Source: a virus. From it: a stretch of 64,000 nt of DNA. Positions 1 through 64,000 of this stretch are shown here, one piece after another (the first letter of the stretch is position 1; each line of letters starts with the position of its first letter). The notes under the pieces are model-generated. The model was not told the DNA's origin. It saw only the letters and a list, made by a program, of their open reading frames with translations, and searched no databases. The DNA lies in IMG/VR virus record IMGVR_UViG_3300037308_000350, positions 6,895 to 70,894 of that record. One strand, 5' to 3'. The position numbers and the translations under genes were made by a program.

Positions 1-32
1 TAAATTTTGTAAATAATATTTTCGGAATAAAG

Positions 33-389
33 ATGTATGCTATTAATAATAGTTATATTATTATGGCTAAAGTTTCAAGAGATTTAAATATCGCTAAAAG
101 TTTAGTGGGAACTAAACAGTTTGATTTTATTAAAAATATTTTTACAAAAGGTTCTATATTAAACAAAGAAAAAAATAAATTTTTGGTTAAAGGGTTAAAG
201 GCTTTTGAAGCGAAAACAGTAATAAACGCTTCAGCTATTAAAGCGTTTAATTCAAAAGAAAATATTTATTTAAAAGGAATAAAAGAATACTCGCTTAACA
301 GTGAGTTACATATTATAGGTAAGAGAGGCATAACTCCAATTTTATTAGCTTTGGATATGATAGGCGAAGAAATTGATGAAGGAGAATAA
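33..389 (+). CDS. hypothetical protein upstream of head module (start may be ATG at 63)
   Basis: ORF track; ends in GGAG RBS of the next gene. Confidence 0.55.
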   Translation: MYAINNSYIIMAKVSRDLNIAKSLVGTKQFDFIKNIFTKGSILNKEKNKFLVKGLKAFEAKTVINASAIKAFNSKENIYLKGIKEYSLNSELHIIGKRGITPILLALDMIGEEIDEGE

Positions 390-390
390 A

Positions 391-1824
391 ATGAACGTAG
401 AAATTATAGGAAAAAGTTTGGCAGAGTATACTTTAAACAGTAAAACTTCTTTTTTAGAAGGAAAAGACAATAATGAGCTTGAGGATTTAGCAAAGAAAAA
501 AGGGATACAGATTCCTAACAGGGATTTATCTTTTTTCAAAACTATATATGCAGAGGTAAATGTTCCTAATAGGAATAAAATGGTTCTTCCTTTAGAGAAA
601 GTAAAGAAAGGACTTCCCTCATTAATAGGTAAACAAATAAATTTTGACCACAAAGGAACTCATTTTATTTGTGGCTTTATCTTAGATGCTAAACTTGAAG
701 ATAAATTTATTATTGTTTATGGCTGTCTTTTTAAGAGTTCTTTTAAAGATGATTTTGAGACAGTCAAAGAAAAATTTGAAGGTGGAGATTTATTTGTTTC
801 TTTTGAAATTAGCGCTTATGATGAAAAGGGAGAATTAGTTTTAACGGAGGAAGAAGGAAATTACATTATTAATAAAATCAACTTTTGTGGGTGTGGTCTA
901 CTTTTAAAATCTAAACCTGCTTGCGCAAAAGCGAAGGTTTTGGATTTGTTGGCTTCTGAAAAGATAATTAAGGAAGCTGAAGAGATAATCAAAGTGGTCT
1001 TTGATGAAGACTTATCTCCTGATGTGGTTTACGCTGAACTATATATGAACGAAGAGGAGGAAAAAATTAAAATGGCTGATGAAAAGGTAATAAATCAAGA
1101 AGAAGTTAAAGCTGAGGAAAAAAAGGAAGAAACTCAGGCTATTGAAGAGCCTAAAGTGGAAGCAAAAGCTAAGTGCTCCGAGTGCGGAGAGGAACTTGCC
1201 GAAGGTGAAAAAGACCTTTGCGCCAAATGCAAAAAGAAAAAGGAAGAAGAAAAAGAGAAAGTAAAAGCTGAAGAGCCTAAAGCAGAAGAGAAGAAAGAAG
1301 AAGTTCAGGCTACCGAAGCTCCTAAAGTTGAAGAGAAAAAAGAAGAACCCAAAGCCGAAGAAGTAAAGGCTGAGGAAAAGAAAGAAGAGCCCAAGGTTGA
1401 GGCTCAGACAGTTGTTATTACTACAGAAGAGTCAGTTAAAAAGGTTGATACCATAGAAGATGGTAAAGAAACCGTTGAAACTAAAGGTGAAGTAGTAAGA
1501 ACAGTTGAATCTGAAACAGGAAAATCAACCGAGACTCAGAAAATAGATACCGTTGTAACTTATACTTTTGAACAGTATCAGGCGCTTGAAGCCGAAAAGA
1601 ATAGCGTAAAAGCTGAACTGGAAACAGTAAAAGCCGAAAATGCTAAGATAAAGGAAGAACTTGAAACACTTAAAGCTTCTCAGGTAAAAACTGCCGAAGT
1701 CAAGCCTGAAGAGAAAAAAGCCGATTTAGTGGCTACCGTAAAAGGTAAAGAAAATACTGAAGCAAAGCCTTCAGATGCAGTTAATCATTATGCTAACGAG
1801 ATATGGAAACAAGAAAGAAAATAA
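391..1824 (+). CDS. prohead protease/scaffold fusion (N-terminal protease-like domain, CxxC-CxxC ribbon, Lys/Glu-rich coiled coil)
   Basis: Directly upstream of capsid gene; INFDH, GFILDA, VSFEI, FCGCGLL segments typical of phage prohead proteases; KE-rich C-half; GGAG RBS favours ATG 391 over 373. Confidence 0.7.
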   Translation: MNVEIIGKSLAEYTLNSKTSFLEGKDNNELEDLAKKKGIQIPNRDLSFFKTIYAEVNVPNRNKMVLPLEKVKKGLPSLIGKQINFDHKGTHFICGFILDAKLEDKFIIVYGCLFKSSFKDDFETVKEKFEGGDLFVSFEISAYDEKGELVLTEEEGNYIINKINFCGCGLLLKSKPACAKAKVLDLLASEKIIKEAEEIIKVVFDEDLSPDVVYAELYMNEEEEKIKMADEKVINQEEVKAEEKKEETQAIEEPKVEAKAKCSECGEELAEGEKDLCAKCKKKKEEEKEKVKAEEPKAEEKKEEVQATEAPKVEEKKEEPKAEEVKAEEKKEEPKVEAQTVVITTEESVKKVDTIEDGKETVETKGEVVRTVESETGKSTETQKIDTVVTYTFEQYQALEAEKNSVKAELETVKAENAKIKEELETLKASQVKTAEVKPEEKKADLVATVKGKENTEAKPSDAVNHYANEIWKQERK

Positions 1825-1846
1825 GCTTAAAATAGATAAAAGCTTA

Positions 1847-1873
1847 CTCACTCTAACTAAAGATATGAGTGAG
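1847..1873 (+). promoter_or_regulatory. inverted repeat CTCACTC..GAGTGAG between scaffold and capsid genes
   Basis: 7-bp stem, 13-nt loop read from sequence. Confidence 0.4.
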
Positions 1874-1905
1874 GAGATAGTCCAAAACTAATGGAGGAAA
1901 CAAAA

Positions 1906-2916
1906 ATGAACAAGGAAGAAATCCTGAAAGCGAAAGAAGAGTTAAAGAAAGCAGTTACCGATGGCAAGTTGTTTGCGGAAGTGGCGAGAATCATAGGTGA
2001 ACCTCTTGACCCTCTGCGCCCTTATCCTAAAGTTGTTGAGATGCTGTGCGAAGTTGCTGAACCTGCTGATAAAGGCGAAGATATTTTCAAGTTTGACGTT
2101 GATGAAGATGTGAAAGAAGTATTCTACATCAATGCTAATGGTCAGGTTACATCTACTCAGGTTACACCTGCAACTCCTTCACAGATTAACTTCTGTGATG
2201 TTCTGACGACTGAGTTTTATGTTGCCTTTACAGATTTATTGAAGGCTAAATATGACGTTCTTGGTCGTAAGAAAGTAACGATTGGTCGTGCTTTGAACGC
2301 AGACGAAATCAAGAAGACCCTTTTGGTTCACGATAGCGCAATCATCAATGATGCAGACCATAGGATAGTGCTTGGTTCTGGAGAAACAAAGTTCAAATAT
2401 TCCCATCTTATTGCTATGCGTGAAGCTATCAAAGACTACGGTGATGGTTTTGTTCTCGTAGTTGGCTCACAGATTGATGAAGATATTATACTTTGGGATT
2501 ATGATGAGAATAAATATCACTCCTTGAAAGAGGCTCTTGCTGATTTGAGAATTGAGATAGTGAGAGTTGTTGGTAAAGTTAGCATAGGCGACCAGACTAC
2601 ATCTCCGTATAATCAGTCATCTTCAGAGAAAGCGCTTTTGAATTCAAACAAAGCAATCTTGGTAGCGTTGAACACCGAAGCTGGAAAACCTGCGGTATTC
2701 TGTCGTAGGATGATAGACTCTTTGGAACTTTTGGGTGGCGAGATTGATGCTCAGATGCAGAGAGCAACCATCCTTTCCCCTGCGATTATGCCAGTGGGAA
2801 CGAAGAGAATTCCTGCGGTTGGCGTTGTTGGTTTTGAATCAGTGGCGTTGGCAGTTCGCAATAACAAAGCTATCGCTGGATTCTATCGTGGTTCTTCGTG
2901 GGTTGCTGAGGCTTAA
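1906..2916 (+). CDS. major capsid protein
   Basis: About 336 aa after scaffold, followed by strong terminator; GGAGG RBS before ATG 1906; codon usage richer in C-ending codons than neighbours. Confidence 0.75.
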   Translation: MNKEEILKAKEELKKAVTDGKLFAEVARIIGEPLDPLRPYPKVVEMLCEVAEPADKGEDIFKFDVDEDVKEVFYINANGQVTSTQVTPATPSQINFCDVLTTEFYVAFTDLLKAKYDVLGRKKVTIGRALNADEIKKTLLVHDSAIINDADHRIVLGSGETKFKYSHLIAMREAIKDYGDGFVLVVGSQIDEDIILWDYDENKYHSLKEALADLRIEIVRVVGKVSIGDQTTSPYNQSSSEKALLNSNKAILVALNTEAGKPAVFCRRMIDSLELLGGEIDAQMQRATILSPAIMPVGTKRIPAVGVVGFESVALAVRNNKAIAGFYRGSSWVAEA

Positions 2917-2930
2917 CCTTTAGTAATACA

Positions 2931-2964
2931 AGGGGAGGGAGATAACCTCTCCCTCTCCTTTTTT
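2931..2964 (+). terminator. rho-independent terminator after capsid gene
   Basis: GGGGAGGGAGA-taacc-TCTCCCTCTCC then TTTTTT. Confidence 0.8.
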
Positions 2965-2981
2965 AAAAACAAGGACTAAAA

Positions 2982-3452
2982 ATGTTTGAACAACTGAAAT
3001 CAAAAAATTATTTAGACTTATTAGTTTTTTCTAATGAAGTAAAAGATTTACATCAAGATTTTTATATCACAATGAACAATGAAAGAAAATATTTAAATGA
3101 TATTAAAGTTATTCAGCATTATTTTGAAAATAAATTGAAACACGGAGAAATTTGTTTATCAGATAGAAAAACCTGTTTTCTTATTACTTGGGGATTTAGC
3201 GATAAAAACCAAAGAAAGTTTATCAAAATTCTATCTATAGACACCAACAGCGCAAGAAAAGCTTTAACTTGCTTACTTTATCAGTTTGGGGATAAAGAAT
3301 GGTGGGTAAAAGTTAAAAAGAATAACCCTCTTCTTAAGGTATATCAAGGAATGGGATTTAATTTTGAAGGTGGAAGAGGAGAAGAAGTTTTATTAGTAAG
3401 AAAAGCGGATAAATTTAGAAAGAAATTCATAGGAGATAAAGAAGATGCTTAA
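2982..3452 (+). CDS. GNAT-like acetyltransferase-fold protein
   Basis: C-terminal KKNNPLLKVYQGMGFNFEG resembles the GNAT N..A..(L/F)Y.K.GF motif. Confidence 0.45.
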   Translation: MFEQLKSKNYLDLLVFSNEVKDLHQDFYITMNNERKYLNDIKVIQHYFENKLKHGEICLSDRKTCFLITWGFSDKNQRKFIKILSIDTNSARKALTCLLYQFGDKEWWVKVKKNNPLLKVYQGMGFNFEGGRGEEVLLVRKADKFRKKFIGDKEDA

Positions 3453-4041
3453 CGTAATTCCGATAGTCAGAGACCTTATTGAAGATAACTTGAGTGATGG
3501 CTATAATTATTTTGAATATATAAATAGCCGATATTTCACTTTATCTGAGCCCAATGCTCAAAGCTCTACTATTAAGGTATATAAGAATGGAACTTTAATG
3601 GCAGGAGCAAATTATTCTTTTGATTCAGATACCAATAAATTAAATTATACAGGAACAATAGCGGTAGGGGATAAATTAGAGGTATATTATAAGTGCTACG
3701 CTAAATACAGCGATTTTTCAATTAAAGCGTTTATTAGAAACGCTCTCTATTGGATTACGGTTTGCAATTATCGTGATTACGCAATAGAATCCGCAGAAAC
3801 CATTACTTATACTGAAGACGGTGAAGCGGTAACTCTTACGGACAGGGATTATAGATTAATAGGATTAGTTACCAGCATATTGATTAAAGGGGATATTAAA
3901 TCTTATAAAACTATTGAACTCAGCATTACTTTTAATGAGACCCTATCCGTTGAAGATAAAATTAGAAGGGCTGTTGAAACATTTAAGACAAGATATGGTG
4001 TTTTAGATTATCATCCAACAGATGAAGAGGAAATAGAATAA
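3445..4041 (+). CDS. head-tail adaptor/connector protein
   Basis: Synteny after capsid; N-terminal beta-rich repeat (KVYKNG..YSFD) and helical C-terminus. Confidence 0.5.
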   Translation: MLNVIPIVRDLIEDNLSDGYNYFEYINSRYFTLSEPNAQSSTIKVYKNGTLMAGANYSFDSDTNKLNYTGTIAVGDKLEVYYKCYAKYSDFSIKAFIRNALYWITVCNYRDYAIESAETITYTEDGEAVTLTDRDYRLIGLVTSILIKGDIKSYKTIELSITFNETLSVEDKIRRAVETFKTRYGVLDYHPTDEEEIE

Positions 4042-4415
4042 TGAATCATAATTTTAGCTTTTTTAATATATTAAAAGACAATAAAGACTTGCAGACGATT
4101 TATGTTTTTGGAATGACGCAAGTTAGTCAAGACCCTTATGAAAAAAATACTAAAAGAACTTTTGATAATCCTATTCCTGTAAAGGGATTAATAAAAGATA
4201 TTTCTTTTAGTGGTTTAGTTTGGAAATTACAGGGTTTAAAGGAAGTAGGAGCAAAAGAATTAATTGTGGAAAAGAAGTATAGAACTTTATTTGAGACTTG
4301 TGGAAAAATACTTATAGACAGCAAAGAGTATGCTGTTTATCAAGATGGGGTGAGCAAACAGTTCCAAATTTTAGAGCGAAAGGATTATTTAGTAATCCTA
4401 TTGGAACGAAAATAA
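4041..4415 (+). CDS. head closure/stopper protein
   Basis: Size, beta-rich sequence and position in head-tail joining cluster. Confidence 0.5.
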   Translation: MNHNFSFFNILKDNKDLQTIYVFGMTQVSQDPYEKNTKRTFDNPIPVKGLIKDISFSGLVWKLQGLKEVGAKELIVEKKYRTLFETCGKILIDSKEYAVYQDGVSKQFQILERKDYLVILLERK

Positions 4416-4416
4416 T

Positions 4417-5004
4417 ATGTGGTCAATCCGAGTAGAAATACAAAAAGGTAAAGACCCATTAGTTTTAGCTGACAAAATTATACATAGAGTTTATCCAGAG
4501 ATTCAATCAAAGTTAGCTGAAATGGCTGAGTATTCTAAAAGTAGAATGATTGATATAATTACTTCTGGAAAGAAAAGACCCGATAAGTTTAGTGGAGTAA
4601 AGCTTGAAGATGTAATTGATGTAGAATATTTAAATACAACTGCTGGAGTTGATATAGGAGTAGGAAACATAATGAAATTAAATTCATTAACTCCTTATTG
4701 GCAAGTTTTAAATAGTGGTTGTTTAGCAGGAACAAATGTAAAATATATTCCTAACTATGGCAATTGGGTAGCTGGTGGAAGCTTTAGCGATAACGATGGA
4801 AGACCAGATGCTTCTCATTTTAGAGAAGGACAATGGGATGCTCACGGAGCTACAGGCGCAGGGTTAGGAATACCTTCTTATACATTTAAAGCAAAGAAAA
4901 CAATTGAAGGCTTAGATTATATAACTTTAACAGCACAGGAAGTAAGAAGTCAATTAGAAGAAGCAATTCAAAAAGCAATAGCAAATTATCAGGCTTCATT
5001 CTAA
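4417..5004 (+). CDS. tail completion/neck protein (HK97 gp10-like position)
   Basis: Synteny; YWQVLNSG segment reminiscent of this class. Confidence 0.45.
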   Translation: MWSIRVEIQKGKDPLVLADKIIHRVYPEIQSKLAEMAEYSKSRMIDIITSGKKRPDKFSGVKLEDVIDVEYLNTTAGVDIGVGNIMKLNSLTPYWQVLNSGCLAGTNVKYIPNYGNWVAGGSFSDNDGRPDASHFREGQWDAHGATGAGLGIPSYTFKAKKTIEGLDYITLTAQEVRSQLEEAIQKAIANYQASF

Positions 5005-5014
5005 GGAGAAATAA

Positions 5015-5485
5015 ATGGCAACTTATAGAAAATATAGAAATATAGAGGCTTCATTAATAGATTTTATAACAGCCCAAGCGCTTAGTGATTCTTGGAGCGT
5101 AAGAGTTGAAAAGTCTTTTTCACGAATTTCTTCTGGCACTTTTCCAGTTATTTTAGTTCAACTGGTGAGTAGTCCACCGAATAGGTATGAAATTGGGAGT
5201 AATAAATATTTACAATATGCTTTGATTAATATAAGAATATTTGCCGAAAATGATGGACAAAGATTAGATTTAGCCTCTTGGCTTATTGACGAATTTGAGG
5301 GAGCTATTCCTTATTATGAATATGAAATTACCAATGGAGTTGTTTCAGAAAAAAATCAGAGTGGACATATTCATATTAGGCGATTTCTTAATAATAGAAA
5401 AGAACTTGAACTCACTGAAGGTTTAGTAACCGAAGACAAATATAGGCATATAATTTCTATTGAAGTAAAAGTCAAGGAGGCTTAA
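5015..5485 (+). CDS. tail terminator-like protein
   Basis: 156 aa just upstream of major tail; FPVILV and INIRIFA beta strands. Confidence 0.5.
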   Translation: MATYRKYRNIEASLIDFITAQALSDSWSVRVEKSFSRISSGTFPVILVQLVSSPPNRYEIGSNKYLQYALINIRIFAENDGQRLDLASWLIDEFEGAIPYYEYEITNGVVSEKNQSGHIHIRRFLNNRKELELTEGLVTEDKYRHIISIEVKVKEA

Positions 5486-5695
5486 ATGAGTTTATCAAAT
5501 TACCTTCAGATTGGAGCAGTAGTAGTCAATGTTCTAATTTTTGTTGTTATAAAATTCAATGATTTAAGGCATCTTACAGCTACAGTCAAGGAATTAAAAG
5601 CTATGAGTATGGATACCAATACAAGACTATCCAGATTGGAAGGTTTTGTGTCTGGTATTTCTGGGAGAAAAAGATATAGTAAGGCAAAAAGATAA
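5486..5695 (+). CDS. small single-TM coiled-coil protein (holin/XhlA-like)
   Basis: Hydrophobic IGAVVVNVLIFVVI followed by heptad helix and basic tail. Confidence 0.4.
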   Translation: MSLSNYLQIGAVVVNVLIFVVIKFNDLRHLTATVKELKAMSMDTNTRLSRLEGFVSGISGRKRYSKAKR

Positions 5696-5702
5696 ATGAC
5701 TT

Positions 5703-5744
5703 TCAGTTGTTTTTCTGAGAAGAGAAAAATAAACCAACAACTGA
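5703..5744 (+). promoter_or_regulatory. inverted repeat upstream of major tail gene
   Basis: TCAGTTGTT (5703-5711) pairs with AACAACTGA (5736-5744). Confidence 0.4.
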
Positions 5745-5794
5745 GGCTTTTTGAAGAAGCTAAAAGTCATTAAGAAATACAGGAGGATATAAAA

Positions 5795-7021
5795 ATGATA
5801 CATAGTAAAGGTTATCAACCAAAAGTGTTTCCTTGGGGAAACGGAAATCCTGCCGAAATTGACAGAGCTCAAGATATTGGTGGAGATTTAGGTTTGAACA
5901 GAGACAAAGTGAACGAAATTGGAAGGACTGGCGTTGTAGGCTATCGCAAGAGAACTCCTTCATTTCGTTACACCTTAAGACAGCTTGAATATGGCTCATT
6001 AGAGTTCTGGAAGAAATTAGCTAATAAAGCAGATTCAGCGAGATATATCACGCTTGAAGATTTCAAGACTTCTATCTGCGAAATAGCTTCTTATTTGACT
6101 GACGATAGCAATGCTTTCACAGGAACTCTCTGGATTCCTAAGACCAGAGTTTCTGGATTTGGGTTGAATATTGGAGACCCAGATGCAATGATAGAAAGAA
6201 GTTTTGAGCTTATTGGTGAAGATTATAAAATGCTTCAGGAAGACAATAAATATCTTATTTATCTTTCCGATGTAGTTGGAACAGGCGAAACAACCAAAAC
6301 AATAGTAATTGGCGCTGGCTCGTTTGCAACTTATCCTGACCCTGTTGAAAATCCTGATGAAGCTGGAAAATATATATTAAGATTAATCAGGGTTCGCTCA
6401 GGAGTAGCTTCAGCTTTGGAATATGGCACAGGAACAGACCAGTTTAGCTATGATAACGGAACTACAACTATCACAATTAATAATTGCGAAGTTGGAGATG
6501 TCATAAAAGCTTTTTATTCAGCTTCTAATTATATCACTGGAGTTAATCCTTTCGTGGTAAACGATGTAGACCCAGATGTATTAGATGCTGAGAATGTAAG
6601 CATCTTCTTGGGAAGCGGTAATTACCTTTACAGACTTCAGAGTTGTTCAATTGATGGTTCATTAGACCGCAGAGACATCAAAGAACTTGGTAGCACCGAA
6701 GTAGTTCAGACTGGCGTTAGAGAGAACACTGTTAATGTTACTTTAGGAAGGCTTTTAGAGAGATTGACAATTGAAGAAGTGTTGAGAGGCGTTTCTGCTG
6801 GATACGGTTTGATTGACCCACGAAAATTCCTTGATAATATTTCTTTGATTATAAAAATATTTGAAGATGAAACTAAAACTACTTTCAAAATGGGGTATAA
6901 GATTACCAATTTGACTCCTACAACTATTGCTCAGGGAACTCCTTTGGAAGATTATGCTAATCAGAATGTAACGATGACAAGCGACAATTTAAAAGTAACC
7001 GATGATGAAGCAGAACTATAA
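5795..7021 (+). CDS. major tail (tube) protein
   Basis: 408 aa, beta-rich, GGAGG RBS, followed by hairpin, chaperones and tape measure. Confidence 0.65.
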   Translation: MIHSKGYQPKVFPWGNGNPAEIDRAQDIGGDLGLNRDKVNEIGRTGVVGYRKRTPSFRYTLRQLEYGSLEFWKKLANKADSARYITLEDFKTSICEIASYLTDDSNAFTGTLWIPKTRVSGFGLNIGDPDAMIERSFELIGEDYKMLQEDNKYLIYLSDVVGTGETTKTIVIGAGSFATYPDPVENPDEAGKYILRLIRVRSGVASALEYGTGTDQFSYDNGTTTITINNCEVGDVIKAFYSASNYITGVNPFVVNDVDPDVLDAENVSIFLGSGNYLYRLQSCSIDGSLDRRDIKELGSTEVVQTGVRENTVNVTLGRLLERLTIEEVLRGVSAGYGLIDPRKFLDNISLIIKIFEDETKTTFKMGYKITNLTPTTIAQGTPLEDYANQNVTMTSDNLKVTDDEAEL

Positions 7022-7036
7022 AAAATAAGAGTTGCT

Positions 7037-7069
7037 GGAGGGGAGGCGCTCTGGGAGCGCTTCTCCTCC
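7037..7069 (+). terminator. GC-rich hairpin after major tail gene
   Basis: GGAGGGGAGGCGCTC-tgg-GAGCGCTTCTCCTCC; weak U-tract. Confidence 0.55.
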
Positions 7070-7092
7070 TTGCTAAAAGTAAGGTGTAAGGT

Positions 7093-7353
7093 ATGGAAAT
7101 TTTAAAAATAAGCGACAAAGCCTTGGAAGATTTAGTTAATTTCTACTCTCGCAAGCTTGTTGGTAAAGTATGCAAGAGGTTTGAAATTATTAAGAATAAT
7201 CACGACCTTTTAAAAGAGGATGTTAAAGAATTAATTTATGAATCCTTTCGTGATTTTAAGGATGTAGTTGTTGCTTATAATACTGGTAAAGAAGTTCTCT
7301 TAGTTGAGTTCAAAAAAGAGAGCCCAAACCCTGACACCAAAAAAGAGAGTTAG
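7093..7353 (+). CDS. hypothetical protein (tail chaperone region)
   Basis: ORF with AAGG RBS. Confidence 0.6.
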   Translation: MEILKISDKALEDLVNFYSRKLVGKVCKRFEIIKNNHDLLKEDVKELIYESFRDFKDVVVAYNTGKEVLLVEFKKESPNPDTKKES

Positions 7354-7373
7354 GTATTGGGCTTTTTGTTTTT
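7321..7373 (+). terminator. hairpin plus U-tract overlapping the end of the 86-aa ORF
   Basis: AGCCCAA...TTGGGCT with inner CTGAC/GTTAG pairing, then TTTTGTTTTT. Confidence 0.45.
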
Positions 7374-7390
7374 AAGTAAGGGAGGATAAA

Positions 7391-8029
7391 ATGGAACAGA
7401 ACGATTTAACAAGTGAGGAGATTCAAAAGATTCAAGCTAAAGCTGAAAAAGATATTGATTTAATGAAACTTGGAGAGTATCTTCGTGATAATTTAGTGCC
7501 CTTTGAATATAATGCTAAAAAATATAGAGTAAGAATTCTTGACCGTAAAGAAAAAGAAGAACTCTATAAATTTAAAATAAGACGATATGTTGAATTGCTT
7601 AAAGATAAAACTTATACCTTAGAAAATGATTTAATTAAGGTATATAAGGAAAGAGGCATTGATATTGAAAAAATGACTCAAGATTTTATAGACTTAGAAA
7701 AGGAAGAACAAGGAGTAAATTTTAAACTTGGAGAGGCTCTTGCTAATAAATCTTCCGAAGTAGAATGTAATGCTTGGAAAGAACAAATTGAAGATATTAG
7801 GCGTAAGAAATTTCAGATTACCATACAGAAAACTCATCTTTTAGCTTTTTCTTTAGAGCATCAATTAATGATTAATTTATACGAATATAAAACATTTTTA
7901 GGCTTGGAGATTTTAGAAGGCGAAAATTGGGTTAAAGTATTTAAAACATTTGACGAATTTAAGGCTTGCGAAGATGACGTATTAATTAATGAAGCATCTT
8001 CAGCCACAACTTTAATTCAAAATGATTAA
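7391..8029 (+). CDS. tail assembly chaperone
   Basis: Helical, charged protein between tail tube and tape measure; GGAGG RBS. Confidence 0.55.
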   Translation: MEQNDLTSEEIQKIQAKAEKDIDLMKLGEYLRDNLVPFEYNAKKYRVRILDRKEKEELYKFKIRRYVELLKDKTYTLENDLIKVYKERGIDIEKMTQDFIDLEKEEQGVNFKLGEALANKSSEVECNAWKEQIEDIRRKKFQITIQKTHLLAFSLEHQLMINLYEYKTFLGLEILEGENWVKVFKTFDEFKACEDDVLINEASSATTLIQND

Positions 8030-8387
8030 TAGTGTAAATGCTTTTGAATACTTAAGGGAATTAGCCCACTCTGATTACTATCAGACTCTTTTTGTAGCGT
8101 CTAAAGAGCATAATGGTTTTAGACTCTTTAAAAATGATTTTGATTTTAGTCAGATTCAAGTAGCATTTTTTAACTGGTTATACTTTTATTATAACTTGCA
8201 AAGTGATATTTCTTCTGGGTTGGTATCGGAGTTAGTAAATAAAAATAGTATATTTGCAGATGCTTATTCTTATTATAAATATAAAAGTAAAGGTAAACAA
8301 AAGAAAGAAAAAGATAATAAAATAAAAAATAATGAGTTAAAGATAGTTTTTGGTAAGAAAGGTTGCCCTGTGGACAGAGGAAAATAA
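8022..8387 (+). CDS. second tail assembly chaperone-like protein
   Basis: Overlaps previous ORF by 8 nt; immediately precedes tape measure. Confidence 0.5.
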   Translation: MINSVNAFEYLRELAHSDYYQTLFVASKEHNGFRLFKNDFDFSQIQVAFFNWLYFYYNLQSDISSGLVSELVNKNSIFADAYSYYKYKSKGKQKKEKDNKIKNNELKIVFGKKGCPVDRGK

Positions 8388-8388
8388 A

Positions 8389-11300
8389 ATGGATGAACAG
8401 ACTAATGCCTACATATTTAGGTATAAAATGGAGCAGGAGGGAGCTCAACAGGTAGTTACTGAGCTTAAAAAGCTTAATCAAACTACTGAAGAGGTCTCTA
8501 ACCGCTTAAAAGGTCTTGGAAAGGCTCAAGGCGAAACTAAGACAGCTACAGATAAATCTATAATGTCTTTATCTGATTTTACTAAGGCTATGCGAAGAGC
8601 TGTTATAGTTGCTCCTGTCTGGTATGTTATGCGTAGCGCTATGATGGCATTTTTTGGAGCTCTACAAGAGGGAATGACTTATATGATAGAATGGGAATAT
8701 CAAATGGCTCAAATTAGAGTTGTCAGTAATTCATCCCTTAGCGAAATACAGGCTCTTTCTACAGGATTAATGGAATTAGCAAAAAATTTAGGTGTATCTT
8801 ATAAAGATTTAGGAGAAGGAGCTAAACTTTGGGCTCAACAGGGTAGAGCAATTGGCGAAATAGTTCCTTTAATGGAATCAACAATAAAATTATCAATGCT
8901 TTCTGGGCGTAGTATTACTGAATCTGTAGAGGATTTAACCGCAGTAATGAAAGCTTTTGGAATAGAAGCCTCAAATACTATGAAAATAGTAGATACTCTT
9001 GAGAATGTTGAGTTAAAACACGCCATAACTGTTCAAACATTATCAGGCGCTTTAAGAAATTCTGCGTCAATAGCAGAACAGATGGGAATTAGTTTTGAAA
9101 AGTTAACTGGTATTATAACAGCTACGCACGTTGTTACTCGTTCTTCTGGAGAAAAAGTAGGAAATGCTTGGAAAACTATTTTTTCAAGAATGGCTACTTC
9201 AGGAACAGAAGCAATTAGCAAAATGGCAGATATTCCAGTTTTTTTAGATGAAGCAGGGAAAGAATCAAAAAATCAGACTTTAAATTTTAGAAATCTTGGG
9301 GATATTCTTACCGAGTTAGCCCTTAAATGGGATACTTTAACAAAAGCTGAACAAAATAATTTAGCCGATAAAATAGCTGGCAAAAGACAAATAAACGAAT
9401 TCTTAGCTTTTATGGGTAATTATAAAGAATCTTTAAAAGCAGAAGCAGATGCTTTATTTAGTGTAGGAAAAGCAAATCAGGCTGTTAGTATTTTACAAGG
9501 CACTTTAAAAATAAGAACAGAAGCTTTAAAAAATAGTTGGGTTAGTTTTGTAGGAACAGTAGCAAATACAGATGTCTATAAAGATGCTGTTAGTGGTTTT
9601 TCTATAATGTTAGATTATTTTTCAAATAGGATTGATAAGGCTGGAGCTAAATATAAAGAGAGTATGAAGGAAATAAATAAAACAATTAGTGATGCGCAAG
9701 CGGATTTATCTAAAGTAGAAGGTGTTCAAACTTTAACTGAAAATTTAAAGAATTTTAATGAAATTTTAAATAGAACTCAATCAGAAGAAGCTCAAAGGAT
9801 GTCTGCTTATATGGCAGAAGTATATAGACAATCTTTAGCAATAGCAGGAATAAAAATATCTCCTGATGTAAAGAACACCGTAGAATTATATGATGAATTA
9901 TCTAAAATGCTTCCTGAAATGTATCAAAGGCAAATTAAATCTCTTCAACAGGTAAGAGAAGCTAATTTAAAGAGCACTATAGAATCAAGTTTAACCAATT
10001 TTGAAAAAGAATTACGAAGAACAAAGAAAGCTATTCCAGCAACTTTATCTACTGAATTAAAACTTGGAGACCTTGGATTAGCTGGAGCTGATAAACTTAT
10101 TGAAAGAACAATGGATAAACTTCGTTCTGGAATTGCTTTAACAGAAGAAGAATGGACAAATCTAAAAAGAGCTTTTTCTACAGACCAAGGATTGTTTGCC
10201 ATTAAAGAGCATTTAGATATATCAAGTGTAGTAAAATTATACGAAGTTTTAATTAAAGATATGGGAGAATTAGAAAAATTTAGAGAAGAAGGAACAAAAG
10301 ATGTTGAAGCTCAACTAAAGGCTGAGAATGAAAGAAAAAAAGCCCAGAACGCTATAGTTTCTGGAGCAATAAGTGAAGATACAGTAAAAGAAAAAATATT
10401 AGAAATTGAACTTGCTGGTGAATTAGCAGGTAAATCAAGGAAAAAAATATTGGAAGAAATCCTTGATTTACTAAACAAAACAAAAATAATTGAAACAGAA
10501 ACTTCAGATACTATTGATGATAGGTATCAAAAAGAACTTTCTAAGTTAAAAGCCAAACAAAAAGAAGAGCTGTTAGATGCTCAACAGGAATTAGATTTAC
10601 AAAAATTAAGTAGATTAGGATACTCCAATCTTCAAATAGAGATTCAAAGACTTGCTTATATAAAACAAAGAGCTGAAGTAAGTGGAGATGAATTAGAAGT
10701 TCAGAAACAAATATATAAAATTCAAGGTATGATTAATGATGAGATGAATGAATTTGCTAAAACATTACAAGGGTCAGTAAAAGATGCTTTTTCAGAAATA
10801 TTATCTGGAGAAGGAGATGTTACATCTTTCTTTTCAAAGATAGCTGATACTTGGAAATCAACTTTAATAGATACCGCTTCAGAATCTTTATCAAATAGTT
10901 TTATGCAAATAACTGGAGCAGGAGAACCTTTTGGTAAAATTTTTGGTGGAATAAAGAATTTTGGAAGCCCTATTTCAAAAGCTTTTTATGAAGGTTCTAC
11001 AATGACTTATAATGCTATTGTTAGTGCTTTTTCTCAGGGAGCAACATCAGTTCAGGCTGGAGCTATACCCACACTGAGGGGTGGCGCTGGCGGTGGAATG
11101 ATGGGAGGTTTAGGAATGTTTGGAGGTTTATTTGGTGGCGGTGGTAGAATGGTATCTACTGGCTATCAAAATGTAGGTGGACAAGGTTTTGTTCAAGCAT
11201 ATTCTCCAAATTTTATTGGAGGTAAAGCTTCTGGTGGTGGAGGATTTCAAATACCATTTTTATCTGGATTAGGAAAATCCGCAGGAAGTTTCTGGGGAGG

Positions 11301-11757
11301 TCAATCCTATGGTCAAGTAGGTATGTCTGGAGTTATGGGAGCAATTGGTGGTGGAGCAATGTCAGGGAATTGGTTAGGAGCAGGGTTATCTGGTGTTGGA
11401 GCAATGCTTATGGGAACTCCTTTAGCTCCATTAGGTATTGCTACGATGATAGGTTCTTTATTTACTGGTAAAAAGAAGAAATCTACATCAGAAAGTTCTT
11501 GGCAAGCCCAGCAAGCACCAGAGACTCTACCTTTAAATGTTATTACTGGAGGAGCACCATTACCAACAGCTTATCCGTTGCCTTCTTCCAGATATTTTGC
11601 AGGACAGAAACCAACAAATCAACAAAGTAATAATATTACTATTAATATAGAAAAGATTGAAGGAACAAATGAGGATGTCGCCAGTCAAATAGCGGATAAA
11701 GTTTCAGAAATATATTCAAGACAATTAGGAAGAGGATTGAATATCCTTTATCCATAA
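8389..11757 (+). CDS. tail tape measure protein (TP901-type core)
   Basis: Long helical protein with typical LGEGAKLWAQQG, LTAVMKAFG, GEKVGNAWKTIF segments and Gly-rich C-terminus; GAGG RBS favours ATG 8389. Confidence 0.9.
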   Translation: MDEQTNAYIFRYKMEQEGAQQVVTELKKLNQTTEEVSNRLKGLGKAQGETKTATDKSIMSLSDFTKAMRRAVIVAPVWYVMRSAMMAFFGALQEGMTYMIEWEYQMAQIRVVSNSSLSEIQALSTGLMELAKNLGVSYKDLGEGAKLWAQQGRAIGEIVPLMESTIKLSMLSGRSITESVEDLTAVMKAFGIEASNTMKIVDTLENVELKHAITVQTLSGALRNSASIAEQMGISFEKLTGIITATHVVTRSSGEKVGNAWKTIFSRMATSGTEAISKMADIPVFLDEAGKESKNQTLNFRNLGDILTELALKWDTLTKAEQNNLADKIAGKRQINEFLAFMGNYKESLKAEADALFSVGKANQAVSILQGTLKIRTEALKNSWVSFVGTVANTDVYKDAVSGFSIMLDYFSNRIDKAGAKYKESMKEINKTISDAQADLSKVEGVQTLTENLKNFNEILNRTQSEEAQRMSAYMAEVYRQSLAIAGIKISPDVKNTVELYDELSKMLPEMYQRQIKSLQQVREANLKSTIESSLTNFEKELRRTKKAIPATLSTELKLGDLGLAGADKLIERTMDKLRSGIALTEEEWTNLKRAFSTDQGLFAIKEHLDISSVVKLYEVLIKDMGELEKFREEGTKDVEAQLKAENERKKAQNAIVSGAISEDTVKEKILEIELAGELAGKSRKKILEEILDLLNKTKIIETETSDTIDDRYQKELSKLKAKQKEELLDAQQELDLQKLSRLGYSNLQIEIQRLAYIKQRAEVSGDELEVQKQIYKIQGMINDEMNEFAKTLQGSVKDAFSEILSGEGDVTSFFSKIADTWKSTLIDTASESLSNSFMQITGAGEPFGKIFGGIKNFGSPISKAFYEGSTMTYNAIVSAFSQGATSVQAGAIPTLRGGAGGGMMGGLGMFGGLFGGGGRMVSTGYQNVGGQGFVQAYSPNFIGGKASGGGGFQIPFLSGLGKSAGSFWGGQSYGQVGMSGVMGAIGGGAMSGNWLGAGLSGVGAMLMGTPLAPLGIATMIGSLFTGKKKKSTSESSWQAQQAPETLPLNVITGGAPLPTAYPLPSSRYFAGQKPTNQQSNNITINIEKIEGTNEDVASQIADKVSEIYSRQLGRGLNILYP

Positions 11758-11768
11758 GGAGAGCTCAA

Positions 11769-12605
11769 ATGTCTGTAGTGAGATGGAAATTTTTACAAAA
11801 TAAATTATTAAATTTTAGCTTTGAAGATGAAAATAAATCTACTTCTGGGTTAGCTCTTCATTGGGTTAAGGAAGGAACACCAACACTTTCCTTATCAAAA
11901 ATAAAAGCGTATGTGAAGCATAATACATATGCTCAAAAAATAGTTGGAATTTCTTCTGGTGATGGCATAAGCCAGATAGTAGATGTCTCTAATATAGAGG
12001 AAGCAAGTTTTGGATTAAATTTTTATACCTTTATTCAGAGTGGAACTTTAAAAGTAAAAGTAGAAGGGTTAGATTCTGATGAAGTAGTTTTAGGAACTAT
12101 TTTTGAAAAAACTTACTCATCTAACTCTGAATTAACTAAGTATGAAGAAACTTTTGAGGTTTATTTAAGCGCTCAAGTTATTGAAAAATTAAAAATAACA
12201 ATAGCTCAATCAGGAGCGCCAGCGCTTACCTGCTATTTAGATGCAATAATTATATTTGAGGATTTAGATACAACTGTAGAAATAAATCCTACAAGTTTTA
12301 GTTATTCTAAACTATCAACAGCAGAATATCAGCCTAATTTAGATGGCAATGCTATTAAAATTGAGCATTTAGATGAAGGTAAACGGTATCGTTATGAAAG
12401 TATACAACCTATGTGGGTGTGGCTTACAGAGGCACAAAAAAATATATTTGAAAACTATCTGGGTAAAGATTTTATTTTAGTTACTCACGAAGATAAACTC
12501 TTTTGGGTAGATTTAGAATCCATAGAGATTCAATATGTAGAAGAGACTGAAAGACCAAGCTTATATTATGGCGCTACAATGATTTTAGGTTATTGTAGCA
12601 GATAA
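11769..12605 (+). CDS. distal tail/baseplate protein with carbohydrate-binding-like N-domain
   Basis: Directly after tape measure; beta-sandwich pattern. Confidence 0.5.
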   Translation: MSVVRWKFLQNKLLNFSFEDENKSTSGLALHWVKEGTPTLSLSKIKAYVKHNTYAQKIVGISSGDGISQIVDVSNIEEASFGLNFYTFIQSGTLKVKVEGLDSDEVVLGTIFEKTYSSNSELTKYEETFEVYLSAQVIEKLKITIAQSGAPALTCYLDAIIIFEDLDTTVEINPTSFSYSKLSTAEYQPNLDGNAIKIEHLDEGKRYRYESIQPMWVWLTEAQKNIFENYLGKDFILVTHEDKLFWVDLESIEIQYVEETERPSLYYGATMILGYCSR

Positions 12606-12615
12606 GGAGAATAAA

Positions 12616-13080
12616 ATGAACGAATCTATTAAAATTATGGGAAATGTTAAATTAACTCATTTTGATAAAGATAGAAATATTTTATCTATTGATGAAGGAA
12701 AAAATATGGTGGTTAATAAAGGTAAAGAATTTATAGCGAAAATAATCAATGGAGTATCCACAAATGCTTTTAAATATATTGAAGTAGGAACAGGAGCTAC
12801 TGCTCCAGCAGAAGGAAATACTGCTCTTCAGACTCCAGTTACTTCTCCTTCTGGAATGGCAATTCAGTTAGCTACTTGTGAATATGTTACAGATTACAAA
12901 GCTCGTTTATCAGCTACATTTACAAACAATGGTGGAGCATCTATTAGCCTTACCGAATCAGGCGTATTTGATGCTAATTCTTCAGGAAATATGTTATGTA
13001 GAAAGACCTTTGGCTCTAAGACTCTGAATGTAGGAGAATCTCTTCTTATTCAGTGGACTATAACAGTATCATCTTCGTAA
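12616..13080 (+). CDS. tail/baseplate structural protein
   Basis: NMVVNKG..YIEVGTG..TESGVF..LCRKTF..GESLLIQWTIT pattern common in phage tail modules. Confidence 0.55.
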   Translation: MNESIKIMGNVKLTHFDKDRNILSIDEGKNMVVNKGKEFIAKIINGVSTNAFKYIEVGTGATAPAEGNTALQTPVTSPSGMAIQLATCEYVTDYKARLSATFTNNGGASISLTESGVFDANSSGNMLCRKTFGSKTLNVGESLLIQWTITVSSS

Positions 13081-13107
13081 GAGAGTATTTTGTAAGGAGA
13101 TTATAGA

Positions 13108-16100
13108 ATGGCAATTTACACTGTAGGCGCAGGTATAGGCTTACCAAATACCGCAAGGCGTTGCATCGTAAAAACAAGTTTAGGGAAGCTTGTTCTCTTC
13201 GCTTTTACTGCGTCAAGCACAATAAAATATAAAACTTCCTCAGATGGCGGTCAAACTTGGGATTCAAGTTGGACAAGCGTTGTAAGTGGTTATTATGATT
13301 TTGATGTTGTTATTGACGCTTCCAACAATATCCATATGCTCGCCAATACTGATGATCAAAGACCTCATTATATTAAATTAACTTATAGTGGAGGTTCTTG
13401 GACTGTTGGTGGAGCTGTTGAATTAGCTTCTGGAATTTCTTGCTATTCCACTAATATAATGATTTTAGATAATGGAAATATAGTAGCTGGGTGGCGTTCT
13501 GGTATTACAGCCTATTGGAGAACATCAACCGATGGAGGAGCAACTTGGGGTGGAACAAGCGCCCAGAGCGTAGGAACTGTTTGGCAATCAGAATGGTTGG
13601 CTTATGGTAATACGGTATCCTACTTTATTTTAACAGGAAATTTACTCTGTTGGGGAATAGGTGGAAGCGGAGTAACAATTGACACAGGATTACCTACAGG
13701 GTTTAATTGTAATCATATATGCGCAGTAAGAAAAGACAATAATAATATTTGGATAGCGTATAGAACTTCCTCTGGTATAGCGGTAAAAAAGTGGAATGGT
13801 TCTGCTTGGGATGTAAGTAGAACGATGCTATCTGACCACGCAAATGATACAGCTCCAAGTATTCAAATTTTTAACGGACAACCAGTAGTTTCTTGGGTAG
13901 ATTATGATGGAACAAATTATGATATTGCCTATAGAAAATTTGATGGAACTAATTGGGAAACTCAGGTAGATGTAACTTCTGGAGCAGAAGTAGATGGCAC
14001 TCCCAATATGATATTTTCTGAGGCAACTTATTTACTTTTAGGATATTATGCTGGAGGAAATATTAAGTTAGAGGTAGAAAGAGAAGCATTTGATTTAACC
14101 GATGCTTTTAATATTACAGATGAAGTTTTAACCAAATTAGAATTAGATGAACCAGCGTCTTTATCTGATGAAATAGAAGAATTTTTTGTTCCTTCCGTAA
14201 GAAACGTAGAAGCTTTTCAGAGAACTTCTGATGGAAAAGTTGAAATAGATTATGAGGTATTTTTTAACCATTTTTTAACAGGAGAAGACCAAGTAGATAT
14301 TCAACTTCAATATTGGAATGGAACTACTTGGCAGAATTGCACAACTACGGTTGGAGAAGGCTCAAAAACATTAATTGCTGGAGAATGGGTAGTTGGTAGC
14401 GCTGTTTGGGATGCTAAGGCTGATATAAATGGAACATATTATTCAGCAACTAAAATCAAGGTTTTAGCAGGATACTCCAGTCATTATGGGTTTAATGATA
14501 GCCCTGAGTTTGCTTTAGATGTTAAAAATCCAGTAGTAACCTTACTTAATCCTTCGGATGGTTCTTCTCAGTATCTTTTACCCTTTGTTTTTGAAACAGA
14601 TATTGTAGAGAATTCATCTTATCATATTAAATTTCAATTCTCAGCATCAGAAAGTCCTTTTGTTCCAATTATTGAACACGAAGACGATGACATAGAGACT
14701 TGGGATTACACTGAAAATTTAAGACCATTAATGTTTGGACAATGGTTTTGGAGAATTATAGTAGAAGATATTTATCATAACGAAACAACTTCTGCTATTA
14801 GTGATTTTACTTTGTTAGAGAGCGCTACTCAAATAAGAATAGATAGTTTACAAAAATATTATAATGGTTCTGGTATGGTTAAAGTTTTATTTAGTTTAAG
14901 AGATTTAAATAACGAAAAGGTTTCTATAAGATTTGATTATACCACAGATGAAGGATTAACTTATCATCCTGTAAAAGTAGTGTCAGTTTCTTCAGGAACT
15001 ATTTCCCCAGAAGAAGATTATATAACAAATCTTTCGGCTACGCCAGTTTGGATTCAGTATAATGCTGAACTTCAATATGCAACAGACACAGAAATGCAGT
15101 TGATTACAGATGAGTTAATGAAAAAGAATTTAAGATTAAAAGCTCAGGTTATAGTTACCAGAGATGACATAAATTATGATATATCAGACGTAGTTTCTAA
15201 AGTGGATATTGCCAGAAGTAAACAATTTGGTTCAAGCCAAGCAAATATTGGAGTCATTGATAAAGATTTTAAATATAATCCAATTAATGAATCCAGTGAA
15301 GTAAATTTAGTTGGTAGCGCTGTGAATCCTTTAATTTATTTTGGGAACAAGATAAGAGTTATTCATCATTTTTTAACTAATACTGGAGTTAAGTTATTTA
15401 CTAAATTTACAGGCATAATAAAGAATGTAGAAATCTCAAAATCTGGAGCATCAAACGGAATTCAAATAACAGCAATGGACAACCTTCAGAAATTAATAAA
15501 TTATATGCCGAATAATTTAGAGTATAAGACCACAAAGCGGGGAATAGTAAATGAAATACTAAGAACTTTTGATGGAGTAACTTATTTTTCTGAACATACA
15601 AGCTGGGCTGATTATCCAGCGCCAATTATATATTTAAATGGAACGAAAATAGAGCCAGACAAATATATTATTGATTTTGTAAGAGGTCAAGTAATATATA
15701 AAGGAAATGCTTTATCCAAACTTACTACAGATACAAAATTATGCACTAACCCTTCTACGGATAGAAAAACGTGGGTTACTGGCATAGAATTTAATGATTC
15801 CATTTTACCAAAGGTTTATTATGTTTATGAAAAGTATGAAAGGTTTAATTGTAACGATTATACAGGATGGATTTTTCAATGGACAGGATACACTGAAGAA
15901 CTTCACGAATTTGAAGACTACTATATTGATTACACTAATGGCAATGTTAATTTATATTTAGCATTACCAGCAGATAACCCTTCAAGCAATGAAGGAAATA
16001 TAAATAATCAGAGTATAATGATTGTTTATAGACAAACAACTACTTTAAAGGCAACTTATTCATATGAAGTGGAGGGAAGTAACGAAGTAGAGGATATAAT

Positions 16101-19100
16101 AAAAGATTTAGCAATAAGAGCTGGAATAGAATCGGCTGATATGCAAAGAGCCATTTCAGGAGAATTTTTATTACTCAGGGATTCAAAATATTTATATACT
16201 AAAAAGAATAATTTGATTAGTTTTGCTTTATATAGGAATGGAGGTCTTGTTTCTTCGGCTGATTACAATTTAGATTTAAAGGCTGGAAAAGTTACTTTAA
16301 AAACTTTAGATTACAATGACAAAAATAAAATTTTAGATGATTGTGATTATTTGTGGGAAGATGCTGGAGCAGGAGTTGTTCAAAGTAGAGAAGGCACAGT
16401 TAAACGTGAAGGAACTCATTCATTAAAAGTTGAATTCCCTATTACTGAAAGTTATTTAACAAGAGACCTTTTAAGCGATTTATATAATACTTCAGTGGGG
16501 AGTCATAAATTTTTGGAATTTTATATCAAAGGCGAATCTTCTGGAACTGTTTATTTTGAAGTAAGCTACGATAATAGCCATTGGGAAACAAAAGAAGTAA
16601 CTATTAATACAGATTGGCAATTAGTAAGCTGGGATGTTAGCGGATTTTCTGAAGTATTTAAAGATATAAAATATTTAAGAGTTAGAGGAACAAATGTAAC
16701 AGTCTACTTAGATTATATTTATTTGAAAAGAAATCTATATACTTGTAATTATACTTATTGGACTTTACAAGCCACAGAAATAACTCTTTCTAAGGCAGAA
16801 TTAAATTATGAAAATACCGAAAATGCTTTTCAGGGAATTCAAAATCTGCTAAAGAATGTAGCACCAAATTATATTGTTTATATTGATGAAGAGAATAAGT
16901 TTATGGGGTATTACTCTTCTCAACAGTTATTCAAAAATTCAGTTACCTGCTGGAGTAACTTTATGCAGGGAGGTAAAGGGTATAGCAGGAGTTATTATGG
17001 TGAATACTATCAAGTAACTCTCCCTAAGAATTTAGTTTTTAATATAAGTGATGAAGAGGTCTACACAGGAGTGCTTGTTATTGGTAAAAATACTGAACCT
17101 CAAAATGTAGCATTAAAGGGCTTAATGACGGATGTGTGCGCTTGGGTTTCTGGAAAAGGTTATGGAACAGGAACTAAATCATCTTCTAAAGCTGTCTATG
17201 ATAGAGCTAATAAGCCTATGATAGTTGGAGGACAAATTATATTTGAACAGTTAGCGCAACAAAATAGTGAACCTGCTGTTGGTGGCGCTGGTTCAATGAA
17301 TGATTTTGATACCTCAACAGGAATGTTTTGGTATAAAGTCAATACTGCTCCTCAACCTAATCAATTAATGTGCGAATTGGAATTAGATAGAGCTATTCTT
17401 TGGGATAGGATAGATATTTTAGTTGGTTCTTATGATAGCAAGGTAATAAAAGAAGCAATGGTGATTCAAGTTGGAGACGAATTTGGAAATTATTGGTATA
17501 CAGAAAAAAATATGCTTAAGGTTCAGGGTGGAGCTACTGGTTCGTGGGTAACATTTGAAAATAACTTTAATCAAAACATTAAAATAAAATTTGTTAGAGT
17601 ATATTGTAGCGAGCCTTGGTCTTGGACTGTTACTACGACAACTTCTGGTGGAAAAAAGGGTGGCGCAAGCGTAGATGTAACTTATCATTATACTTTTTCA
17701 ATAGCAGAGATTGAAGTTTGGGAAAGAAGCACTCTTATCTCTGAAGCAAGGCTTGATAATTGTCTTTTAGTTGGAGATGGAGTTACTACCGAAGTTTATT
17801 TACCAAATACTCCATTTAAAACTAAAGATTACCTTGAATCTAAATGGGGATGGATTGAAAAATATCCAGAAACTATAATTCTTTATAAAAATTCTTTTAA
17901 TGAAGTTTTAGTGGTTGACACAGATTATACTTATGATAAAACAACTGGTTTAGTTTCATTCTTTACTGCTCCAGAAAAAGGAGATATTATTTGTGGAACT
18001 TGGACATTAGACGAAGTTAATCCACAGGAAACAACTTTTTATGCTTCTTTTGCAAATAAGGATATTTTAAAAAGAATTGGAATTAAACTATATAAGGAAG
18101 TAGATGAGGGATTATATACTCATCAACAGTGTATTTATAGAGCTAAAAGTTTGCTTCCAGAAATGATTAGGTCTATTTATCCTTCAACATTAGAGGTAGT
18201 TTATAGACCAGATGTTACTTTAGGACAATCAATCTTATTAGTTAATGAAGAACTTTCTTTAAGGAGAATATTTTATATTGATTCAATAAATTTAAATATA
18301 GATAGGTTTATTCCAACATTAAGTTTAGGGTTGACTTCATTTCTTGAATTAAAAGATTACGAATATCAAGAAACAGCTCCAGATATTTATAGGGATTGGA
18401 AAATTTATTATCCTCAATATATACCAGCTTACGCAAGTTATACTAATAAATTAGAGCTTCCTCCAGACGCATCAGACAAATTATATTTTACAGCAAATAT
18501 AGCTGTGGAAGCTATGGATGATAATGGGGAAGTAAAAGCGGATTATGCTCAAGAATGTGTATTGGATATTTTAACTTTGGAAGATTCTACTTCTTTTGTT
18601 CTTGCAGAGAATAGAATTAAAGCTGATATGTGGAAAGATGGAAGAGCTGAATTAAGTTTCTTTATTCAATGGAATAGAGATGGTAAAGATGAGACTCCAA
18701 AAATACCAGACGAAATAAGTGATTTATCAGCTCCATATATAGACAAATTAGTTAATTTTAAATTATACGAATCCGATAATCCATTAAAATCAAAAACTTT
18801 TTCAACAAGGGTAAGATTATATTTATATGGAAGTATGAAGGTTAATAAATTTTTTGAGGCTGGAAATTTAGGTTTAGTAACAACCTATAATGATATAATT
18901 AAAACTACGGAAACAACTAAACAGACTTTAGAGGGAAAAGAATATGCAACAGATATTTTTAATACAACCTCTATATTAGGAGCTGATGCTAATTCTCTTT
19001 TAGGTTTTATAAGTAATGGTCAAACTATTTATGCCTTAGTTCAAATATCTACTTATTACTTTAAAGTTAGATATTATGATTGGTTTACCTCCAGTTGGAT

Positions 19101-19893
19101 AGATTGGGGAGACCAATTTTATGCGGAATTTACTCCTTCGTTTATTGGAGTTTTAAATGGAAAGGTGGCTTTTTGGAGAGGAGTCTATAATGAGGGAGTA
19201 TCTTTTTGGGATGGTAAAACTTTAGTTGGAGCGTCTATTTTTTCTGGAGGATTCTATAGATTTTTAATATTCAATAATAAGTTGTATGCTATTAAATGGA
19301 GATTTACAAGTATATCTGACCCAGCGATTGTAAAAATATACAACGAAAACGCTGTATTGGAAGCTACATATTCTCAAGTATTACCATCAGACCCATTTGA
19401 TAATGATAGAGCTAATTTATTTGTCCATAATGGAGTTATTTATAATTTAGGAGATTATGATTACTATGGAAGCCACAAAAGTGTTTTTTGCGTATGGAAA
19501 TGGGATGATACTGCTCACACTTGGTCAAGAATTTATAAATACGAAATAAATACAAAAGAACCTTTAAGGTCAACTATTCCTTTTGACTATAAAGGAAAAA
19601 CATACTTTATACTTTATGGAAGTCAGACAACTGGTGTATCTGGATGGTTTTTGCCAATGCTTTGTGAATATAATTATACAGATAACAAAATATATAGAGT
19701 AGCTTATTTAGTAAATGCCGATTGGGGTTATGAAGGTAGCAGAGAAACTCCTGTAGGAGCAAGAGCTTTATATAGTCAAAAGTTTGTATTTCAATCTAAT
19801 GTTTACTTAGTGGATGGTAATTTAAATGTATTGAATATTACTCATTTACTTACCTATCCAAATAGAGAAGAAGTTTTAGAAAATCAGATTTAA
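13108..19893 (+). CDS. large multidomain tail hub/tip protein (Asp-box propeller, Ig-like, hub, CBM-like inserts, C-terminal propeller)
   Basis: 2261 aa; Asp-boxes TSSDGGQTW, TSTDGGATW, YTTDEGLTY; repeated aromatic blades near C-terminus. Confidence 0.7.
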   Translation: MAIYTVGAGIGLPNTARRCIVKTSLGKLVLFAFTASSTIKYKTSSDGGQTWDSSWTSVVSGYYDFDVVIDASNNIHMLANTDDQRPHYIKLTYSGGSWTVGGAVELASGISCYSTNIMILDNGNIVAGWRSGITAYWRTSTDGGATWGGTSAQSVGTVWQSEWLAYGNTVSYFILTGNLLCWGIGGSGVTIDTGLPTGFNCNHICAVRKDNNNIWIAYRTSSGIAVKKWNGSAWDVSRTMLSDHANDTAPSIQIFNGQPVVSWVDYDGTNYDIAYRKFDGTNWETQVDVTSGAEVDGTPNMIFSEATYLLLGYYAGGNIKLEVEREAFDLTDAFNITDEVLTKLELDEPASLSDEIEEFFVPSVRNVEAFQRTSDGKVEIDYEVFFNHFLTGEDQVDIQLQYWNGTTWQNCTTTVGEGSKTLIAGEWVVGSAVWDAKADINGTYYSATKIKVLAGYSSHYGFNDSPEFALDVKNPVVTLLNPSDGSSQYLLPFVFETDIVENSSYHIKFQFSASESPFVPIIEHEDDDIETWDYTENLRPLMFGQWFWRIIVEDIYHNETTSAISDFTLLESATQIRIDSLQKYYNGSGMVKVLFSLRDLNNEKVSIRFDYTTDEGLTYHPVKVVSVSSGTISPEEDYITNLSATPVWIQYNAELQYATDTEMQLITDELMKKNLRLKAQVIVTRDDINYDISDVVSKVDIARSKQFGSSQANIGVIDKDFKYNPINESSEVNLVGSAVNPLIYFGNKIRVIHHFLTNTGVKLFTKFTGIIKNVEISKSGASNGIQITAMDNLQKLINYMPNNLEYKTTKRGIVNEILRTFDGVTYFSEHTSWADYPAPIIYLNGTKIEPDKYIIDFVRGQVIYKGNALSKLTTDTKLCTNPSTDRKTWVTGIEFNDSILPKVYYVYEKYERFNCNDYTGWIFQWTGYTEELHEFEDYYIDYTNGNVNLYLALPADNPSSNEGNINNQSIMIVYRQTTTLKATYSYEVEGSNEVEDIIKDLAIRAGIESADMQRAISGEFLLLRDSKYLYTKKNNLISFALYRNGGLVSSADYNLDLKAGKVTLKTLDYNDKNKILDDCDYLWEDAGAGVVQSREGTVKREGTHSLKVEFPITESYLTRDLLSDLYNTSVGSHKFLEFYIKGESSGTVYFEVSYDNSHWETKEVTINTDWQLVSWDVSGFSEVFKDIKYLRVRGTNVTVYLDYIYLKRNLYTCNYTYWTLQATEITLSKAELNYENTENAFQGIQNLLKNVAPNYIVYIDEENKFMGYYSSQQLFKNSVTCWSNFMQGGKGYSRSYYGEYYQVTLPKNLVFNISDEEVYTGVLVIGKNTEPQNVALKGLMTDVCAWVSGKGYGTGTKSSSKAVYDRANKPMIVGGQIIFEQLAQQNSEPAVGGAGSMNDFDTSTGMFWYKVNTAPQPNQLMCELELDRAILWDRIDILVGSYDSKVIKEAMVIQVGDEFGNYWYTEKNMLKVQGGATGSWVTFENNFNQNIKIKFVRVYCSEPWSWTVTTTTSGGKKGGASVDVTYHYTFSIAEIEVWERSTLISEARLDNCLLVGDGVTTEVYLPNTPFKTKDYLESKWGWIEKYPETIILYKNSFNEVLVVDTDYTYDKTTGLVSFFTAPEKGDIICGTWTLDEVNPQETTFYASFANKDILKRIGIKLYKEVDEGLYTHQQCIYRAKSLLPEMIRSIYPSTLEVVYRPDVTLGQSILLVNEELSLRRIFYIDSINLNIDRFIPTLSLGLTSFLELKDYEYQETAPDIYRDWKIYYPQYIPAYASYTNKLELPPDASDKLYFTANIAVEAMDDNGEVKADYAQECVLDILTLEDSTSFVLAENRIKADMWKDGRAELSFFIQWNRDGKDETPKIPDEISDLSAPYIDKLVNFKLYESDNPLKSKTFSTRVRLYLYGSMKVNKFFEAGNLGLVTTYNDIIKTTETTKQTLEGKEYATDIFNTTSILGADANSLLGFISNGQTIYALVQISTYYFKVRYYDWFTSSWIDWGDQFYAEFTPSFIGVLNGKVAFWRGVYNEGVSFWDGKTLVGASIFSGGFYRFLIFNNKLYAIKWRFTSISDPAIVKIYNENAVLEATYSQVLPSDPFDNDRANLFVHNGVIYNLGDYDYYGSHKSVFCVWKWDDTAHTWSRIYKYEINTKEPLRSTIPFDYKGKTYFILYGSQTTGVSGWFLPMLCEYNYTDNKIYRVAYLVNADWGYEGSRETPVGARALYSQKFVFQSNVYLVDGNLNVLNITHLLTYPNREEVLENQI

Positions 19894-19903
19894 GGAATTT
19901 AAA

Positions 19904-21244
19904 ATGAAAAAAAGTATATCTCATATAGTTAGGAAGCAGATAAAGCAAGAACTTAGGGAACAACAGGTTGTTCCTATAGTTTCTAAGCCAACTACAACTG
20001 CTCCTGCTCAAGAGACAACTCAATCACAAGGGATTGATAGCTCTAATAAATATTTGGCATCTTTTATTAGTGCTGTCCTTGGAAATAGAATTCTCACTGG
20101 ATACCGTGTAGTAAGAACAGAAGCTTGCACTGGTATGCAAGTATATTTACTTAATGGTTCAGCTTATTTTAATGTAGCCGAATACATTGAATTGACAGCA
20201 GGGATGTTTTTTGAAGTTCCAGTATATACCGATGACCAATGGGTATATATTTATTTAAAGAAAGACGGAACAATTTTAGCTAATAAATATTCTCCTATAA
20301 TTGGAGATAATAAAGAGTATATTCCTTTATCAATGATTTGGGTTGAAGCTGGCTCTACTGAAGTGAATCCAAAGTTTATTGTTGATTTAAGACCAAATAA
20401 AGTAGCCAGTTTAGCTGAACTTTATGGGATAAGAAGCCAACAAGCAGAAGTCTATAATATATTTCCTAATACTTTTGTAGGAACAGACAAAGTAGAATTA
20501 GCTCCTGTATCTGGGGAATTAAAAATTCACGTCATTCCTAATGATAGCGCTCTTGTGTATATGCAAGGGCATATAGTTATTCTTCCAGATTCAGAGTTAG
20601 ATTTAGTTAAGCCTTTATCTGGAAGTAAAGATTATTGGATTATTGCTCACGGTTATATTGATAATTTAGACTTAATTTATAAACTTCAATATATGCAAGT
20701 TGAAGTTGGAACAACAATAGAAAGATTCCAGATTGTTATAGGAAGAATAAATGGAGTTACTTCAGCTACAACAGAAATAACTTCAGGAATGATTGATGAT
20801 AGGATGCAAAGGAATTGTCAAAGAGCTCTTGAAGTTCCAACAGTTTTTATATTTAATAAAGAAGGTATTTTGACTGAAGATGTAGAGCTTGATATTGTAA
20901 AAATAGTTCCTGAAAAGATGAGAATTAAAAATATAAAAGCTTTTTTAAAATACTCTTATTGTGGTTCTGGATTATCAGAAAGTATAGTCATTGATATTTT
21001 AAAAAATGATGTATCTATATTTCAATTTGAAAGTGGAGTGGAGCATAGGTTAAATATTCCTATAACTATTCCAGATGGCTCAATTGTAGATAGTGGTGAT
21101 ATTGATTTAGATAAAATTTATTTAGAAGCTAATGATATTTTGAAAGCAAAGATAATATCTATACCATTTTATACTGGATATTTACCTGAAGACCTTGTTG
21201 TTGCTGTTGAATGTGTTGTAGATACCCAAAGACCTAACATTTAA
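19904..21244 (+). CDS. tail/baseplate structural protein
   Basis: ORF in tail module; C-terminal DILKNDVSIF..LEANDILKAKI beta domain. Confidence 0.5.
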   Translation: MKKSISHIVRKQIKQELREQQVVPIVSKPTTTAPAQETTQSQGIDSSNKYLASFISAVLGNRILTGYRVVRTEACTGMQVYLLNGSAYFNVAEYIELTAGMFFEVPVYTDDQWVYIYLKKDGTILANKYSPIIGDNKEYIPLSMIWVEAGSTEVNPKFIVDLRPNKVASLAELYGIRSQQAEVYNIFPNTFVGTDKVELAPVSGELKIHVIPNDSALVYMQGHIVILPDSELDLVKPLSGSKDYWIIAHGYIDNLDLIYKLQYMQVEVGTTIERFQIVIGRINGVTSATTEITSGMIDDRMQRNCQRALEVPTVFIFNKEGILTEDVELDIVKIVPEKMRIKNIKAFLKYSYCGSGLSESIVIDILKNDVSIFQFESGVEHRLNIPITIPDGSIVDSGDIDLDKIYLEANDILKAKIISIPFYTGYLPEDLVVAVECVVDTQRPNI

Positions 21245-21255
21245 GGAGAATAAAT

Positions 21256-21495
21256 ATGGCAAGACAATCCTCTCCCATAAGGCGTAGACCAGATGTATCT
21301 ACACACGATAATTTACATACATCTGAGAACCAATTTGGGGATATATGTAAGGTCATAGATACAGGTAATATCTATATTTGGTTAAGAGTTCAAAGCACTG
21401 GACTCGCTGACGATTGGACTATTTTCGTGAAACCTTCAGAAGATAGTAGTTATTATGACACAGTATTAGACTGTTTGATAGTAGAAAAAGACTAA
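21256..21495 (+). CDS. small tail-associated hypothetical protein
   Basis: GGAG RBS; C-terminal YYDTVLDCLIV resembles YDSDLGVILF of the next gene. Confidence 0.55.
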   Translation: MARQSSPIRRRPDVSTHDNLHTSENQFGDICKVIDTGNIYIWLRVQSTGLADDWTIFVKPSEDSSYYDTVLDCLIVEKD

Positions 21496-21512
21496 AAAAG
21501 GAGGACACTGTT

Positions 21513-22052
21513 ATGGCTAAGTATCGTGTTCCAGTATTAGAAAAGTTTCATTGGCAACAGCCTGTTTTGGATAATGATTTAACAGCACCGCCTTCAGCTC
21601 CCACAAAGGGCGATAGGTATCTCGTAGCAACTGGCGCTACTGGAGATTGGGCTACTCACGATGGTTCAATTGCGTGGTATGATGGTTCTGTTTGGAAGTT
21701 TGATGCTCCTACTGAGGGATGGTTTGTTTGGCTTTTGGATGAGAACAAATTATTCTATTATAGTGGTTCTGCTTGGGTAGAGTTTGCTCAGGGTGGAGAT
21801 ATGACTAAAGCTGTTTATGATACCGATAATGATGGTATCGTAGACAAAGCCGAAGCTATTGACGATGGCACTTATTCTGCTTCTGCTCAGAATATCGCTG
21901 ATGCGGTTACAAAGAGACATACTCAGAATACAGATGGTTACTTAGATTTTGGTGGAGCGAATCAGATTTCTGCTTCACAGGCTAAGGAAGCTTATGATAA
22001 AAGAGCGCAGTATGACTCAGATTTAGGTGTTATTTTGTTTGACAATCTTTAA
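21513..22052 (+). CDS. DUF2793-like tail protein
   Basis: DLTAPPSAPTKGDRYLV..GDWA..DGSIAWY..W.F..P.EG motif. Confidence 0.7.
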   Translation: MAKYRVPVLEKFHWQQPVLDNDLTAPPSAPTKGDRYLVATGATGDWATHDGSIAWYDGSVWKFDAPTEGWFVWLLDENKLFYYSGSAWVEFAQGGDMTKAVYDTDNDGIVDKAEAIDDGTYSASAQNIADAVTKRHTQNTDGYLDFGGANQISASQAKEAYDKRAQYDSDLGVILFDNL

Positions 22053-22064
22053 AAATTAATATAG

Positions 22065-22090
22065 CCTCCCCTCTGTAAAAGGAGGGGAGG
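22065..22090 (+). terminator. GC-rich hairpin between DUF2793 paralogs
   Basis: CCTCCCCTCT-gtaaaa-GGAGGGGAGG. Confidence 0.45.
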
Positions 22091-22114
22091 ATGTCTTCAT
22101 AAAAGGATATTAAA

Positions 22115-22849
22115 ATGACAAAAAGAGTATACGATTCAGACAAATTTAGTTTTCAATTCCCTGTAGAGGATAAAGACCTTTCTGCTCCTCCGTCAGCTCC
22201 TACAAAGGGAGACCGTTATATTGTTGGGTCTTCTGGAAGCGGAGCTTGGGCTTCTCAAGATAGTAATATTGCTGAGTGGTCTGGGAGTGCTTGGTTTTTT
22301 ATATCCAAGAAAGAAGGTATGATAGTTTACGTCAAAGACGAAGATAGTTTTTATTATTACGTTTCGTCTTGGACTATTCTTAGCTTAGGAGAAACCAGCG
22401 ATTATTATCTACAGGAATTTGATGTTGATGATTTGTCTGGAGGAATACTCAACATAACCCATAATTTAAATAGCAAGTATTGTTCTGTAGCGGTTTATAA
22501 TAATAGCGATAAATTAATTCAGCCTGATGAAACAACTGCTTCTACAAACAATAACTTAACAATAGATATTCATAGCTATGGCTCTATTACTGGAACTTGG
22601 AGAGCTTTAGTATTAGCCAAAGTTAGTTCATCTGCAAGAGTAAGCTTTACAAATGCAAACTTGTCAAGTGGTATACTAACAGTAAATCATAACTTAGGAC
22701 AGAAGTATGCTATTGTCCAAGTTTTTGATAACAATGACAAACAAATACTTCCTGATTATATAACCTTAGTTACATCTAATCAATGCACAATAGATTTAAC
22801 TTCTTTTGGAACTATAAGCGGAACTTGGAGCGTAGTAGTTTTAGTATAA
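22115..22849 (+). CDS. second DUF2793-like protein with duplicated C-terminal beta repeat
   Basis: DLSAPPSAPTKGDRYIV; two copies of GIL.(I/V).HNL..KY..V.V(Y/F)..DK.I.PD..GTW. Confidence 0.7.
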   Translation: MTKRVYDSDKFSFQFPVEDKDLSAPPSAPTKGDRYIVGSSGSGAWASQDSNIAEWSGSAWFFISKKEGMIVYVKDEDSFYYYVSSWTILSLGETSDYYLQEFDVDDLSGGILNITHNLNSKYCSVAVYNNSDKLIQPDETTASTNNNLTIDIHSYGSITGTWRALVLAKVSSSARVSFTNANLSSGILTVNHNLGQKYAIVQVFDNNDKQILPDYITLVTSNQCTIDLTSFGTISGTWSVVVLV

Positions 22850-22858
22850 GGAGATAAA

Positions 22859-24697
22859 ATGGATTACGGAGATGTAAGAGTTTTAGGCGATTTAAAAGCA
22901 GGGGTCTTTCAAAAGATTTTTGATAGATATATTACTCCCTGTGATGATTCTTATACCAAACTTCTTATGCACTTTAATGGAAGTGATGGAGCTACTTCTT
23001 TTAAAGACGCTTCAGGAACTAATAAAGTTATTACCGCAAGCGGTGGCGCTCAAATAAGTCAAGTAAACGGTTCAGGATACTTTGACGGAAACAGTGATTA
23101 TTTATCTTTAGCTGATTCAGACGACTGGAATTTTAGTAATGGTAATTTTACAATAGAATGTTGGATAAGATTAAACAATATAAGCAATACTCAATATATT
23201 TTTTCTCACGAAACTAACGCTTTAAATAGATGGACTTTATATTATACAAGTGGAGGATTTGCCTTTACAGAAGTTATTTCTGGAACACCAACAGTTATTG
23301 TTTCAGCTACATATTCACCAACAATAAATACTTGGTATCATATAGCTGTAGTAAGAAATGGAACAGATTGGAGAATATATATAAATGGAAGTTCTGTTGG
23401 AAATTCTACTTTGAGTAGGACTTTAGGAGATTTTGGTTTATTATACATTGGAGCGTATTGGACTAATTCAAGTAATTATTTTGATGGTTATCTTGACGAG
23501 CTAAGGATTTCTAAAGGAATAGCCAGATGGACAAGTAATTTTACACCACAAACCACCAGATATGAAAAAGATTCATATACTAAGTTATTAATATCTTTTG
23601 ATGGTAGAGATTCCTCTACCTCCATCTATGATGATACAGGTAAAGCAATAACCGCTTACGGAACAGCCCAGATTGATACAGCGCAATACAAAGTAGATGG
23701 GCAGAAGTTTGGTAATGCTGGCTTTTTTGATGGCTCAGGAGATTATTTAACTTTAACAGATTCCGCAGATTATACTTTTGGTAGTGGAGATTTTACTATA
23801 GATTGTTGGGTTAAACTAAATACATTAGGCTCAGAACAATACTTTCATCAACAATATACCGATGGAAATAATAGATTAGAATGGGGATTTAGTAATTCTT
23901 TAGGATTATTTTGTATCTTTAGGTCAAGCGGAACTGTTTATGTTTATATATACCAAAATAATACAACAGGTTGGGTTGCTGGAAAATGGCATCACGTTGC
24001 TTTTATTAGAAGTGGAAATAATTGGAATTTATACTTAGATGGAACTTCAGTTGCTTCTACTACAAGTTCTCAATCGGTAAATGATTTTTCTACTCATATT
24101 GTTGGTTCATATATGGGGTCAAGTAGTTATCTTAATGGATGGATAGATGAATTCAGAGTTTTAAAAGGTAGGGCAAAATGGACTTCAAACTTCACTTCTC
24201 CAACAACTCAATCTGTAGGAGACGATATAGAAACAAGTATTGCAATATCAGGTTTAGATGGAGATACAGATAAAATTTATTTAATTAGTATAGAATTAGT
24301 TAATTCCTATAATGGCTCTATTAATTATTATCTCAAGCCTAATAATGATGGAAGCGCTGTTTATGGGTTTAATAGAATTTATGGTTCAAATGCTTCAGCA
24401 GGTTCAAGTAAATCTACAGGACTTACTGTAGGATTTCAATTAGAATCTTTATCCGCTATGGGAAGAGTTGCTTTGATAAAAAATTTATTATACGCAAAAA
24501 GTGGTTATCTTAGAACAATGTTTACTAATGGAAATGATGATATAACTGGAACTACTATAACCAGTGTTCATTTATTTGGTCAATCTTACAATAATACAGG
24601 AACAAATATTACCTCTTTAGTTATTTATGGAGACCAAAATACAGGGATAGGACAAGGAAGTAGGATAGAAATATATCGCAGATTAAACGCTTCGTAA
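22859..24697 (+). CDS. tail fibre/receptor-binding protein with 2 LamG (ConA-like) domains
   Basis: GNFTIECW, WYHIAVVR, DE(L/F)R(I/V) motifs twice. Confidence 0.8.
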   Translation: MDYGDVRVLGDLKAGVFQKIFDRYITPCDDSYTKLLMHFNGSDGATSFKDASGTNKVITASGGAQISQVNGSGYFDGNSDYLSLADSDDWNFSNGNFTIECWIRLNNISNTQYIFSHETNALNRWTLYYTSGGFAFTEVISGTPTVIVSATYSPTINTWYHIAVVRNGTDWRIYINGSSVGNSTLSRTLGDFGLLYIGAYWTNSSNYFDGYLDELRISKGIARWTSNFTPQTTRYEKDSYTKLLISFDGRDSSTSIYDDTGKAITAYGTAQIDTAQYKVDGQKFGNAGFFDGSGDYLTLTDSADYTFGSGDFTIDCWVKLNTLGSEQYFHQQYTDGNNRLEWGFSNSLGLFCIFRSSGTVYVYIYQNNTTGWVAGKWHHVAFIRSGNNWNLYLDGTSVASTTSSQSVNDFSTHIVGSYMGSSSYLNGWIDEFRVLKGRAKWTSNFTSPTTQSVGDDIETSIAISGLDGDTDKIYLISIELVNSYNGSINYYLKPNNDGSAVYGFNRIYGSNASAGSSKSTGLTVGFQLESLSAMGRVALIKNLLYAKSGYLRTMFTNGNDDITGTTITSVHLFGQSYNNTGTNITSLVIYGDQNTGIGQGSRIEIYRRLNAS

Positions 24698-24708
24698 GGG
24701 AGATTAAA

Positions 24709-27700
24709 ATGAGAGCTGGAGAAATAACAATAAAAGACATCTTATACGCTGGAACAGGGCAATTGATTTATGAAAAGTATCTACAGCCAGCAGACCAATA
24801 CACTAAACTACTTCTTCACGGAGAGGGAGATGTTGAGTCTACTAATGTAAAAGACGCTTCTGGGAATAATAAAATAGTAACCGTCAATGGGGATGCCAGA
24901 ATTTCTTCTCATTCCAAAAAGTTTGATATAGATGGTAAGTTTGGAACAGGAGTAAGGTTTAATGGTAAAAATTCTTATCTTTCTTCGCCAGATTCAACAG
25001 ACTGGTCTTTTGGAACAGGTGATTTTACAATTGATTTTTGGATTAATTTTGATTCCTTTACAATGCCTGATAGTTATTTTTATTTATTAGGACAAAATGC
25101 TGACTCTAATAATTATTGGATAGTTTTTATGGATTCTTCTAAAAAATTGGAAATTTATTTTAAATCAGGTGGAGTAATTAAGGGATTTTATGCTACAGGA
25201 AGTCTAACTTTATCTGTCAATACTTGGTATCATTTTTCTTTAGAGCGTTATGGAACAACTTGTAAAATATTTGTAGATGGAGTAAGTCAATCAGTTACAG
25301 AAAATAACGCCTTTAGCACAAATGATGTCGGTGATATTTCTGCTGTATTAACGATAGGACAATTTGCGTCTTCTGGTTATTTTAATGGTTATATAGATGA
25401 ACTCCGAATCTCTAAAGGTATAGCCAGATGGATAAATAATTTTACTCCAGAGACTTCTGAGTATGGAAAAATGGATTCATATACTAAATGTCTTTTTCAT
25501 TTTGATGAAATAGATGGCTCAACAACAATTAATGAGGCTTCTTCAGGTAAAACAGTAACCGTAAATGGAAATGCTAAAGTAAGTCAGGTAGCTGGTTCTT
25601 TACTATTAGATGGAGATTCAGACTATATTTCTTTAGCTGATTCCGATGACTGGTATTTCGGAACTGGAGATTTTACTATAGATTGTTGGGTAAGGTTTAA
25701 TTCTTTACCAGCAGAGTCTCAAATAATTATTATGCAAGAAGAAGATTCAAATAATAGATGGTATATATATAGAACATCTACAAATACTCTTAGAGTTGTA
25801 TTTAAAAGTGGTGGAGTTCAAAAAGCAGAATATTATACAGGAATTTTATCTTTATCTACTGGAGTATGGTATCACATAGCAGTAGTAAGAAACGGAACTT
25901 CTATACTTATATTTTTAGATGGAATATCCCAAACACTTACAGAAGCTACAGCAATAAGCACCAATGATGTTGGAAATATTAATGGACTATTATATATAGG
26001 TAGATATGGACTTACAAGTAATTATTATTTTAACGGATGGATAGATGAACTCCGAATCTCTAAAGGTATAGCTCGCTGGACAAGCAATTTTACTCCTCCA
26101 ACAAGTATATACTCAACCGATTCCTATACTAAGTGTTTATTACATTTTGATGGAGCATATGGATGGACAACAATAACCGAAGACTCAGGTAAAACAGTAA
26201 CCGTAGCAGGAACAGCTCAATTAGATACTGCTCAATATAAATTTACTTTAATAGATTATCAAAAATTTGGAAGAAATGCTTGTGCTTTTGATGGTAGCGG
26301 TGATTATCTTAGTTTAGATGATAGTGATGATTGGTATTTCGGCACAGGAGACTTTACCATAGATTTCTGGATAAAATGGAACAATAAAAGTGGTTCACAA
26401 TGGATTTATTCTCAAAGACCTGATGGAAGTAATAGGGTGGATATATATTCTGATGGGTCTTCTCTACATTTTACCTCTTATAATGGTGGAGTGGCTTTAG
26501 CTAATTATAATTTTTCTTTTAACCCAATAAATCATACTTGGTATCATATAGCAGTAGTGAGGAGTGGAAGTAATTTTTATATTTTTAAAGATGGAGTATC
26601 TCAAACTTTAAATGTTTCTCAGGCTATAGGAACTAATTCTTTGCCAAACTTAGCAAATATTTTAACTATAGGTAAACCTTCAAACGTAGCAGATTATTAT
26701 TTTAAGGGTTGGTTAGATGAATTTAGAGTCTCCAAAGGCATAGCCAGATGGACAAGTAATTTCTCAGTAGCTACTAAGCCTTATTATGATGATTATATGG
26801 ATAAGTTACTTCTTCATTTTAATGGTGGTTTATTAAATGATGTTTCTTTTTCGCCTCCTAATAGAGTAACCGTAAATAATAAATGTGATTTAGTTGGAAA
26901 TGCTTGTAAATTTGATACGAGTAAGTATATTACTGCGCCAGATAACGCAGATTGGTCTTTTGGAACAGGAGACTTCACTATTGAAACGTGGATTAATTTT
27001 ACATCTTTATCTGGAACTCAGTTTATTGCTTGCCAATACGCTGATGCAAATAATAGATGGTATATTTTAAAAGATACTCCTGCAAATGGAAATAAAATAG
27101 AATTTGATTTTTGGACAGGTGGAGTAAATAAAGGGCACTACATTATGTCAAGCGCTTGGAGCGCTCAAATAAACACTTGGTATCATATAGCTATTGTCCG
27201 TTATGGAGCTACAGCTAAATTATTTATAAATGGTGTTTCTCAAACACTTACAGAAACTTTAGCTTTTAGCTCCAATGACGTAGGAGACGTATCTTCTGTT
27301 TTATACATTGGTTATTATAATGGAGGTTATTATGCTCTTGGTTATATGGATGAGTATAGAATATCCAAAGGAATAGCGAGATATACCTCTAACTTTACAC
27401 CATCAACTATTCCCTTTACTTATGATTCTTATACTAAATTATTACTTCATTTTGACGACAACTATAATGATGCAGGAAATACAGGACACACTATTACCAA
27501 TTATAAAACTATGTTCGGAGCAAATAAAATAGATTCTGGATGTATTGCTTTTGATGGAACAGGAGATTATTTATCTCTTGCTGATAGTGAGGATTGGGAT
27601 TTTGGAGGAGACTTAACTATAGAGTGTTGGGCTAAAATAGATGCAATTCAAAGTGCTAACAATTCTCCTATAATTGGAAATAGTAATAATGGAGCTAACC

Positions 27701-29109
27701 CTATAGGTTGGTATATGTTTTTTAGTTCTTCTGGAGGTAGCACTTATGGCGGTTGCGGAGTTAGATTTTATGTAGCTACTTCTGCTGGTTCGTGGGCTAT
27801 TCAATTAGATACCGATAATTGGATTATACAACAGGGTGTCTGGTATCATATTGCTGTAGTAAGAAACGGTTCTGCTTGGACTATGTATATTAATGGGCAA
27901 GTAAAAGCCACAACCACTTCATCTGCTTCTATTACGTCATCTGGAGCTTTATATTTAGGTTACGAATCTACCGCAGGATTAGTTTTAAATGGCTGTGTAG
28001 ACGAAGTTAGAATAAGTAAAGGAGTAGCAAGATATACTTCAGAATTCACTCCTTCAATCACAGCGTTTACTGGAGATGACCCATTAACTTCGTTATCTAT
28101 AACTGGATTAAATGGAGACGAAGATGAAGAATATAAGCTTATAATTAGACAAATAGGTGGAAGTAGCGTAGAATCTTACTTATATCTTTTTCCAAATGGA
28201 GAAATATTAAATACTAAAGGGTTACAACAATTATATGGAACAAATACTACAGTAACAGCGTGGAGAGGTTTATCTTCAATTTGGTATTTAACAGGAGCTT
28301 CTGGTTGTGATAGGGGAAACATATCTTTTATAGATAGTAATATTTTGGCTAAAAAAGGAGCTATTAGAAAAGGACTTAGCCAAAGTGTTGAAGATATAAA
28401 TGGAACAACAATTCAATCTATAAATTTACAAGCCCAATGCTGGAATAATTTAGTAGATAATTTAACTTCGTTAACTATAACAGCTTCACAAACTAATGGA
28501 ATAGGAACAGGCTCTCATATATTAATTTTTGTTCGTAGAAAGAACGGATTAGATGCCTTAACAGGGTTTAGAACAGGAGATTTAGAAGTAAAAGGCAAAC
28601 TAAACGCTGGTGTAATGCAAAAAATATATGAACTTGATGTAACCACAGCTCAAACCTCAGTAACTATAAGTAATCTTGATGGAGATACAGATACTATTTA
28701 TTTAATAAAAATATATCAAACAAATCTTTCTACAGGAGATTTATATATAAGATTAAATAATGATTCAACATCAGGAATATATGGTATGCAGAGACTTGTT
28801 GGTAGTGGTGGAGGAATAACTGCCTCAAGAGGAACATTAGCCCATATAGCAACATCTTGGTGCGATACTTCTGGTTATTCAGGAGCATCTCAACTCATCA
28901 TATATGCAAAAAAGGGGTTTAATAGAACTGTTATACAGAATTCTATGGGAAATATCAATGGAACTGATGTAGGAGGTTTAGTTTTTAGAGGAGATGTTTG
29001 GAACAATGCAGTTGATAACATAACTTCTTTAGTTTTACTTTCCTTAACAACAAATGGAATTGGAGTAGGAACTCATATAGAAGTTTATGCTTTAAGAAGA
29101 AAAATTTAA
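24709..29109 (+). CDS. tail fibre/receptor-binding protein with 5 LamG domains and two C-terminal fibre units
   Basis: Five FTI..W / WYHIA / DExRISKG motif sets. Confidence 0.8.
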   Translation: MRAGEITIKDILYAGTGQLIYEKYLQPADQYTKLLLHGEGDVESTNVKDASGNNKIVTVNGDARISSHSKKFDIDGKFGTGVRFNGKNSYLSSPDSTDWSFGTGDFTIDFWINFDSFTMPDSYFYLLGQNADSNNYWIVFMDSSKKLEIYFKSGGVIKGFYATGSLTLSVNTWYHFSLERYGTTCKIFVDGVSQSVTENNAFSTNDVGDISAVLTIGQFASSGYFNGYIDELRISKGIARWINNFTPETSEYGKMDSYTKCLFHFDEIDGSTTINEASSGKTVTVNGNAKVSQVAGSLLLDGDSDYISLADSDDWYFGTGDFTIDCWVRFNSLPAESQIIIMQEEDSNNRWYIYRTSTNTLRVVFKSGGVQKAEYYTGILSLSTGVWYHIAVVRNGTSILIFLDGISQTLTEATAISTNDVGNINGLLYIGRYGLTSNYYFNGWIDELRISKGIARWTSNFTPPTSIYSTDSYTKCLLHFDGAYGWTTITEDSGKTVTVAGTAQLDTAQYKFTLIDYQKFGRNACAFDGSGDYLSLDDSDDWYFGTGDFTIDFWIKWNNKSGSQWIYSQRPDGSNRVDIYSDGSSLHFTSYNGGVALANYNFSFNPINHTWYHIAVVRSGSNFYIFKDGVSQTLNVSQAIGTNSLPNLANILTIGKPSNVADYYFKGWLDEFRVSKGIARWTSNFSVATKPYYDDYMDKLLLHFNGGLLNDVSFSPPNRVTVNNKCDLVGNACKFDTSKYITAPDNADWSFGTGDFTIETWINFTSLSGTQFIACQYADANNRWYILKDTPANGNKIEFDFWTGGVNKGHYIMSSAWSAQINTWYHIAIVRYGATAKLFINGVSQTLTETLAFSSNDVGDVSSVLYIGYYNGGYYALGYMDEYRISKGIARYTSNFTPSTIPFTYDSYTKLLLHFDDNYNDAGNTGHTITNYKTMFGANKIDSGCIAFDGTGDYLSLADSEDWDFGGDLTIECWAKIDAIQSANNSPIIGNSNNGANPIGWYMFFSSSGGSTYGGCGVRFYVATSAGSWAIQLDTDNWIIQQGVWYHIAVVRNGSAWTMYINGQVKATTTSSASITSSGALYLGYESTAGLVLNGCVDEVRISKGVARYTSEFTPSITAFTGDDPLTSLSITGLNGDEDEEYKLIIRQIGGSSVESYLYLFPNGEILNTKGLQQLYGTNTTVTAWRGLSSIWYLTGASGCDRGNISFIDSNILAKKGAIRKGLSQSVEDINGTTIQSINLQAQCWNNLVDNLTSLTITASQTNGIGTGSHILIFVRRKNGLDALTGFRTGDLEVKGKLNAGVMQKIYELDVTTAQTSVTISNLDGDTDTIYLIKIYQTNLSTGDLYIRLNNDSTSGIYGMQRLVGSGGGITASRGTLAHIATSWCDTSGYSGASQLIIYAKKGFNRTVIQNSMGNINGTDVGGLVFRGDVWNNAVDNITSLVLLSLTTNGIGVGTHIEVYALRRKI
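25393..26072 (+). repeat. 32-nt identical direct repeat at LamG domain ends (25393-25424 and 26041-26072)
   Basis: ATAGATGAACTCCGAATCTCTAAAGGTATAGC read at both positions. Confidence 0.8.
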
Positions 29110-29118
29110 GGAGGAAAT

Positions 29119-29511
29119 ATGGCTACTAAACAATTGGATATTTTTGGAGATGGGCAGAATATAGTTGAAGTAGAAGTAACTTCTGATGGTAAAATAGTTT
29201 TAAATAGTTTACCGAAAGTGGTAGACAGAGCTTGTGGTTGTAGGTTTATTTTGATGTCTTTAGTTAATGATAAATATCCCTCCTATAGCCAAGAGAGTGT
29301 ATGTAGTTCTTGTTCAGATGCTAATTTGGTTGCTATTACAGCTAAGAAAACCTCAAGGAAAGCTGAGTTAGAAAATCAAATAGTTTCGCTTTCTATTAGA
29401 AAAAAAGAAGCTAATACTTTAGGGTTTGTTTCTTTAGAGGCTTCCTTAGATGACGAAATTACTACTCTTCAACAGGAACTTGATATTTTAAACTACGATT
29501 TAGGTGGCTAA
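29119..29511 (+). CDS. hypothetical protein (Cys pairs, C-terminal coiled coil)
   Basis: GGAGG RBS; CGC and CSSC motifs. Confidence 0.6.
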   Translation: MATKQLDIFGDGQNIVEVEVTSDGKIVLNSLPKVVDRACGCRFILMSLVNDKYPSYSQESVCSSCSDANLVAITAKKTSRKAELENQIVSLSIRKKEANTLGFVSLEASLDDEITTLQQELDILNYDLGG

Positions 29512-29923
29512 AATGGTAGACCCAAAAACATCTATCTTATTAAAGGAAATAACCAAAGAACTCAAACTGGATAAAGAGTGGGTTATTAATTTGGTTCAGG
29601 TGGAGGATAATACTTTATTCCAATTGAAGGAGGATAGAGGGGATTTTACTGTTGTAGATGCCTATGCCATTACTTATATTCTCCCACGTTCCAAGATAGC
29701 GGAAATTTATTTATTTCCTAATAAAGATGACATTAGGGCTCTTTTAGTCCACGAATTACTTCATATTAAGCTCTCTGAGGGCATTTATCAAGCAATTGTA
29801 GATATAGAGCTTAATTCTAATTTAAGCTCCGTAGAGGCAAGAAAACGTCATAATGAGCTCAGAATTGAGGAGCACAGGGTAATTGATTATTTATCTAAGC
29901 AATATCTCTTAAATAACTCGTAA
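29504..29923 (+). CDS. HExxH zincin-like metallopeptidase
   Basis: LLVHELLHI with downstream EEH. Confidence 0.55.
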   Translation: MAKMVDPKTSILLKEITKELKLDKEWVINLVQVEDNTLFQLKEDRGDFTVVDAYAITYILPRSKIAEIYLFPNKDDIRALLVHELLHIKLSEGIYQAIVDIELNSNLSSVEARKRHNELRIEEHRVIDYLSKQYLLNNS

Positions 29924-30360
29924 GCTTTAGGGTGAGTTGGTAGGAAAGGAGGCTGAAATATTAAGGTATATTTTAGACCTTCTTTTTCTATTTTAATAGG
30001 GTATATAGGCGCTTGCGCAAATAAAGCCATCCTTGCAAAGCCATCATAATAACTTTCTCCAGAATTCTTTGTTAACATCCCTTCAGGAAATATTAATACA
30101 GGGCAATCTCCCCTCTTAAGGATTCTTGTAGCCCTCAGAGTATCAATTGTATGGGTTCTTAATAACTTAATTCCTAATGCCTTAGCAGGAAGCCACACTT
30201 TAGGATAAGCCCAATCTCCAGTAATAATGGCTGGCTTCACAGGTAATACTTTGTGGATAACAAATCCATCCAAGAATGAAGGATGATTAGCAACTATTAA
30301 TGATTTTTTAGGAGGATAATCAAAACATTTATGAACAACAGTGATTTTAATAATTCCCAT
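29887..30360 (-). CDS. PlsC-like lysophospholipid acyltransferase
   Basis: VANHPSFLD (HxxxxD) and IFPEG motifs, APIYPI. Confidence 0.85.
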   Translation of the reverse strand: MGIIKITVVHKCFDYPPKKSLIVANHPSFLDGFVIHKVLPVKPAIITGDWAYPKVWLPAKALGIKLLRTHTIDTLRATRILKRGDCPVLIFPEGMLTKNSGESYYDGFARMALFAQAPIYPIKIEKEGLKYTLIFQPPFLPTHPKAYELFKRYCLDK

Positions 30361-31084
30361 TTTTAACCTCCAGTTTTTGCAAGATATAAGACCTTAGTTC
30401 ATCTTGGCTGTATTGTGTATTTATTTTTTTAAAGAATTCATCATACGATATTTTAGGAAAAACTTCCATATTACTTATTAAGCTTACATTATATATTTTT
30501 ACATTAGATTCCTTTAAAAAATCTCTAAAATAAAAGGCTGGGTCATTGCGTTCATAAAAATCTACACTCCCTTGTCCTCTATGTTTATCTGAATAAAAAT
30601 GGGTTTGGGAATGAGGTTTATCATCATTTCCTTTAACAGAGTAACCTTGTTTCTTTTCTTCATTAGTTCTTTTTGTCCAATCATAGCCTAATAAATAAAT
30701 TTCCCCAGAATAATCCATAAGAAACAGAGCTAACCCAATGCTCCACATCCCTGTAAGGGTAGGATTATATATTCCTTTACTTAGTTCTTTTCCTTTTTCC
30801 AGTTGAGTATTACCTTTTAAGAGGATTAAGTTTTTTGGTAAAGGAGCAGGAATAGAACTATTATTGGTATCAAGACCAATAATTAAAGGTTCAGAAGCAA
30901 GGGATATTTTATTATCAGTGTAAGTGCAAGGGTCTAAAAAAGACATAAAAGTTCCTTTAAAGTATCTATACCCAAGGTTACAGACAATAGAAAATTTATC
31001 TGAAATAAAGGACTGTAGACCTTTTTCTATTCCTTCTTGAAGGGATTTACCACCGCCTATAATTATTGCTTGCTTAATTTGCAT
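30347..31084 (-). CDS. Maf/GT42/DUF115-like nucleotide-sugar transferase
   Basis: AIIIGGGKSL..IVCN..LTGMWSIGLA..EIYLLGYDW parallels the IIAGNGPSL..CN..TSG..EIYLSGIDF pattern. Confidence 0.5.
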   Translation of the reverse strand: MQIKQAIIIGGGKSLQEGIEKGLQSFISDKFSIVCNLGYRYFKGTFMSFLDPCTYTDNKISLASEPLIIGLDTNNSSIPAPLPKNLILLKGNTQLEKGKELSKGIYNPTLTGMWSIGLALFLMDYSGEIYLLGYDWTKRTNEEKKQGYSVKGNDDKPHSQTHFYSDKHRGQGSVDFYERNDPAFYFRDFLKESNVKIYNVSLISNMEVFPKISYDEFFKKINTQYSQDELRSYILQKLEVKNGNY

Positions 31085-31223
31085 AGGACAATTTTGTATA
31101 CCTTTTTAAATTCATCTAAGGACATAAATCCATCATTTATTGATTTAATAATACAATCCGCTACTGTTTTAACTGTTCCACGAATATGATTTTTCTGTCT
31201 ATTTCTATGGCTCATAGTTCTCC

Positions 31224-31979
31224 TTATGAAAAGCCTACGCCTTCCCCATATTTAATCCAGCGCTTCATATTATACTTTTTAAGAAGTTTCTCTTGGAATT
31301 CACTATAGGCTCTACCACGATATTTATTATATTCTGTATTTCTATCATTGATGTAATCTACCGCTATATAATAAGTAAAAAACACTTGATAATTAGTTTC
31401 TTTTTTGAGCCTCCAGAACCAATCTTCGTGTTCGCAGAGTTTTAATTCATCATCCCATTTATTTTTTATTAATACTTCTGTTTTGACTAAGAAGAAATTT
31501 CTACATATATCACACTTCTTATATTTAATTCCATTTTCTTCTAAGGTATCATTGGCTAAATTGACAACAAAAGCATTATCTAAGGCTAAATTAAACTCCC
31601 ATTTAACCCTATTGTTAATATCAAAGCCCACAAGACCTCTTTCTGGTTGCGCAGATAAAAACTCAATTATCTTAGGAAGCTTATCAAATAAGGTTTTATT
31701 TAATATAATGCTATCTGCGGTTAAGAGGCAATAATCACAGCCTAATCTGGAGGCTTCTTGAGCTAAATAGTTTCTGGCGTAGGATAAACCGCAATCAAAG
31801 GGTAATCCATAATAAAAAGATTGCTCATTAGATACCATATTTATTTTATCTTCAGTTGGATTTTGGTCTCCTACTAAAAGAATATAATCTTTTGTATAGT
31901 TTGAGACAATACTTTGTAGACTTTTAACCATTAAGTCATCTCTCATAAAGGTAGTATAAAGGATAGCTATTTTAGCCAT
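31224..31979 (-). CDS. GT-A glycosyltransferase (GT2/B4GALNT-like)
   Basis: ILLVGDQ, LPFDCGLSYARN, CDICRNFFL, WDDELKLCEHEDWF. Confidence 0.8.
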   Translation of the reverse strand: MAKIAILYTTFMRDDLMVKSLQSIVSNYTKDYILLVGDQNPTEDKINMVSNEQSFYYGLPFDCGLSYARNYLAQEASRLGCDYCLLTADSIILNKTLFDKLPKIIEFLSAQPERGLVGFDINNRVKWEFNLALDNAFVVNLANDTLEENGIKYKKCDICRNFFLVKTEVLIKNKWDDELKLCEHEDWFWRLKKETNYQVFFTYYIAVDYINDRNTEYNKYRGRAYSEFQEKLLKKYNMKRWIKYGEGVGFS

Positions 31980-33759
31980 TTTGCCAATTACCTCCGTAGG
32001 TAGATGTTAAATAAGCTACAACAGGCATAGGAACATTTACTTTGTAGTGCATAAACACCATTACTTCCTTTGTAGCCCTATTTGATTCTACTATTATTTC
32101 TGTATCTTCTAAGTATTTTTCTAATAAAACTTTTACTCTGGAAAGAGTTTCTTCATTTTTTACGCCTATACAAATTTTATTTGATGTAAGTCGTTTAGTT
32201 TTAATTACTTCCAAACAACTTTGGTTTAGAAGCCAGAATTCTATTTTTTCACTAAATAATATTTTTAATTGAGGATTCATTTCTTGAGGAACAAGAGGAG
32301 GATTTTCTTGTAAAAGACTTTGATTAGGATTGTTATATAACTCATTGGCTAAAGAATTTTTAGATGAAACCATATGTTCAAAATAAAGTTCTCTTCCTTC
32401 CCCTATAGTGAAATTCATTCTAAGATTCCAAGCTTTAGCAAATATCTCCCCAGCGTTTTTCCTTAATCTATATTCATTATAATTTTTATTAGTAAAAGTA
32501 TGGTTATGAATGACGGTCATAGAAGGGCAATAGGCAACCCTATATTTTGAGTATTCTTTTATTCTCAGGAACATATCTGTATGTTCATAAGAAACCTTTA
32601 GGTCTACATTCCAGCGTAACTTTTGGTTATTTAACAATATCTTTGTTTTACAGACAACAAAATTAAAAGTTAAATCACAATAATAAAAATCAATGCCTTC
32701 TATAGATTGAGTTTGCGGATGGGTTAATTCTAAAGGAATATAAAGCAAGATACCATAATTATTTAATAATTTTAATAATCGCTCATAATGCAACGTAATT
32801 CCTTTAGTGTTTTTTATAGAACCTCCAACAAAGCCAACATCATTTAATTTTTGTAGTAAAGTTAAGGCGTGATTAATTTTATTATCTTCACTAAAGACAA
32901 AATCATTATCTCCCCACATAAGATAGGGTTCTTTTACTTTATCTACGAGAAAGTTTCTGCAATAAGATAATCCACAATCAAAAGGAAGATAGTAGTATTC
33001 TATATTATTTTTCTCATAAAATTCAATCATTTCTCCAGAGGGAGCATCTTGGTCAGCAACATAAACTTTGATATTGGGATGGTTTTTCTTAATACTCTCA
33101 ATACACTCTTTAGTTGAGTCTTTTCTAAAGAAATTAATGCAAATAAATCCTATTTCATATTCTTTATTGTTTGCAATATAATCTGTTCCAAGGATACCAG
33201 CAGGGTAAAAACCCTTGTAGTCTTGGTCTATATTTGTCTGAGAGTAGGTGTCAAATTTAGGATTAGGTATTTGCCAGTCTTTTCCATAATGAATCTCTAA
33301 TACCTTTTTATACTCTTGCGGAACATTTATTTTTCTACCCAAGAAAGTTATTTGTTTTAGAGGAAAGAATAATTCATATGGAAATTTAGCTCGCCACTCT
33401 AAAAACCAGTATGGTTTATCTTTTGGTTTTTTGTAACTATAAATATAATAATCCTCATTAATTTTTTCCATAAAAAATATGTCTAATTTATAGGGAAAAT
33501 CCTTGATAGCTACCGTTATTTCTTTTCTTCTGATTCCTACATACCTGAGCTCTTGATTTTCTATTATTTCTTTATCAAAAAGTCTTCTTACCTCCCAATA
33601 ATAAGCTTCATCAATCGCAATATCGGTATCTTTTTCATCATTGGGAAGAAAATCTTTTTCTCTTACTGCGCCTAATAAAGTTCCGCACAAAAAGAAATAA
33701 GGAATATCATTCTTATCAAAAAGGTCTAATAACTTGAATAAAAAGTCTTTATGGCTCAT
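31972..33759 (-). CDS. licD: LicD nucleotidyltransferase-fold domain fused to GT-A glycosyltransferase
   Basis: GTLLGAVRE..LPND..DTDIAI and LDIF (LicD); VYVADQD, LPFDCGLSYCRN, WGDNDFVF (GT). Confidence 0.85.
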   Translation of the reverse strand: MSHKDFLFKLLDLFDKNDIPYFFLCGTLLGAVREKDFLPNDEKDTDIAIDEAYYWEVRRLFDKEIIENQELRYVGIRRKEITVAIKDFPYKLDIFFMEKINEDYYIYSYKKPKDKPYWFLEWRAKFPYELFFPLKQITFLGRKINVPQEYKKVLEIHYGKDWQIPNPKFDTYSQTNIDQDYKGFYPAGILGTDYIANNKEYEIGFICINFFRKDSTKECIESIKKNHPNIKVYVADQDAPSGEMIEFYEKNNIEYYYLPFDCGLSYCRNFLVDKVKEPYLMWGDNDFVFSEDNKINHALTLLQKLNDVGFVGGSIKNTKGITLHYERLLKLLNNYGILLYIPLELTHPQTQSIEGIDFYYCDLTFNFVVCKTKILLNNQKLRWNVDLKVSYEHTDMFLRIKEYSKYRVAYCPSMTVIHNHTFTNKNYNEYRLRKNAGEIFAKAWNLRMNFTIGEGRELYFEHMVSSKNSLANELYNNPNQSLLQENPPLVPQEMNPQLKILFSEKIEFWLLNQSCLEVIKTKRLTSNKICIGVKNEETLSRVKVLLEKYLEDTEIIVESNRATKEVMVFMHYKVNVPMPVVAYLTSTYGGNWQNG

Positions 33760-35063
33760 TATACATCCTCCAAACCTTCTTTGATATAGACGATATGCCC
33801 TGTGAAATCCACATCACAGTAACGAGTAATTATTTCTGCTATCTTATTGGGAGACATCATTTTAGATGAATCTTGATTCGGATTAATATGCTGTTGAAGC
33901 TTTGTATTTACTTTAGCTGGACAAATAACATTTACTTTTATTCCGTGATTTTTAAAGAGAGTAGGAGAATAGGCTTCTACGAAAGAATTTAAGGCGCTCT
34001 TTGAAGCAGAGTAAAGGCTAATGCCAGTTCTTCCATAAGAAGCTGAAGCAGAACCCACAATAACAATATTTCCATTATCATTTAACATAAAAGGCGCTAA
34101 AGTGAGAAAATAAATTATACTCCTAAAGTTTGTATTCATAATATTACAATAATTCTTCAAGATTCCTTCATCATCCCTTGCGTATGTTCCACCACAAAGA
34201 ATAATGCAATCGTATTTATGTTTTGGACAAACAATTGGAGGATTATAATTATTATATCCAAGCTTTTCTAAATTAAGAGAAGTGCGTGAAGGAGCAAATA
34301 CCGTTGCTTTTCCGTTTTCTAAAAGGATTTTTATCTCACTACCTATTCCACCCGAAGCGCCTGTTAATAGAATTCTTTTTCCTATTAGTTTTGGAGTTCT
34401 TTTGACCGCTTCTTTATACTTGATTAATTGTTCCGCATTAAATAAATCCTTTGGGTAGGTAATCTTTATATTGGGATTGATTAAATCAATTGTTTTGGTG
34501 TTAGTAATCAAGTCCGATATTGCGGTAACTCGCCTATCTGATTTAAAATACTTATTGCACAGAAGTTTATAATTGAACCCTTCTGGAGTTTGGCATAGTC
34601 TATATTCTTCTCTATTAAGTGGCTTCTTAACTATGCCCTTTGAATCAATTTGAACTAAAGCGTCTGTTATGGTTTGGGTAGTGCACACTGATTTATGACC
34701 ATTTTTTAACTCTTTTAATATAAGCTTAATAGTCTCAGGAGTCAAAAAAGGTCTCACAGAATCAAAGAATAAAACATACTTGGTATCAGAAGGGCACTCT
34801 TTTAGTCCATTGATAACCGATTGTTTTCTATTAATACCACCTTTAACCATCTTGAATTGACCTTTAACTTTCTCTCTTACTTGTTTCATTATTTTAGGAT
34901 TAGTAACAATAATAATTAAATCTAATTCTTTGGAGGCAATAATGGAGTCTAAAACATACTGAATAACAGGCTTACCATTTAAACTCATTAATTGCTTAGA
35001 TATTTTACTTCCAAATCTTTTTCCTTCACCACCAGCTAATATAATACCAACTGCTTTATTCAT
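33759..35063 (-). CDS. bifunctional IspD/TarI cytidylyltransferase plus SDR reductase (Bcs1-like CDP-alditol synthase)
   Basis: LAGGEGKRFG, GG.NRKQSV..GL, DSVRPF, QTPEGF, NIKITYPKDL; then TGASGGIG and YSASK. Confidence 0.88.
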   Translation of the reverse strand: MNKAVGIILAGGEGKRFGSKISKQLMSLNGKPVIQYVLDSIIASKELDLIIIVTNPKIMKQVREKVKGQFKMVKGGINRKQSVINGLKECPSDTKYVLFFDSVRPFLTPETIKLILKELKNGHKSVCTTQTITDALVQIDSKGIVKKPLNREEYRLCQTPEGFNYKLLCNKYFKSDRRVTAISDLITNTKTIDLINPNIKITYPKDLFNAEQLIKYKEAVKRTPKLIGKRILLTGASGGIGSEIKILLENGKATVFAPSRTSLNLEKLGYNNYNPPIVCPKHKYDCIILCGGTYARDDEGILKNYCNIMNTNFRSIIYFLTLAPFMLNDNGNIVIVGSASASYGRTGISLYSASKSALNSFVEAYSPTLFKNHGIKVNVICPAKVNTKLQQHINPNQDSSKMMSPNKIAEIITRYCDVDFTGHIVYIKEGLEDV

Positions 35064-35305
35064 TATAGTTTCCTCAATAGTAATATAGCGCTATAGATTG
35101 TAGTGGGATAAAATATTGGAGCTCCCTTCGCATCAGTCATAGGATTTCCATTGTAAGAGTATTGAACCCAATCTACTCTTGTGCTATATTGTAAATCAAC
35201 TATTATATTAGACTCTCCAATCAATTGAATATCTGCCTCAAGGAGTTTAAAGTCAGCGTTTTCAAGTATCTTTACCTCATTTATATCTTGGTCTCTAAAT
35301 TTCAT
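35063..35305 (-). CDS. hypothetical protein
   Basis: ORF with GGAGG RBS. Confidence 0.6.
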   Translation of the reverse strand: MKFRDQDINEVKILENADFKLLEADIQLIGESNIIVDLQYSTRVDWVQYSYNGNPMTDAKGAPIFYPTTIYSAILLLRKL

Positions 35306-35306
35306 A

Positions 35307-35435
35307 TTACCTCCAAAAGATAAGAGCGTTAACGATTACAAGCAAGAACCCTATAAGCTTGGTTTTAAAATCTACAGCCTGAAAAGAAACTCCTAAATAT
35401 CCCACCAACATCATCCAATAAAATAATTTATACAT
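35307..35435 (-). CDS. 42-aa two-TM membrane peptide not in ORF track (MYKLFYWMMLVGYLGVSFQAVDFKTKLIGFLLVIVNALIFWR)
   Basis: Hand-translated; GGAG RBS, fills the gap exactly. Confidence 0.6.
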   Translation of the reverse strand: MYKLFYWMMLVGYLGVSFQAVDFKTKLIGFLLVIVNALIFWR

Positions 35436-36612
35436 TCTTGGACTCCTTTTTAGGTATAATAGCTCCCATAAAGTATTTATTAAAATTAATATCTTTCTGA
35501 AGGTTGTTTACTATTTTAGCGCTATTCTTAATATGTTTTTCATACTCATAAACGTAATGAACAAAGTTCTTAAACATCATAGTTCTATCAAGAATAACAA
35601 ATGCCATATGTTTAATACTATCCATTTTTAATCTTTCAGCACTAATAAATTTCTTTATAGCTTGAGAGATTTCTTGTTCAGTAAAAGGTCTGGTTAATTC
35701 ATTTTTGATAAGCTCATTAGCTTTTCCTATCTTATGAGCATCTAAGCCTAAATTTACAGTCCACTGAAAAGCTCCTTCCCTATATTCTCCAACATTGAAT
35801 CCAATTCCATAAACTAAACCGTGTTTTTCTCTAATTACTGAGAATAGTCTCCCAGACATATCATTTAGGATTTCTTCCATAAGGCATAACCCAAAGAATA
35901 TTTCCAGTGAAGAATACTTTGTGTTATAGAAGTAATTAGATAACCTCATATTAGCCTGTTGAACATCCTTTTTAATATAAGAGTGAATAACACTACTTTT
36001 AGGAAGTTCTGGAGAAGGAGAAGTTATTCTAATTGGGTCTCCAGTAACACTGTTCTTTCCATCTTTTCCTACATAGAGGTCAACAATTTGGTTATAGTGT
36101 TCATTCCTGAACCATTTAATCTTTGCGCTTGTGATGTCTTTAAGCGTCTCTTTTGTTCCCACTATGGGAAGATAAAGTCCTGATTCTTTATGGAAGATAA
36201 TCTGATTCATTACATCTTCAATAGCTGTATGAGGGTTATCTTCATACATCTTAAGTTCTTGAAGGATTACATTTTTTTCTTTAGCTACATCCTCTTCACT
36301 TATTTTTGAGTTAACAACCATATCGTAAAGAAGGTCTTTAGCTAATTTTTTATACTTGTTATCTATATGAATCCAATAAACCGTTCCCTCATAAGAAGTA
36401 AAAGCGTTAAAGTTACCACCCAGATTCTCAATTTCCTTCGCTATGTCTTGGCTGGTAGGTCTTGTAGGAGTGCCCTTAAAACACATATGCTCAAGGAAAT
36501 GAGATATTCCTTTATAGGAATTGTTTTCATCCCTTGAACCTACAGGAATCATTAAGGCTTGATAACAACTATTACCTTCTTTATGAATTGATATTTTTTG
36601 GATGTTTGCCAT
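35428..36612 (-). CDS. M16 (insulinase-like) zinc peptidase
   Basis: VGSRDE..GISHFLEHMCFKGT, NAFTS, EK.VILQELKMYEDNP. Confidence 0.92.
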   Translation of the reverse strand: MANIQKISIHKEGNSCYQALMIPVGSRDENNSYKGISHFLEHMCFKGTPTRPTSQDIAKEIENLGGNFNAFTSYEGTVYWIHIDNKYKKLAKDLLYDMVVNSKISEEDVAKEKNVILQELKMYEDNPHTAIEDVMNQIIFHKESGLYLPIVGTKETLKDITSAKIKWFRNEHYNQIVDLYVGKDGKNSVTGDPIRITSPSPELPKSSVIHSYIKKDVQQANMRLSNYFYNTKYSSLEIFFGLCLMEEILNDMSGRLFSVIREKHGLVYGIGFNVGEYREGAFQWTVNLGLDAHKIGKANELIKNELTRPFTEQEISQAIKKFISAERLKMDSIKHMAFVILDRTMMFKNFVHYVYEYEKHIKNSAKIVNNLQKDINFNKYFMGAIIPKKESKNV

Positions 36613-36743
36613 TTGAGTCCTCCATTTGAAAAAGGATATAATACACCTTTTTAATATTCTTCCAATTAAACCTTTTGCATAGAATACCCACTATAAATAA
36701 TGGTATTCCTATATAACCAGCTAAGAGCCCTATAAGTATTGCT

Positions 36744-37280
36744 TTAAGATATAGATTCATTTTTACTCCATCGGATATATTTACTCATAATCTCATTTAT
36801 TGTTACAGGTTTAAAATCCCAGACATCTACACCTATATTAATACAATCTACTATATGGTTATCCCTACGGATTCTTTTAAATCTCCAGAGATTGTGAACG
36901 TGCCCTACAAAATTTATGTCATATCTTAAATCAATAAATTCAGGGTTATGAACTAAATTAATCTTTCTTCCACCATAGGCTATTCCTATTTTTTGGATGA
37001 TGGATTTATTACCATTGTTTTTATCGTGATTACCCTGAACAAATATTATTTGACCTTTAAGCTGACTTTTATAATGCTCAAAAAGCTTCCCTTCAGGAGC
37101 TTCTGAACTCTTTCTAAAACAGAAATCCCCAAGAAAGAAAATTGTATCTTCCTCTTTAATTTTAGAGTTCCAATTTTTAATAATGGTTGAATCCATTTCT
37201 TTAAGGCTCTTGAAAGGTCTATTGCAATACCTTATTATATTTTCGTGTCCAAAGTGAGTGTCTGAGGTAAAATAAATCAT
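36744..37280 (-). CDS. calcineurin-like metallophosphoesterase
   Basis: TSDTHFGH, LGDF, GNHD, GHVH. Confidence 0.92.
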   Translation of the reverse strand: MIYFTSDTHFGHENIIRYCNRPFKSLKEMDSTIIKNWNSKIKEEDTIFFLGDFCFRKSSEAPEGKLFEHYKSQLKGQIIFVQGNHDKNNGNKSIIQKIGIAYGGRKINLVHNPEFIDLRYDINFVGHVHNLWRFKRIRRDNHIVDCINIGVDVWDFKPVTINEIMSKYIRWSKNESIS

Positions 37281-37690
37281 AGAATCTCCCTATAAAATAC
37301 TTTATTATCTACTCTTTGCCTCTCCAGAAAACCGTGTTTTACCAGCAATCTTTTATATGTATTTTGAAAATGTCTACCGTGAGCTCTTTTATCAGAAGGA
37401 TATTTTTTATCCGTTAATATATGGCTTATTTCGTGAAGAAGAAGATAATTAGCTACTCTCTCTATATCTTTACTTCCATTGGGAAACCATTTCATACAAG
37501 CGTATTCTGTGTAGCCTTCTTTACATTCTGAAGCATAGCCTTTGAGTCCAAATACCATTACCTTTGTCTTATCCCAGACATAGCAGGTATTTATTCTTTT
37601 AAAGTAAAAAGTGTATTCTTTTAGCACAGGGTATTGCCTCTTATACTTATTCCAGATAGCCTTAATTTCTTTTTTCGTTAGTAATCTCAT
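37277..37690 (-). CDS. SprT-like HExxH metalloprotease
   Basis: LLHEISH...AHGRHF. Confidence 0.7.
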   Translation of the reverse strand: MRLLTKKEIKAIWNKYKRQYPVLKEYTFYFKRINTCYVWDKTKVMVFGLKGYASECKEGYTEYACMKWFPNGSKDIERVANYLLLHEISHILTDKKYPSDKRAHGRHFQNTYKRLLVKHGFLERQRVDNKVFYREIL

Positions 37691-38906
37691 TTGTTATTCC
37701 TATCTTGTTGATTAATGGTAAACACAAGAAGCTCGTTAGCGCAGATATTACAATTAAGGTTTGAAGCCCACATAAAGGTAATAAAGCGCCTCCAGTCCAC
37801 CCAGAAACATTGCCAGCTAAATTACTAACAGAACATAAAAACGCAAATGAAGTTGACTCTAATCCTATAATACATTGTCTTGCCATCCAGTCCATTACAA
37901 GAAGATGTATAAACATACTAACTGAGCTAAATACTATTCCATATACTATGTCTGAAGTTGGAGTAAAATATAAATAAAGAAGCGTAGTAAATGCTCCTAA
38001 GAACACAGACCACTTAAGCCATTGAATAGGATTCTTTATTTTCTTGCTAAATTTAAAATATAAGAAAGCTCCTCCAATTGAAATAATGGAATTAATTACT
38101 CCAAGAATTCCTATAAACATCTTGCTCCAGTGAAATACATCTCTTTCAATATACCAGAGAGGAGTTCCAAAAGAAGGATTAAATTTATATAGGAATAAAA
38201 ATAAACAAGCTACCAAGAAGGCTTTATTTTTAAATAACTTCTTGTAATCTATTTTTTTAGTTTTTAGATTACTACAATTATGGACAGGGTAAGTGCAATA
38301 TTGAACTCCTTCACACTCTACACAATTGCCTTTTCTTTTTTGTTCCTTATATTTTGATGTAAAGAATATTCCAATCAGGTAAAAAGGAATTAATAACAGG
38401 AATCCTATTTGGTAAGAAATATTCTTTTCAGCCAAATATGAGCCTATAAAACCGCTTATGATTCCAGCTACCGTAACAGATACCCATTGAACCGATTGAA
38501 TCTTTCCACAAATATCATATTTCTGACCCTCTACTACCATAATACCATCTACGGAAACATCCCTAAAGGCTGTATTCCAATTGCTAAACATCAAAGCTGT
38601 AATCAATAAGCCAAAAGGAAGTGTAAATAACCCTATAAATAGCGCAAATAAGAGGTCTATGGCTATTGCTAAAAGTATCCAAGTCTTACGAGTCCATTTT
38701 GAGTTGTCTATTATGATTCCGATGAGAGGTTTTACTACCCAAGCGAGAGAAATAAAAGAACTCATAAACATCAATGCTGAGGGAGTGAAATGCAGGGTTT
38801 CTTTTAGGTAATAAGAAAGCGGTGTTCCAGCTATTCCTCCAATACCTTGCAGGAAATAGACAGAACTATTTAGAGCGTAAATCAGGAAAAGATTTTTGTT
38901 TGTCAT
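37662..38906 (-). CDS. MFS transporter, BT1/folate-biopterin transporter-like
   Basis: About 12 TM segments; YFLQG, W.VKPLIG..D, AFRDVSVDG..V, QSVQW. Confidence 0.75.
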   Translation of the reverse strand: MTNKNLFLIYALNSSVYFLQGIGGIAGTPLSYYLKETLHFTPSALMFMSSFISLAWVVKPLIGIIIDNSKWTRKTWILLAIAIDLLFALFIGLFTLPFGLLITALMFSNWNTAFRDVSVDGIMVVEGQKYDICGKIQSVQWVSVTVAGIISGFIGSYLAEKNISYQIGFLLLIPFYLIGIFFTSKYKEQKRKGNCVECEGVQYCTYPVHNCSNLKTKKIDYKKLFKNKAFLVACLFLFLYKFNPSFGTPLWYIERDVFHWSKMFIGILGVINSIISIGGAFLYFKFSKKIKNPIQWLKWSVFLGAFTTLLYLYFTPTSDIVYGIVFSSVSMFIHLLVMDWMARQCIIGLESTSFAFLCSVSNLAGNVSGWTGGALLPLCGLQTLIVISALTSFLCLPLINKIGITNEITNEKRN

Positions 38907-39381
38907 TTAGTTTTATAATTTTAGCGAAACCTTCACTCTTTGTTGGTTTTTCATACATAGCATCAAACTTCTTCCATACAGATTCCCATAGTTTTCTATC
39001 AGGTTGTCCGTGAGGGTCTTTTAGTCTTCTATTAACAGATTTTTTCATTGAATATCTTGGCATCTCTATTACTGTAATTGAATAATTCCATTTTCTCGCC
39101 AAGAAGGAATATCTGGCTCGCATTGATTTAGTTATTCCAACTTCGTCTACTAATATATTTTGTCCTAAGAACATAAAATTATCAATTATATTTAATTCTG
39201 AATCCCAGATAGCTTTTTCTATTTTAGGCTCAAATCTATACTTTCCAGCTCCTATCATATATCTTAAGGAGTCTCTGGAGATAATGACGTGAGAGAAACC
39301 TTTAGAGATAAGCTTCTTACAGAAGGTAGATTTACCTGAGCCTATGTTTCCTATAAGTAAAACAAGTTCTGGTTTATTCAT
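38866..39381 (-). CDS. P-loop kinase, polynucleotide-kinase-like (AAA_33)
   Basis: LIGNIGSGKST, ISRDSLR, ILVD. Confidence 0.85.
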   Translation of the reverse strand: MNKPELVLLIGNIGSGKSTFCKKLISKGFSHVIISRDSLRYMIGAGKYRFEPKIEKAIWDSELNIIDNFMFLGQNILVDEVGITKSMRARYSFLARKWNYSITVIEMPRYSMKKSVNRRLKDPHGQPDRKLWESVWKKFDAMYEKPTKSEGFAKIIKLNDKQKSFPDLRSK

Positions 39382-39853
39382 TTGTTATTTTCCTTTCCCC
39401 GAAGAGATGTATCCTTCTCATATATCCAAGTAAAGCAGATGAGTTTCTAAAATATACTTTTTTCTTCCACCAATCAAGCTTAGATAAATCATCGTGAAGT
39501 AACTTCGGAGACTTCCTAATAACTACTGAATAGTTTTGAATTTCAATAAGTCCATATTTAGGATTAAGGGCTTCTATTACTTTCTTGGCTTCTTCTACTA
39601 AATCTGTTGGAACAGCTATTGAAAAGTAATTAGGATAAATAATAGTCCAATGTAGATGTTTTTCTTTTTTAGTCTCTAAATTACATAAATCCGATTTAGC
39701 GCATTTAACTTCAACTTCGTGAGTATATCCTTTAGGTGTCAATACCAAAACATCTGCCAAATAGCCAGCGTAGCTTACTTCATCAGCGCATAACATTTGG
39801 CGAGTGAATCTAAAATATTCCATTAAAAGTGTTTTAATATAGTAAGCGTTCAT
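39374..39853 (-). CDS. PD-(D/E)xK nuclease (MmcB-like)
   Basis: ADVL..EVEVK..KSDL..NYFSIAVP. Confidence 0.65.
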   Translation of the reverse strand: MNAYYIKTLLMEYFRFTRQMLCADEVSYAGYLADVLVLTPKGYTHEVEVKCAKSDLCNLETKKEKHLHWTIIYPNYFSIAVPTDLVEEAKKVIEALNPKYGLIEIQNYSVVIRKSPKLLHDDLSKLDWWKKKVYFRNSSALLGYMRRIHLFGERKITNE

Positions 39854-40086
39854 TAGCCTATGTTATCAGAATCAATTGCTTGTTTGCCAAATATAATTAT
39901 TGAATGATTTTCTGTATAAATTCCTGTTCCATTACAAACTTTACACTTATTAACACACTTCTTTGGTTTCGTAAAGGCTTTGCAGGTATCACAAGCTACT
40001 CCACGATTACATATTGATTTTGGGTCTATTCCTGAACCATCACAAACCCAACATTGCTGTTTAAATTTCTTATGAATAATCTTCAT
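39853..40086 (-). CDS. DnaJ-type CxxCxGxG zinc-finger protein
   Basis: CWVCDGSG and CKVCNGTG. Confidence 0.65.
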   Translation of the reverse strand: MKIIHKKFKQQCWVCDGSGIDPKSICNRGVACDTCKAFTKPKKCVNKCKVCNGTGIYTENHSIIIFGKQAIDSDNIG

Positions 40087-40667
40087 TATTCACCATCCTT
40101 CGGAGTTACTAAATCTTTAGTTGAGGAAAGATAATCTGCTGTATAAACAATTAATTCCAGAAGGCTATAATCCTTAATATCTTTCTTTGCGGAAGCAGGT
40201 GTCCATAATCCCATATGATTACGGATACATTGATTAATTTCGTAGTATGCTGGCTTATCCGCATCAATATCGTATTGCTTTTTCATTACTTCAGATTGAG
40301 GAATAGAGGCAAAAAACTGTTCTGCGTTAAGGGGATGATTTTCATAATCCTCATAGCTTGTTTTTGCAACAGCAGGATTACCCACTTTGGCTATATCGTG
40401 TAGTATAACAGCCGAAAGGACTATATCTCTTTTCTCATATTCTATTCCCCATCCCACACAAAGTCTATTGGCTAAATATACTGCCCTTTTAACGTGCGTA
40501 ATTAGACCGCCCTCTTTAATTGTGCAAGTAGGATGATACTTTCCAGTAGAAGACGCAGGAGCTTTAAAGAAATAATCAGGAGTCTTCTCTAAGGTATCAA
40601 TAGTCCACTTCTTGATTTCTTCACTTTTAATTAGATTAATTTCATTCATTAAAACATCAGCCTTCAT
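40086..40667 (-). CDS. HD-domain phosphohydrolase (YhaM-like)
   Basis: PAS..YH..GGLITH, LHDIAK, I..HMG, ADY. Confidence 0.88.
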   Translation of the reverse strand: MKADVLMNEINLIKSEEIKKWTIDTLEKTPDYFFKAPASSTGKYHPTCTIKEGGLITHVKRAVYLANRLCVGWGIEYEKRDIVLSAVILHDIAKVGNPAVAKTSYEDYENHPLNAEQFFASIPQSEVMKKQYDIDADKPAYYEINQCIRNHMGLWTPASAKKDIKDYSLLELIVYTADYLSSTKDLVTPKDGE

Positions 40668-40675
40668 ATATCCTC

Positions 40676-41032
40676 CTAAAATTTGTATCTAAAAACGTAT
40701 TCTATTTTATGGTAAGTATCCTTAATCTCAGGTCTGCCAGTGAAGTTAAATATCCTTAAAGTTGCTTTCTTAACTAAGCCATCTTCTACGTCTTTAATTA
40801 CAAAGTAAGGCTGAAAGACATCTATACCTAAAAAGTTATGCCACTCTATTCTTAATTCTGTTTTATTTTGTTCAGTAACAATAGGAGTATTAATATATTC
40901 TTTAAAATCCATTGCTGAAGCTTCATCCATAGGAATTAAAGAAATGCCAAACAAAACCATTCCAAATAATAATATTCCTATGAACCACATTATTGAGACT
41001 TCTAAAAACTCTTTTCTAATATTTTTATCCAT
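40676..41032 (-). CDS. membrane-anchored hypothetical protein
   Basis: N-terminal hydrophobic helix. Confidence 0.55.
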   Translation of the reverse strand: MDKNIRKEFLEVSIMWFIGILLFGMVLFGISLIPMDEASAMDFKEYINTPIVTEQNKTELRIEWHNFLGIDVFQPYFVIKDVEDGLVKKATLRIFNFTGRPEIKDTYHKIEYVFRYKF

Positions 41033-41321
41033 TGTTTTCCAACCATTCTATTATGATTCTTGCGTGGCAATCTTTTGGATAACACCAGCATCCTAATACT
41101 TTGCCTTTTAGTTTTAAAACAGCTCTTTTAAACTGTTCATTATCTTCTATTTTAGCGTAGAAATATTCTTTATACTTCTGTATTACGTCTTCTCTTGAGC
41201 CATCCTTACCAACCTCAAAAGGATTCCCAAAGATAGAAGGTCTTCCTATATAGACATCAAAGGGTTGCCTTTTACAGTGAACAACTTTGTCTTTATATTC
41301 TTTTGGTAAATAAGTTTCCAT
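41025..41321 (-). CDS. DUF4326 protein
   Basis: VYIGRPS.FGNPF..LKGK.LGCWC.P..CHA. Confidence 0.85.
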   Translation of the reverse strand: METYLPKEYKDKVVHCKRQPFDVYIGRPSIFGNPFEVGKDGSREDVIQKYKEYFYAKIEDNEQFKRAVLKLKGKVLGCWCYPKDCHARIIIEWLENNG

Positions 41322-41401
41322 TTTAGCCTTTAAATGTTTGGTAAGCGCAAAACATTATTATCGCTACGATACTTAACCACACTAATATTATTGTTATAAT
41401 T

Positions 41402-42418
41402 TTATTTACCATTTTGTATATAGGCAAAGAAACAGTTTCTTATTTTTTCTTCCGATAATTTTTTAAGCTTTTTAAAATCAATTACAGGATATTTTTCTTT
41501 CTTTAATATATCCCAAAGTTCTTCTTGAATAAAATCATAAAATACTGTATTCATAACTCTTCCAGTATCCTTTTCAGTTAATTGGGGATGATAAGTTTCT
41601 TCCTTTAATTTATCATCATAAATAATACTTCTACATTGAGGGCAAAACCATTCTTGTCCAAAAGTCTCTATCCGAGACCTTAATTCCACTTGACAGCATT
41701 TTGTTAGAGTTAATCCTTGACCATCCCTTATTTTTTCTATTATCTTTTCAATTCTATTCTTCGTTACATATTCTTCTACTAATTTGAGCTCTATATCGCC
41801 CATATTTTTTGGGTCTTTTGTTTGTTGGGCTTCTGCGTAGACTTCATTAATTATCTTTCCCCACTGTTGTCTACCAAATTTATTAACAAAAGCATAGTTC
41901 TTTAATACTATTCCCTCCTGACACGGACTTCCCTTAAAGGAATTAAATTTAAGGTAAGGAGCAAGAGAAATAGGTGTTGGGTTTTGTTCTACTCCTAAAA
42001 CTGGAGAATTCTTTGCTTCAAACATCTTCCATATAGGAAGACAAAGGTAATGGGGAAGATACTTCTGTATTGAAGTATCAAATATATCAAAGAACCATAT
42101 ATTATGGCTGATGCCTTCTGGATATTTTACCTTATGAGGAACAAGCCACTCTCCGTAAAAGATAAAATTAGGGTATTCTTCTACCATTTTTCTTAAAGAA
42201 GGATTCTTTTTAAGATATTCAATTATTCCCCTAAAGTTTCCTCCGTTCTTATCAGAATATATTTCTGTGTTCCTACTGGCGATACATACTCCTTTTTCGG
42301 AATCCCAATATAAGGAAACATTAGCGCCATCTATTTTTTCAAATATATGGACTTCTCCGTTCAGTAATCCCTCTACTTCTTCTTTTCCTATTCTTTCTAC
42401 ATCATCATATTTTCTCAT
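41402..42418 (-). CDS. ATP-dependent RNA ligase (Rnl2-like)
   Basis: EKIDGAN, FYGEW, FDIF, EGIVLK, GKIIN nucleotidyltransferase motifs. Confidence 0.85.
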   Translation of the reverse strand: MRKYDDVERIGKEEVEGLLNGEVHIFEKIDGANVSLYWDSEKGVCIASRNTEIYSDKNGGNFRGIIEYLKKNPSLRKMVEEYPNFIFYGEWLVPHKVKYPEGISHNIWFFDIFDTSIQKYLPHYLCLPIWKMFEAKNSPVLGVEQNPTPISLAPYLKFNSFKGSPCQEGIVLKNYAFVNKFGRQQWGKIINEVYAEAQQTKDPKNMGDIELKLVEEYVTKNRIEKIIEKIRDGQGLTLTKCCQVELRSRIETFGQEWFCPQCRSIIYDDKLKEETYHPQLTEKDTGRVMNTVFYDFIQEELWDILKKEKYPVIDFKKLKKLSEEKIRNCFFAYIQNGK

Positions 42419-42419
42419 T

Positions 42420-42968
42420 TTACCACCTTATTAAAGTTATGATTACTCCAAATAAAGAAGTTAACCCATAAAGAATAGTCTCTGACCAAAGAAGTTTTCT
42501 ACCAGCAAATTCATAGACTCCTAAATCTTTCCAGCTCAATAAAGCGTTAACTAAAATAATTCCAATTGAACACACTAAGTAGGTCTTCCAGTTCTTCTGA
42601 ATCATAGGAATAGAGATATAACAAAGTGAAACAAATATTCCAATAGAAGTCCTTGTTAATACATTAGCCCAGAAAAGATTCCCACAAACTAAATCGTAGA
42701 AGAACTTGCCTAAAATGCTGGGTTTAGGGTCATCTGGAGAAGGTATTCCATAACCAAGACTATAAAGAGCTGTTAAGCCCATTATAGTAAATACCCAAGC
42801 GTTCTCAAGTTGAACATATGCAAATCCGCTTAAGGCAAGAGGAATCAACCAGCGTCTAAAGGCTTTATTTGAGTTTTCTGCTCCACCCAAAGCTCCCAAT
42901 ATTCCACATATAATAGGAAGCAATATTATTCCCAATACTCCTGTTATTTTCTTAAGCGAGTCCTTCAT
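42420..42968 (-). CDS. multi-pass membrane protein
   Basis: Several hydrophobic helices. Confidence 0.6.
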   Translation of the reverse strand: MKDSLKKITGVLGIILLPIICGILGALGGAENSNKAFRRWLIPLALSGFAYVQLENAWVFTIMGLTALYSLGYGIPSPDDPKPSILGKFFYDLVCGNLFWANVLTRTSIGIFVSLCYISIPMIQKNWKTYLVCSIGIILVNALLSWKDLGVYEFAGRKLLWSETILYGLTSLFGVIITLIRW

Positions 42969-43194
42969 TAAATTTCTCCAGTAGTTTTTTTAGCTTTTCG
43001 CACTGAGCATTTAATTTTATTTTTAAATCTGTTAGATTCTGGGAAACAGCTCTATTAATCAAGGCATAGACTTCAAAGTGAGTATAACCTCTTTCCATAA
43101 GCTCTTTACCAATATCCTCAAGAACCTTTTTTTGTTCTTCTATGGGCTGAGAGTTATCTATCTTTGATATTCTATGTCTGACGTATTCTATCAT
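42952..43194 (-). CDS. hypothetical protein
   Basis: Coupled ORF in operon. Confidence 0.55.
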   Translation of the reverse strand: MIEYVRHRISKIDNSQPIEEQKKVLEDIGKELMERGYTHFEVYALINRAVSQNLTDLKIKLNAQCEKLKKLLEKFNEGLA

Positions 43195-43195
43195 T

Positions 43196-43675
43196 TTAAT
43201 TAGTGGCTTTATGTTTCCTATTAAATATTGTTAAACCGTTTAAGTGGTCTACTTCGTGTTGAACAACTATAGCTTCAAAACCCTGAACAAATAATTTTTT
43301 GCGCTCTCCATCTTCTTCGTTCTCAAGCAAGATAGTAGTAGACCTATCTGTGATAACGGTTATATTTCCAAAGGAAAGGCACTGTTCGGTTACTCTTACC
43401 TTTCCGTTTCTTTCCAGTATCTTAGGATTAACCAGATTCATTTTAAAGGTATAATCTTCGGTAAGATTACCGTCTTTATCTTTCTTAGCGCCAAGCCTGA
43501 TGATTGAAACAGCTTTATCATAGCCAATTTGATTGGCAGATAACCCTACTGCTGTTTTGTGTTCCTTTATGGTATCCAACAAGTCCTCTAAGATGTCTCT
43601 TAATTCCTTTTTGTCTGTAACTTCCTGAGTCTTCCTGCTAAGTTCTTTTCTGTCTGTTACTATTTTTCTCACCAT
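43196..43675 (-). CDS. def: peptide deformylase
   Basis: GLSANQIG, EQCLS, QHEVDHLNG. Confidence 0.93.
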   Translation of the reverse strand: MVRKIVTDRKELSRKTQEVTDKKELRDILEDLLDTIKEHKTAVGLSANQIGYDKAVSIIRLGAKKDKDGNLTEDYTFKMNLVNPKILERNGKVRVTEQCLSFGNITVITDRSTTILLENEEDGERKKLFVQGFEAIVVQHEVDHLNGLTIFNRKHKATN

Positions 43676-45148
43676 TTAGAGCTCCTTTACTGTTGAATGA
43701 CCCTTACTTCTTTCTACTAAAAGTAATTTGACATCATCTATCTTGTCAATATTTTGATACGTCAATACTATTTGAAAAGGTAATTCTTTGCAAATCTCAA
43801 TAAATTTTAAAAGATTAACTTTATCAAGATTAGAGATTCCTTCATCTATAATAATTATTCCATCCAGATTCTTCTGGAGAAGTAAAGCAAGTTTAAAGGT
43901 AGCTGATAAAAATATACGCTGTCCAGCAGATAGTTGCATATAGCGCCTTGAAGCTCCATTATCCTGAAGCTCTAAGAAATCTGAAGTAGGTAAAAACTTT
44001 ACAGCGAGATTTACATTGCGTAAAAGATTATTGATTATGACTTCCAGATTCTTTAGCCATTCTCCTATATATACTCCAGCGAAAGTATCAATCGTCTTAA
44101 CAGCTTCATTGTAGACAACTACATCTTTCTTTGTATACTTATAGTCCTTAAACTTCATAGCTTCAACTAACTTCATTTGAAACTCTTTTGTCTTTAAAGA
44201 TTTTTGATTAGCGAAATTTAAAATAGAAGTAGCTTTTTCTAAATCAACCTGAGTTCTATTTAATTGTTCTTCGGTAAGAGATACTTCCTCATTGAGTTGT
44301 CCAATAATATTTATTCTTTCATCAGTCATTTTTACTACTTCTTCTTTTGTTATTCCCCTACCGCAAAGTGGACATTTGTTTTCGCCAAGATTAATGAGTT
44401 CTTTTTCTGTTCTTTCAATAGTATTTTTCTTAAATTGAATACTGCTTTTCATTTCATTAATCATTTTATTAAGCTGGCGACAAATATCTTCCGCTTTTTG
44501 ATATTGAGCCACTAAAGATTTCTGACCCTCATCAAGAACTTTCTTCCTGCGGTCTGAGAGATGAAATTTATATACCTTCTTATCAATATTAAATTGTTCC
44601 CTATCCAATTTCTTCTTTAAGAGCTTCTGCCTGAGACTGGTAAAATAATCCTCAAGGAATCCCATTAAAGTCTTCTTCAGGGTAACAATGCTTCGTGAGT
44701 CTTTACAATAATCAAGGAGGTTAATCCCTTCTGAGACATCTATAGTCCTAAACTGTTTAAATTGCTTAAGGTCTCCAAAAACCTCATCAATGAAGCCCTG
44801 CTTTAAAGGAATAGTGTTTGCCTTATATTCTTCCCCATTTACCCATATCTCAAGCCCTGTGGGTAAAATACGCCTTATTCTATAGAGAATTCCCTTGTTT
44901 TCGGCATCTATTTCAACAAAGCCACCCTTTTCCCCTTCCCTCAGTAAATCTTTCGCTGTGAGCCCTTCTAAGCTTCCGTAGAAGACAAATTCAAGGGCAT
45001 TTCGGCTGAATACGGTCTTTCCGCTACCGTTTGAGCTGTTATTTGGGTCGTCATTGTTGCGCCCAATAACGATATTGAGCTTATCCAGACCTATTTCTAA
45101 GTCCTTGTAAATCTGAAAGTTATGGAGTTTTACGCTTTTTATTACCAT
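43676..45148 (-). CDS. SbcC/Rad50/gp46-like ABC ATPase
   Basis: NGSGKT Walker A, CPLCG hook, LSAGQ signature, IIIDEG, LD. Confidence 0.9.
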   Translation of the reverse strand: MVIKSVKLHNFQIYKDLEIGLDKLNIVIGRNNDDPNNSSNGSGKTVFSRNALEFVFYGSLEGLTAKDLLREGEKGGFVEIDAENKGILYRIRRILPTGLEIWVNGEEYKANTIPLKQGFIDEVFGDLKQFKQFRTIDVSEGINLLDYCKDSRSIVTLKKTLMGFLEDYFTSLRQKLLKKKLDREQFNIDKKVYKFHLSDRRKKVLDEGQKSLVAQYQKAEDICRQLNKMINEMKSSIQFKKNTIERTEKELINLGENKCPLCGRGITKEEVVKMTDERINIIGQLNEEVSLTEEQLNRTQVDLEKATSILNFANQKSLKTKEFQMKLVEAMKFKDYKYTKKDVVVYNEAVKTIDTFAGVYIGEWLKNLEVIINNLLRNVNLAVKFLPTSDFLELQDNGASRRYMQLSAGQRIFLSATFKLALLLQKNLDGIIIIDEGISNLDKVNLLKFIEICKELPFQIVLTYQNIDKIDDVKLLLVERSKGHSTVKEL

Positions 45149-45392
45149 TTTTCTCCTCTATAACATACTGTTTCATAAGGGATGTTGAAAGAACTTCAAT
45201 AACCGCTACTGCCTCCTCAATCATCAGGTTAAACTTCCAGAGCTCTTTATTCTTTTTGATACAGAGCCTATAGTGGTCGTGAGGAGGATTAGGATTCTTT
45301 AAGAGTCCTGAGCATACATAAACATTGTTATTGAATCCGCATATAGAGCTCTTTTTGCAATGTTTACAGGCGAAGTTTTTTAGCTTTTTCAT
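45120..45392 (-). CDS. Cys-rich hypothetical protein
   Basis: CKHC, ICG, VCS motifs. Confidence 0.55.
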   Translation of the reverse strand: MKKLKNFACKHCKKSSICGFNNNVYVCSGLLKNPNPPHDHYRLCIKKNKELWKFNLMIEEAVAVIEVLSTSLMKQYVIEEKNGNKKRKTP

Positions 45393-46282
45393 ACTTCCTC
45401 CAAGATAGCACTGACTATCTCTTTATCTATACCACTTTTAACCAAGTATTCTTTTAATGAGGATGTAAAATCTTTAGCTTGTATTTTTTGTTCTTCTTTT
45501 ACTTCCGTTTTTATTGTAGTAAAATTTGTTTTAATCCTGAAATCTATAAATTTCTCCTTATATTTATTTGAGATAGCTGAGAAGGCTTTAAAGTCCTCAA
45601 AAGTATTTATTATAACTCTTACTTTTGTATCTGCTTTTATTTTAGATAAGGACTCTTCATTCTGATAAACTACATCCAACATAGGGTAAGGAGTTTTTAA
45701 TGGAATAAGTTTAAAGGTTTTCTCCATTTCGCTAATTTCCAATAAACCTACATATTTTTTCTGGTCATTAACTTCATCAAACCTAATGTAACGCACTGAG
45801 CCTAAGTGATAAACATTTTTAATATTCTGATACGAGTGTTGATGCCCTAAGAAAACATATTTATATTTCTCTAATTCCTTTACTGACATATCTGCGCCAA
45901 ATCCTTTAGAGCTTTCCTTTAAAGTATAGTGCCCTAATAGAAATTTAGTTGATTTTGAATACTCGTATATGTAAGAATTTGGAACTATTTTAATTGAGGG
46001 AAGTATTACTCCAAAATGATTCAAGACAGAATTCTCTGGAGATATACTTTCGTGAGACATTGCGGAAAGAATAACCATCTTCTTATTTAATTTCTTCAGG
46101 AAGGAAGCGAAGAGGTCTAATTCTGTAGGAGAAGGATTTACCACATCAAAGGTATCTCCTAAAGACCATACCTCAGTTGCGCCAGTTTCATTGGATAGAG
46201 TTATTATTTCTTCTGTTACTCTTTCTATTTCTTTTTTATCTCTATCCTTAATATGTAAATCAGTAAAAATTAAGATGTTCAT
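45389..46282 (-). CDS. SbcD/Mre11/gp47-like nuclease
   Basis: FTDLH, LGDTFD, GHY, LGHQH, GS motifs; next to SbcC-like gene; GNH motif degenerate (AMSHE). Confidence 0.85.
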   Translation of the reverse strand: MNILIFTDLHIKDRDKKEIERVTEEIITLSNETGATEVWSLGDTFDVVNPSPTELDLFASFLKKLNKKMVILSAMSHESISPENSVLNHFGVILPSIKIVPNSYIYEYSKSTKFLLGHYTLKESSKGFGADMSVKELEKYKYVFLGHQHSYQNIKNVYHLGSVRYIRFDEVNDQKKYVGLLEISEMEKTFKLIPLKTPYPMLDVVYQNEESLSKIKADTKVRVIINTFEDFKAFSAISNKYKEKFIDFRIKTNFTTIKTEVKEEQKIQAKDFTSSLKEYLVKSGIDKEIVSAILEEV

Positions 46283-46569
46283 TTATTCTTCTTTCGTTTT
46301 GGAGGATTCTTAGTAGGAAGCTTATAAGTCTTCTCCAATTCATTCATCATTAAAACCATTTTTTCAAACCTACCATCAAAAATCTTATCCATAAGCGTCT
46401 TACAATTATCACAAATTTCTTTTTCTTTATTTATTGTGTTAAATTGTTGCTGATTCAATCCAAAAGGCTTTTGCTGTATATAATTTAATTCTTCTTCTGA
46501 GACTATGCTTAATATCCACTTTATTCCCTTAATCGGCTGTGAACATAAATCACAAAAGCTGACTTTCAT
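46279..46569 (-). CDS. zinc-binding hypothetical protein
   Basis: CDLC and CDNC. Confidence 0.6.
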   Translation of the reverse strand: MKVSFCDLCSQPIKGIKWILSIVSEEELNYIQQKPFGLNQQQFNTINKEKEICDNCKTLMDKIFDGRFEKMVLMMNELEKTYKLPTKNPPKRKKNK

Positions 46570-47083
46570 ATTTCTCCTTATTTAGGTTTAAAAAATATGA
46601 ATTAACTTTTTTATTAAAAATAAATTTTTTAATTTGGTTTAATCGTTTTTTACTTTTAATATAAGGAGTTATTTTTGTTAATAACGCTAAAATTTCGCCT
46701 AAATTATTTACTTGCCACGTTAAACAACAATTAAATTTTCCATTACTATAAACTTTACCAAGATAAAGAGTTTTATAAATATAGTGTAAAGCGCTTGGGT
46801 CTTTTTGAGATATAATAAATTTATAATAATAGTATACTTTATTTTTAACAACTTTTTTATATACTCCAATTGACCCTTCTCCCTCCCAAAATCCAGTAAA
46901 CCATAAAAGGAACTCTTTTAAAGAGTTTAACTTATGCAAAGCTTGAAAATAATATCTTTGAGTAAAATAAAAATTTCTACATTTTATACATCTGTTATGA
47001 TTACCAAAAGTTATCAACTTTCCACAATCACAACATCTGTTGTTTATTTTTTCTACCCTTAATTTATAATAATTTTTATCCAT
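46550..47083 (-). mobile_element. free-standing LAGLIDADG homing endonuclease with N-terminal Cys cluster
   Basis: WFTGFWEGEGSI, ISQKD..L..I..L..G.V; very AT-rich. Confidence 0.8.
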
Positions 47084-47484
47084 TAAAGTCTCGGTCTATA
47101 TTTATTTGGTAAGACTGAATTCCAAATATATTTCATCAGGTTAGGGCGTTTCACATATACTTTTCTTGGATAAGTAACATAAGGATAATAAATATATATT
47201 ACCCACCATAAATAAAGCATACAGGCTAAAGCAAAAGCACAAGAGGTAAGCAAATAAATATCTCTGTTAAAGAACCAGAAATAAACTATCCTATACATAT
47301 CATTTGTAATAGCGATATTAATGAATTTGCGAGAATGACCTTTGGCTGTTTTTACTTGCCTTATCTTATAAGCCTCAAGCATATACTTATAAGCATCAAG
47401 TAATCCCCAGAGAACAAAAGTTACTCCGAAGAGGTTTTTCCACGTTACGCCATTCTTCAAAATTTCATTAAATATTTCTACCAT
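47083..47484 (-). CDS. PQ-loop/SemiSWEET-like 3-TM membrane protein
   Basis: KIRQVKTAKGHS..F between TM helices. Confidence 0.55.
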   Translation of the reverse strand: MVEIFNEILKNGVTWKNLFGVTFVLWGLLDAYKYMLEAYKIRQVKTAKGHSRKFINIAITNDMYRIVYFWFFNRDIYLLTSCAFALACMLYLWWVIYIYYPYVTYPRKVYVKRPNLMKYIWNSVLPNKYRPRL

Positions 47485-47696
47485 TCTCTTCCCTTTTTCA
47501 AGGCTGGAAACCAGTTTTCAAACCAACACTCCCATACGGTTTCTTCTATCAAGGCGCTCTTTACTTCTTTTTTAAAAATACATCCTTGACATCCGTGTTC
47601 GGAAGTTTCTTCTATGTTTATCTTATATTTTGGACACCATTTTAAAGCCATATTTGCCTCTTTGGGAGGGATAGACTAAGCTATCCCTCATATTGC

Positions 47697-47906
47697 TTAA
47701 CCCTTTTTCTGCTGATTCTGAGCCTGACGCTTCTTTGCCTCTTCAAAAATCCTGACCTTCTCGGCTTCAGGAAGCATCTGGTTAGTTCTTACGTTTAAGA
47801 GAAGCTTTATCACTATCTTCATTACTTTAAGAAGCTTTGTTGCATCTGAACCCTCTTCCTTCAAAATATCCTCATAGTCCTTCAGAGCACCTTCAGCGGT
47901 TACCAT
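47697..47906 (-). CDS. hypothetical protein (ORF track start 48143; AGGAGG RBS favours 47906)
   Basis: RBS before MVTAEG. Confidence 0.55.
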   Translation of the reverse strand: MVTAEGALKDYEDILKEEGSDATKLLKVMKIVIKLLLNVRTNQMLPEAEKVRIFEEAKKRQAQNQQKKG

Positions 47907-47986
47907 ATCCGTTCCTCCTATTTGTGTTACCGTTGTTAAAATTAGTTTACCTGTAGCCCTAATAACATTATCTTTAATGGGTGTCT

Positions 47987-48076
47987 TTATATCTTTTGCT
48001 GTTTTCTGAGGTAACGATACGCCAGATACAGCGCTACTTCCGCTACCAGAGTTACTATCACTCCCAGAGCAAACAT
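47987..48076 (-). CDS. 29-aa single-TM peptide MFALGVIVTLVAEVALYLAYRYLRKQQKI
   Basis: Hand-translated; AAGGAGG RBS; hydrophobic helix plus basic tail. Confidence 0.5.
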   Translation of the reverse strand: MFALGVIVTLVAEVALYLAYRYLRKQQKI

Positions 48077-48144
48077 TAGTATCCCCTCCTTCTTTTTTAA
48101 CTAACTCTTCGTGAATTATGTTTAACTTATTTTTCCAGTCCATA

Positions 48145-48534
48145 TTATTGTATAAATACCTTCTTTTTACCGCCTAATTTTTTAGTTGTCCAAACGGAAA
48201 GATTAGAGACTTTTTTCTTTCTAAAGGATTCATAATCTTTCTCGGATACCCAGCCATAACACGATTCTTTTAACTTCGTCATAGTATCATACACTTCTTT
48301 GTGAATATGGTGTTCTTCTTTTGGATGAGTAGGAAACACTATTCTGATTCCACAACACAACAATCCCAAAGTCAAGCTAAGATTGTGCATTGCTCGGTCA
48401 TTCTCAAACTCCACAAGAAGAAATTGAAAAGTAGACCAATTAAACTTCTTCATCTTAAATATTTCTGTAAGACATTGCCAAACACTAATAAAGATTCCGT
48501 TTTTAAATTCAAATGTTCCATCCTTAAATTTCAT
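48145..48534 (-). CDS. hypothetical protein with central hydrophobic segment
   Basis: ORF coupled to polymerase. Confidence 0.55.
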   Translation of the reverse strand: MKFKDGTFEFKNGIFISVWQCLTEIFKMKKFNWSTFQFLLVEFENDRAMHNLSLTLGLLCCGIRIVFPTHPKEEHHIHKEVYDTMTKLKESCYGWVSEKDYESFRKKKVSNLSVWTTKKLGGKKKVFIQ

Positions 48535-50287
48535 TTGATTCCTCCCATAAGAGTTCTTTATTTTTCTTTTCAGCCCAATTAGAGCATACTTTTATTTCTG
48601 CGCAAATATTAATGTCGTCTAATGGGTAATCTACCTTATTTTTAATCTCTTTAAGCAATTCATCATTTAAAAGAGCTTCTTCTACTTCAATAACAATTTC
48701 ATCGTGAACCTGATTGATTATATGAATCTTATTTTCTTTTACCAGAGGATATAATTTAATAAGAGCGTTCTTAGCTATATCAGCTTCGCTACCAACTATT
48801 ACTGAATTAAAGGCTTCTCTATCAAGAAAAGCTTTGTAGCCATCTTTGACATTAGGTAGCCATTCTAAGTGTCTTTTACGATTGAATAAGGTAATGACAT
48901 AATTATTTTTATGAAAACATTCCAAGACCTTTTTCTTAAAATAAAAAACATTCTTATAGCTTTCCTTAAAGTTATTATATATTCTTTCTGCTTCAGGCAA
49001 TAATTGTTCCTCTGTTAATTCTGGTCTATAGGGTCTTAATTCTCTAACTAAACCCTTTGTAGAGAGCCCATATATAATTCCAAAGTTAAGTATCTTCGCA
49101 AAATCTCTTTCTGATTCGTTGATGTCTTCTTTTCCAAAAGTTAATTTGGCTGTAAGCTTATGAATATCCCCATTCTCAGAGAAAGCCTTTAAAAATACTT
49201 TTTCCTGCGCCATATGAGCAAGTATTCTTAAGTGCATCTGAGAATAATCAATAACTAACAACTTATGCCCTTCTGGAGCAATATACATTTCACGGATGCG
49301 GTCTTCTTTCTTTGTAATCTGTTGCGTATTTGGTCTTTCTGCGGATAGTCTTCCTACCCTTGTTCCTGTAATATTAAAATGAGGATGAATCCTGCTGTCT
49401 TCTCCAACTCTTTCTTTAACTGGAGTAATAAAAGTATTTAAGGTTTTAACTTTCTCTCTATAATCAAGTATTCTAATTGCCAACTCAACTCCCTGATTCT
49501 TAAGTGTATGCAAAACCTCTGTGTCTGTAGAATTCTTGTTTCCTTTTTTAGTCTTTTTCACAGGAGTTAATCCCATTACTTCAAAAAACATTTTTGATAA
49601 TTGAGCAGGAGAATTAATATCAATTTTATTAGGGCAAACCTCAAGCGCTTTTTCTTCAAGCCTAATTACTTCCTCTTTATATTCTTTGTCTAAAACCTCA
49701 AGCTTATTTTTATCAACATACATTCCGTATCTTTGGGCTGATAAAAGAACAGGTATGAGATTAAATTCAAACTTTAATTTATCGTGAGGAAGCTTTTCTT
49801 TATAAAAATCAAATAAGCGCTCTGTAACAGCTAACTGGCGTTTACAGTGCTGGGCTAACTCAATAATATCTGGGTTTTTAAAGTTCTTATACTCGGTTAT
49901 ATCTACCTTAAATTTATTTTTTGCTAAATCAATAAGTTTATGAGACTGATTTTCATCCTCTACCCAAGAAGCTATTTGAGTGCAAAAGATATTTTCAGTA
50001 AACTTAAAGCCAGCTATATTTAAAAGGTTTAAGTCAAACATTGCATTGTGAATAATTATATAGGAACAATTTACTAACATATCTTCAAATACTTCCCTAT
50101 CTAATAACTCATAAGGGATTAAATAATCCTGCTTTTCATATCTAATTCCTATTAAAAGAATTTGGCAATTATCTTCTAACCCTGTTGTTTCAAGGTCAAA
50201 AGTAAAAGGCGTATTTGCTTTAAAGTCAATCTGGTCAAAACTGTGAAGAACGCCTTCCTGTAATCCTTTTAATATTATTTCGTTCAT
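48524..50287 (-). CDS. polA: family A DNA polymerase (3'-5' exo domain plus polymerase), atypical residues
   Basis: DLETTG, HNAMFD, TRVGRLSAERPNTQQI, DYSQMHLR, RDFAKILNFGIIYG, QVHDEI. Confidence 0.95.
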   Translation of the reverse strand: MNEIILKGLQEGVLHSFDQIDFKANTPFTFDLETTGLEDNCQILLIGIRYEKQDYLIPYELLDREVFEDMLVNCSYIIIHNAMFDLNLLNIAGFKFTENIFCTQIASWVEDENQSHKLIDLAKNKFKVDITEYKNFKNPDIIELAQHCKRQLAVTERLFDFYKEKLPHDKLKFEFNLIPVLLSAQRYGMYVDKNKLEVLDKEYKEEVIRLEEKALEVCPNKIDINSPAQLSKMFFEVMGLTPVKKTKKGNKNSTDTEVLHTLKNQGVELAIRILDYREKVKTLNTFITPVKERVGEDSRIHPHFNITGTRVGRLSAERPNTQQITKKEDRIREMYIAPEGHKLLVIDYSQMHLRILAHMAQEKVFLKAFSENGDIHKLTAKLTFGKEDINESERDFAKILNFGIIYGLSTKGLVRELRPYRPELTEEQLLPEAERIYNNFKESYKNVFYFKKKVLECFHKNNYVITLFNRKRHLEWLPNVKDGYKAFLDREAFNSVIVGSEADIAKNALIKLYPLVKENKIHIINQVHDEIVIEVEEALLNDELLKEIKNKVDYPLDDINICAEIKVCSNWAEKKNKELLWEESNEI

Positions 50288-50865
50288 CTCACCAATCCTG
50301 TTAGGGCTAAAATAATAGCATCACATATATTGTCGTCTTCTAAATCCACTTCCAGAAGATTGCTTACCCATTGAATTATTTCGGCTTTCTTCTGGTCTCT
50401 TTTAGACTTCTTTGGTAGCTGAGATTTAAAACCTACCTGTTTCCTTGCTGATGTAGGAAATACTATTCTTATATTTTCAAAATAATCAAATAACTCAGCG
50501 TAAAGTAATCCCATAAATCCCTTTAAGAATCCAAAAGTCCAAGGGTCAAAAGATAAGAAGGAGTTTTCTAAAACTAATATTGTTTTTGAATTAGCTTTTT
50601 TATTCTCACACATTCTCTTCTTAAAATCTCTTATCATAATAAGTAAAGCATTTAGAGATTCTTCATACTTCGCTGACTTATCTTCAGTGTCTCTTGGAAT
50701 TTTTGGAATTTTAATTATTTCTGTTTCAATAATTACTTTATTATTTGTGGTAGTAATAATTGCCACTCCAGAGGTAGAGGCGGTATCTATTCCTACACAA
50801 AAAGCGTTCTTTTGAATAGGAATTCCCAGCTTTCTTTCTAATTTAGGTAAAGTGATATGTATCAT
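50284..50865 (-). CDS. ruvC: RuvC-like Holliday junction resolvase
   Basis: VGID..STSGVA, LVLE, PTSARK, DNICDAI. Confidence 0.8.
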   Translation of the reverse strand: MIHITLPKLERKLGIPIQKNAFCVGIDTASTSGVAIITTTNNKVIIETEIIKIPKIPRDTEDKSAKYEESLNALLIMIRDFKKRMCENKKANSKTILVLENSFLSFDPWTFGFLKGFMGLLYAELFDYFENIRIVFPTSARKQVGFKSQLPKKSKRDQKKAEIIQWVSNLLEVDLEDDNICDAIILALTGLVR

Positions 50866-51101
50866 TATACCACCTGTAGTCTGCGCTTCATTTCACACTT
50901 AGGGCAAATCCTTGATTCGGCATCCTTTACTGTTTTAGCTTTGATGACTCCTTCATAATGACATAAGGAACACTTTACTTTGAAATCAACTTTAGGTCTA
51001 CAATTATCGCAAGTATATCCATTAGAGTTAGCCCTAAACTTATTGGATACTTTGACTTCTTTCTTGCACTCTTTACATATTTCAGTTCTGGTTTCTGCCA
51101 T
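50865..51101 (-). CDS. double zinc-ribbon protein (start reassigned to MAETRT)
   Basis: CKEC, CDNC, CSLC, CPKC; AGGAG RBS. Confidence 0.65.
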   Translation of the reverse strand: MAETRTEICKECKKEVKVSNKFRANSNGYTCDNCRPKVDFKVKCSLCHYEGVIKAKTVKDAESRICPKCEMKRRLQVV

Positions 51102-51111
51102 TGTAGACTCC

Positions 51112-52170
51112 TTAAAATATTTCGCTTTCTTTTGTTTTAACAAAGCCTGTATTAAAATAAAAAGGAATATGAAGGTCGCTAAGTTCTGGTTTACTGTTGC
51201 TTTTCTTTGTCTTTTCAATCTTTAATACGCAATCAAACCCTATTTTAATTTCATCAAACTTAGGTTTACCTTTTTCATCCTTTTCATCTAATTCTATCTT
51301 TGTAGTAGGAGCATCTGCGCCCTGACCTTTTCTCATATAAATAGTGAGCATAGACCAGTGCTTTACTGCGTGTCCACCTGTTAAGCCTTCCTTTGTAATA
51401 AAAGAGCCTATTCCCTCTGTTCTTACCTGACCTATTAAGATAACTCCAACCTTTCCTTGATATATAAATGGCGCTGTTCTGCGCAAGAATTTACCCATCT
51501 TACGAGCCAGAAGAGCCATTTCTGATTGCTTCATAGACCTTTCTTTTTCTGCTTTCCCTTCAAACTGTTCTTCTGAAGGAGACATTGCTTGAATTGAATC
51601 AATGATAATTAGGTCTACTGCTTTTTCTTTCGCCAATTTAATTACTATATCCATTGCTTGTTCGGCAGTTGTGCAATCCTCAATCAAGGCTAATTGCTCT
51701 GGGTCAACTCCGAAATCCTTCATTCTGCTGACATCTAAGGTATGTTCCAAATCAATATAGGCGCATACCTTTCCCTTTTTCTGGGCTTCAGCAATTTGCG
51801 TAATAGCTAAAGTCGTTTTACCTACACCTTCTCCACCGTAGAAGATTACAAAATTACCAACTACAGCTCCTCCTCCAGCAAATTCATCTAAAGGAGTTAC
51901 TCCAAAAGGTAAACTTTCTTTAGGAGGCTCTTCATTAGCAAATTTTACCATAGAAGGATTTTTAAATTCTTTATTTATTTCCTTCATAACCTTGAGAAGT
52001 TTTTCTTTCTTCTCATAAACTATTTCTTCTTTTGTTTCTCTCACTTCAGCCTTCTTTATTTTTTCTTCAGCTTCAGCGAGCTTTTTTTCAGGTTCTTTAC
52101 AGCCAATATCCTTGAAAACATTACCAGAACCTTTGGTTATTTTATTTTTTGAGCCTTTAGTTCTACCCAT
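51112..52170 (-). CDS. recA: RecA/UvsX recombinase with N-terminal extension
   Basis: GGEGVGKTT, YIDLEH, LIIIDSI, ILIGQVR, GGHAVKH. Confidence 0.93.
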   Translation of the reverse strand: MGRTKGSKNKITKGSGNVFKDIGCKEPEKKLAEAEEKIKKAEVRETKEEIVYEKKEKLLKVMKEINKEFKNPSMVKFANEEPPKESLPFGVTPLDEFAGGGAVVGNFVIFYGGEGVGKTTLAITQIAEAQKKGKVCAYIDLEHTLDVSRMKDFGVDPEQLALIEDCTTAEQAMDIVIKLAKEKAVDLIIIDSIQAMSPSEEQFEGKAEKERSMKQSEMALLARKMGKFLRRTAPFIYQGKVGVILIGQVRTEGIGSFITKEGLTGGHAVKHWSMLTIYMRKGQGADAPTTKIELDEKDEKGKPKFDEIKIGFDCVLKIEKTKKSNSKPELSDLHIPFYFNTGFVKTKESEIF

Positions 52171-52345
52171 CTAAGTCTCCTTTTATTTGCTTCCTTAGTT
52201 CTTGATTAGATTTAGCTCTATTAAACTTTTTATCTGAATCTTTAACTCTGGTCTTAGGATTAATATCCCAAGTCCTTCTAATACTTTTATAAACGTCATA
52301 TGTTGAAATCTTTTTATTTTTCATACCCAAAAGCTTTATAAGCAA
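52163..52345 (-). CDS. small basic hypothetical protein
   Basis: IRRTWDINPKTRVK. Confidence 0.5.
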   Translation of the reverse strand: MLIKLLGMKNKKISTYDVYKSIRRTWDINPKTRVKDSDKKFNRAKSNQELRKQIKGDLDG

Positions 52346-52649
52346 TATTAAAAAAATCTTTAATATCTAAGGAAACAAAGGTATCTCCAAGACTATTTTT
52401 TTGAACTAATATAGGCACTCTTGTAGAATTGATAGGTAATTCCCTTAAAAGCTTTTGCCATATATCGTGATTTAAAACAACATTCTTTCTATCCCAATTC
52501 TTGCACTCAACCATAAAATACTTATTATTAACATCCCCAAGTTCGGTTGAGCCACCAGAATTGCGAGTGGGTCTGGCATATTTATCCAGAGGCTTGATAT
52601 ATTCAGCTACAACCCACTCTAATTGTTGTCCTTTTTCTTTATTATCCAT
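52314..52649 (-). CDS. Hjc-like PD-(D/E)xK endonuclease
   Basis: E..V..SGG..GDV..VECK. Confidence 0.75.
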   Translation of the reverse strand: MDNKEKGQQLEWVVAEYIKPLDKYARPTRNSGGSTELGDVNNKYFMVECKNWDRKNVVLNHDIWQKLLRELPINSTRVPILVQKNSLGDTFVSLDIKDFFNIAYKAFGYEK

Positions 52650-54520
52650 TAGAATAAATTATCCTTAGATTTTAATTCTTTCGTTTCTGGATTATAAACG
52701 CAATCAATTTTATAACTTCTAAAGTTACCTTTAGGTTCTTTTATTTTTTCTACTTCAAAATGACCTTCTCTTCCATCCTCAGAATCATAGATGTATTTTG
52801 TAGCAAAGGAGGGAAATTGAAGCGCCATATTTTTAGCAAACCACTCATCATTTTCTTTTAGCTGAGTAAAAATAATGAGTAATCCACCCTTTGATTGCAT
52901 TTCTTCGTTTAAGTGTTTAAATACTACATCTGTTTCGCTTTTGTCTTCAACCAATAACCAGTCAATAATAGTAACTGAATTAGGTTCTATTTCAATTGAC
53001 AATGGGTTTGAATGATAAGCGTGAAAGTATGAACCTGTAGGAATATTTAAAATCTTTTCTATCTTCTGAAATCTACTTCCAGACTCAGAATAAATATAGT
53101 AAGGTTTTAAATTTTGTTTCACAAAGGTTTGAATAAAATTCATAGCTATAGTTGTTTTTCCTACGTTTGTTCTACCTCCAATTAATATAATATCTCCAGC
53201 TTGGAAAGAGGATATTTCATTAAAGTAAGCTATCTTATAAGGCAAGGTAACTCCCAGCTCAGTATGCTGGTCGCTCCATTCAATCTTCTCACGATACTTG
53301 TATCTTCCTCTGCCAAATCGTATAGCCTTTCTCTCTTTTACAAACTTGGAAAGATATTTGTCTATAATAGCCCTATTAATCTTCAAACTTTCCATTACGT
53401 CTTTTGCTGTTACTTCACCCTGCTGTTTCAAGTATTCGTAAACTTGTTTTTCAAGAGTTAAATCTTCTCCTTTACGATACCTATCCAATTGCTGTAACAT
53501 TTTCATTATTTCAACTTTAGATAGGGGAGGCACAAAGAAGGTTTGAGAAATAAGCATAAGTATTTCTGCTGTTCTCTCAATATCGTATTTGTGCGATAAC
53601 ACTCCACCCATTGAAATCAGGAGGTCATTTCTTCCCTCTCCTTCTTTTAAGGTTTTAACTCCTGCTACTTCTTGAGCAGAGAGTAGAGCATTGTCTAATT
53701 TAGATTCGTCTATCCCTTTGACGCTTGCCTTTACTGGTTTTAATTCTATGAGTTTCTTTTTTAACTCTTCAGGAATTTTCTTTATTTCATTTCCTAAGTT
53801 GAGAAACTCATATTTACCGTCTAATGTCTTAGAAGGCTGAATCACAACATACCCACCAGAGTTTCTGGTATCAATTTTAGAATTTCCAAAATTAACGCCT
53901 TGAGGAATCTCTTCATCAAATTGAAAAATAAAGTGAGTTCCTCCTCTTGGGCTTTTCTGCCTTAATGTATTAGAGTCCTCCAGTAGCTTCATTAATTCAG
54001 TTCTCAGGGCTACATCATTAGCTTCTTTATAGGTATCAGCGTCAATGATAGTTACATTACTATCCTTGCCTGTTTTTAATCCTATATTATAGCCCTTACT
54101 GGAGAATCTTATCCAGTCAACTTTATTCTTGTAGTTTGAATTTTGCCATCCCTCTTCTACAGGAATTTTAGAATCCTTTCCTATGGGAATTAAAGACCAG
54201 CCATAATTCTTATAGGCATCAAACTCCTTATATACATCTAAATCTAAGGATTCAATGAGGTATTCTGTAATCTGCGCATCTGTCCAGTTCGCTTTATCTA
54301 CCTCTAACATCTTTACTACGCTATAAATAGTGCCTTTATAACCACACTCCAAGCACATAACCTTACCCACATCATCAGTAGTAAACATAGCTGAAGGTAA
54401 ATCCTTCTTAAGCTTATGAGGAGCTGGACAAGTAAAGAGGAATTGACCTCTTTTATTACTTGTTTGAAATTCAGGTATCTTAGTTTTAAGATACTCTATA
54501 AATTTCTTGCTAATGTCCAT
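52649..54520 (-). CDS. primase-helicase: Zn finger, bifunctional Prim-Pol, PriCT, wHTH, RecA-fold P-loop domain
   Basis: CPAPH..CLEC; IPI..K.P..GW, NIGLKTG, IIDAD, SPRGGTHF; EGEGRND; GGRTNVGKTT. Confidence 0.85.
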   Translation of the reverse strand: MDISKKFIEYLKTKIPEFQTSNKRGQFLFTCPAPHKLKKDLPSAMFTTDDVGKVMCLECGYKGTIYSVVKMLEVDKANWTDAQITEYLIESLDLDVYKEFDAYKNYGWSLIPIGKDSKIPVEEGWQNSNYKNKVDWIRFSSKGYNIGLKTGKDSNVTIIDADTYKEANDVALRTELMKLLEDSNTLRQKSPRGGTHFIFQFDEEIPQGVNFGNSKIDTRNSGGYVVIQPSKTLDGKYEFLNLGNEIKKIPEELKKKLIELKPVKASVKGIDESKLDNALLSAQEVAGVKTLKEGEGRNDLLISMGGVLSHKYDIERTAEILMLISQTFFVPPLSKVEIMKMLQQLDRYRKGEDLTLEKQVYEYLKQQGEVTAKDVMESLKINRAIIDKYLSKFVKERKAIRFGRGRYKYREKIEWSDQHTELGVTLPYKIAYFNEISSFQAGDIILIGGRTNVGKTTIAMNFIQTFVKQNLKPYYIYSESGSRFQKIEKILNIPTGSYFHAYHSNPLSIEIEPNSVTIIDWLLVEDKSETDVVFKHLNEEMQSKGGLLIIFTQLKENDEWFAKNMALQFPSFATKYIYDSEDGREGHFEVEKIKEPKGNFRSYKIDCVYNPETKELKSKDNLF

Positions 54521-54544
54521 TACCTTCTCCTCTCCGAAACCTAT

Positions 54545-55012
54545 TTATATTGATAACCAGTCTACAAACTGATTAGCTACTTTTAAAACCATTTCTTTAA
54601 GCGTATCTGGGTCTTCTGTTCTTCCAGAGAATAAAGCGCAAGAAGCATTGAGGGCGTTTCCTCTGATTATATGTCTCTGCTTTTCTGCTTCCTGTTCTGG
54701 AGTAAGCTTTGTCCAAGAGCTACCAGCATTTGACTGAGCGCTCTTCTGCTGAGTTCCTTCAGCTTTAGGGTCGGCTTTCTTTTCTTCTGCTGGAGGAGGC
54801 GTTGTAGCTGAGGTAATAGTCAATTTCTTAACTATCCTCTTATATTTTCCTTCCATTTCGTAGCCTACCTCTACTTCATTACCTTTAGCAACCGTTTTAA
54901 GAAGGTCTATATTGGCTTTGTCGTCTTCTTTGACGTTATACCAATCGTTTCCTATCTTAAAAGAAATACCATTACCAGCTTTACAAGCTACTTTTCCCTT
55001 AATCGTTTCCAT
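54545..55012 (-). CDS. hypothetical protein (OB-like N-domain, Pro/Ala linker, helical C-domain)
   Basis: ORF in replication cluster. Confidence 0.55.
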   Translation of the reverse strand: METIKGKVACKAGNGISFKIGNDWYNVKEDDKANIDLLKTVAKGNEVEVGYEMEGKYKRIVKKLTITSATTPPPAEEKKADPKAEGTQQKSAQSNAGSSWTKLTPEQEAEKQRHIIRGNALNASCALFSGRTEDPDTLKEMVLKVANQFVDWLSI

Positions 55013-55346
55013 CTTTTTCTTCCTCCGTTAAAGGTATTACTTGATTAGCTCTAATTTTGGTTTTACTTTGCTTTTTTCCGTCTTTGTCTTCCCAGCTTTC
55101 TTGAATCAAGACTCCTAAAACAAGAACTGGACTACCCTTGCTTAATACTTGAACCAGTTCTTTTGCTTTCTTTCCCCAAACAACTACATCAATAAACAAA
55201 GAATCATTTTTAACTTCTCCTTGTTTATTTTTTGTTGTGCGAGTATTAACAATCGTTATATTTGTTACAGAAACTTTATCATTAATTTGTTTCAACTCTG
55301 GGTCTCTAACAACCTTACCCGAAATGGTAATGTCATTAATCTGCAT
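54999..55346 (-). CDS. ssb: single-stranded DNA-binding protein
   Basis: ISGKVVRDPELK, FIDVVVWG, KGSPVLV.G.L..ESWEDKDG. Confidence 0.92.
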   Translation of the reverse strand: MQINDITISGKVVRDPELKQINDKVSVTNITIVNTRTTKNKQGEVKNDSLFIDVVVWGKKAKELVQVLSKGSPVLVLGVLIQESWEDKDGKKQSKTKIRANQVIPLTEEEKDGND

Positions 55347-56148
55347 CTTTTTCTCCCTTCTTTTTTCTTTCCTTTTTTACCACAGGTTTTTGTGGTAAAT
55401 AAATCTCTTCTATCTTTTGCCTTAAAGAATAATAAGGTATTTTATTTAAATCTAAAGTTTTTATTGGTAAATTAGATAACTGCCATCTAATAGCTGTCTC
55501 CAAATCTGGAGGAAGTTCCAATAAAGACACTACTTTTTTCCTTCTCTCTAATTCTTGGTCGTTTTGTGGCGCTCCTAAAAGATTATCTGAAACGTCTCCT
55601 TTCATTATTTTTTCCTGCAATACTTTATAACCATTAGGAATATCTTTGAATTCTTTTTTCAAAATACTAAATACTTTTACATTAGGATAAACAACTAATT
55701 GCTCCCAATCCCTGTCAGAAGAGACTAAAATAACTTCTTCATTTTCAAAATACCTGCAAGCAACTGAAGCCCAATCATCTGCTTCTACTTTGGGTAATTC
55801 TACAAAACACCAAGGAACTGCCCTTCTTAACTTTTCGTTGAATTCTTTAAAATCTTTATATATTTCTTTCCACCAGTCTGCATTTTCTAATGCTTCTCTG
55901 TTCTCTTTTCTTTGGGCTTTATACTGAGGGTCAATAGCTCTTCTCCAGCTACCCAAAGGAGAATCCATAGCAACTATTATTTTATCCTCATAGTCCAGCC
56001 CTAATTTATTTAAGCAAGCTATCATCATTCTTAAATAAAGATATGTAACAGGAACACCTGAAGGGTTTACTCTAAAGGAAAATATCGCCCTGTGCATCAG
56101 GTATCCGTTATCTACGATAACTACTTTTTGTTTCTTTTCGTTATCCAT
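55336..56148 (-). CDS. 5'-3' exonuclease (FEN/T4 RNase H-like); start reassigned to MDNEKK
   Basis: IVDNGYL, WRRAIDPQYKAQR, EADD, SSDRDW, GDVSDN. Confidence 0.9.
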   Translation of the reverse strand: MDNEKKQKVVIVDNGYLMHRAIFSFRVNPSGVPVTYLYLRMMIACLNKLGLDYEDKIIVAMDSPLGSWRRAIDPQYKAQRKENREALENADWWKEIYKDFKEFNEKLRRAVPWCFVELPKVEADDWASVACRYFENEEVILVSSDRDWEQLVVYPNVKVFSILKKEFKDIPNGYKVLQEKIMKGDVSDNLLGAPQNDQELERRKKVVSLLELPPDLETAIRWQLSNLPIKTLDLNKIPYYSLRQKIEEIYLPQKPVVKKERKKKGEKDAD

Positions 56149-56410
56149 TAATTTTCTCCAATACAAATTGCGGAAACCATACTTCTTCACCAGCAGGGTC
56201 GTATTGACCTTGTTTTGTTCCTTCAATTCTTACTAAATACCACCAATACTTTAAGCCACAAAACTTAGCTGGTTTTTTAAGTAGAACAATAGCTGTCTTT
56301 CCATAATATAAGGCAGAGTTATCACCATCCTTTATCAATACTTTACTTTGATAAGGTATGGGTTCTGGAAAATCTCTATAATCAAAATCAAACTCTACCT
56401 GTTCTGGCAT
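56141..56410 (-). CDS. hypothetical protein (SH3-like beta pattern)
   Basis: Coupled ORF. Confidence 0.55.
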   Translation of the reverse strand: MPEQVEFDFDYRDFPEPIPYQSKVLIKDGDNSALYYGKTAIVLLKKPAKFCGLKYWWYLVRIEGTKQGQYDPAGEEVWFPQFVLEKING

Positions 56411-56862
56411 TATTCTACTGGTTTATGTTTATTGTTGTTTTCAAGCCTGTTCAACTGAGACTGAACAGTAATAATTGCCTTTTCACAAGAGCGCACATAG
56501 GATTCAAAGATGTTTCTTGTCCTTATAATTAAGCCTACTGACTTATGGGCTTCAATTTTTAAGGCATCTGCGGTCATTTTTTTACCGCCTGTTTCGGCTT
56601 CTACTCGTAAAGCAGAATAAGCTTTGTCTTCTTCAATTTCTTTTACAGCCTGAAGAACATTGAAAATCGGTTCAAAGAACATATATTGCCCTGTTAGGAT
56701 GTTCAGAGCTTGTTTATATTCGTCTCCTGTAGCAAAAGCATCCTCCCTAAACATATCTTTATACTTCTCAACTTCATTGATTGCATCTGCGCAATCTGTG
56801 AGAAGTTGTGTAAGTCCTTCTTCGCCTTTATCAATGTAAGAAACTATTTTGTCGTATCGCAT
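56410..56862 (-). CDS. helical hypothetical protein, possibly a recombination mediator
   Basis: All-alpha ORF in replication cluster. Confidence 0.45.
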   Translation of the reverse strand: MRYDKIVSYIDKGEEGLTQLLTDCADAINEVEKYKDMFREDAFATGDEYKQALNILTGQYMFFEPIFNVLQAVKEIEEDKAYSALRVEAETGGKKMTADALKIEAHKSVGLIIRTRNIFESYVRSCEKAIITVQSQLNRLENNNKHKPVE

Positions 56863-57224
56863 TTTTTAATCTCCCTTTCTTTAATTACTTCGTGAAGATA
56901 CCCTTGCACATTGAATAATAAAGCGCAAAGAGCCTCTTCCATAGTAATATCTTCGTTTCTTTGTTTATCAAACCGTTTAAAACCTCTGTGAATAAACCAC
57001 ACATCTAAAAAGTGTCTCCACATTGATTTCATATAAGCATCTTTGGGGATACCTTTTTGCCAATTATCTGAAGCTCTTAATGAGCCATCAGACTGTTTCC
57101 TATGTTTTGTCATATAATCACCAAAGCGCTCAATAACCTGCGGAGATAAAAATCCTTCGTAGTCATTTTTACCTGCATCCGTATCTCTTGTAGCTCCTGT
57201 TTCAAACTTCCTTATCTCACCCAT
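56844..57224 (-). CDS. DUF5664-like dATP/dGTP diphosphohydrolase
   Basis: RKFETGATRD..GK.DY, NWQKGIP, SMWRH, ALLFN. Confidence 0.75.
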   Translation of the reverse strand: MGEIRKFETGATRDTDAGKNDYEGFLSPQVIERFGDYMTKHRKQSDGSLRASDNWQKGIPKDAYMKSMWRHFLDVWFIHRGFKRFDKQRNEDITMEEALCALLFNVQGYLHEVIKEREIKKCDTTK

Positions 57225-57673
57225 TATTTTACTCCTTTAATATAAAGTTTAAAGTTTTCCAAATCCTTAAACCTATGAGTAGCGTAAACTTTTATCCAAG
57301 GATGATGAATATATTTTTCACTTATAAAAAATATTTCTTTTCTCATAAGAACAGCGTTACACATTTCTATCGTTGTTCCAAAGCTGGGAGCTTCTACTAT
57401 GGTAAATAACCCATCACACGAAGCGAGTGCGGTTAAATCCCTTCTTACGATTAACTCGGCTGATTCTTGATTACGATTAAAGGAATTCTCAAAAGATTTA
57501 ATTCTGTCTTCTGCTTTTTGAGCTATTGCATCCAGTTCAGCCATTTCCTCTTTACGAGAAGGGTCGTCATAGAAAGGATTGTAGAGTTCTATTCCTAATT
57601 CTTCTTCCAAAGCCAATTCTATTTCTCGGAATTTAAACCTATCATTAAAATTATGAGCGAAGTAGAGGCGCAT
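57224..57673 (-). CDS. nucleoside 2-deoxyribosyltransferase/N-glycosidase-like protein
   Basis: LYFAH, YNPF, RDL..L..CDG, SFGTTIE. Confidence 0.75.
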   Translation of the reverse strand: MRLYFAHNFNDRFKFREIELALEEELGIELYNPFYDDPSRKEEMAELDAIAQKAEDRIKSFENSFNRNQESAELIVRRDLTALASCDGLFTIVEAPSFGTTIEMCNAVLMRKEIFFISEKYIHHPWIKVYATHRFKDLENFKLYIKGVK

Positions 57674-57961
57674 TTATACATCCTCCATTTTTACAATAGC
57701 TTTTCGGTTAGACAATACAAAACGCTTGAAATTAAACATTACATTTCTAACCTTGTAGTCTTCAACTTTAAAATCAGCGTTGTATTGCTTAAGCCTTGCA
57801 AAGTTGTCTTCCAATTCATCTTGATAACTAAAGATATACTTTAGTTTTAACTTCTTAGGTGGATTTTCAATATCAAAAGGCTTGTGGTCTTTACGATAAA
57901 TTACGAAAGCTTTAACAACAGACTTAAAATCCTCATCATTAATAAACAGTTTAATTCCCAT
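57674..57961 (-). CDS. hypothetical protein
   Basis: Coupled ORF. Confidence 0.55.
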   Translation of the reverse strand: MGIKLFINDEDFKSVVKAFVIYRKDHKPFDIENPPKKLKLKYIFSYQDELEDNFARLKQYNADFKVEDYKVRNVMFNFKRFVLSNRKAIVKMEDV

Positions 57962-58571
57962 CTTTTCCTCCTAAATTATATGTTTCTTTAATAAACCTTA
58001 TGCAATCATTGTTGGAGTAAAACACTTCTCCACCACTTTCCAATACCCAATACAGAAGTGTAGAATTACATTCTGTTTTAGGTGTATCTATTATTAAATA
58101 AATAGGAATCTTATACATATATGAAGCCACTATTTCCCCAATTGTTCCTATGGTCTGAACATCTTTCTTTATGTATGCTATAATAAAATCAGACCTTAAT
58201 ACAGCTTCCCAATCACCAAAGAAATCTAAATCTCTTGTTTCGTTTCCATCTATCATCTTACGAGTTCTTAAAAAAGTAAAGATGTCTGGAACGTGCCCTT
58301 CATCTGGTTTAATATTACCAAACCAAATCTTTTGCATTTCATATTTGAATCTTTCCCAATGCCCTGCTTGCTTGAGACCTATCACATATTTAACGTGCTC
58401 TCCAGCAGGTTTACCTGTTTTCTGAGCTTCCCTCTCTACAGGGTCATAGAATACTAAATCAGCGTGTTTTAGTTTCTCTTTGATTTCATTTCTCCAAGAA
58501 ACCATCCCTGTAGAGGTATCTTTCTCTATTGCTCCTGCCAAATATGTCGTTAGCTTAATTTTGTCAGCCAT
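57951..58571 (-). CDS. second nucleoside 2-deoxyribosyltransferase-like protein
   Basis: YLAGAI, WR, FYDP, DWEAV..SDFII, TIGTIGEI. Confidence 0.72.
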   Translation of the reverse strand: MADKIKLTTYLAGAIEKDTSTGMVSWRNEIKEKLKHADLVFYDPVEREAQKTGKPAGEHVKYVIGLKQAGHWERFKYEMQKIWFGNIKPDEGHVPDIFTFLRTRKMIDGNETRDLDFFGDWEAVLRSDFIIAYIKKDVQTIGTIGEIVASYMYKIPIYLIIDTPKTECNSTLLYWVLESGGEVFYSNNDCIRFIKETYNLGGKDGN

Positions 58572-58575
58572 TATA

Positions 58576-59592
58576 TTACTTTCTCTCTAAGAATTTACTT
58601 ATTGTTTTAAGCCTTACAATACCATCTGCTACAAATATAGGCATTTCTGGTCTTATTATCTCCAATGGGTTAGGGTCTACACTTCGTAAGTGCGAAATTA
58701 TACCCACTAATTGTCCTTTGGTATTATAGACTCCACCGCCAGAAGAGCCAAAGAAACAGCTATCCTGAATATACATTACTGTTCCTTGATAACCCATCAA
58801 TTGCCCTTTGCTTAACAAATCTTCTACTCCAGCAGGATTACCACATACCCACAAGTCATCTAATTTTGTAGGTTCTGTTGTGGCTATTTCAGTTGCGTAT
58901 CTGGGAGTCATATCAGGGTCTTCTGGTTGCAGTAATAGTAAATCTATTTCGTGGTCTACTTTTAATACTTTAAGCTTGCAAATCCTTTGTCCATTTTCAC
59001 TCAAATAAACAGCATCTTGTTCTGTCGTTATTAAGTGTCCAGCAGAGAGAATATAATAAGCATCATTGTATTTTATAGTTACTCCGCTTCCCATTGTTCC
59101 ATCAGTATCGTTTTCAATTAATACTGTATATTGAAGAATATTGTATTTTACTCTATTTGTAATAAACTCCTCCAAAGCTTTTACTATTTGAGCTTTGTCT
59201 AAGGTAAGTTTACTAATCTCTTCAAACTCTTTTCTTAGTTTTTCATCTGCTATATTATTTTTTATATCTGATTCCTTAAATTTTTCATTAACATATTCTT
59301 TCATTTTAGTTACATAATCAACTATAGCAGACATAACTTCTTCTTGCGTTGCTTCGTTTTTTACAAAGTTACTAAAGGCTTCTGTTAAGGCTTTATCATA
59401 AACAATACTCTGCGCTATTTGGCGATACATAGATTGCTGATAATTGGTTATCATATCCATTTGCGCTGTCAAAACTGACTGAGTATTGTATATTCTTTTG
59501 ACTACAGAAACATTGAACATAGTTACCCAAACTATTGCTATAGTCAAAACCAGCCTTAAAGCGATATTCAGAAACCCTATTAATCTCTTCAT
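58576..59592 (-). CDS. membrane-anchored trypsin-like serine protease
   Basis: N-terminal TM and coiled coil; GSGV, LSAGH, DLLLL, GSSGGG. Confidence 0.88.
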   Translation of the reverse strand: MKRLIGFLNIALRLVLTIAIVWVTMFNVSVVKRIYNTQSVLTAQMDMITNYQQSMYRQIAQSIVYDKALTEAFSNFVKNEATQEEVMSAIVDYVTKMKEYVNEKFKESDIKNNIADEKLRKEFEEISKLTLDKAQIVKALEEFITNRVKYNILQYTVLIENDTDGTMGSGVTIKYNDAYYILSAGHLITTEQDAVYLSENGQRICKLKVLKVDHEIDLLLLQPEDPDMTPRYATEIATTEPTKLDDLWVCGNPAGVEDLLSKGQLMGYQGTVMYIQDSCFFGSSGGGVYNTKGQLVGIISHLRSVDPNPLEIIRPEMPIFVADGIVRLKTISKFLERK

Positions 59593-59753
59593 TTGCTCTC
59601 CTTTTTTAATTCTTCTGCTAAGTAATTAAGTAAACATTCTACTGTGCAAAAATGTTTTTCTTCTCCTCTGCCTATTATTTCTGGTTTTTCTATTAGGGTG
59701 AATTTACATTCATAATGAAACTCACCACAATTATCGCACTTTTCGCCCTTCAT
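59589..59753 (-). CDS. 54-aa TRASH/MYM-type zinc-finger protein not in ORF track
   Basis: Hand-translated MKGEKCDNCG..HFCTVECL; GGAG RBS. Confidence 0.6.
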   Translation of the reverse strand: MKGEKCDNCGEFHYECKFTLIEKPEIIGRGEEKHFCTVECLLNYLAEELKKESK

Positions 59754-59906
59754 CCTTATCTCCTTCTTCTAAAAATAAATATACAAGTAGTTTATCAATT
59801 TTTTGTAAAAGTTTTACTCTAAATGGTTTTCGGAATACTCTATCGTATACCTTTCCATAATTATCATCTTCTTTTCCTGAATAACCAATCTGTATTTTAG
59901 CCATCT

Positions 59907-60224
59907 TTATTTTCTCTTCTTGCGAAGTAATCTACGTCTCCTTCGCCATTTTAAGCCATAATTTTTTGCTACTTTAACTAAATATTTATCAAATAAAATT
60001 GCTAAAACGTCTCCTGAAGCATACCCAATTGCATATGAAAATATAATCCAGATATTATGTAAGTTTTCAATAACGGAGCTTATTACATAATACCAAATAA
60101 AAATCCCAATAAAAGCTATTATAAATGAAGCTAACTTCTTGTTGCCCTGTAAAAATTTAGTGTTAAGAGATAAAACAAAGCTTTCTACTATTCCCACAGC
60201 AAACAAGATGAGCGCTCTTAACAT
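59907..60224 (-). CDS. small 3-TM membrane protein (DUF5698/UPF0316-like)
   Basis: KKLASFI.AF..IFIW..YAIGYASG. Confidence 0.6.
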   Translation of the reverse strand: MLRALILFAVGIVESFVLSLNTKFLQGNKKLASFIIAFIGIFIWYYVISSVIENLHNIWIIFSYAIGYASGDVLAILFDKYLVKVAKNYGLKWRRRRRLLRKKRK

Positions 60225-60928
60225 TATTCTTCCCTTTCAATAGAATCCTTAACAAAGTTTAGAGTCCAATATATTCGTTCTTTCAGTTCTCTAAAGTTTA
60301 AAGTGGCGTTGAAGAGCCTGAATTCAAGTGTTCCGTAATCATTCTTTCTTAAGTGTTGAATATTTAAGCTATAATATTTTTCGTCAAAGTAAGAATAGCT
60401 ATTAAACTCCCAATCATTTGAATTAGTTCTAAATTTATGAATCTGTGCTTCCGTTAATTTAGTTATGTTTTCTTTAGGAAGGAGCTGGCACATTGAATCA
60501 AGCCTTCCCTTTTCTACATCAAACCTTTTAATAATGAATCGCTGTTTATGAACAAATTCCTTGATTATCATTAATACTTGTTTATCGGTAAAATCTCTGG
60601 CGTTTATATGAATATGCAACCCACAACTATCACTTACTTTCCCTCTATGCACTCTAATTAAAGCAAGGATTTCTTTTAGCTGGGTTAAACTCTCCTCATT
60701 CCAATATAATTTATTTGTTTTCTTCGGTCTATATTCAGCGCCATTTTCCAAAGAGCCATCTGAATCAATCTCCCAGCCCTTTAATACGCTATGCCGATTA
60801 ATTAAAGCTTCGCTATCTTTGGCTTTAGGGAATTCTACTTCAATTTCAACAGCCCATCTAAGCCTTTTAAGATTAAATAGTTTTACTTCTGACGTTTCTT
60901 TTTTCTTTGCGTTTTTCGTCTTTTTCAT
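60224..60928 (-). CDS. putative amidoligase (COOH-NH2 ligase type 2)
   Basis: VEIEVE, DSDGSL, SCGLHIHI, KYYSLN, TLEFRLFNAT. Confidence 0.82.
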   Translation of the reverse strand: MKKTKNAKKKETSEVKLFNLKRLRWAVEIEVEFPKAKDSEALINRHSVLKGWEIDSDGSLENGAEYRPKKTNKLYWNEESLTQLKEILALIRVHRGKVSDSCGLHIHINARDFTDKQVLMIIKEFVHKQRFIIKRFDVEKGRLDSMCQLLPKENITKLTEAQIHKFRTNSNDWEFNSYSYFDEKYYSLNIQHLRKNDYGTLEFRLFNATLNFRELKERIYWTLNFVKDSIEREE

Positions 60929-61205
60929 ATTGGCTCTTTATTTTGTATGCCAACTTGCATATGTCGTGGTCTACATTTTCCAATAAAACAATATCGTCTT
61001 CCAAAGCCTTGTGTATTTCTGGAACATTCCATCTTTCTGAAATACATTTTAACTCCCCAGAAATGATATGCAAATCTATAAATATTTCGCCAAGCCTCTT
61101 AGCGTCTTTTACAAAAGGTAACTTAGCGTCATTCTTGGATTTATAGTCTACTCCAAGCTTTTTACAAACCTCTGATATAGCTAAACTAATCCTTACTTCA
61201 CTCAT
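60873..61205 (-). CDS. hypothetical protein (start may lie downstream)
   Basis: ORF overlapping amidoligase start by 56 nt. Confidence 0.45.
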   Translation of the reverse strand: MSEVRISLAISEVCKKLGVDYKSKNDAKLPFVKDAKRLGEIFIDLHIISGELKCISERWNVPEIHKALEDDIVLLENVDHDICKLAYKIKSQYEKDEKRKEKRNVRSKTI

Positions 61206-61579
61206 TATTCTACGTCTCCGTTTTCGTTGATTTTTATATCTTCATAATCATTTATTTCTTTTGTATAGCTTCCCATAATATCATTTAATAAAAACATATA
61301 CAAATTTAAACTTAAGCGTCTTTCTACTTCTACAGAGCATCTTACCAAAGCGCCTGTCATATCATTGTATTTTTGATAATTAGGCTTTTCGCCAAGAAAT
61401 TGATGAATAAATCCTTTAATAATTAAAAAGCATCTTTCTGGCATAACCTCAACTTCTTTTGAGGTAATATTATGCTTTACATAATAAAATATTTGATAGT
61501 TTAATTCTCCTGCCGATTGAGCTATATCTCCTTTTTGAAGAGCCTCTCTTCTACCGTCTCCAGATTTAATGTAAGGCAT
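61205..61579 (-). CDS. conserved phage protein (DUF6899-like)
   Basis: MPYIK..GELNY..GAL..E..RR..YE..KI..NGDV. Confidence 0.65.
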   Translation of the reverse strand: MPYIKSGDGRREALQKGDIAQSAGELNYQIFYYVKHNITSKEVEVMPERCFLIIKGFIHQFLGEKPNYQKYNDMTGALVRCSVEVERRLSLNLYMFLLNDIMGSYTKEINDYEDIKINENGDVE

Positions 61580-61587
61580 ATATTCTC

Positions 61588-61902
61588 CTACTTTACAGGA
61601 TGCTTTTGTTTTTGAAGTTCATAGCATTTTTCACAACAGTCTGTTGGCAGAAAAGCCCAAGATTCAATTTTTCTTTCCTTATACTCTTTTTGAAAAGCTT
61701 TAATAATTTCATCGGGTCTGTAAAGAATAAGTTCGGTAGCTGATAAATGATACATATTTGCGTTACAATACTTCGCTATTATTTCTGTAGCTTCCTCTAA
61801 CTCCAGAGTAGTTTCTCCATCGGAAGCCAAAATAACTATGAATAATAGCTGGTATGCCACATAGCTTAAAGGTTCTCCGCAAATACTACAGCTTCCAAAC
61901 AT
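61588..61902 (-). CDS. zinc-binding hypothetical protein
   Basis: CSICG and CCEKC. Confidence 0.55.
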   Translation of the reverse strand: MFGSCSICGEPLSYVAYQLLFIVILASDGETTLELEEATEIIAKYCNANMYHLSATELILYRPDEIIKAFQKEYKERKIESWAFLPTDCCEKCYELQKQKHPVK

Positions 61903-62294
61903 TATTGCCCTAACCTTTCATATTGTTTTAACAACTGTTCCATTATATCCTGCCTTACCTGACCATTCTTTATAAAATCTCTCCAAAACTGCCTTCTGGT
62001 ATGTCTTGGGAAACCTATTTCTTCCAACCTTGAATCTAAAAACCCCAAAAATTTAATTGCTTTATAAAAATCCCTATATATGGATTGAAGTTTATCTCTT
62101 TTAGCAACTTCTTTTCTATATTCAGGGCTAATAGCATAGTTAACCCTGTCTTTATACCAAGCAAAGAATTTTCTCCACTTACCCACGATTACTCCTTTAG
62201 CCATCAAAACCTTTTTTCTTGGAGATTTCTCTGCAATGATAGTTTTGATTAAGTTATGATAGAATATGATTTCTTTTTTAATTTTTTGTAGCAT
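61902..62294 (-). CDS. basic hypothetical protein
   Basis: ORF with GGAGG RBS. Confidence 0.55.
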   Translation of the reverse strand: MLQKIKKEIIFYHNLIKTIIAEKSPRKKVLMAKGVIVGKWRKFFAWYKDRVNYAISPEYRKEVAKRDKLQSIYRDFYKAIKFLGFLDSRLEEIGFPRHTRRQFWRDFIKNGQVRQDIMEQLLKQYERLGQ

Positions 62295-62304
62295 CTTTTC
62301 CTCC

Positions 62305-63057
62305 TTAAAAATACCAACCTAAGTGAATTAGTATTCTGTCATCACCTTTGTATCCTTTACCATATTTTGCGCCTACAAAAGAATTAGGCATTGCTTTTAT
62401 TTTCTTTCCTAAATCATAATCTACGCCTACATAAGCGCCAGCGTTTGTTAATACTGCGCTTGCCCTCCAATCATAATATTTAAAAAAGGAAAGCCCTGCG
62501 CCAGCTTCTTGTTTTATTTTATCTCCTACGCCTACTCCTACTACTCCAATTAATTTTACATCTACTCCAATAGGCTTAAGAGCTTTTTCTAATTCAGGAA
62601 TATCTGTTACTTTTATTACCTTTAAAACTCTGCCCTGCTTATCTATTACCTTAGCTGTTCCATCCTTTTCAATCTTTAGGAAGTGTTCATTTAAACATAT
62701 TGTTGCTTCTTTTCCTTGAAGATTAAAATGGACAGGTTTTTCTTTTAATCCTTTCCAATATCCATACCCAAAAATTACTCCAATAACCAAAGTGTATATA
62801 GCTAATTTTCTGAAATTAAATATTGATTGAATATCTTTAGCCCAACCCACAGGAGAAGCAACATTTGTCATTCCTTCTACAAACTTTTTAATGCTAAAAG
62901 ATTCTCCTTTGGAAGATTCTTCTGGGATAACTCCTGTAATCTTTTCAGAAATTTTAGCCTTTACTTTCTCGGTTACTCGCTTCTTTAAATAATTAAAAAA
63001 TAATCCTCCTATGATTCCTACAGAGATAAAAATAATTGCTTCCATAATAGTATTCAT
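62305..63057 (-). CDS. two-TM membrane protein with C-terminal amphipathic beta strands ending in Phe
   Basis: TM1 aa 5-24, TM2 near aa 85-101; ends RILIHLGWYF. Confidence 0.6.
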   Translation of the reverse strand: MNTIMEAIIFISVGIIGGLFFNYLKKRVTEKVKAKISEKITGVIPEESSKGESFSIKKFVEGMTNVASPVGWAKDIQSIFNFRKLAIYTLVIGVIFGYGYWKGLKEKPVHFNLQGKEATICLNEHFLKIEKDGTAKVIDKQGRVLKVIKVTDIPELEKALKPIGVDVKLIGVVGVGVGDKIKQEAGAGLSFFKYYDWRASAVLTNAGAYVGVDYDLGKKIKAMPNSFVGAKYGKGYKGDDRILIHLGWYF

Positions 63058-63216
63058 TTAGTCTCCTACGCTATCGCTTCTACATCTTAAACATAAATAC
63101 ATATCCAAGCAAAATAATTTACTATCACATACTCGGATAGGCTTCAATCTCCAAAAATATCTTCCGCACACATCACATTGTTTAAAGCCAAGTAGTTTTA
63201 AGAAGAATATTTTCAT
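63058..63216 (-). CDS. 52-aa Cys-rich peptide not in ORF track
   Basis: Hand-translated MKIFFLKLLGFKQCDVCG..LCLRC. Confidence 0.5.
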   Translation of the reverse strand: MKIFFLKLLGFKQCDVCGRYFWRLKPIRVCDSKLFCLDMYLCLRCRSDSVGD

Positions 63217-63340
63217 TTAAAAACCTTTCTATACAAAATAACCAAAGGGTAGACTAAAATTAATAGAATAGCATAAAATAAAATCCAAAGAGCATTGATT
63301 ATAATATCCCAGATACACTTCGCTTTTTCAAGAAAGCCCA

Positions 63341-64000
63341 TTATTTATTCTCGTCTTTGTCTGCCAAATCTACTAAGTAAATAAATGTTGAAACTCTTTT
63401 TTCGTTTACTCCCCAAATCAATTGAATAGGTTCGCTATGTTTAGCCATATTATCCGATAAGCTATCCCCTCCAACTGTAGAGCCTCCTCTAAAAACTCTA
63501 ACATTATCACAATCAAAAATACCTGCGTGATGATAATGTCCATATACTATGCCTTCTACTTCGTGCCTTCTCGCCCACTCATTTATTTTAACTCTTCCAG
63601 CAGGAGAATCTACTTGTTCTGGCGCAATATGCCTGATTAAATATCCGTGTCCTCTTACTATAAATTTCAAATATTCGGTTTCTGTATATTTTACTTCCAG
63701 CTTAGGATTCTTTAAAACAAATTTCGCCCAAAAATCAAGAATCATATAAATCATTAAATCCCAATTTGAAGCCACATCAGTATCTTTTCCTGTCCTTCCG
63801 TGATTACCTCTTACGCCATAGAATTTAATAGAAAGCCCTCTGCTTAATAAAGCAACTATGAGCTTGGTAATTACATCAACAACAAGCATTACTTGAGCTG
63901 GAGGCGCTATTTCCTGTTCAAAAGCCTGTGTTAAATAAATACCTTCTCCATTAGCCAAATCACCTGTTGAAATAATAACTACATCAGTAATGGGAACACC
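63341..64000 (-). CDS. metallophosphoesterase, 5' end outside window
   Basis: Frame open to window edge (ISTGDLANGE); GNHGR, GHYH motifs. Confidence 0.8.
   Translation of the reverse strand, partial: GVPITDVVIISTGDLANGEGIYLTQAFEQEIAPPAQVMLVVDVITKLIVALLSRGLSIKFYGVRGNHGRTGKDTDVASNWDLMIYMILDFWAKFVLKNPKLEVKYTETEYLKFIVRGHGYLIRHIAPEQVDSPAGRVKINEWARRHEVEGIVYGHYHHAGIFDCDNVRVFRGGSTVGGDSLSDNMAKHSEPIQLIWGVNEKRVSTFIYLVDLADKDENK

What the first reader, a model, noticed from the sequence alone, without database searches (positions are those of the whole stretch)
1..64000. Ala-Ala, Gly-Pro and Pro-Gly dipeptides appear absent from the proteome
Seen: reading the credible translations I found no AA, GP or PG, even in the Ala/Gly-rich tape measure. 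These codon pairs unavoidably spell GCNGC, GGNCC and CCNGG. Family motifs that normally contain them are rewritten: RecA YGPES becomes YGGEG, SDR YSASKAA becomes YSASKSA, kinase GPPGSGK becomes GNIGSGK, trypsin PGNSGG becomes FGSSGG. Known: these 5-mers are type II sites (Fnu4HI, Sau96I, ScrFI classes). Inference: host restriction pressure has reshaped protein sequence, not just synonymous codons, which fingerprints the host methylome.
Basis: partly seen in the sequence, partly recalled or inferred. Interest (0 to 1): 0.8.

Follow-up and report, generated by a model that had tools for sequence, protein, structure and literature searches.

The report
Phage proteome reshaped by restriction-site avoidance
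An uncultured freshwater tailed phage has removed so many short restriction-enzyme target words from its DNA that four amino-acid pairs (Ala-Ala, Gly-Pro, Pro-Gly, Trp-Pro) can no longer be encoded and are absent from all its proteins; this is an extreme case of a known anti-restriction strategy, not a new mechanism.

Summary
In the window and in the whole 73,555-base virus contig, GCNGC, GGNCC and CCNGG occur 0 times (about 58-80 expected each). AA, GP and PG occur 0 times in 23,830 residues (60, 42 and 42 expected).

More words are missing. CATG, CCGG, CGCG, CTAG, GGCC, GTAC and TCGA are absent, and GATC occurs once. GTSAC, GGNNCC, several 6-mers and several asymmetric words are also gone.

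From this list I predicted a fourth impossible dipeptide, WP (TGG-CCN contains GGCC). It is also absent (10 expected). These four are exactly the dipeptides that cannot be encoded.

Synonymous-codon shuffles that keep every protein restore 4-170 copies of each word, so selection acts on the DNA.

Near-universal motifs are rewritten:
- RecA Walker A: GPESSGKT becomes GGEGVGKT.
- PolA: TAAD becomes SEAD.
- SDR: YAAAKA and PG become YSASKS and PA.
- Pnk: GCPGSGKS becomes GNIGSGKS.

Sister phages (46-48% PolA identity) show partial and different bans. Staphylococcus phage K and Anabaena phage A-4L also lack GP and WP, so the effect is implicit in known phages. This scan has also noted similar cases on other DNA.

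The host is unknown, so the "host methylome fingerprint" claim is untested.

The parts
1..64000 (.). Whole window (= contig bases 6895-70894). Zero copies of GCNGC, GGNCC, CCNGG, CGNCG, CATG, CCGG, CGCG, CTAG, GGCC, GTAC, TCGA, GTSAC, GATATC, ATGCAT, CAGCTG, CTGCAG, AACGTT, TACGTA, GGGAC, ACGGC, ACTGGG and GAATGC; GGNNCC occurs once. As a result no AA, GP, PG or WP can occur in any reading frame.
13354..13357 (+). The only GATC in the contig (GAT-CAA, Asp-Gln, inside the 2261-aa gene). It could be avoided by a synonymous change, so it is probably a recent mutation.
   Evidence: the same letters are in Logan's own assembly, probably of the same sample
8350..11757 (+). Tape measure protein, 8.7% Ala and 9.4% Gly. 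It expects 8.6 AA and has none.
51826..51840 (-). RecA Walker A reads YGGEG where E. coli RecA has YGPES. The same protein has IAEAQ for IAAAQ, IQAMSP for VAALTP and LLARK for LAARM.
   Evidence: sister phages have GN at this place
48779..48790 (-). Family A DNA polymerase reads SEAD where Taq has TAAD. 100 of 119 homologues have AA here, and the whole clade has EA.
33993..34013 (-). SDR catalytic Tyr-Lys motif reads YSASKSA, against YAAAKAG or YAASKAA in solved reductases.
33915..33920 (-). The conserved Pro-Gly of the SDR, downstream of the catalytic Lys, reads Pro-Ala (ICPAKVNT against VAPGAIET).
39331..39351 (-). P-loop of the polynucleotide-kinase-like protein reads GNIGSGK where T4 Pnk has GCPGSGK.
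58735..58752 (-). Active-site serine motif of the trypsin-like protease reads FGSSGG. The aligned DegQ has RGNSGG, so replacement of a PG is not shown here.

Best explanation
This is a tailed dsDNA phage of an unidentified freshwater host. Its lineage has been selected for complete loss of the recognition words of many type II restriction enzymes. These are mostly G+C-containing 4-base palindromes, 5-base NN-N-NN palindromes, some 6-base palindromes and a few asymmetric words. With zero sites the phage DNA cannot be cut by those enzymes, whether or not it is methylated. Most words can be removed by synonymous recoding. Four codon pairs cannot: GCN-GCN always spells GCNGC, GGN-CCN spells GGNCC, CCN-GGN spells CCNGG and TGG-CCN spells GGCC. 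Ala-Ala, Gly-Pro, Pro-Gly and Trp-Pro have therefore been replaced by other residues everywhere, even in near-universal enzyme motifs. Shown here: the absences, their statistics, their independence of reading frame, the motif rewriting and the pattern in relatives. Inferred: that restriction endonucleases of the host or hosts are the selective agent.
For: 1. About 21 independent palindromic words with expectation of at least 8 are at 10% of expectation or less, most at exactly 0. Like-composition controls (AGCT, GANTC, ACNGT, GTWAC, all-AT palindromes) are normal.
2. 200 synonymous-codon shuffles that keep each protein and its codon usage give 21-168 copies for the main 4- and 5-base words (e.g. 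GCNGC 21, GGNCC 22, CATG 91, GATC 168) and never reach the observed count for them; the rarest strand-specific words (about 4 expected) sometimes also reach 0. The constraint is therefore on DNA in every frame and on both strands.
3. The banned word list predicts exactly four un-encodable dipeptides, and these are the only four with count 0. WP was predicted before it was counted. Thirteen predicted un-encodable tripeptides are also absent (0 vs 7.7 expected).
4. All main banned words equal recognition sequences of type II prototypes. This step rests on established knowledge, from memory of REBASE: NlaIII, HpaII, FnuDII, MaeI, MboI, HaeIII, RsaI, TaqI, Fnu4HI, Sau96I, ScrFI, Tsp45I, NlaIV, EcoRV, NsiI, PvuII, PstI.
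5. Sister phages show overlapping but different bans. The complete 90-kb relative G001 has GATC 2/172, GGCC 13/133, GGWCC 0/61 and GCGC 2/21, but normal CATG, CTAG and GTAC. Its dipeptide loss matches: GP 0/44, WP 0/9, AA 28/71, PG 10/44. This fits lineage-specific host repertoires.
6. Cultured phages long reported to avoid host restriction sites (from memory: O'Flaherty 2004; Bancroft and Smith 1988) show the same side effect. Staphylococcus phage K has GATC 0/262, GGNCC 0/71, GP 0/49, WP 0/7 and AA 3/57. Anabaena phage A-4L has GATC 0/90, GGNCC 0/70, GP 0/36 and WP 0/8.
7. The sequence is natural. An independent Logan assembly carries it, and relatives come from other samples.
Against: No host, restriction enzyme or methylome is known, so the selective agent is inferred. 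More than 20 specificities is a very large number for one host and needs either a very R-M-rich host, a diverse host population or a broad host range. A few banned words (CGWCG, GGACG, CCTCG, GGGGC) match no enzyme I can name. GCGC is about 2-fold enriched, which restriction avoidance does not explain directly. The contig is incomplete, so methyltransferases or anti-restriction genes elsewhere in the genome are not excluded.
Confidence: 0.85

Rival explanations
1. The words are avoided because the phage itself makes nucleases that cut them, for example to degrade host DNA, so its own genome must be free of the sites.
For: The contig encodes several nuclease-like proteins: a LAGLIDADG endonuclease, a weak PD-(D/E)XK hit, an Mre11/SbcCD-like pair and a 5'-3' exonuclease. 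No methyltransferase was found.
Against: More than 20 distinct specificities would need more than 20 nucleases in a genome of about 90 kb. None of the detected proteins resembles a type II restriction enzyme family. Sister phages with the same gene set ban different words.
Confidence: 0.04
2. Another host defence that reads short palindromic or G+C-rich words, rather than classical type II restriction enzymes, drives the loss.
For: Some banned words have no prototype enzyme that I can name. The breadth is unusual compared with five reference phages.
Against: The main words coincide one for one with classical type II sites. The same words are lost in phage K and A-4L, phages of hosts from which enzymes cutting these words were described (from memory: Sau3AI and Sau96I; AvaII, AvaIII).
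Confidence: 0.07
3. The dipeptides are avoided for protein-level or compositional reasons (low G+C, few Ala, Gly and Pro) or through mutational bias, and the DNA words are missing as a by-product.
For: G+C is 33% and Ala, Gly and Pro are moderately low at 5.0, 6.4 and 2.8%.
Against: Expectations already use the observed composition. Synonymous shuffles restore about 21 copies of each 5-mer outside the in-frame dipeptide position. Words without any dipeptide consequence (CATG, CTAG, GTAC, TCGA, GATC) are also at 0 or 1. Deamination cannot explain the loss of words without a CpG or a methylatable C context. 58 other viral loci have a median observed/expected ratio of 0.95 for these dipeptides.
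Confidence: 0.02
4. The sequence is an assembly artefact or a designed, synthetic sequence.
For: A total absence of so many cloning sites looks like design.
Against: The contig comes from a freshwater metagenome. A separate Logan assembly, probably of the same sample, gives the same sequence with no differences, so that alone is not independent. Syntenic relatives at 46-48% identity from three other samples share part of the pattern. Unrelated IMG/VR phages show it too.
Confidence: 0.02

Closest known systems
Restriction-site (palindrome) avoidance in virulent dsDNA phages, as surveyed by Rusinov et al. 2018 (PMC6286503)
   Same: Type II recognition words are depleted genome-wide relative to composition. 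Selection acts at the DNA level. The sets differ between lineages.
   Different: The depletion here is total and covers about 21 independent palindromic words plus asymmetric ones. The survey text mentions neither amino acids nor codons, and I found no paper on dipeptide loss.
Staphylococcus phage K (Kayvirus), known from memory for lacking GATC (Sau3AI) and GGNCC (Sau96I) sites
   Same: In its first 100 kb: GATC 0/262, GGNCC 0/71, GGCC 0/62, GCNGC 3/41. Consequently GP is 0/49, WP 0/7 and AA 3/57. G+C is similar at 31%.
   Different: Phage K keeps CCNGG (58/69; PG 34/49), CATG, CTAG, GTAC and CCGG. It has 7 depleted words against 21 here. There is no sequence relationship.
Cyanophages of Anabaena, Microcystis and Planktothrix (A-4L, Mic1, PaV-LD); counter-selection of host endonuclease sites in Anabaena/Nostoc phages (Bancroft and Smith 1988, from memory)
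   Same: Freshwater phages with broad palindrome loss: 12-15 depleted words each, including GATC, GGCC, GGNCC, ATGCAT, CAGCTG, CTGCAG and TTCGAA. A-4L lacks GP (0/36) and WP (0/8).
   Different: They keep most 4-base palindromes and keep AA and PG (A-4L AA 90/74, PG 33/36). Mic1 and PaV-LD carry methyltransferase genes. They are not related in sequence to this phage.

Membership tests
Restriction-site avoidance (anti-restriction by loss of target words) | Recognition words are significantly under-represented against composition-based and Markov expectations. | tested here: met
   Observed 0 against 15-278 expected for each main word under order-0, order-1 and maximal-order models.
Restriction-site avoidance (anti-restriction by loss of target words) | Depletion acts on DNA irrespective of reading frame and strand, and is not explained by protein sequence or codon usage. 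| tested here: met
   The synonymous-codon shuffle restores 4-170 copies of each word. Both orientations of the asymmetric words are absent.
Restriction-site avoidance (anti-restriction by loss of target words) | Control words of like length and composition are not depleted. | tested here: met
   AGCT 384/360, GANTC 234/240, ACNGT 131/124, GTWAC 119/88 and the all-AT palindromes are near expectation.
Restriction-site avoidance (anti-restriction by loss of target words) | The avoided words match R-M specificities present in the host. | not testable with these tools
   The host was not identified. There are no cultured relatives, no relative in species genomes, no tRNA and no named homologues.
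Restriction-site avoidance (anti-restriction by loss of target words) | The pattern varies among related phages, as expected from different host repertoires. | tested here: met
   G001, L004 and L006 share the loss of GATC, GGCC and GGNCC but keep CATG, CTAG and GTAC. They ban GCGC, which the focal phage enriches.
Anti-restriction by DNA modification or self-methylation | The phage encodes DNA methyltransferases or base-modification enzymes. | tested here: inconclusive
   There is no methyltransferase in about 70 proteins scanned. Only sub-threshold hits appear to nucleoside deoxyribosyltransferase and dATP/dGTP diphosphohydrolase families. The contig is incomplete.

The most novel reading that the evidence does not exclude
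Restriction pressure can act as a proteome-wide constraint strong enough to delete four dipeptides and overwrite near-universal catalytic motifs (RecA Walker A Gly-Pro, PolA Ala-Ala, SDR Pro-Gly). This dipeptide signature recurs in unrelated uncultured low-G+C phages (L011, L016) and, unremarked, in phage K and A-4L. It would be a general, so far undescribed, protein-level footprint of R-M systems that could be read from protein data alone and used to group phages by host defence repertoire.
Probability: 0.4. Interest if true: 0.6.

Novelty: new member of a known kind. Interest (0 to 1): 0.45.

Why it matters
This case shows in a clean, quantitative way that bacterial restriction systems can shape phage protein sequences and not only silent sites. 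Four dipeptides are forbidden, and enzymes have had to find working replacements for motifs usually regarded as invariant. Such replacements are natural experiments on motif tolerance, for example a RecA with GG in place of GP in the P-loop. The banned-word list also gives a testable prediction of the restriction repertoire that this phage meets, which could help assign a host once methylomes from the same lake are available. Conceptually it remains a corollary of a long-known counter-defence.

Tried and rejected
Host identification failed by every route tried:
- tblastn of PolA, terminase and primase-helicase against 50,697 phage records gave at most about 30% identity or no hit.
- Scans of species genomes with the IspD-SDR fusion and with a clade PolA alignment found nothing.
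- There are no tRNA genes.
- Atlas look-ups of the MFS transporter and the IspD-SDR fusion gave mixed phyla.
- Homologues of the peptide deformylase carry no organism names.

Matching the banned-word fingerprint to reference phages from Staphylococcus, Anabaena, Microcystis, Planktothrix and Flavobacterium did not discriminate, because the focal phage bans nearly every word that any of them bans. A cyanobacterial host (freshwater source, peptide deformylase, BT1 transporter, cyanophage-like breadth of avoidance) is only a weak guess.

Residual sites in relative G001 are scattered and do not cluster in an island.

Substitutions inferred from orthologue pairs were few, because the relatives already lack most of these dipeptides.

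Literature searches for dipeptide loss caused by site avoidance returned nothing relevant.

Full report
**What the sequence is.** The window is bases 6895-70894 of a 73,555-base IMG/VR virus record. It is 32.9% G+C and 97% coding by a greedy ORF call of 90 genes. It encodes:
- a tape measure protein and baseplate or fibre proteins;
- a family A DNA polymerase, RecA, a PrimPol-helicase, a 5'-3' exonuclease, an RNA ligase and a trypsin-like protease;
- SSB, peptide deformylase, an M16 peptidase, an HD protein, a Pnk-like kinase and a LAGLIDADG endonuclease;
- an ATP-dependent ligase and a sigma-like protein.

It is therefore a tailed dsDNA phage. The source is a freshwater metagenome. Logan's own assembly, probably of the same sample, carries the same sequence without differences.

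**Check of the observation.**
- GCNGC, GGNCC and CCNGG occur 0 times in the window (first-order Markov expectations 58, 72 and 68) and 0 times in the whole contig.
- In 23,830 residues AA, GP and PG occur 0 times, against 60, 42 and 42 expected from composition.
- Shuffling residues within each protein 1000 times gives 41-87, 22-60 and 22-60, never 0.
- The words are absent on both strands, so no reading frame can contain these dipeptides and gene-calling errors cannot matter.
GTNAC is 102/113 but occurs only as GTWAC; GTSAC is 0.

**The ban is much wider.**
- Of the 16 four-base palindromes, CATG, CCGG, CGCG, CTAG, GGCC, GTAC and TCGA are at 0 and GATC at 1, with expectations of 15-278.
- Also at 0: CGNCG, GTSAC, GATATC, ATGCAT, CAGCTG, CTGCAG, AACGTT and TACGTA.
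- GGNNCC occurs once against 47-80 expected.
- The asymmetric words GGGAC, ACGGC, ACTGGG and GAATGC are at 0 in both orientations, as are four words I cannot assign: GGACG, CCTCG, GGGGC and CGWCG.
- Retained: the all-AT palindromes and AGCT. ACGT and TGCA are only mildly low, and GCGC is enriched about 2-fold.
- The single GATC (window 13354, GAT-CAA) could be avoided by a synonymous change and is present in the Logan contig too.

**Is the selection on DNA or on protein?**
- I shuffled synonymous codons within each gene 200 times, keeping every protein and its codon usage.
- For the main 4- and 5-base words (GCNGC 21, GGNCC 22, CCNGG 21, CATG 91, CTAG 123, GTAC 124, TCGA 100, GATC 168) no shuffle reached the observed count. 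The rarest strand-specific words (about 4 expected) sometimes also reached 0.
- So even with the dipeptides already gone, about 20 out-of-frame or antisense copies of each 5-mer would be expected, and none exists. Selection is on the DNA words.
- I then derived from the banned-word list which dipeptides have no permitted codon pair. The answer is exactly AA (GCNGC), GP (GGNCC), PG (CCNGG) and WP (GGCC, through TGG-CCN).
- I had predicted WP before counting it. It is absent (0 vs 10 expected).
- These four are the only dipeptides with count 0. The next lowest ratio is 0.28.
- Combinations of banned words also forbid 13 tripeptides, such as MDH, MAP and WDQ. Together they expect 7.7 occurrences and have 0.
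- Codon-level traces fit too. No in-frame ATG is preceded by C (0 of 376). CTAG is absent, so none of the 7 TAG stops can follow a C.

**Rewritten motifs.** Alignments to solved structures show substitutions at conserved places.

| Protein | Reference sequence | This phage |
|---|---|---|
| RecA Walker A | E. coli YGPESSGKTT | YGGEGVGKTT |
| RecA, other sites | IAAAQ, VAALTP, LAARM | IAEAQ, IQAMSP, LLARK |
| PolA | Taq QGTAADLMK | VGSEADIAK |
| SDR Tyr-Lys motif | YAAAKAG / YAASKAA | YSASKSA |
| SDR Pro-Gly | VAPGAIET | ICPAKVNT |
| Pnk P-loop | T4 IGCPGSGKST | IGNIGSGKST |

- The sister phages have GN at the RecA Walker A place.
- At the PolA site, 100 of 119 homologues carry AA and all six clade members have EA.

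**Relatives.**
- Five metagenomic PolA proteins are 46-48% identical. Everything else is at most about 37% identical.
- Their contigs are syntenic.
- One relative, G001, is a complete 90,469-base genome with terminal repeats.
- G001 has lost GATC (2/172), GGCC (13/133), GGWCC (0/61), GCGC (2/21), ACGT (7/61), GTSAC (4/57) and GCSGC (3/9), and part of CCNGG (19/106).
- G001 keeps CATG, CTAG, GTAC, TGCA and GCWGC.
- Its proteome follows suit: GP 0/44, WP 0/9, PG 10/44 and AA 28/71.
- L004 and L006 behave similarly.
- The loss of GP and WP is therefore old in the clade. The focal lineage has extended the ban.
- GCGC is banned in the relatives but enriched in the focal phage. Such lineage-specific sets are what different host R-M repertoires would produce.
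- Residual sites in G001 are scattered, not clustered.

**Background and known phages.**
- Among 58 viral loci of at least 10 kb collected with a PolA profile, the median observed/expected ratio for the four dipeptides is 0.95.
- Two unrelated low-G+C phages show the same loss. L011 has all four at 0. L016 has AA 1/17, GP 0 and PG 0. Their fingerprints differ from the focal one; for example both also ban GANTC.
- The effect is also present, apparently unremarked, in classical phages.
- Staphylococcus phage K (first 100 kb) has GATC 0/262, GGNCC 0/71, GGCC 0/62 and GCNGC 3/41. Consequently GP is 0/49, WP 0/7 and AA 3/57.
- Anabaena phage A-4L has GATC 0/90, GGCC 0/58, GGNCC 0/70, and ATGCAT, TTCGAA, CYCGRG, CAGCTG and CTGCAG all at 0. 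Its GP is 0/36 and WP 0/8.
- Counting independent palindromic words at 10% of expectation or less, the focal phage has 21 of 86 testable. A-4L has 15, Mic1 14, PaV-LD 12, phage K 7 and Flavobacterium phage 11b 3.
- This phage is therefore the most extreme of those examined, but it is of the same kind.
- Earlier notes of this scan report comparable purged phages on other DNA (e1-3415497, e1-3293697). The eight missing tetranucleotides of this same window were also noted before (e1-5351564).

**Mechanism.**
- The best explanation is the classical one. Each site is a chance of being cut on entry, so lineages that lose all sites for an enzyme become immune to it regardless of methylation.
- All principal banned words are recognition sequences of type II prototypes. 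This step rests on established knowledge, recalled from REBASE, and was not tested here.
- The number of specificities (more than 20) implies a host very rich in R-M systems, a host population with a diverse pan-repertoire, or a broad host range.
- No methyltransferase or recognised anti-restriction protein was found in about 70 scanned proteins. This fits reliance on site loss, but the contig is incomplete.
- The rival explanations are self-avoidance of phage nucleases, an unknown word-reading defence, protein-level or mutational causes, and artefact. The evidence above makes each unlikely.

**Host.** Every route to a host failed, and fingerprint matching does not discriminate. A cyanobacterial host is a weak guess. 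The claim that the pattern fingerprints the host methylome therefore stays untested.

**Novelty.**
- Restriction-site avoidance is long known.
- The main survey (PMC6286503) does not mention amino acids or codons. My searches found no paper describing dipeptide loss as a consequence. These searches cover open-access text only.
- The proteome-level effect is a direct corollary of site avoidance, and I show it is already present in phage K and A-4L.
- I therefore class this as a new, extreme member of a known kind, of moderate interest.

Noticed in passing
whole window; e.g. GGC-GCT and AGC-GCT codon pairs: GCGC is enriched about 2-fold: 109 observed against 36 by first-order Markov and 54 by synonymous shuffle. 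Most copies are xGC-GCx codon pairs (Gly-Ala, Ser-Ala). The sister phages have almost no GCGC (0-2 copies). The cause is unknown.
   Followed up: partly
L011 (IMGVR_UViG_3300028677_000070) and L016 (IMGVR_UViG_3300045988_146986): Two phages related only distantly by PolA (28-29% identity) also lack AA, GP, PG and WP almost completely. Their banned-word sets differ; both also lack GANTC, and L011 lacks CTNAG.
   Followed up: partly
window 48524-50287 (-), PolA residues 347-354: PolA motif A reads DYSQMHLR, with His where family A polymerases usually have Glu (the steric gate). All eight residues are invariant in the six clade members.
   Followed up: partly
window 29887-35063 (-): Glycan or teichoic-acid-like cluster: an IspD-SDR fusion (the Atlas's nearest clusters include ones named D-ribitol-5-phosphate cytidylyltransferase), a large protein 43% identical to a relative's LicD + glycosyltransferase protein (Pfam families seen on the relative only), and an acyltransferase. 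Relatives carry split versions of the same genes.
   Followed up: partly
window 35428-38906 (-) and 43196-43675 (-): Unusual cargo for a phage: an M16 (insulinase-type) peptidase, a full-length BT1-family MFS transporter and a peptide deformylase.
   Followed up: partly
window 56844-58571 (-): Weak, sub-threshold Pfam hits to the dATP/dGTP diphosphohydrolase N-terminal domain and to two nucleoside deoxyribosyltransferase families. This may point to nucleotide-pool or base-modification chemistry, which would be a second anti-restriction layer.
   Followed up: no
G001 (IMGVR_UViG_3300033145_000767, 90,469 b): The complete sister genome has direct terminal repeats and bans GCSGC but not GCWGC, and GGWCC completely (0/61).
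   Followed up: partly
contig-wide: Stop codon use is 78 TAA, 7 TAG and 5 TGA. No in-frame ATG is preceded by C (0 of 376), a codon-choice trace of the CATG ban.
   Followed up: yes

Follow-up and report, generated by a model that had tools for sequence, protein, structure and literature searches.

Six coupled ORFs (p1 to p6) lie on the minus strand at positions 29887-35063 of the window, the 64,000-nt stretch of phage DNA that was analysed, exactly where the original prediction had placed a cluster for alditol-phosphate glycan assembly (Table 1). The predicted gene order and overlaps were confirmed by the ORF coordinates and domain assignments. The junctions consist of overlaps of 1, 8, 22 and 14 nt and one 8-nt gap, and because the genes overlap, p1 to p6 are expected to be translationally coupled. 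A further ORF, p0, may be the operon's first gene. No hydrophobic or membrane segment was found in any of the seven proteins p0 to p6. The source phage is uncultured and comes from freshwater.

Table 1. Genes of the cluster, with coordinates in the window.
Gene	Length (aa)	Position	Strand	Assignment	Basis
p0	80	35063..35305	-	Unassigned ORF; stop overlaps p1 start	ORF list
p1	434	33759..35063	-	IspD-SDR fusion	Pfam, PDB sequence matches, motifs
p2	595	31972..33759	-	LicD + GT-A fusion	Pfam, profile against PDB, motifs
p3	251	31224..31979	-	Stand-alone GT-A	Paralogy with p2 GT domain, orthologs
p4	50	31063..31215	-	Basic ORF, doubtful gene	ORF list
p5	245	30347..31084	-	MptE-like/Maf/CstII/WaaZ-like fold	AlphaFold model, Foldseek
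p6	157	29887..30360	-	Minimal PlsC/LPLAT-family acyltransferase	Pfam, motifs, structure match

In the window, the operon closes the replication arm and adjoins the fibre genes; its orientation follows that of the replication and host-takeover arm and differs from that of the structural genes. Host-directed genes with the same orientation encode a BT1-family MFS transporter (2.6 kb upstream of the cluster), an M16 peptidase and a peptide deformylase. The GC content and total site avoidance of the cluster are the same as in the rest of the window, which suggests that it has long been resident in the phage. The phage is apparently lytic, and no integrase or resolvase was found in the whole 73.5-kb record.

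The Pfam matches of the p1, p2 and p6 domains all exceeded the curated cut-offs, which bears out the domain calls for IspD, adh_short, LicD, Glycos_transf_2 and Acyltransferase. In p1, an N-terminal IspD-family cytidylyltransferase (residues ~1-218; Pfam IspD, 1.7e-35 over residues 7-214) is followed by a C-terminal classical SDR (residues ~228-434; adh_short, 1.7e-20). This is the arrangement of Bcs1/Acs1, the bifunctional CDP-ribitol synthase of Haemophilus influenzae, whose two-protein equivalents are TarI/TarJ and whose animal counterpart is ISPD. The motifs are intact in both halves of p1 (AGGxGxR, KQ, GGxxRxxSV, DSVRP, QTPxGF and KIT in the cytidylyltransferase; TGxxxGxG and YxxxK in the SDR), and the PDB sequence matches include IspD, the TarI ribitol-5-phosphate cytidylyltransferases 6xhp and 4jis, and human ISPD (4cvh). 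Three homologs, P0037, P0083 and P0106, which are at most 45% identical to p1, carry the JGI name 'ribitol-5-phosphate 2-dehydrogenase / D-ribitol-5-phosphate cytidylyltransferase'. Compared with cellular fusions of the Bcs1/Acs1 type, p1 is only about 26-31% identical, is phage-encoded and can be replaced in relatives by other donor cassettes. We predict from its sequence that p1 is a bifunctional ketose-phosphate reductase and CDP-alditol synthase, with CDP-ribitol as the probable product. The choice of ribitol as the alditol is provisional, because the IspD domain falls below the NCBIfam cut-offs of both IspD (141 vs 181 bits) and TarI (87 vs 166 bits).

For p2, three regions could be distinguished: a LicD/FKRP-like domain of the phospho-alcohol transferase type (~1-190; Pfam LicD, 1.4e-9), a B4GALNT1-like GT-A domain (~200-455; Glycos_transf_2, 4e-10) and a C-terminal region of ~100 aa. 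A profile of 22 homologs matched the FKRP catalytic domain (6kaj, 1.6e-4, residues 10-158) and B4GALNT1 (9h6j, 4.9e-21, residues 189-429) in the PDB, and the DxD residues of both domains are invariant (D41, D44 and D46 in LicD; D284 and D286 in the GT). The C-terminal region repeats the LicD C-terminal motif (internal repeat, E 6e-4) and is possibly a degenerate second LicD-like domain. Like FKRP/fukutin, which are ribitol-5-phosphate transferases, pneumococcal LicD1/2 and Mycoplasma Mf1, p2 has a LicD domain with an invariant DxD and is paired with a CDP-alcohol synthase; it differs from them in its fusion to a GT-A domain and a degenerate LicD-like region, and in being unanchored. No Pfam family matched the next gene product, p3, which is however paralogous to the GT domain in p2 (27% identity, E 2e-21, BLASTP). 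Its DxD motif is degenerate, reading A-D-S in p3 and its orthologs, which are 35-43% identical and, in related loci, immediately follow LicD-GT.

The original prediction had described p5 as a Maf/GT42-like transferase. This stood at the level of the fold, as the AlphaFold (AF2) model (pLDDT 94.3) matched the Maf glycosyltransferase 5mu5 (5.9e-5), CstII, ST6GALNAC2 and ST8SiaIII in the PDB (Foldseek), and WaaZ best in AFDB (TM 0.61-0.62), but no Pfam family matched p5. Among 57 members of the p5 family, PF01973 was matched by six and CST-I by one, and Atlas structure matches included MptE-like, WaaZ_KDO_III and TagF-MptE fusion proteins. Maf, CstII, ST6GALNAC2 and ST8SiaIII are all CMP-donor enzymes, and p5 is predicted on its modelled fold to be a transferase using a cytidine-nucleotide donor. 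Several p5 and p2 homologs are interrupted by inteins, which indicates that they are conserved genes under selection.

The remaining genes are private to this phage, with homologs of p0, p4 and p6 found in none of the related loci. Neither p0 nor p4 had a family match, and p4, which overlaps the p5 start by 22 nt, may not be a real gene. The acyltransferase p6 (PF01553, 1.6e-10) has HX4D (NHPSFLD) and FPEG motifs, lacks a membrane anchor and resembles lysophospholipid acyltransferases in the Atlas (TM 0.79). The six genes had been proposed as one complete pathway; as a unit this did not hold, and only p2, p3 and p5 are conserved.

The proposed survey of synteny showed that this trio is kept in at least 15 related contigs or loci, in a freshwater/marine phage lineage whose genomes span roughly 86-102 kb. 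Orthologs of all three were present in 5/5 first relatives, and relatives of LicD-GT were found in at least 44 IMG/VR loci. Directly upstream of LicD-GT there is always a nucleotidyltransferase set, the kind of which varies: the IspD-SDR fusion; split IspD and SDR with YjbQ; an SDR and DUF2284 with a TagD-type cytidylyltransferase (CTP_transf_like) and an extra LicD; or an APS kinase, a sulfotransferase, an NTP_transferase-aminotransferase fusion and an extra LicD. Because this donor cassette is exchangeable, the cytidylyltransferase is probably tied functionally to LicD, and as the relatives keep p2, p3 and p5 and swap the donor cassette, the head group is probably a variable decoration. Neither p2 nor p5 occurs in two genomes that are complete, as judged by terminal repeats, and encode a related SbcC (38-39% identical); the module is therefore dispensable.

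It is very improbable that the genes are unconnected, with IspD serving as an auxiliary gene of the MEP isoprenoid pathway and/or p5 acting as an MptE-type pterin pyrophosphokinase together with a BT1 folate/pterin transporter. The best NCBIfam match of p1 is the IspD equivalog, and isoprenoid synthesis was the first reading for IspD in Flandersviridae; however, p1 misses the equivalog cut-off, the MEP pathway has no place for the SDR fused to it, and in relatives p1 is replaced at the same position beside LicD by cytidylyltransferases other than IspD. Although p5 falls within the MptE-like superfamily, with the HPPK of M. jannaschii (8sd5) among its fold matches and the BT1 gene nearby, its TM scores are 0.55-0.62 for Maf, WaaZ and CstII against 0.32-0.44 for HPPK, and p5 homologs are fused to or beside sulfotransferase, DUF707 and GT2 genes. 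The overlaps that couple the genes also speak against it.

The reading of a phage-made CDP-alditol used in LicD transfer is well supported by the intact motifs, the Bcs1-type domain order, the FKRP-like LicD and, most of all, the synteny with exchangeable donors; the missed IspD cut-offs and the degenerate DxD of p3 count against this chemistry. On the basis of domain architecture, the SDR half of p1 would reduce a ketose phosphate to an alditol phosphate, most likely from D-ribulose-5-phosphate with NADPH, and the IspD-like half would convert this with CTP to a CDP-alditol, most likely CDP-ribitol. The p2 GT-A domain and p3 could attach two residues, hexose or HexNAc, taken from UDP-sugars of the host, and the LicD domain, as the synteny supports, would transfer alditol-phosphate from the CDP donor to a sugar hydroxyl, forming a phosphodiester. 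From its fold, p5 may add a unit from a cytidine-linked donor (host CMP-Kdo, a nonulosonate or the CDP-alditol), and in this phage p6 could O-acylate the product. The whole pathway would be soluble and act in the host cytoplasm during infection as a phage-encoded glycan decoration.

In YerA41-type phages an adduct of oligosaccharide and phosphate replaces most thymine. Such enzymes could also build a glycan on phage DNA, hypermodifying its bases in the manner of Yersinia phage YerA41, SP-15 and Carin-5. In YerA41, an IspD-SDR fusion (YerA41_151) shares 26.6% identity with p1 across 95% of its length and is located beside the DNA polymerase among SDRs, a glycerophosphodiesterase and KpsC-like transferases that use cytidine-linked donors, and the ~1 kDa adduct on YerA41 DNA includes phosphate as well as a 184-Da repeat of unknown identity (PMC9023294, PMC12686479). 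The position of the operon at the replication-arm end, and inteins in the homologs, which are typical of DNA-metabolism genes, would also fit. However, the heavy restriction-site avoidance that had been predicted is real and extreme: GCNGC, GGNCC, CCNGG, GGCC, CCGG, CATG, CTAG, GTAC and TCGA do not occur in the 64 kb and GATC occurs once, so that ten short sites involving all four bases are observed 0-1 times against 38-248 expected. DNA that is hypermodified throughout would not be expected to show such selection against ten palindromes. A ThyA-family hydroxymethylase was found neither in the 73.5-kb record nor in five cluster-bearing relatives, one of them a complete 96.5-kb genome. T-hypermodified phages such as YerA41, Carin-5 and SP-15 have UDG-fused polymerases of >900 aa (PMC13697223) and DNA that resists sequencing and restriction, whereas PolA here has 587 aa with no extra N-terminal domain in PHROG and PDB-independent annotation, and ordinary shotgun metagenomes were sufficient to assemble this genome and its relatives. 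The site avoidance and the lack of a hydroxymethylase strengthen the earlier argument against DNA, which is a very unlikely acceptor.

Virion proteins are slightly favoured as the acceptor ahead of host envelope precursors, because the enzymes are soluble and are accompanied by no flippase, ligase or enzyme that primes a lipid carrier, the phage seems to be lytic, the enzymes are 40-50% identical across phages of 26-45% GC, and the module adjoins the fibre genes. A p5 homolog-sulfotransferase fusion beside GT2, encoded among the tail genes of a 257-kb phage contig, also counts for it. Against it count the orientation with the replication arm, the dispensability of the module and the fibres themselves, which had been called Ser/Thr-rich: they are so mildly (S+T 19-22%), but no Ser/Thr tracts were found. 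For the chemistry and the virion acceptor taken jointly we would give a probability of about 0.4.

The same chemistry could instead act on a host envelope glycoconjugate under assembly at the cytoplasmic face of the inner membrane, such as LPS/LOS core, an undecaprenyl-linked capsule, O-antigen or teichoic-type unit, or a glycolipid; this is possible, though we think it unlikely. Repainting of the cell surface could then lead to superinfection exclusion or prevent progeny from being lost on debris. Characterised relatives of three of the enzymes (LicD1/2 and Mf1, WaaZ, CstII) have envelope acceptors, mostly lipid-linked glycans, which also counts against a virion acceptor; the best NCBIfam match of the p2 LicD domain is the glycolipid cholinephosphotransferase Mf1, and that of p5 in AFDB is WaaZ. 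The co-orientation with host-directed genes, the PlsC-type acyltransferase, the variable head groups typical of bacterial surface glycans and the dispensability usual for accessory host-interaction genes are consistent with this, and Benler et al. gave a surface reading for a phage ispD/licD pair (PMC8008677). However, a priming phosphoglycosyltransferase, a flippase, a polymerase and a ligase are all absent, 0/7 proteins have a membrane segment, and the phage looks lytic, whereas the phages known to convert the host surface are temperate. The BT1 gene is no more than 10 kb away from the cluster in five related loci, but these are a minority. The trio is constant although its carriers differ in GC and avoid site sets other than those of this phage, which implies different hosts, and an envelope acceptor would therefore have to be very conserved among them.

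A virion acceptor has a precedent in mycobacteriophages, whose virions are known to be glycosylated by phage-encoded, soluble GT2 enzymes (Freeman et al. 2023, as cited in PMC12619734). That system likewise has soluble GT-A enzymes, is dispensable and lies near structural genes, but as described there it is without CDP-alditol, LicD or sialyltransferase-like parts, and virion modification in our phage is a proposal.

As a whole, the original interpretation is partly supported, and the cluster is less novel than had been claimed, given the YerA41 fusion, the number of LicD-GT loci in IMG/VR and the adjacent ispD and licD insertion reported in 2021 for some 'Flandersviridae' gut phages (Benler et al., PMC8008677). 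That pair also consists of neighbouring IspD- and LicD-family genes not essential to all group members, but there the two genes form an insertion within the replication module of Bacteroides myophages, and they were read as isoprenoid and teichoic-acid functions without being connected as a CDP-alditol pathway. The present phage, from a different freshwater/marine lineage, differs in its SDR fusion, LicD-GT fusion, GT paralog, MptE-like transferase and swappable donors: related phages hold the transferases constant while changing the gene for the activated head group.

The six consecutive genes of the glycan cluster lie exactly where they had been predicted, most of them overlapping, and the calls of IspD plus SDR (p1, 434 aa), LicD plus GT2 (p2, 595 aa) and a PlsC-type acyltransferase (p6, 157 aa) all scored above curated Pfam cut-offs. 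In p1, the IspD domain (residues 7-214, 123 bits against a cut-off of 27) keeps all of the family motifs (P-loop AGGxGxR, KQ, GGxxRxxSV, D-x-x-RP, QTPxGF and KIT), and the C-terminal SDR half (adh_short, 73.7 bits) carries TGASGGIG (TGxxxGxG) and YSASK (YxxxK). An N-terminal IspD cytidylyltransferase followed by an SDR is the Bcs1/Acs1-type arrangement, a domain order said to have been described for Bcs1 by Follens in 1999 and Zolli in 2001. The protein fell short of two curated models, scoring 87 bits against NF001183 (ribitol-5-P cytidylyltransferase), which requires 166, and 141 bits against the IspD equivalog, which requires 181. The alditol is probably ribitol, judging by the Bcs1-type architecture and the automatic JGI names of homologs.

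For p2, the LicD domain (PF04991, 38.8 bits against a gathering score of 22.6) has an acidic DxD whose residues D41, D44 and D46 are invariant among 22 homologs, and its profile matched the catalytic domain of FKRP (6kaj, E 1.6e-4), a ribitol-5-phosphate transferase. The GT domain (Pfam GT2, 40.3 bits against 23.3) is CAZy GT12-like, with an invariant metal site D284-N-D286 and a profile match to human B4GALNT1 (9h6j) at E 4.9e-21 across 240 residues. The final ~100 residues contain a second copy of the LicD C-terminal motif and may form a degenerate LicD-like domain, with no credible Pfam match for this region or its homologs. The 251-aa p3, also called a GT beforehand, proved to be a paralog of the p2 GT domain (E 2e-21). 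Its DxD position reads A-D-S, as it does in the orthologs, so its activity is uncertain.

No Pfam match was found for the 245-aa p5, and only 6 of its 57 relatives reached E <= 0.01 against PF01973. A single-sequence AlphaFold model (pLDDT 36) was replaced by one from an alignment of 57 sequences (pLDDT 94.3), which matched the Maf glycosyltransferase 5mu5 (E 5.9e-5, TMq 0.55), CstII (8e-4) and animal sialyltransferases in the PDB, WaaZ in AFDB (TM 0.61-0.62) and MptE-like clusters of the atlas (TM 0.67-0.70), in agreement with the Maf/GT42-like assignment of the original prediction. The modelled fold is that of CMP-sugar-dependent transferases, and His162 and Asp135 are near-invariant. For p6, the PF01553 score (41.3 bits against 23), the motifs H26-x4-D31 (HX4D) and FPEG and the structural match to LPLAT models (TM 0.79) identify a putative PlsC/LPLAT-family acyltransferase. 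PHROGs had no match for p2-p6, and a megablast search of 50,697 phage records with the cluster as query gave none.

These genes form a real and coherent phage-resident glycan cassette. In the proposed pathway, p1 would make a CDP-alditol, the GT-A domains would build a short glycan, and LicD would transfer alditol-phosphate onto it; we give this chemistry a probability of about three in four. Domains, motifs and the exchangeable donor genes beside LicD all support the CDP-alditol chemistry first proposed from the sequence. Phospho-alditol decoration occurs in bacterial walls, capsules and animal dystroglycan, while no such phage pathway is known to have been characterised. The logic here is that of Bcs1 or TarIJ combined with LicD/FKRP enzymes. 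The prediction is that a single 434-aa protein could make CDP-ribitol and that the LicD-GT fusion could transfer the phospho-alditol. Our literature search found no characterised phage CDP-ribitol pathway, but neighbouring ispD and licD genes were known from phages in Benler et al. 2021, who assigned one to isoprenoid and the other to teichoic-acid metabolism, without joining them, and noted that both were unseen in phages before (PMC8008677).

Dozens of metagenomic homologs were found for both p1 and p2 (40-55% identity), often on the same contigs. Single-protein scans of IMG/VR with p1, p2 and the BT1 transporter returned nothing, and profile scans alone gave matches, one of them yielding 44 loci. 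These loci and 8 contigs read in detail were the relatives studied, with HMMs built from our own alignments. At least 15 loci carry the LicD-GT, GT-paralog and MptE-like genes together, mostly in that order. The acyltransferase is confined to this phage, and neither the 50-aa ORF nor the upstream 80-aa ORF (p0) had relatives in the searched loci. The trio loci belong to one phage lineage by their shared SbcCD-like genes, with contigs clustering at 86-102 kb. The trio is not a strict core of this lineage, as two complete relatives with terminal repeats (105 and 110 kb; SbcC 38-39% identical) are without p2 and p5.

The related loci always have, directly upstream of LicD, a gene for a cytidylyl- or nucleotidyltransferase, though its type differs between them; this genomic context would fit a predicted phospho-alcohol transfer from a CDP/CMP-activated donor. 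Because an activating gene is always present while its kind changes (see table), the cytidylyltransferase and LicD would cooperate and the head group would be a variable decoration; this exchange of upstream genes is the strongest evidence here for both. What is kept across this uncultured phage lineage would be a module with interchangeable head-group donors.

Features of the window and of related loci (window coordinates unless another record is named; L numbers are related loci or contigs)
Feature	Position	Strand	Content or carriers
Structural arm	~1-29.9 kb	plus	Tape measure, 2261-aa protein, DUF2793 proteins, LamG-repeat fibres
Glycan cluster	29887-35063	minus	p1-p6
Host-type genes	35428-38906 and 43196-43675	minus	M16 peptidase, full-length BT1-family MFS transporter, peptide deformylase
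RNA-related gene trio	38866-42418	minus	AAA_33 kinase, HD phosphohydrolase, RNA ligase
Free-standing LAGLIDADG homing endonuclease ORF and Amidoligase_2 gene	46550-47083 and 60224-60928	minus	
YerA41_151 (Yersinia phage YerA41, L004)	MW570730.1 93990-95357		IspD-SDR fusion
Upstream of LicD-GT: IspD-SDR fusion			This window, L002, L007, L058, L097
Upstream of LicD-GT: separate IspD, SDR, YjbQ			L003/L057, L006, L056
Upstream of LicD-GT: SDR, DUF2284, TagD-type cytidylyltransferase, additional LicD			L005
Upstream of LicD-GT: APS kinase, sulfotransferase, NTP-transferase-aminotransferase fusion (586 aa), additional LicD	L054 4042-8004		L054
GT-LicD-GT single proteins			L064-L067, L070, L075, L081, L083, L087, L088, L092, L095

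The NTP_transferase-aminotransferase cassette of L054 resembles bacterial fusions for cytidylyl activation of phosphonates (aminoethylphosphonate), and suggests sulfated, possibly phosphonylated, phage glycans. Another architecture, a single GT-LicD-GT protein of ~850-870 aa, is common in IMG/VR contigs. Only a single one of 185,579 species-representative genomes had the full LicD-GT fusion, on a phage-like contig in an Asgard MAG. Lineage contigs were present in MAGs labelled Promethearchaeota and Helarchaeota (L003/L008, JAEOSD010000017.1; L054, JBQSJX010000190.1), and show the gene order of the phage lineage, with SbcCD-like genes, the cluster and a structural arm (including a LamG protein in L003). 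Because of this gene order the Asgard binning is probably wrong, and the 'Asgard' LicD-GT proteins would be viral. An archaeal host was rejected, the Asgard-binned contigs being phage by synteny and lineage members, including the window, encoding a bacterial-type RecA and peptide deformylase.

The glycan cluster is the final operon of a minus-strand arm that converges with the structural arm, so placed that fibre genes adjoin it. This arm encodes PolA, RecA, a primase-helicase, SbcCD-like genes and peptide deformylase, as well as RNA ligase, HD and kinase genes, a BT1 MFS transporter and an M16 peptidase. The window spans bases 6895-70894 of a 73.5-kb IMG/VR virus record, whose completeness CheckV put at 42%. 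Cluster-bearing relatives are complete or near-complete at 86-102 kb (one, of 96.5 kb, has terminal repeats), so the record is probably about three quarters of one genome. The sole sequencing run containing the window DNA was a freshwater metagenome, and no tRNAs, sought as a host clue, were found. Promoter and terminator scans gave fewer matches than shuffled sequence and were uninformative.

The rival acceptor that deserves serious attention is phage DNA, through hypermodification of the kind seen in YerA41, in which ~70% of thymine is replaced by a ~1-kDa adduct of sugar and phosphate (PMC9023294, PMC12686479) and an IspD-SDR fusion, YerA41_151, is located in a sugar-gene block adjoining the polymerase. 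We consider this very improbable; the original prediction had likewise argued against DNA from restriction-site avoidance. Over the 64 kb, GATC occurs once and CATG, CTAG, GTAC, TCGA, GGCC, CCGG, GCNGC, GGNCC and CCNGG not at all (expected 38-248), whereas AGCT, ACGT and GANTC occur at their expected frequencies and GCGC at three times its own. Together these ten palindromes involve all four bases, and avoidance this strong implies, from composition, DNA exposed to restriction; related phage loci avoid different subsets of sites. Furthermore, a search for ThyA-family hydroxymethylases (PF00303) that matched control genomes had no match in the record or in five relatives with the cluster, which include a complete genome. 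PolA, at 587 aa, gives no indication of a fused UDG domain, compared with more than 900 aa for the polymerases of T-hypermodified phages (PMC13697223).

The phage cassette does offer a lead for YerA41 itself, whose thymidine carries an unidentified phosphate-associated repeat of 184 Da (PMC12686479). The calculated mass of a tetritol phosphate residue, C4H9O6P, is 184.08, equal to this repeat, and a CDP-erythritol- or CDP-threitol-type donor from YerA41_151 would fit.

Virion proteins, in conjunction with CDP-alditol chemistry, are the acceptor we tentatively place first, ahead of the host envelope, on indirect evidence that points both ways. None of the seven proteins p0-p6 has a hydrophobic 19-residue window above 1.6 or a membrane-spanning segment, and Pfam searches of the cluster and flanks found no priming enzyme, flippase, polymerase or ligase families; the enzymes are soluble and lack the membrane-embedded machinery of envelope-glycan pathways of Gtr, Wzx/Wzy or TagF type. 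No integrase or resolvase was found in the 73.5-kb record. The enzymes stay 40-50% identical across phages of 26-45% GC with differing restriction landscapes; an acceptor carried by the phage itself would account for this more readily. The module adjoins fibre genes, one p5 homolog is within a tail module, and homologs of p5 and p2 carry inteins. Virion glycosylation has a precedent in mycobacteriophages (Freeman et al. 2023, as reported in PMC12619734). The Ser/Thr-rich fibres proposed earlier as acceptors turned out to be weak evidence.

Glycan precursors of the host envelope are a somewhat less probable acceptor. LicD, WaaZ and CstII enzymes usually act on envelope glycans, host-directed genes share the operon orientation, and the cluster includes a PlsC-type enzyme; the module is also dispensable, and variable head groups are typical of bacterial surfaces. 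Either target of a lytic-phage glycan would matter, the virion as a new type of virion modification and the host surface as a new lytic-phage strategy.

A more speculative reading is that a lineage of lytic aquatic phages of ~86-102 kb uses ISPD/FKRP/B4GALNT-like enzymes to coat its virion proteins with a phosphodiester glycan resembling teichoic acid or matriglycan. Exchange of donor cassettes would then vary the head group among ribitol-phosphate, another CDP-alcohol, sulfate and possibly aminoethylphosphonate. If true, such a coat would parallel, in viruses, the antigen variation of bacterial surfaces.

Inteins (Intein_splicing plus LAGLIDADG_3) interrupt the p5 homologs P0190, P0218, P0228, P0252, P0267 and P0301, apparently at two or more positions, and LAGLIDADG_3 was also recorded in two LicD-GT homologs, P0136 and P0154. 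To our knowledge, glycan transferases are unusual intein hosts. The closely spaced kinase, HD phosphohydrolase and RNA ligase genes look like a tRNA/RNA repair set. BT1, M16 and peptide deformylase genes recur near the glycan cluster in several related loci; a functional link of BT1 to the cluster, as exporter or in pterin transport, was unsupported, since just 5 of ~17 loci have BT1 close to the cluster. The homing endonuclease ORF sits between the SbcD-like gene and PolA, and an Amidoligase_2 gene is also present in the relative L056, upstream of its IspD.

What the first reader, a model, noticed from the sequence alone, without database searches (positions are those of the whole stretch)
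48524..50287. Family A polymerase with His at the steric gate and a degenerate ExoIII motif
Seen: motif A reads DYSQMHLR (His codon 49232-49234) where family A has DYSQIELR. The ExoIII segment reads ELAQHCKRQLAVT (His 49847-49849, Gln 49835-49837) where YxxxD is expected. ExoI DLE, ExoII FD, motif B R..K...FG..YG and motif C HDE are intact. Known: this Glu (Klenow E710, Taq E615, T7 E480) excludes rNTPs, and the ExoIII Asp (Klenow D501) is a proofreading metal ligand. Inference: an active polymerase with altered sugar selectivity and weakened proofreading. It could incorporate ribonucleotides or modified sugars, act as a mutator, or specialise in primer extension or repair next to the FEN-like nuclease.
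Basis: partly seen in the sequence, partly recalled or inferred. Interest (0 to 1): 0.8.

Follow-up and report, generated by a model that had tools for sequence, protein, structure and literature searches.

The report
Phage DNA polymerase with histidine gate
This freshwater phage's only DNA polymerase replaces several "invariant" active-site residues, including the glutamate that keeps RNA building blocks out of DNA. The same histidine-plus-relocated-acid combination recurs in other uncultured phage polymerases and in one bacterial Pol I, so it looks like a working alternative design rather than a defect.

Summary
ORF 48524-50287(-) is a 587-aa Klenow-like family A polymerase. It has His352 where Taq has Glu615 and Klenow has Glu710, and H147-x3-Q151 where ExoIII has Y-x3-D.

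It is not an error. All five homologues at 46-50% identity keep both features, and near-identical strains differ almost only at third codon positions.

The clade also replaces the TGR threonine (V311), the universally conserved Gln (Klenow Q849, here V/I498) and P325. It puts Glu501 where 87% of 262 other PolAs have Ala.

His at the gate always comes with an acid at position 501. This holds in four groups: this clade, a large uncultured phage family (119 of 120 listed), a small split-polymerase phage group, and a Patescibacteria Pol I. Of 109 Glu/Asp-gate background polymerases, none has an acid there. An AU test rejects a single origin (p 0.0038).

My reading is a compensated rewiring of the Glu-Gln-Arg and water network under the nascent base pair. 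His acts as the steric gate, as it does in C-family polymerases.

A complete 90-kb relative has no other polymerase, so this enzyme is the replicase. Relaxed sugar choice is possible but not indicated. The exonuclease keeps D-E-D but lacks the fourth acid, so its activity is uncertain.

The adjacent gene is RuvC-like, not FEN.

The parts
48524..50287 (-). Family A DNA polymerase gene, 587 aa: 3'-5' exo domain about residues 1-170, pol domain about residues 171-575
   Evidence: AF2 model pLDDT 95. Foldseek TM 0.85 to Bst large fragment.
49226..49249 (-). Motif A, DYSQMHLR (residues 347-354). His352 (49232-49234, CAC) sits at the steric-gate position. Met351 replaces the usual Ile.
48770..48808 (-). 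Motif 6 / helix Q, N494..K506, reading NSVIVGSEADIAK. Val498 (48794-48796) replaces the Gln found in 262 of 262 other PolAs (Klenow Q849). Glu501 (48785-48787) replaces the usual Ala (Klenow A852).
49340..49363 (-). TGR motif region (residues 309-316), reading TRVGRLSA. Val311 (49355-49357) replaces a Thr or Ser found in 262 of 262 others. Arg313 (Klenow R668) is kept.
49313..49333 (-). PNTQQIT (residues 319-325) instead of PNLQNIP. Asn to Gln at 323, Pro to Thr at 325.
   Evidence: P in 260 of 262 others, N in 249 of 262.
49067..49108 (-). Motif B / O-helix, intact: R394, K398, F402 (Klenow F762), Y406 (Y766), G407.
48698..48706 (-). Motif C, H528-D529-E530, intact.
50189..50197 (-). ExoI, D31-L-E33, intact.
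50033..50047 (-). ExoII, N81-x3-D85, intact.
49835..49849 (-). ExoIII variant H147-C-K-R-Q151 in place of Y-x3-D. H, C, K and Q are invariant in the clade.
49982..49984 (-). Cys102 in the exo domain, replacing an Asp (the FDT motif) that is D in 246 of 250 other PolAs.
50284..50865 (-). Upstream neighbour, overlapping the polymerase start by 4 nt: RuvC-like Holliday junction resolvase, not FEN.
   Evidence: phrog_1770 at 4.4e-5, phrog_159 at 7.8e-5. Homologue in G001.
51112..52170 (-). RecA-like recombinase.
   Evidence: PF00154, 2.6e-42.
52649..54520 (-). Prim-Pol (AEP) primase fused to a DnaB/RecA-type helicase domain.
   Evidence: PF09250, 3.6e-20; DnaB_C weak.
54999..55346 (-). Single-strand DNA-binding protein.
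   Evidence: phrog_44, 5e-30.
55336..56226 (-). Separate 5'-3' exonuclease / FEN.
   Evidence: PF02739, 4.6e-19. (phrog_107).
43676..46282 (-). SbcC-like ATPase (43676-45148), a short ORF, and an SbcD/Mre11-like metallophosphoesterase (45389-46282).
   Evidence: Both are conserved in G001.

Best explanation
The gene encodes the replicative family A DNA polymerase of a roughly 90-kb freshwater phage. The floor of its nucleotide pocket is built in an alternative, compensated way.

In canonical PolAs four elements form one interacting cluster under the nascent base pair: the gate Glu (Klenow E710), the motif-6 Gln (Q849), the TGR Arg (R668), and a bound water that reads the minor groove of the incoming base.

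Here the gate residue is His352. The carboxylate is supplied instead from one helical turn beyond the lost Gln, by Glu501 (canonical Ala). The other polar partners have become hydrophobic: TGR Thr to Val311, and Gln to Val498.

Inferred mechanism:
- Glu501 holds the imidazole in place and keeps the negative charge that positions Arg313.
- The His ring packs under C2' of the incoming dNTP and excludes a 2'-OH sterically, as His does in C-family polymerases.
- The enzyme therefore stays a dNTP-selective, DNA-templated replicase.
- Loss of the Gln probably removes one minor-groove check on the template strand and may lower the penalty for extending odd pairs.

The 3'-5' exonuclease domain is under selection and keeps three of the four carboxylates. 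It has His and Gln in ExoIII. It is most likely a weakened or mechanistically altered proofreader rather than a decayed one.

Shown: the substitutions, their conservation, their co-variation, their recurrence, and that this is the sole polymerase in a complete relative. Inferred: the geometry of the His-Glu pair and all of the biochemistry.
For: 1. Position: the gapless alignment to Taq puts H352 at E615.

2. Clade-wide conservation of the rewired residues, against near-universal residues in 262 other PolAs:
- position 498: V/I in the clade, Q in 262 of 262 others
- position 311: V in the clade, T or S in 262 of 262
- position 501: E in the clade, A in 228 of 262
- position 325: T in the clade, P in 260 of 262

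3. Coupling of His at the gate with an acid at 501:
- all 6 clade members
- 119 of 120 listed members of the large phage family G2, all with D501; its one Glu-gate member, P0364, is canonical T/E/Q/G
- 5 of 5 G3 members
- 4 of 4 assemblies of the Patescibacteria Pol I, G4
- 0 of 109 Glu/Asp-gate cellular and viral controls have an acid at 501

4. Recurrence:
- The best tree needs 4 changes of the His state.
- G2 is sister to canonical L082 and L039 (SH-aLRT 100).
- The AU test rejects one clade for all His-gate rows (dlnL 122, p 0.0038).
- Each His group scores higher against canonical PolAs than against the other His groups.

5. Structural basis from the literature:
- In KlenTaq ternary complexes one water is H-bonded to E615, N750, Q754 and the O2 of the incoming base (PMC6125688).

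6. [quoted passage not shown]

7. Function retained:
- The AF2 model is a full Klenow-like fold.
- 38 of 40 listed strain differences are at third codon positions.
- The complete DTR genome G001 (90,469 bp) has one PolA and no PolB or Pol III alpha, and is syntenic with the window.

8. Exonuclease:
- The exo domain is 48.5-50.3% identical within the clade, against 47.3-50.9% for the pol domain.
- Among PolAs with intact D-E-D, only this clade and one other sequence lack the ExoIII Asp.
Against: - No biochemistry exists for any His-gate PolA.
- Engineered Taq variants that lose E615 (with I614M) gain rNTP use (PMC6125688, PMC6345897). This clade also has Met at the preceding position, so relaxed sugar selection cannot be excluded.
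- Q754 is among the least substitution-tolerant KlenTaq residues (PMC6345897), so its loss may carry a real cost in fidelity or activity.
- Independence of G1 and G2 is not statistically established: the AU test for G1+G2 as one clade gives p 0.485.
- With at most 4 independent contrasts, the co-variation cannot reach significance in a sign test.
- D501A-type and Y497A-type changes leave only 3-4% exonuclease activity in phage Tt72 PolA (PMC9324360).
Confidence: 0.6

Rival explanations
1. Relaxed sugar gate. His does not block the 2'-OH, or even H-bonds to it, so the polymerase inserts ribonucleotides or other 2'-modified sugars.
For: - The gate Glu is absent, and the preceding residue is Met.
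- Taq I614M/E615G-type variants use NTPs (cited in PMC6125688 and PMC6345897).
- The ExoIII Asp is missing, so misinserted units might persist.
Against: - His is a bulky ring that serves as the steric gate in C-family polymerases (PMC8485763).
- F402 and Y406, the other sugar-sensing residues, are intact.
- The same design is used by a chromosomal Patescibacteria Pol I and by the sole replicases of two phage families. A leaky gate would load these genomes with rNMPs.
- The change is compensated by an acid at 501 rather than standing alone.
Confidence: 0.15
2. Adaptation to non-canonical DNA. The rewired minor-groove and sugar floor lets the replicase copy or insert modified nucleotides made by phage enzymes.
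For: - The template-side minor-groove reader Gln is lost.
- The window holds two weak nucleoside deoxyribosyltransferase-fold genes, a weak dATP/dGTP diphosphohydrolase-like hit, an HD protein and an amidoligase.
- A G3 contig has MazG.
- A G2 genome has dCMP deaminase next to its PolA.
Against: - The Pfam hits are below the curated cut-offs.
- Most of these genes have no homologue in the complete relative G001; only one NDT-like gene is shared.
- Neither genome has PurZ.
- Known phage base modifications other than 2-aminoadenine lie in the major groove (my knowledge).
- The Patescibacteria Pol I and three G2 members keep the Gln.
- No modification gene is common to all four groups.
Confidence: 0.15
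3. Artefact or decaying gene: a sequencing or assembly error, or a pseudogenised polymerase that is no longer used.
For: None beyond the unusual residues themselves.
Against: - The frame is open for 587 aa.
- An independent assembly is identical.
- The features are conserved in 5 homologues at 46-50% identity.
- Strain differences are third-position biased.
- All catalytic carboxylates are intact.
- It is the only polymerase in a complete relative.
Confidence: 0.02

Closest known systems
Bacterial Pol I large fragments (Klenow, Bst LF, KlenTaq)
   Same: Two-domain exo+pol fold: TM 0.85, best PDB hits 1e-59 to 1e-52. Motif A Asp, motif B RxxxKxxxFGxxYG, motif C HDE, ExoI and ExoII are shared.
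   Different: About 26-34% identity. The differences are:
- gate Glu to His
- Q849-equivalent to Val/Ile
- TGR Thr to Val
- A852-equivalent to Glu
- PNLQNIP to PNTQQIT
- ExoIII YxxxD to HxxxQ
- FDT Asp to Cys
- the 5'-3' exonuclease is a separate gene
Uncultured phage PolA family 'G2' (e.g. P0270-P0389, about 40-45 kb contigs; no cultured member found in 50,697 GenBank phage records)
   Same: The same signature: VGR, His at the gate, Leu/Ile at the Gln position, and an acid (Asp) at the Ala position.
   Different: - Only 24-26% identical to the window's enzyme, which scores higher against canonical Pol I.
- Motif A is SQEH, with a Glu one residue earlier.
- Motif B has Tyr at the F762 position.
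- Motif C is HDS.
- ExoIII keeps the Asp.
C-family replicases (E. coli Pol III alpha H760; G. kaustophilus PolC)
   Same: A histidine side chain contacts the deoxyribose and is the presumptive steric gate (PMC8485763).
   Different: An unrelated fold and active-site architecture. This is an analogy of mechanism only.
Engineered Taq variants with altered sugar specificity (E602V/A608V/I614M/E615G; SFM4-3)
   Same: The changes fall at the same two motif A positions (Ile to Met, and Glu replaced).
   Different: The engineered enzymes remove the side chain (Gly) to open the gate. The natural enzymes install a bulky His and add a compensating acid on helix Q.
S. cerevisiae Pop2p, a DEDD exonuclease with a non-canonical core (S188, T389, Q394)
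   Same: A Gln stands in place of the last DEDD Asp, and in vitro exonuclease activity is retained (PMC7962489).
   Different: It is an RNA deadenylase and has also lost the first Asp. It is not a polymerase-linked proofreader.

Membership tests
Family A DNA polymerase (Pfam PF00476; Klenow-like) | Profile match over the whole pol domain, above the curated cut-off | tested here: met
   306 bits against a cut-off of 34.3; profile positions 2-381 of 381.
Family A DNA polymerase (Pfam PF00476; Klenow-like) | Catalytic carboxylates of motif A (Asp) and motif C (HDE), and the motif B Arg/Lys/Tyr-Gly | tested here: met
   D347, D529, E530, R394, K398, Y406, G407.
Family A DNA polymerase (Pfam PF00476; Klenow-like) | Klenow-type fold (fingers-palm-thumb plus exo domain) | tested here: met
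   pLDDT 95; TM 0.84-0.86 to Bst LF structures.
Family A DNA polymerase (Pfam PF00476; Klenow-like) | Steric-gate Glu in motif A (Klenow E710) | tested here: not met
   His352. Across all 268 aligned PolAs the column is E 255, D 6, H 7.
Family A DNA polymerase (Pfam PF00476; Klenow-like) | Minor-groove Gln of motif 6 (Klenow Q849) and Thr of the TGR motif | tested here: not met
   V498 against Q in 262 of 262 others; V311 against T/S in 262 of 262. The TGR Arg313 is kept.
DEDDy 3'-5' proofreading exonuclease of PolA (PF01612) | ExoI DxE and ExoII NxxxD | tested here: met
   D31, E33, N81, D85, invariant in the clade.
DEDDy 3'-5' proofreading exonuclease of PolA (PF01612) | ExoIII YxxxD (the fourth carboxylate and the Tyr) | tested here: not met
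   H147-x3-Q151. The Pfam match stops at profile position 133 of 173.
Cellular DNA polymerase I | N-terminal 5'-3' exonuclease fused to the Klenow part | tested here: not met
   no PF02739/PF01367 in the protein. A separate FEN gene lies at 55336-56226.
DpoZ (2-aminoadenine-specific PolA) | Co-occurrence with PurZ in the phage genome | tested here: not met
   no PF00709 match in G000 or in the complete relative G001.
'His-gate' PolA design (defined here) | His at the gate position together with Asp or Glu at the motif-6 Ala position | tested here: met
   H352 and E501. The pairing holds in all four groups and is absent from 109 controls.

The most novel reading that the evidence does not exclude
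The His-gate plus relocated-acid arrangement is a second, naturally recurring solution for the family A nucleotide pocket, and it changes substrate choice. It might admit ribonucleotides or 2'- or minor-groove-modified nucleotides, or read modified templates. If so, these phages (and one Patescibacteria lineage) replicate with a different sugar or minor-groove rule than every characterised PolA.
Probability: 0.2. Interest if true: 0.9.

Novelty: new variant of a known kind. Interest (0 to 1): 0.7.

Why it matters
E710, Q849 and the TGR threonine are treated as fixed features of family A polymerases. They are also prime targets when these enzymes are engineered for RNA, XNA or modified-nucleotide synthesis.

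This window shows that nature has replaced all three together, with a compensating acid. It has done so in sole replicases of phages and in a bacterial Pol I, and more than once.

That gives enzymologists a natural, selected alternative scaffold to test:
- how sugar and minor-groove checking really work
- whether the Glu is needed as a carboxylate or only as bulk
- which second-site changes make gate substitutions tolerable

It also adds a marker for classifying uncultured phage polymerases: VGR / xH / [VIL]G[ST][DE]. I found no paper describing it, but my search covered only the open-access library held here.

Tried and rejected
- Sequencing error: rejected by homologue conservation and an independent assembly.
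- Second polymerase that would make this one auxiliary: no PolB, no Pol III alpha and no second PolA in the complete relative G001. The window's own record is incomplete, so this cannot be shown for it directly.
- Z-genome/DpoZ link: no PurZ.
- FEN-like neighbour: the adjacent gene matches RuvC-like resolvases.
- DNA pattern scans for DYSQxHLRxLA gave several chance hits in non-polymerase frames (L002, L211-L213, L219, L220, L222-L225, L227-L230). These were discarded after translation.
- Independent-contrast sign test for co-variation: only 2-4 contrasts, so it cannot reach significance.
- AU test of G1+G2 as one clade: not rejected (p 0.485). A separate origin of these two phage groups rests on the best tree and on similarity scores only.
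- Literature: no paper found with E710H, E615H, E480H, E658H, E895H or E2335H. Czernecki et al. 2023 (PMC10201439) treat the gate position A2 as conserved and name Ala as the only TGR-Thr variant. Their logos (a figure) could not be read.
- Cultured relatives: none closer than about 30% identity in the GenBank phage collection, for either G1 or G2.
Full report
**1. The observation**

The ORF at 48524-50287 on the minus strand encodes 587 residues. Pfam assigns a full DNA_pol_A domain (306 bits) and the first two-thirds of the PolA 3'-5' exonuclease domain. In a phmmer search of PDB sequences, the stretch DYSQMHLRILAH aligns without gaps to Taq DYSQIELRVLAH, so His352 occupies the position of Taq E615 / Klenow E710.

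- H352: CAC at 49232-49234
- H147: CAC at 49847-49849
- Q151: CAG at 49835-49837

In a MAFFT alignment of the 268 nearest PolAs, H147 falls in the ExoIII Tyr column and Q151 in the ExoIII Asp column. ExoI (D31, E33), ExoII (N81, D85), motif B and motif C are canonical.

**2. It is real and under selection**

A search of 5.8 billion proteins found five homologues at 46-50% identity. All keep DYSQMHLRILA and HCK(K/R)Q. An exhaustive search of 1.84 billion cluster representatives shows the clade is small and isolated: the score drops from 527 bits to 262 bits for the next relative.

A Logan contig from the source run, a freshwater metagenome, is identical over the gene. Short contigs from two other studies (freshwater and soil) are about 93% identical. 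Of the 40 differences listed for them, 38 fall at third codon positions and none is listed at the His codon.

The AF2 model is confident (pLDDT 95) and superposes on Bst and Klenow large fragments at TM about 0.85.

**3.

I compared the six clade members with 262 other PolAs.

| Position | Clade | Other 262 PolAs | Canonical feature |
|---|---|---|---|
| 498 | Val/Ile | Gln in 262 of 262 | Klenow Q849 |
| 311 | Val | Thr 255, Ser 7 | Thr of the TGR motif |
| 325 | Thr | Pro in 260 | PNLQNIP |
| 323 | Gln | Asn in 249 | PNLQNIP |
| 501 | Glu | Ala in 228 | Klenow A852 |
| 102 | Cys | Asp in 246 of 250 | FDT, exo domain |

The catalytic residues and Arg313 (Klenow R668) are unchanged.

**4. His at the gate is coupled to an acid at position 501**

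I scanned IMG/VR, JGI metagenomes and GTDB genomes with a DNA pattern for DYSQxHLRxLA. I then ran two further protein searches. Together these revealed three more groups.

| Group | What it is | TGR region | Gate | Motif 6 | Other |
|---|---|---|---|---|---|
| G2 | Large uncultured phage family, contigs about 40-45 kb | V in 118 of 120 | His in 119 of 120 listed | L/I in 116 of 120 at the Gln position; Asp501 in 119 of 120 | |
| G3 | Small phage group with exo and pol on separate genes | DER | DYSQ[IL]HLR | IL[TC]TEAQ | |
| G4 | Chromosomal Pol I of a Patescibacteria bacterium, four assemblies | SGR | DYSQIHLR | IQGLEAD | next to tsaE; |

Every His-gate protein has Asp or Glu at position 501. 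None of 109 Glu/Asp-gate cellular and viral PolAs used as background does.

The single Glu-gate member within the G2 hit list, P0364, is fully canonical (T, E, Q, G). Three G2 members and G4 keep the Gln, so the obligatory pair is His plus acid. The one non-His PolA with Glu at 501, P0090, is a Parcubacteria enzyme and may be an intermediate state.

**5. How many origins**

I built an IQ-TREE tree of 135 pol domains with the trait columns removed. It needs four changes of the His state. It places G2 as sister to two canonical viral PolAs with SH-aLRT 100.

The AU test rejects a single clade for all His-gate rows (dlnL 122, p 0.0038). It does not reject G1+G2 as one clade (p 0.485).

By BLAST, however, each His group is closer to canonical PolAs than to any other His group:
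- G1 scores 206-260 bits against canonical PolAs and about 92 bits against G2.
- Canonical P0364 lies within the G2 divergence range.

So two origins are statistically supported, and three or four are indicated. The number of independent contrasts is too small for a formal co-variation test.

**6. Why these residues go together**

The literature places the canonical residues in one network.
- In KlenTaq ternary complexes, a water bound to the O2 of the incoming base is held by E615, N750 and Q754. Q754 and R573 also read the minor groove of the terminal pair (PMC6125688).
- Q754 and R573 are among the least mutable KlenTaq residues (PMC6345897).

Position 501 is three residues after the Gln, on the same helix. 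My inference is that Glu501 takes over the carboxylate role. It would hold His352 and Arg313, while Val311 and Val498 remove H-bond partners that are no longer needed.

A His ring can act as a steric gate. [quoted passage not shown]

Two further facts point the same way. The design is used by a bacterial Pol I, and it is used by phage enzymes that are the only polymerase in their genome. The complete relative G001 (90,469 bp, direct terminal repeats) has one PolA, no PolB and no Pol III alpha, and is syntenic with the window.

The simplest reading is that function is preserved: a dNTP-selective replicase, perhaps with a weaker minor-groove check.

All of the biochemistry is inference.

**7. 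The exonuclease**

In phage Tt72 PolA, Ala substitutions of the Y497 and D501 equivalents leave 4% and 3% of exonuclease activity (PMC9324360). Loss of both side chains should therefore matter.

Three observations argue against a dead domain.
- The exo domain is as conserved within the clade as the pol domain: 48.5-50.3% against 47.3-50.9% identity.
- D31, E33, N81 and D85 are invariant.
- Among the PolAs in this set that keep D-E-D, only this clade and one other sequence lack the ExoIII Asp. In every other PolA here that lacks it, ExoI or ExoII is broken as well.

There are also precedents for the two substitutions. Twenty of 120 G2 enzymes have His at the Tyr position with the Asp kept. Yeast Pop2p has Gln at the last DEDD position and is still active in vitro (PMC7962489).

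I rate an active but altered proofreader at about even odds.

**8. Context**

The polymerase sits in a replication and recombination module, all on the minus strand:
- SbcCD-like genes
- the polymerase
- a RuvC-like resolvase (the adjacent gene; not FEN)
- a RecA-like protein
- a RusA-like resolvase
- a PrimPol-helicase
- SSB
- a separate FEN

The nucleotide-metabolism hits nearby are weak or not shared with G001. They are two NDT-fold genes, a dATP/dGTP diphosphohydrolase-like gene, an HD protein and an amidoligase. PurZ is absent. I found no modification gene common to the four groups.

**9. Comparison and novelty**

The protein is a family A polymerase by profile, fold and catalytic motifs. 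It fails three 'invariant' features (gate Glu, motif-6 Gln, TGR Thr) and the ExoIII motif.

No cultured phage in 50,697 GenBank records has a close relative of G1 or G2. I found no paper on a Glu-to-His gate in PolA. The 2023 reclassification of PolAs treats the gate as conserved and names Ala as the only TGR-Thr variant (PMC10201439).

Earlier notes of this scan report His gates in archaeal PolB and in a minimal PolA. These were leads only and I did not test them here.

I class this as a new variant of a known kind, with interest 0.7.

Noticed in passing
L233 (JGI 3300041082 contig, 20 kb): genes at 2520-3284 and 3344-4420: G3 His-gate polymerases are split. A separate 254-aa exo-domain gene sits directly upstream of a pol-only gene of about 360 aa, whose TGR motif reads DER. 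The contig also carries AAA_33, MazG, a metallophosphatase, a Cpn60/GroEL gene and DUF6899. Several of these have counterparts in the window.
   Followed up: partly
P0090 (Parcubacteria PolA) and P0117 cluster (Patescibacteria Pol I; MDP2945834.1, MEK7178344.1): P0090 has the canonical gate Glu but already has Glu at the motif-6 Ala position (IQGAEAD). It may be an intermediate towards the His-gate Pol I of a related CPR bacterium.
   Followed up: partly
window 46550-47083 (-): A 177-aa ORF matches a PHROG annotated as HNH endonuclease (5.8e-7). It has an N-terminal Cys-rich stretch and lies inside the replication module. It is possibly a homing endonuclease.
   Followed up: no
window 38866-39381, 40086-40667, 41402-42418 (-): An AAA_33 kinase-like gene, an HD-domain gene and an RNA ligase (PF09414) lie close together. 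They resemble an RNA (tRNA) repair set.
   Followed up: no
window 43196-43675 and 35428-36612 (-): The phage encodes a peptide deformylase (PF01327, 3.9e-32) and an M16 insulinase-type peptidase (PF00675, 9e-35).
   Followed up: no
window 60224-60928 (-), 59907-60224 (-), 61205-61579 (-): An amidoligase (PF12224, 8e-22) lies next to DUF5698 and DUF6899 genes. The amidoligase has no homologue in the complete relative G001.
   Followed up: partly
G000 record (73,555 bp) versus G001 (90,469 bp, DTR): CheckV rates the window's record at 42% complete. Synteny with a complete 90-kb relative suggests that about 80% of the genome is present.
   Followed up: partly
an IMG/VR viral PolA row in the tree set: One Glu-gate viral PolA has Val in the TGR motif and Ala at the motif-6 Gln position, with Ala at 501. 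This is another partial departure from the canonical network.
   Followed up: no
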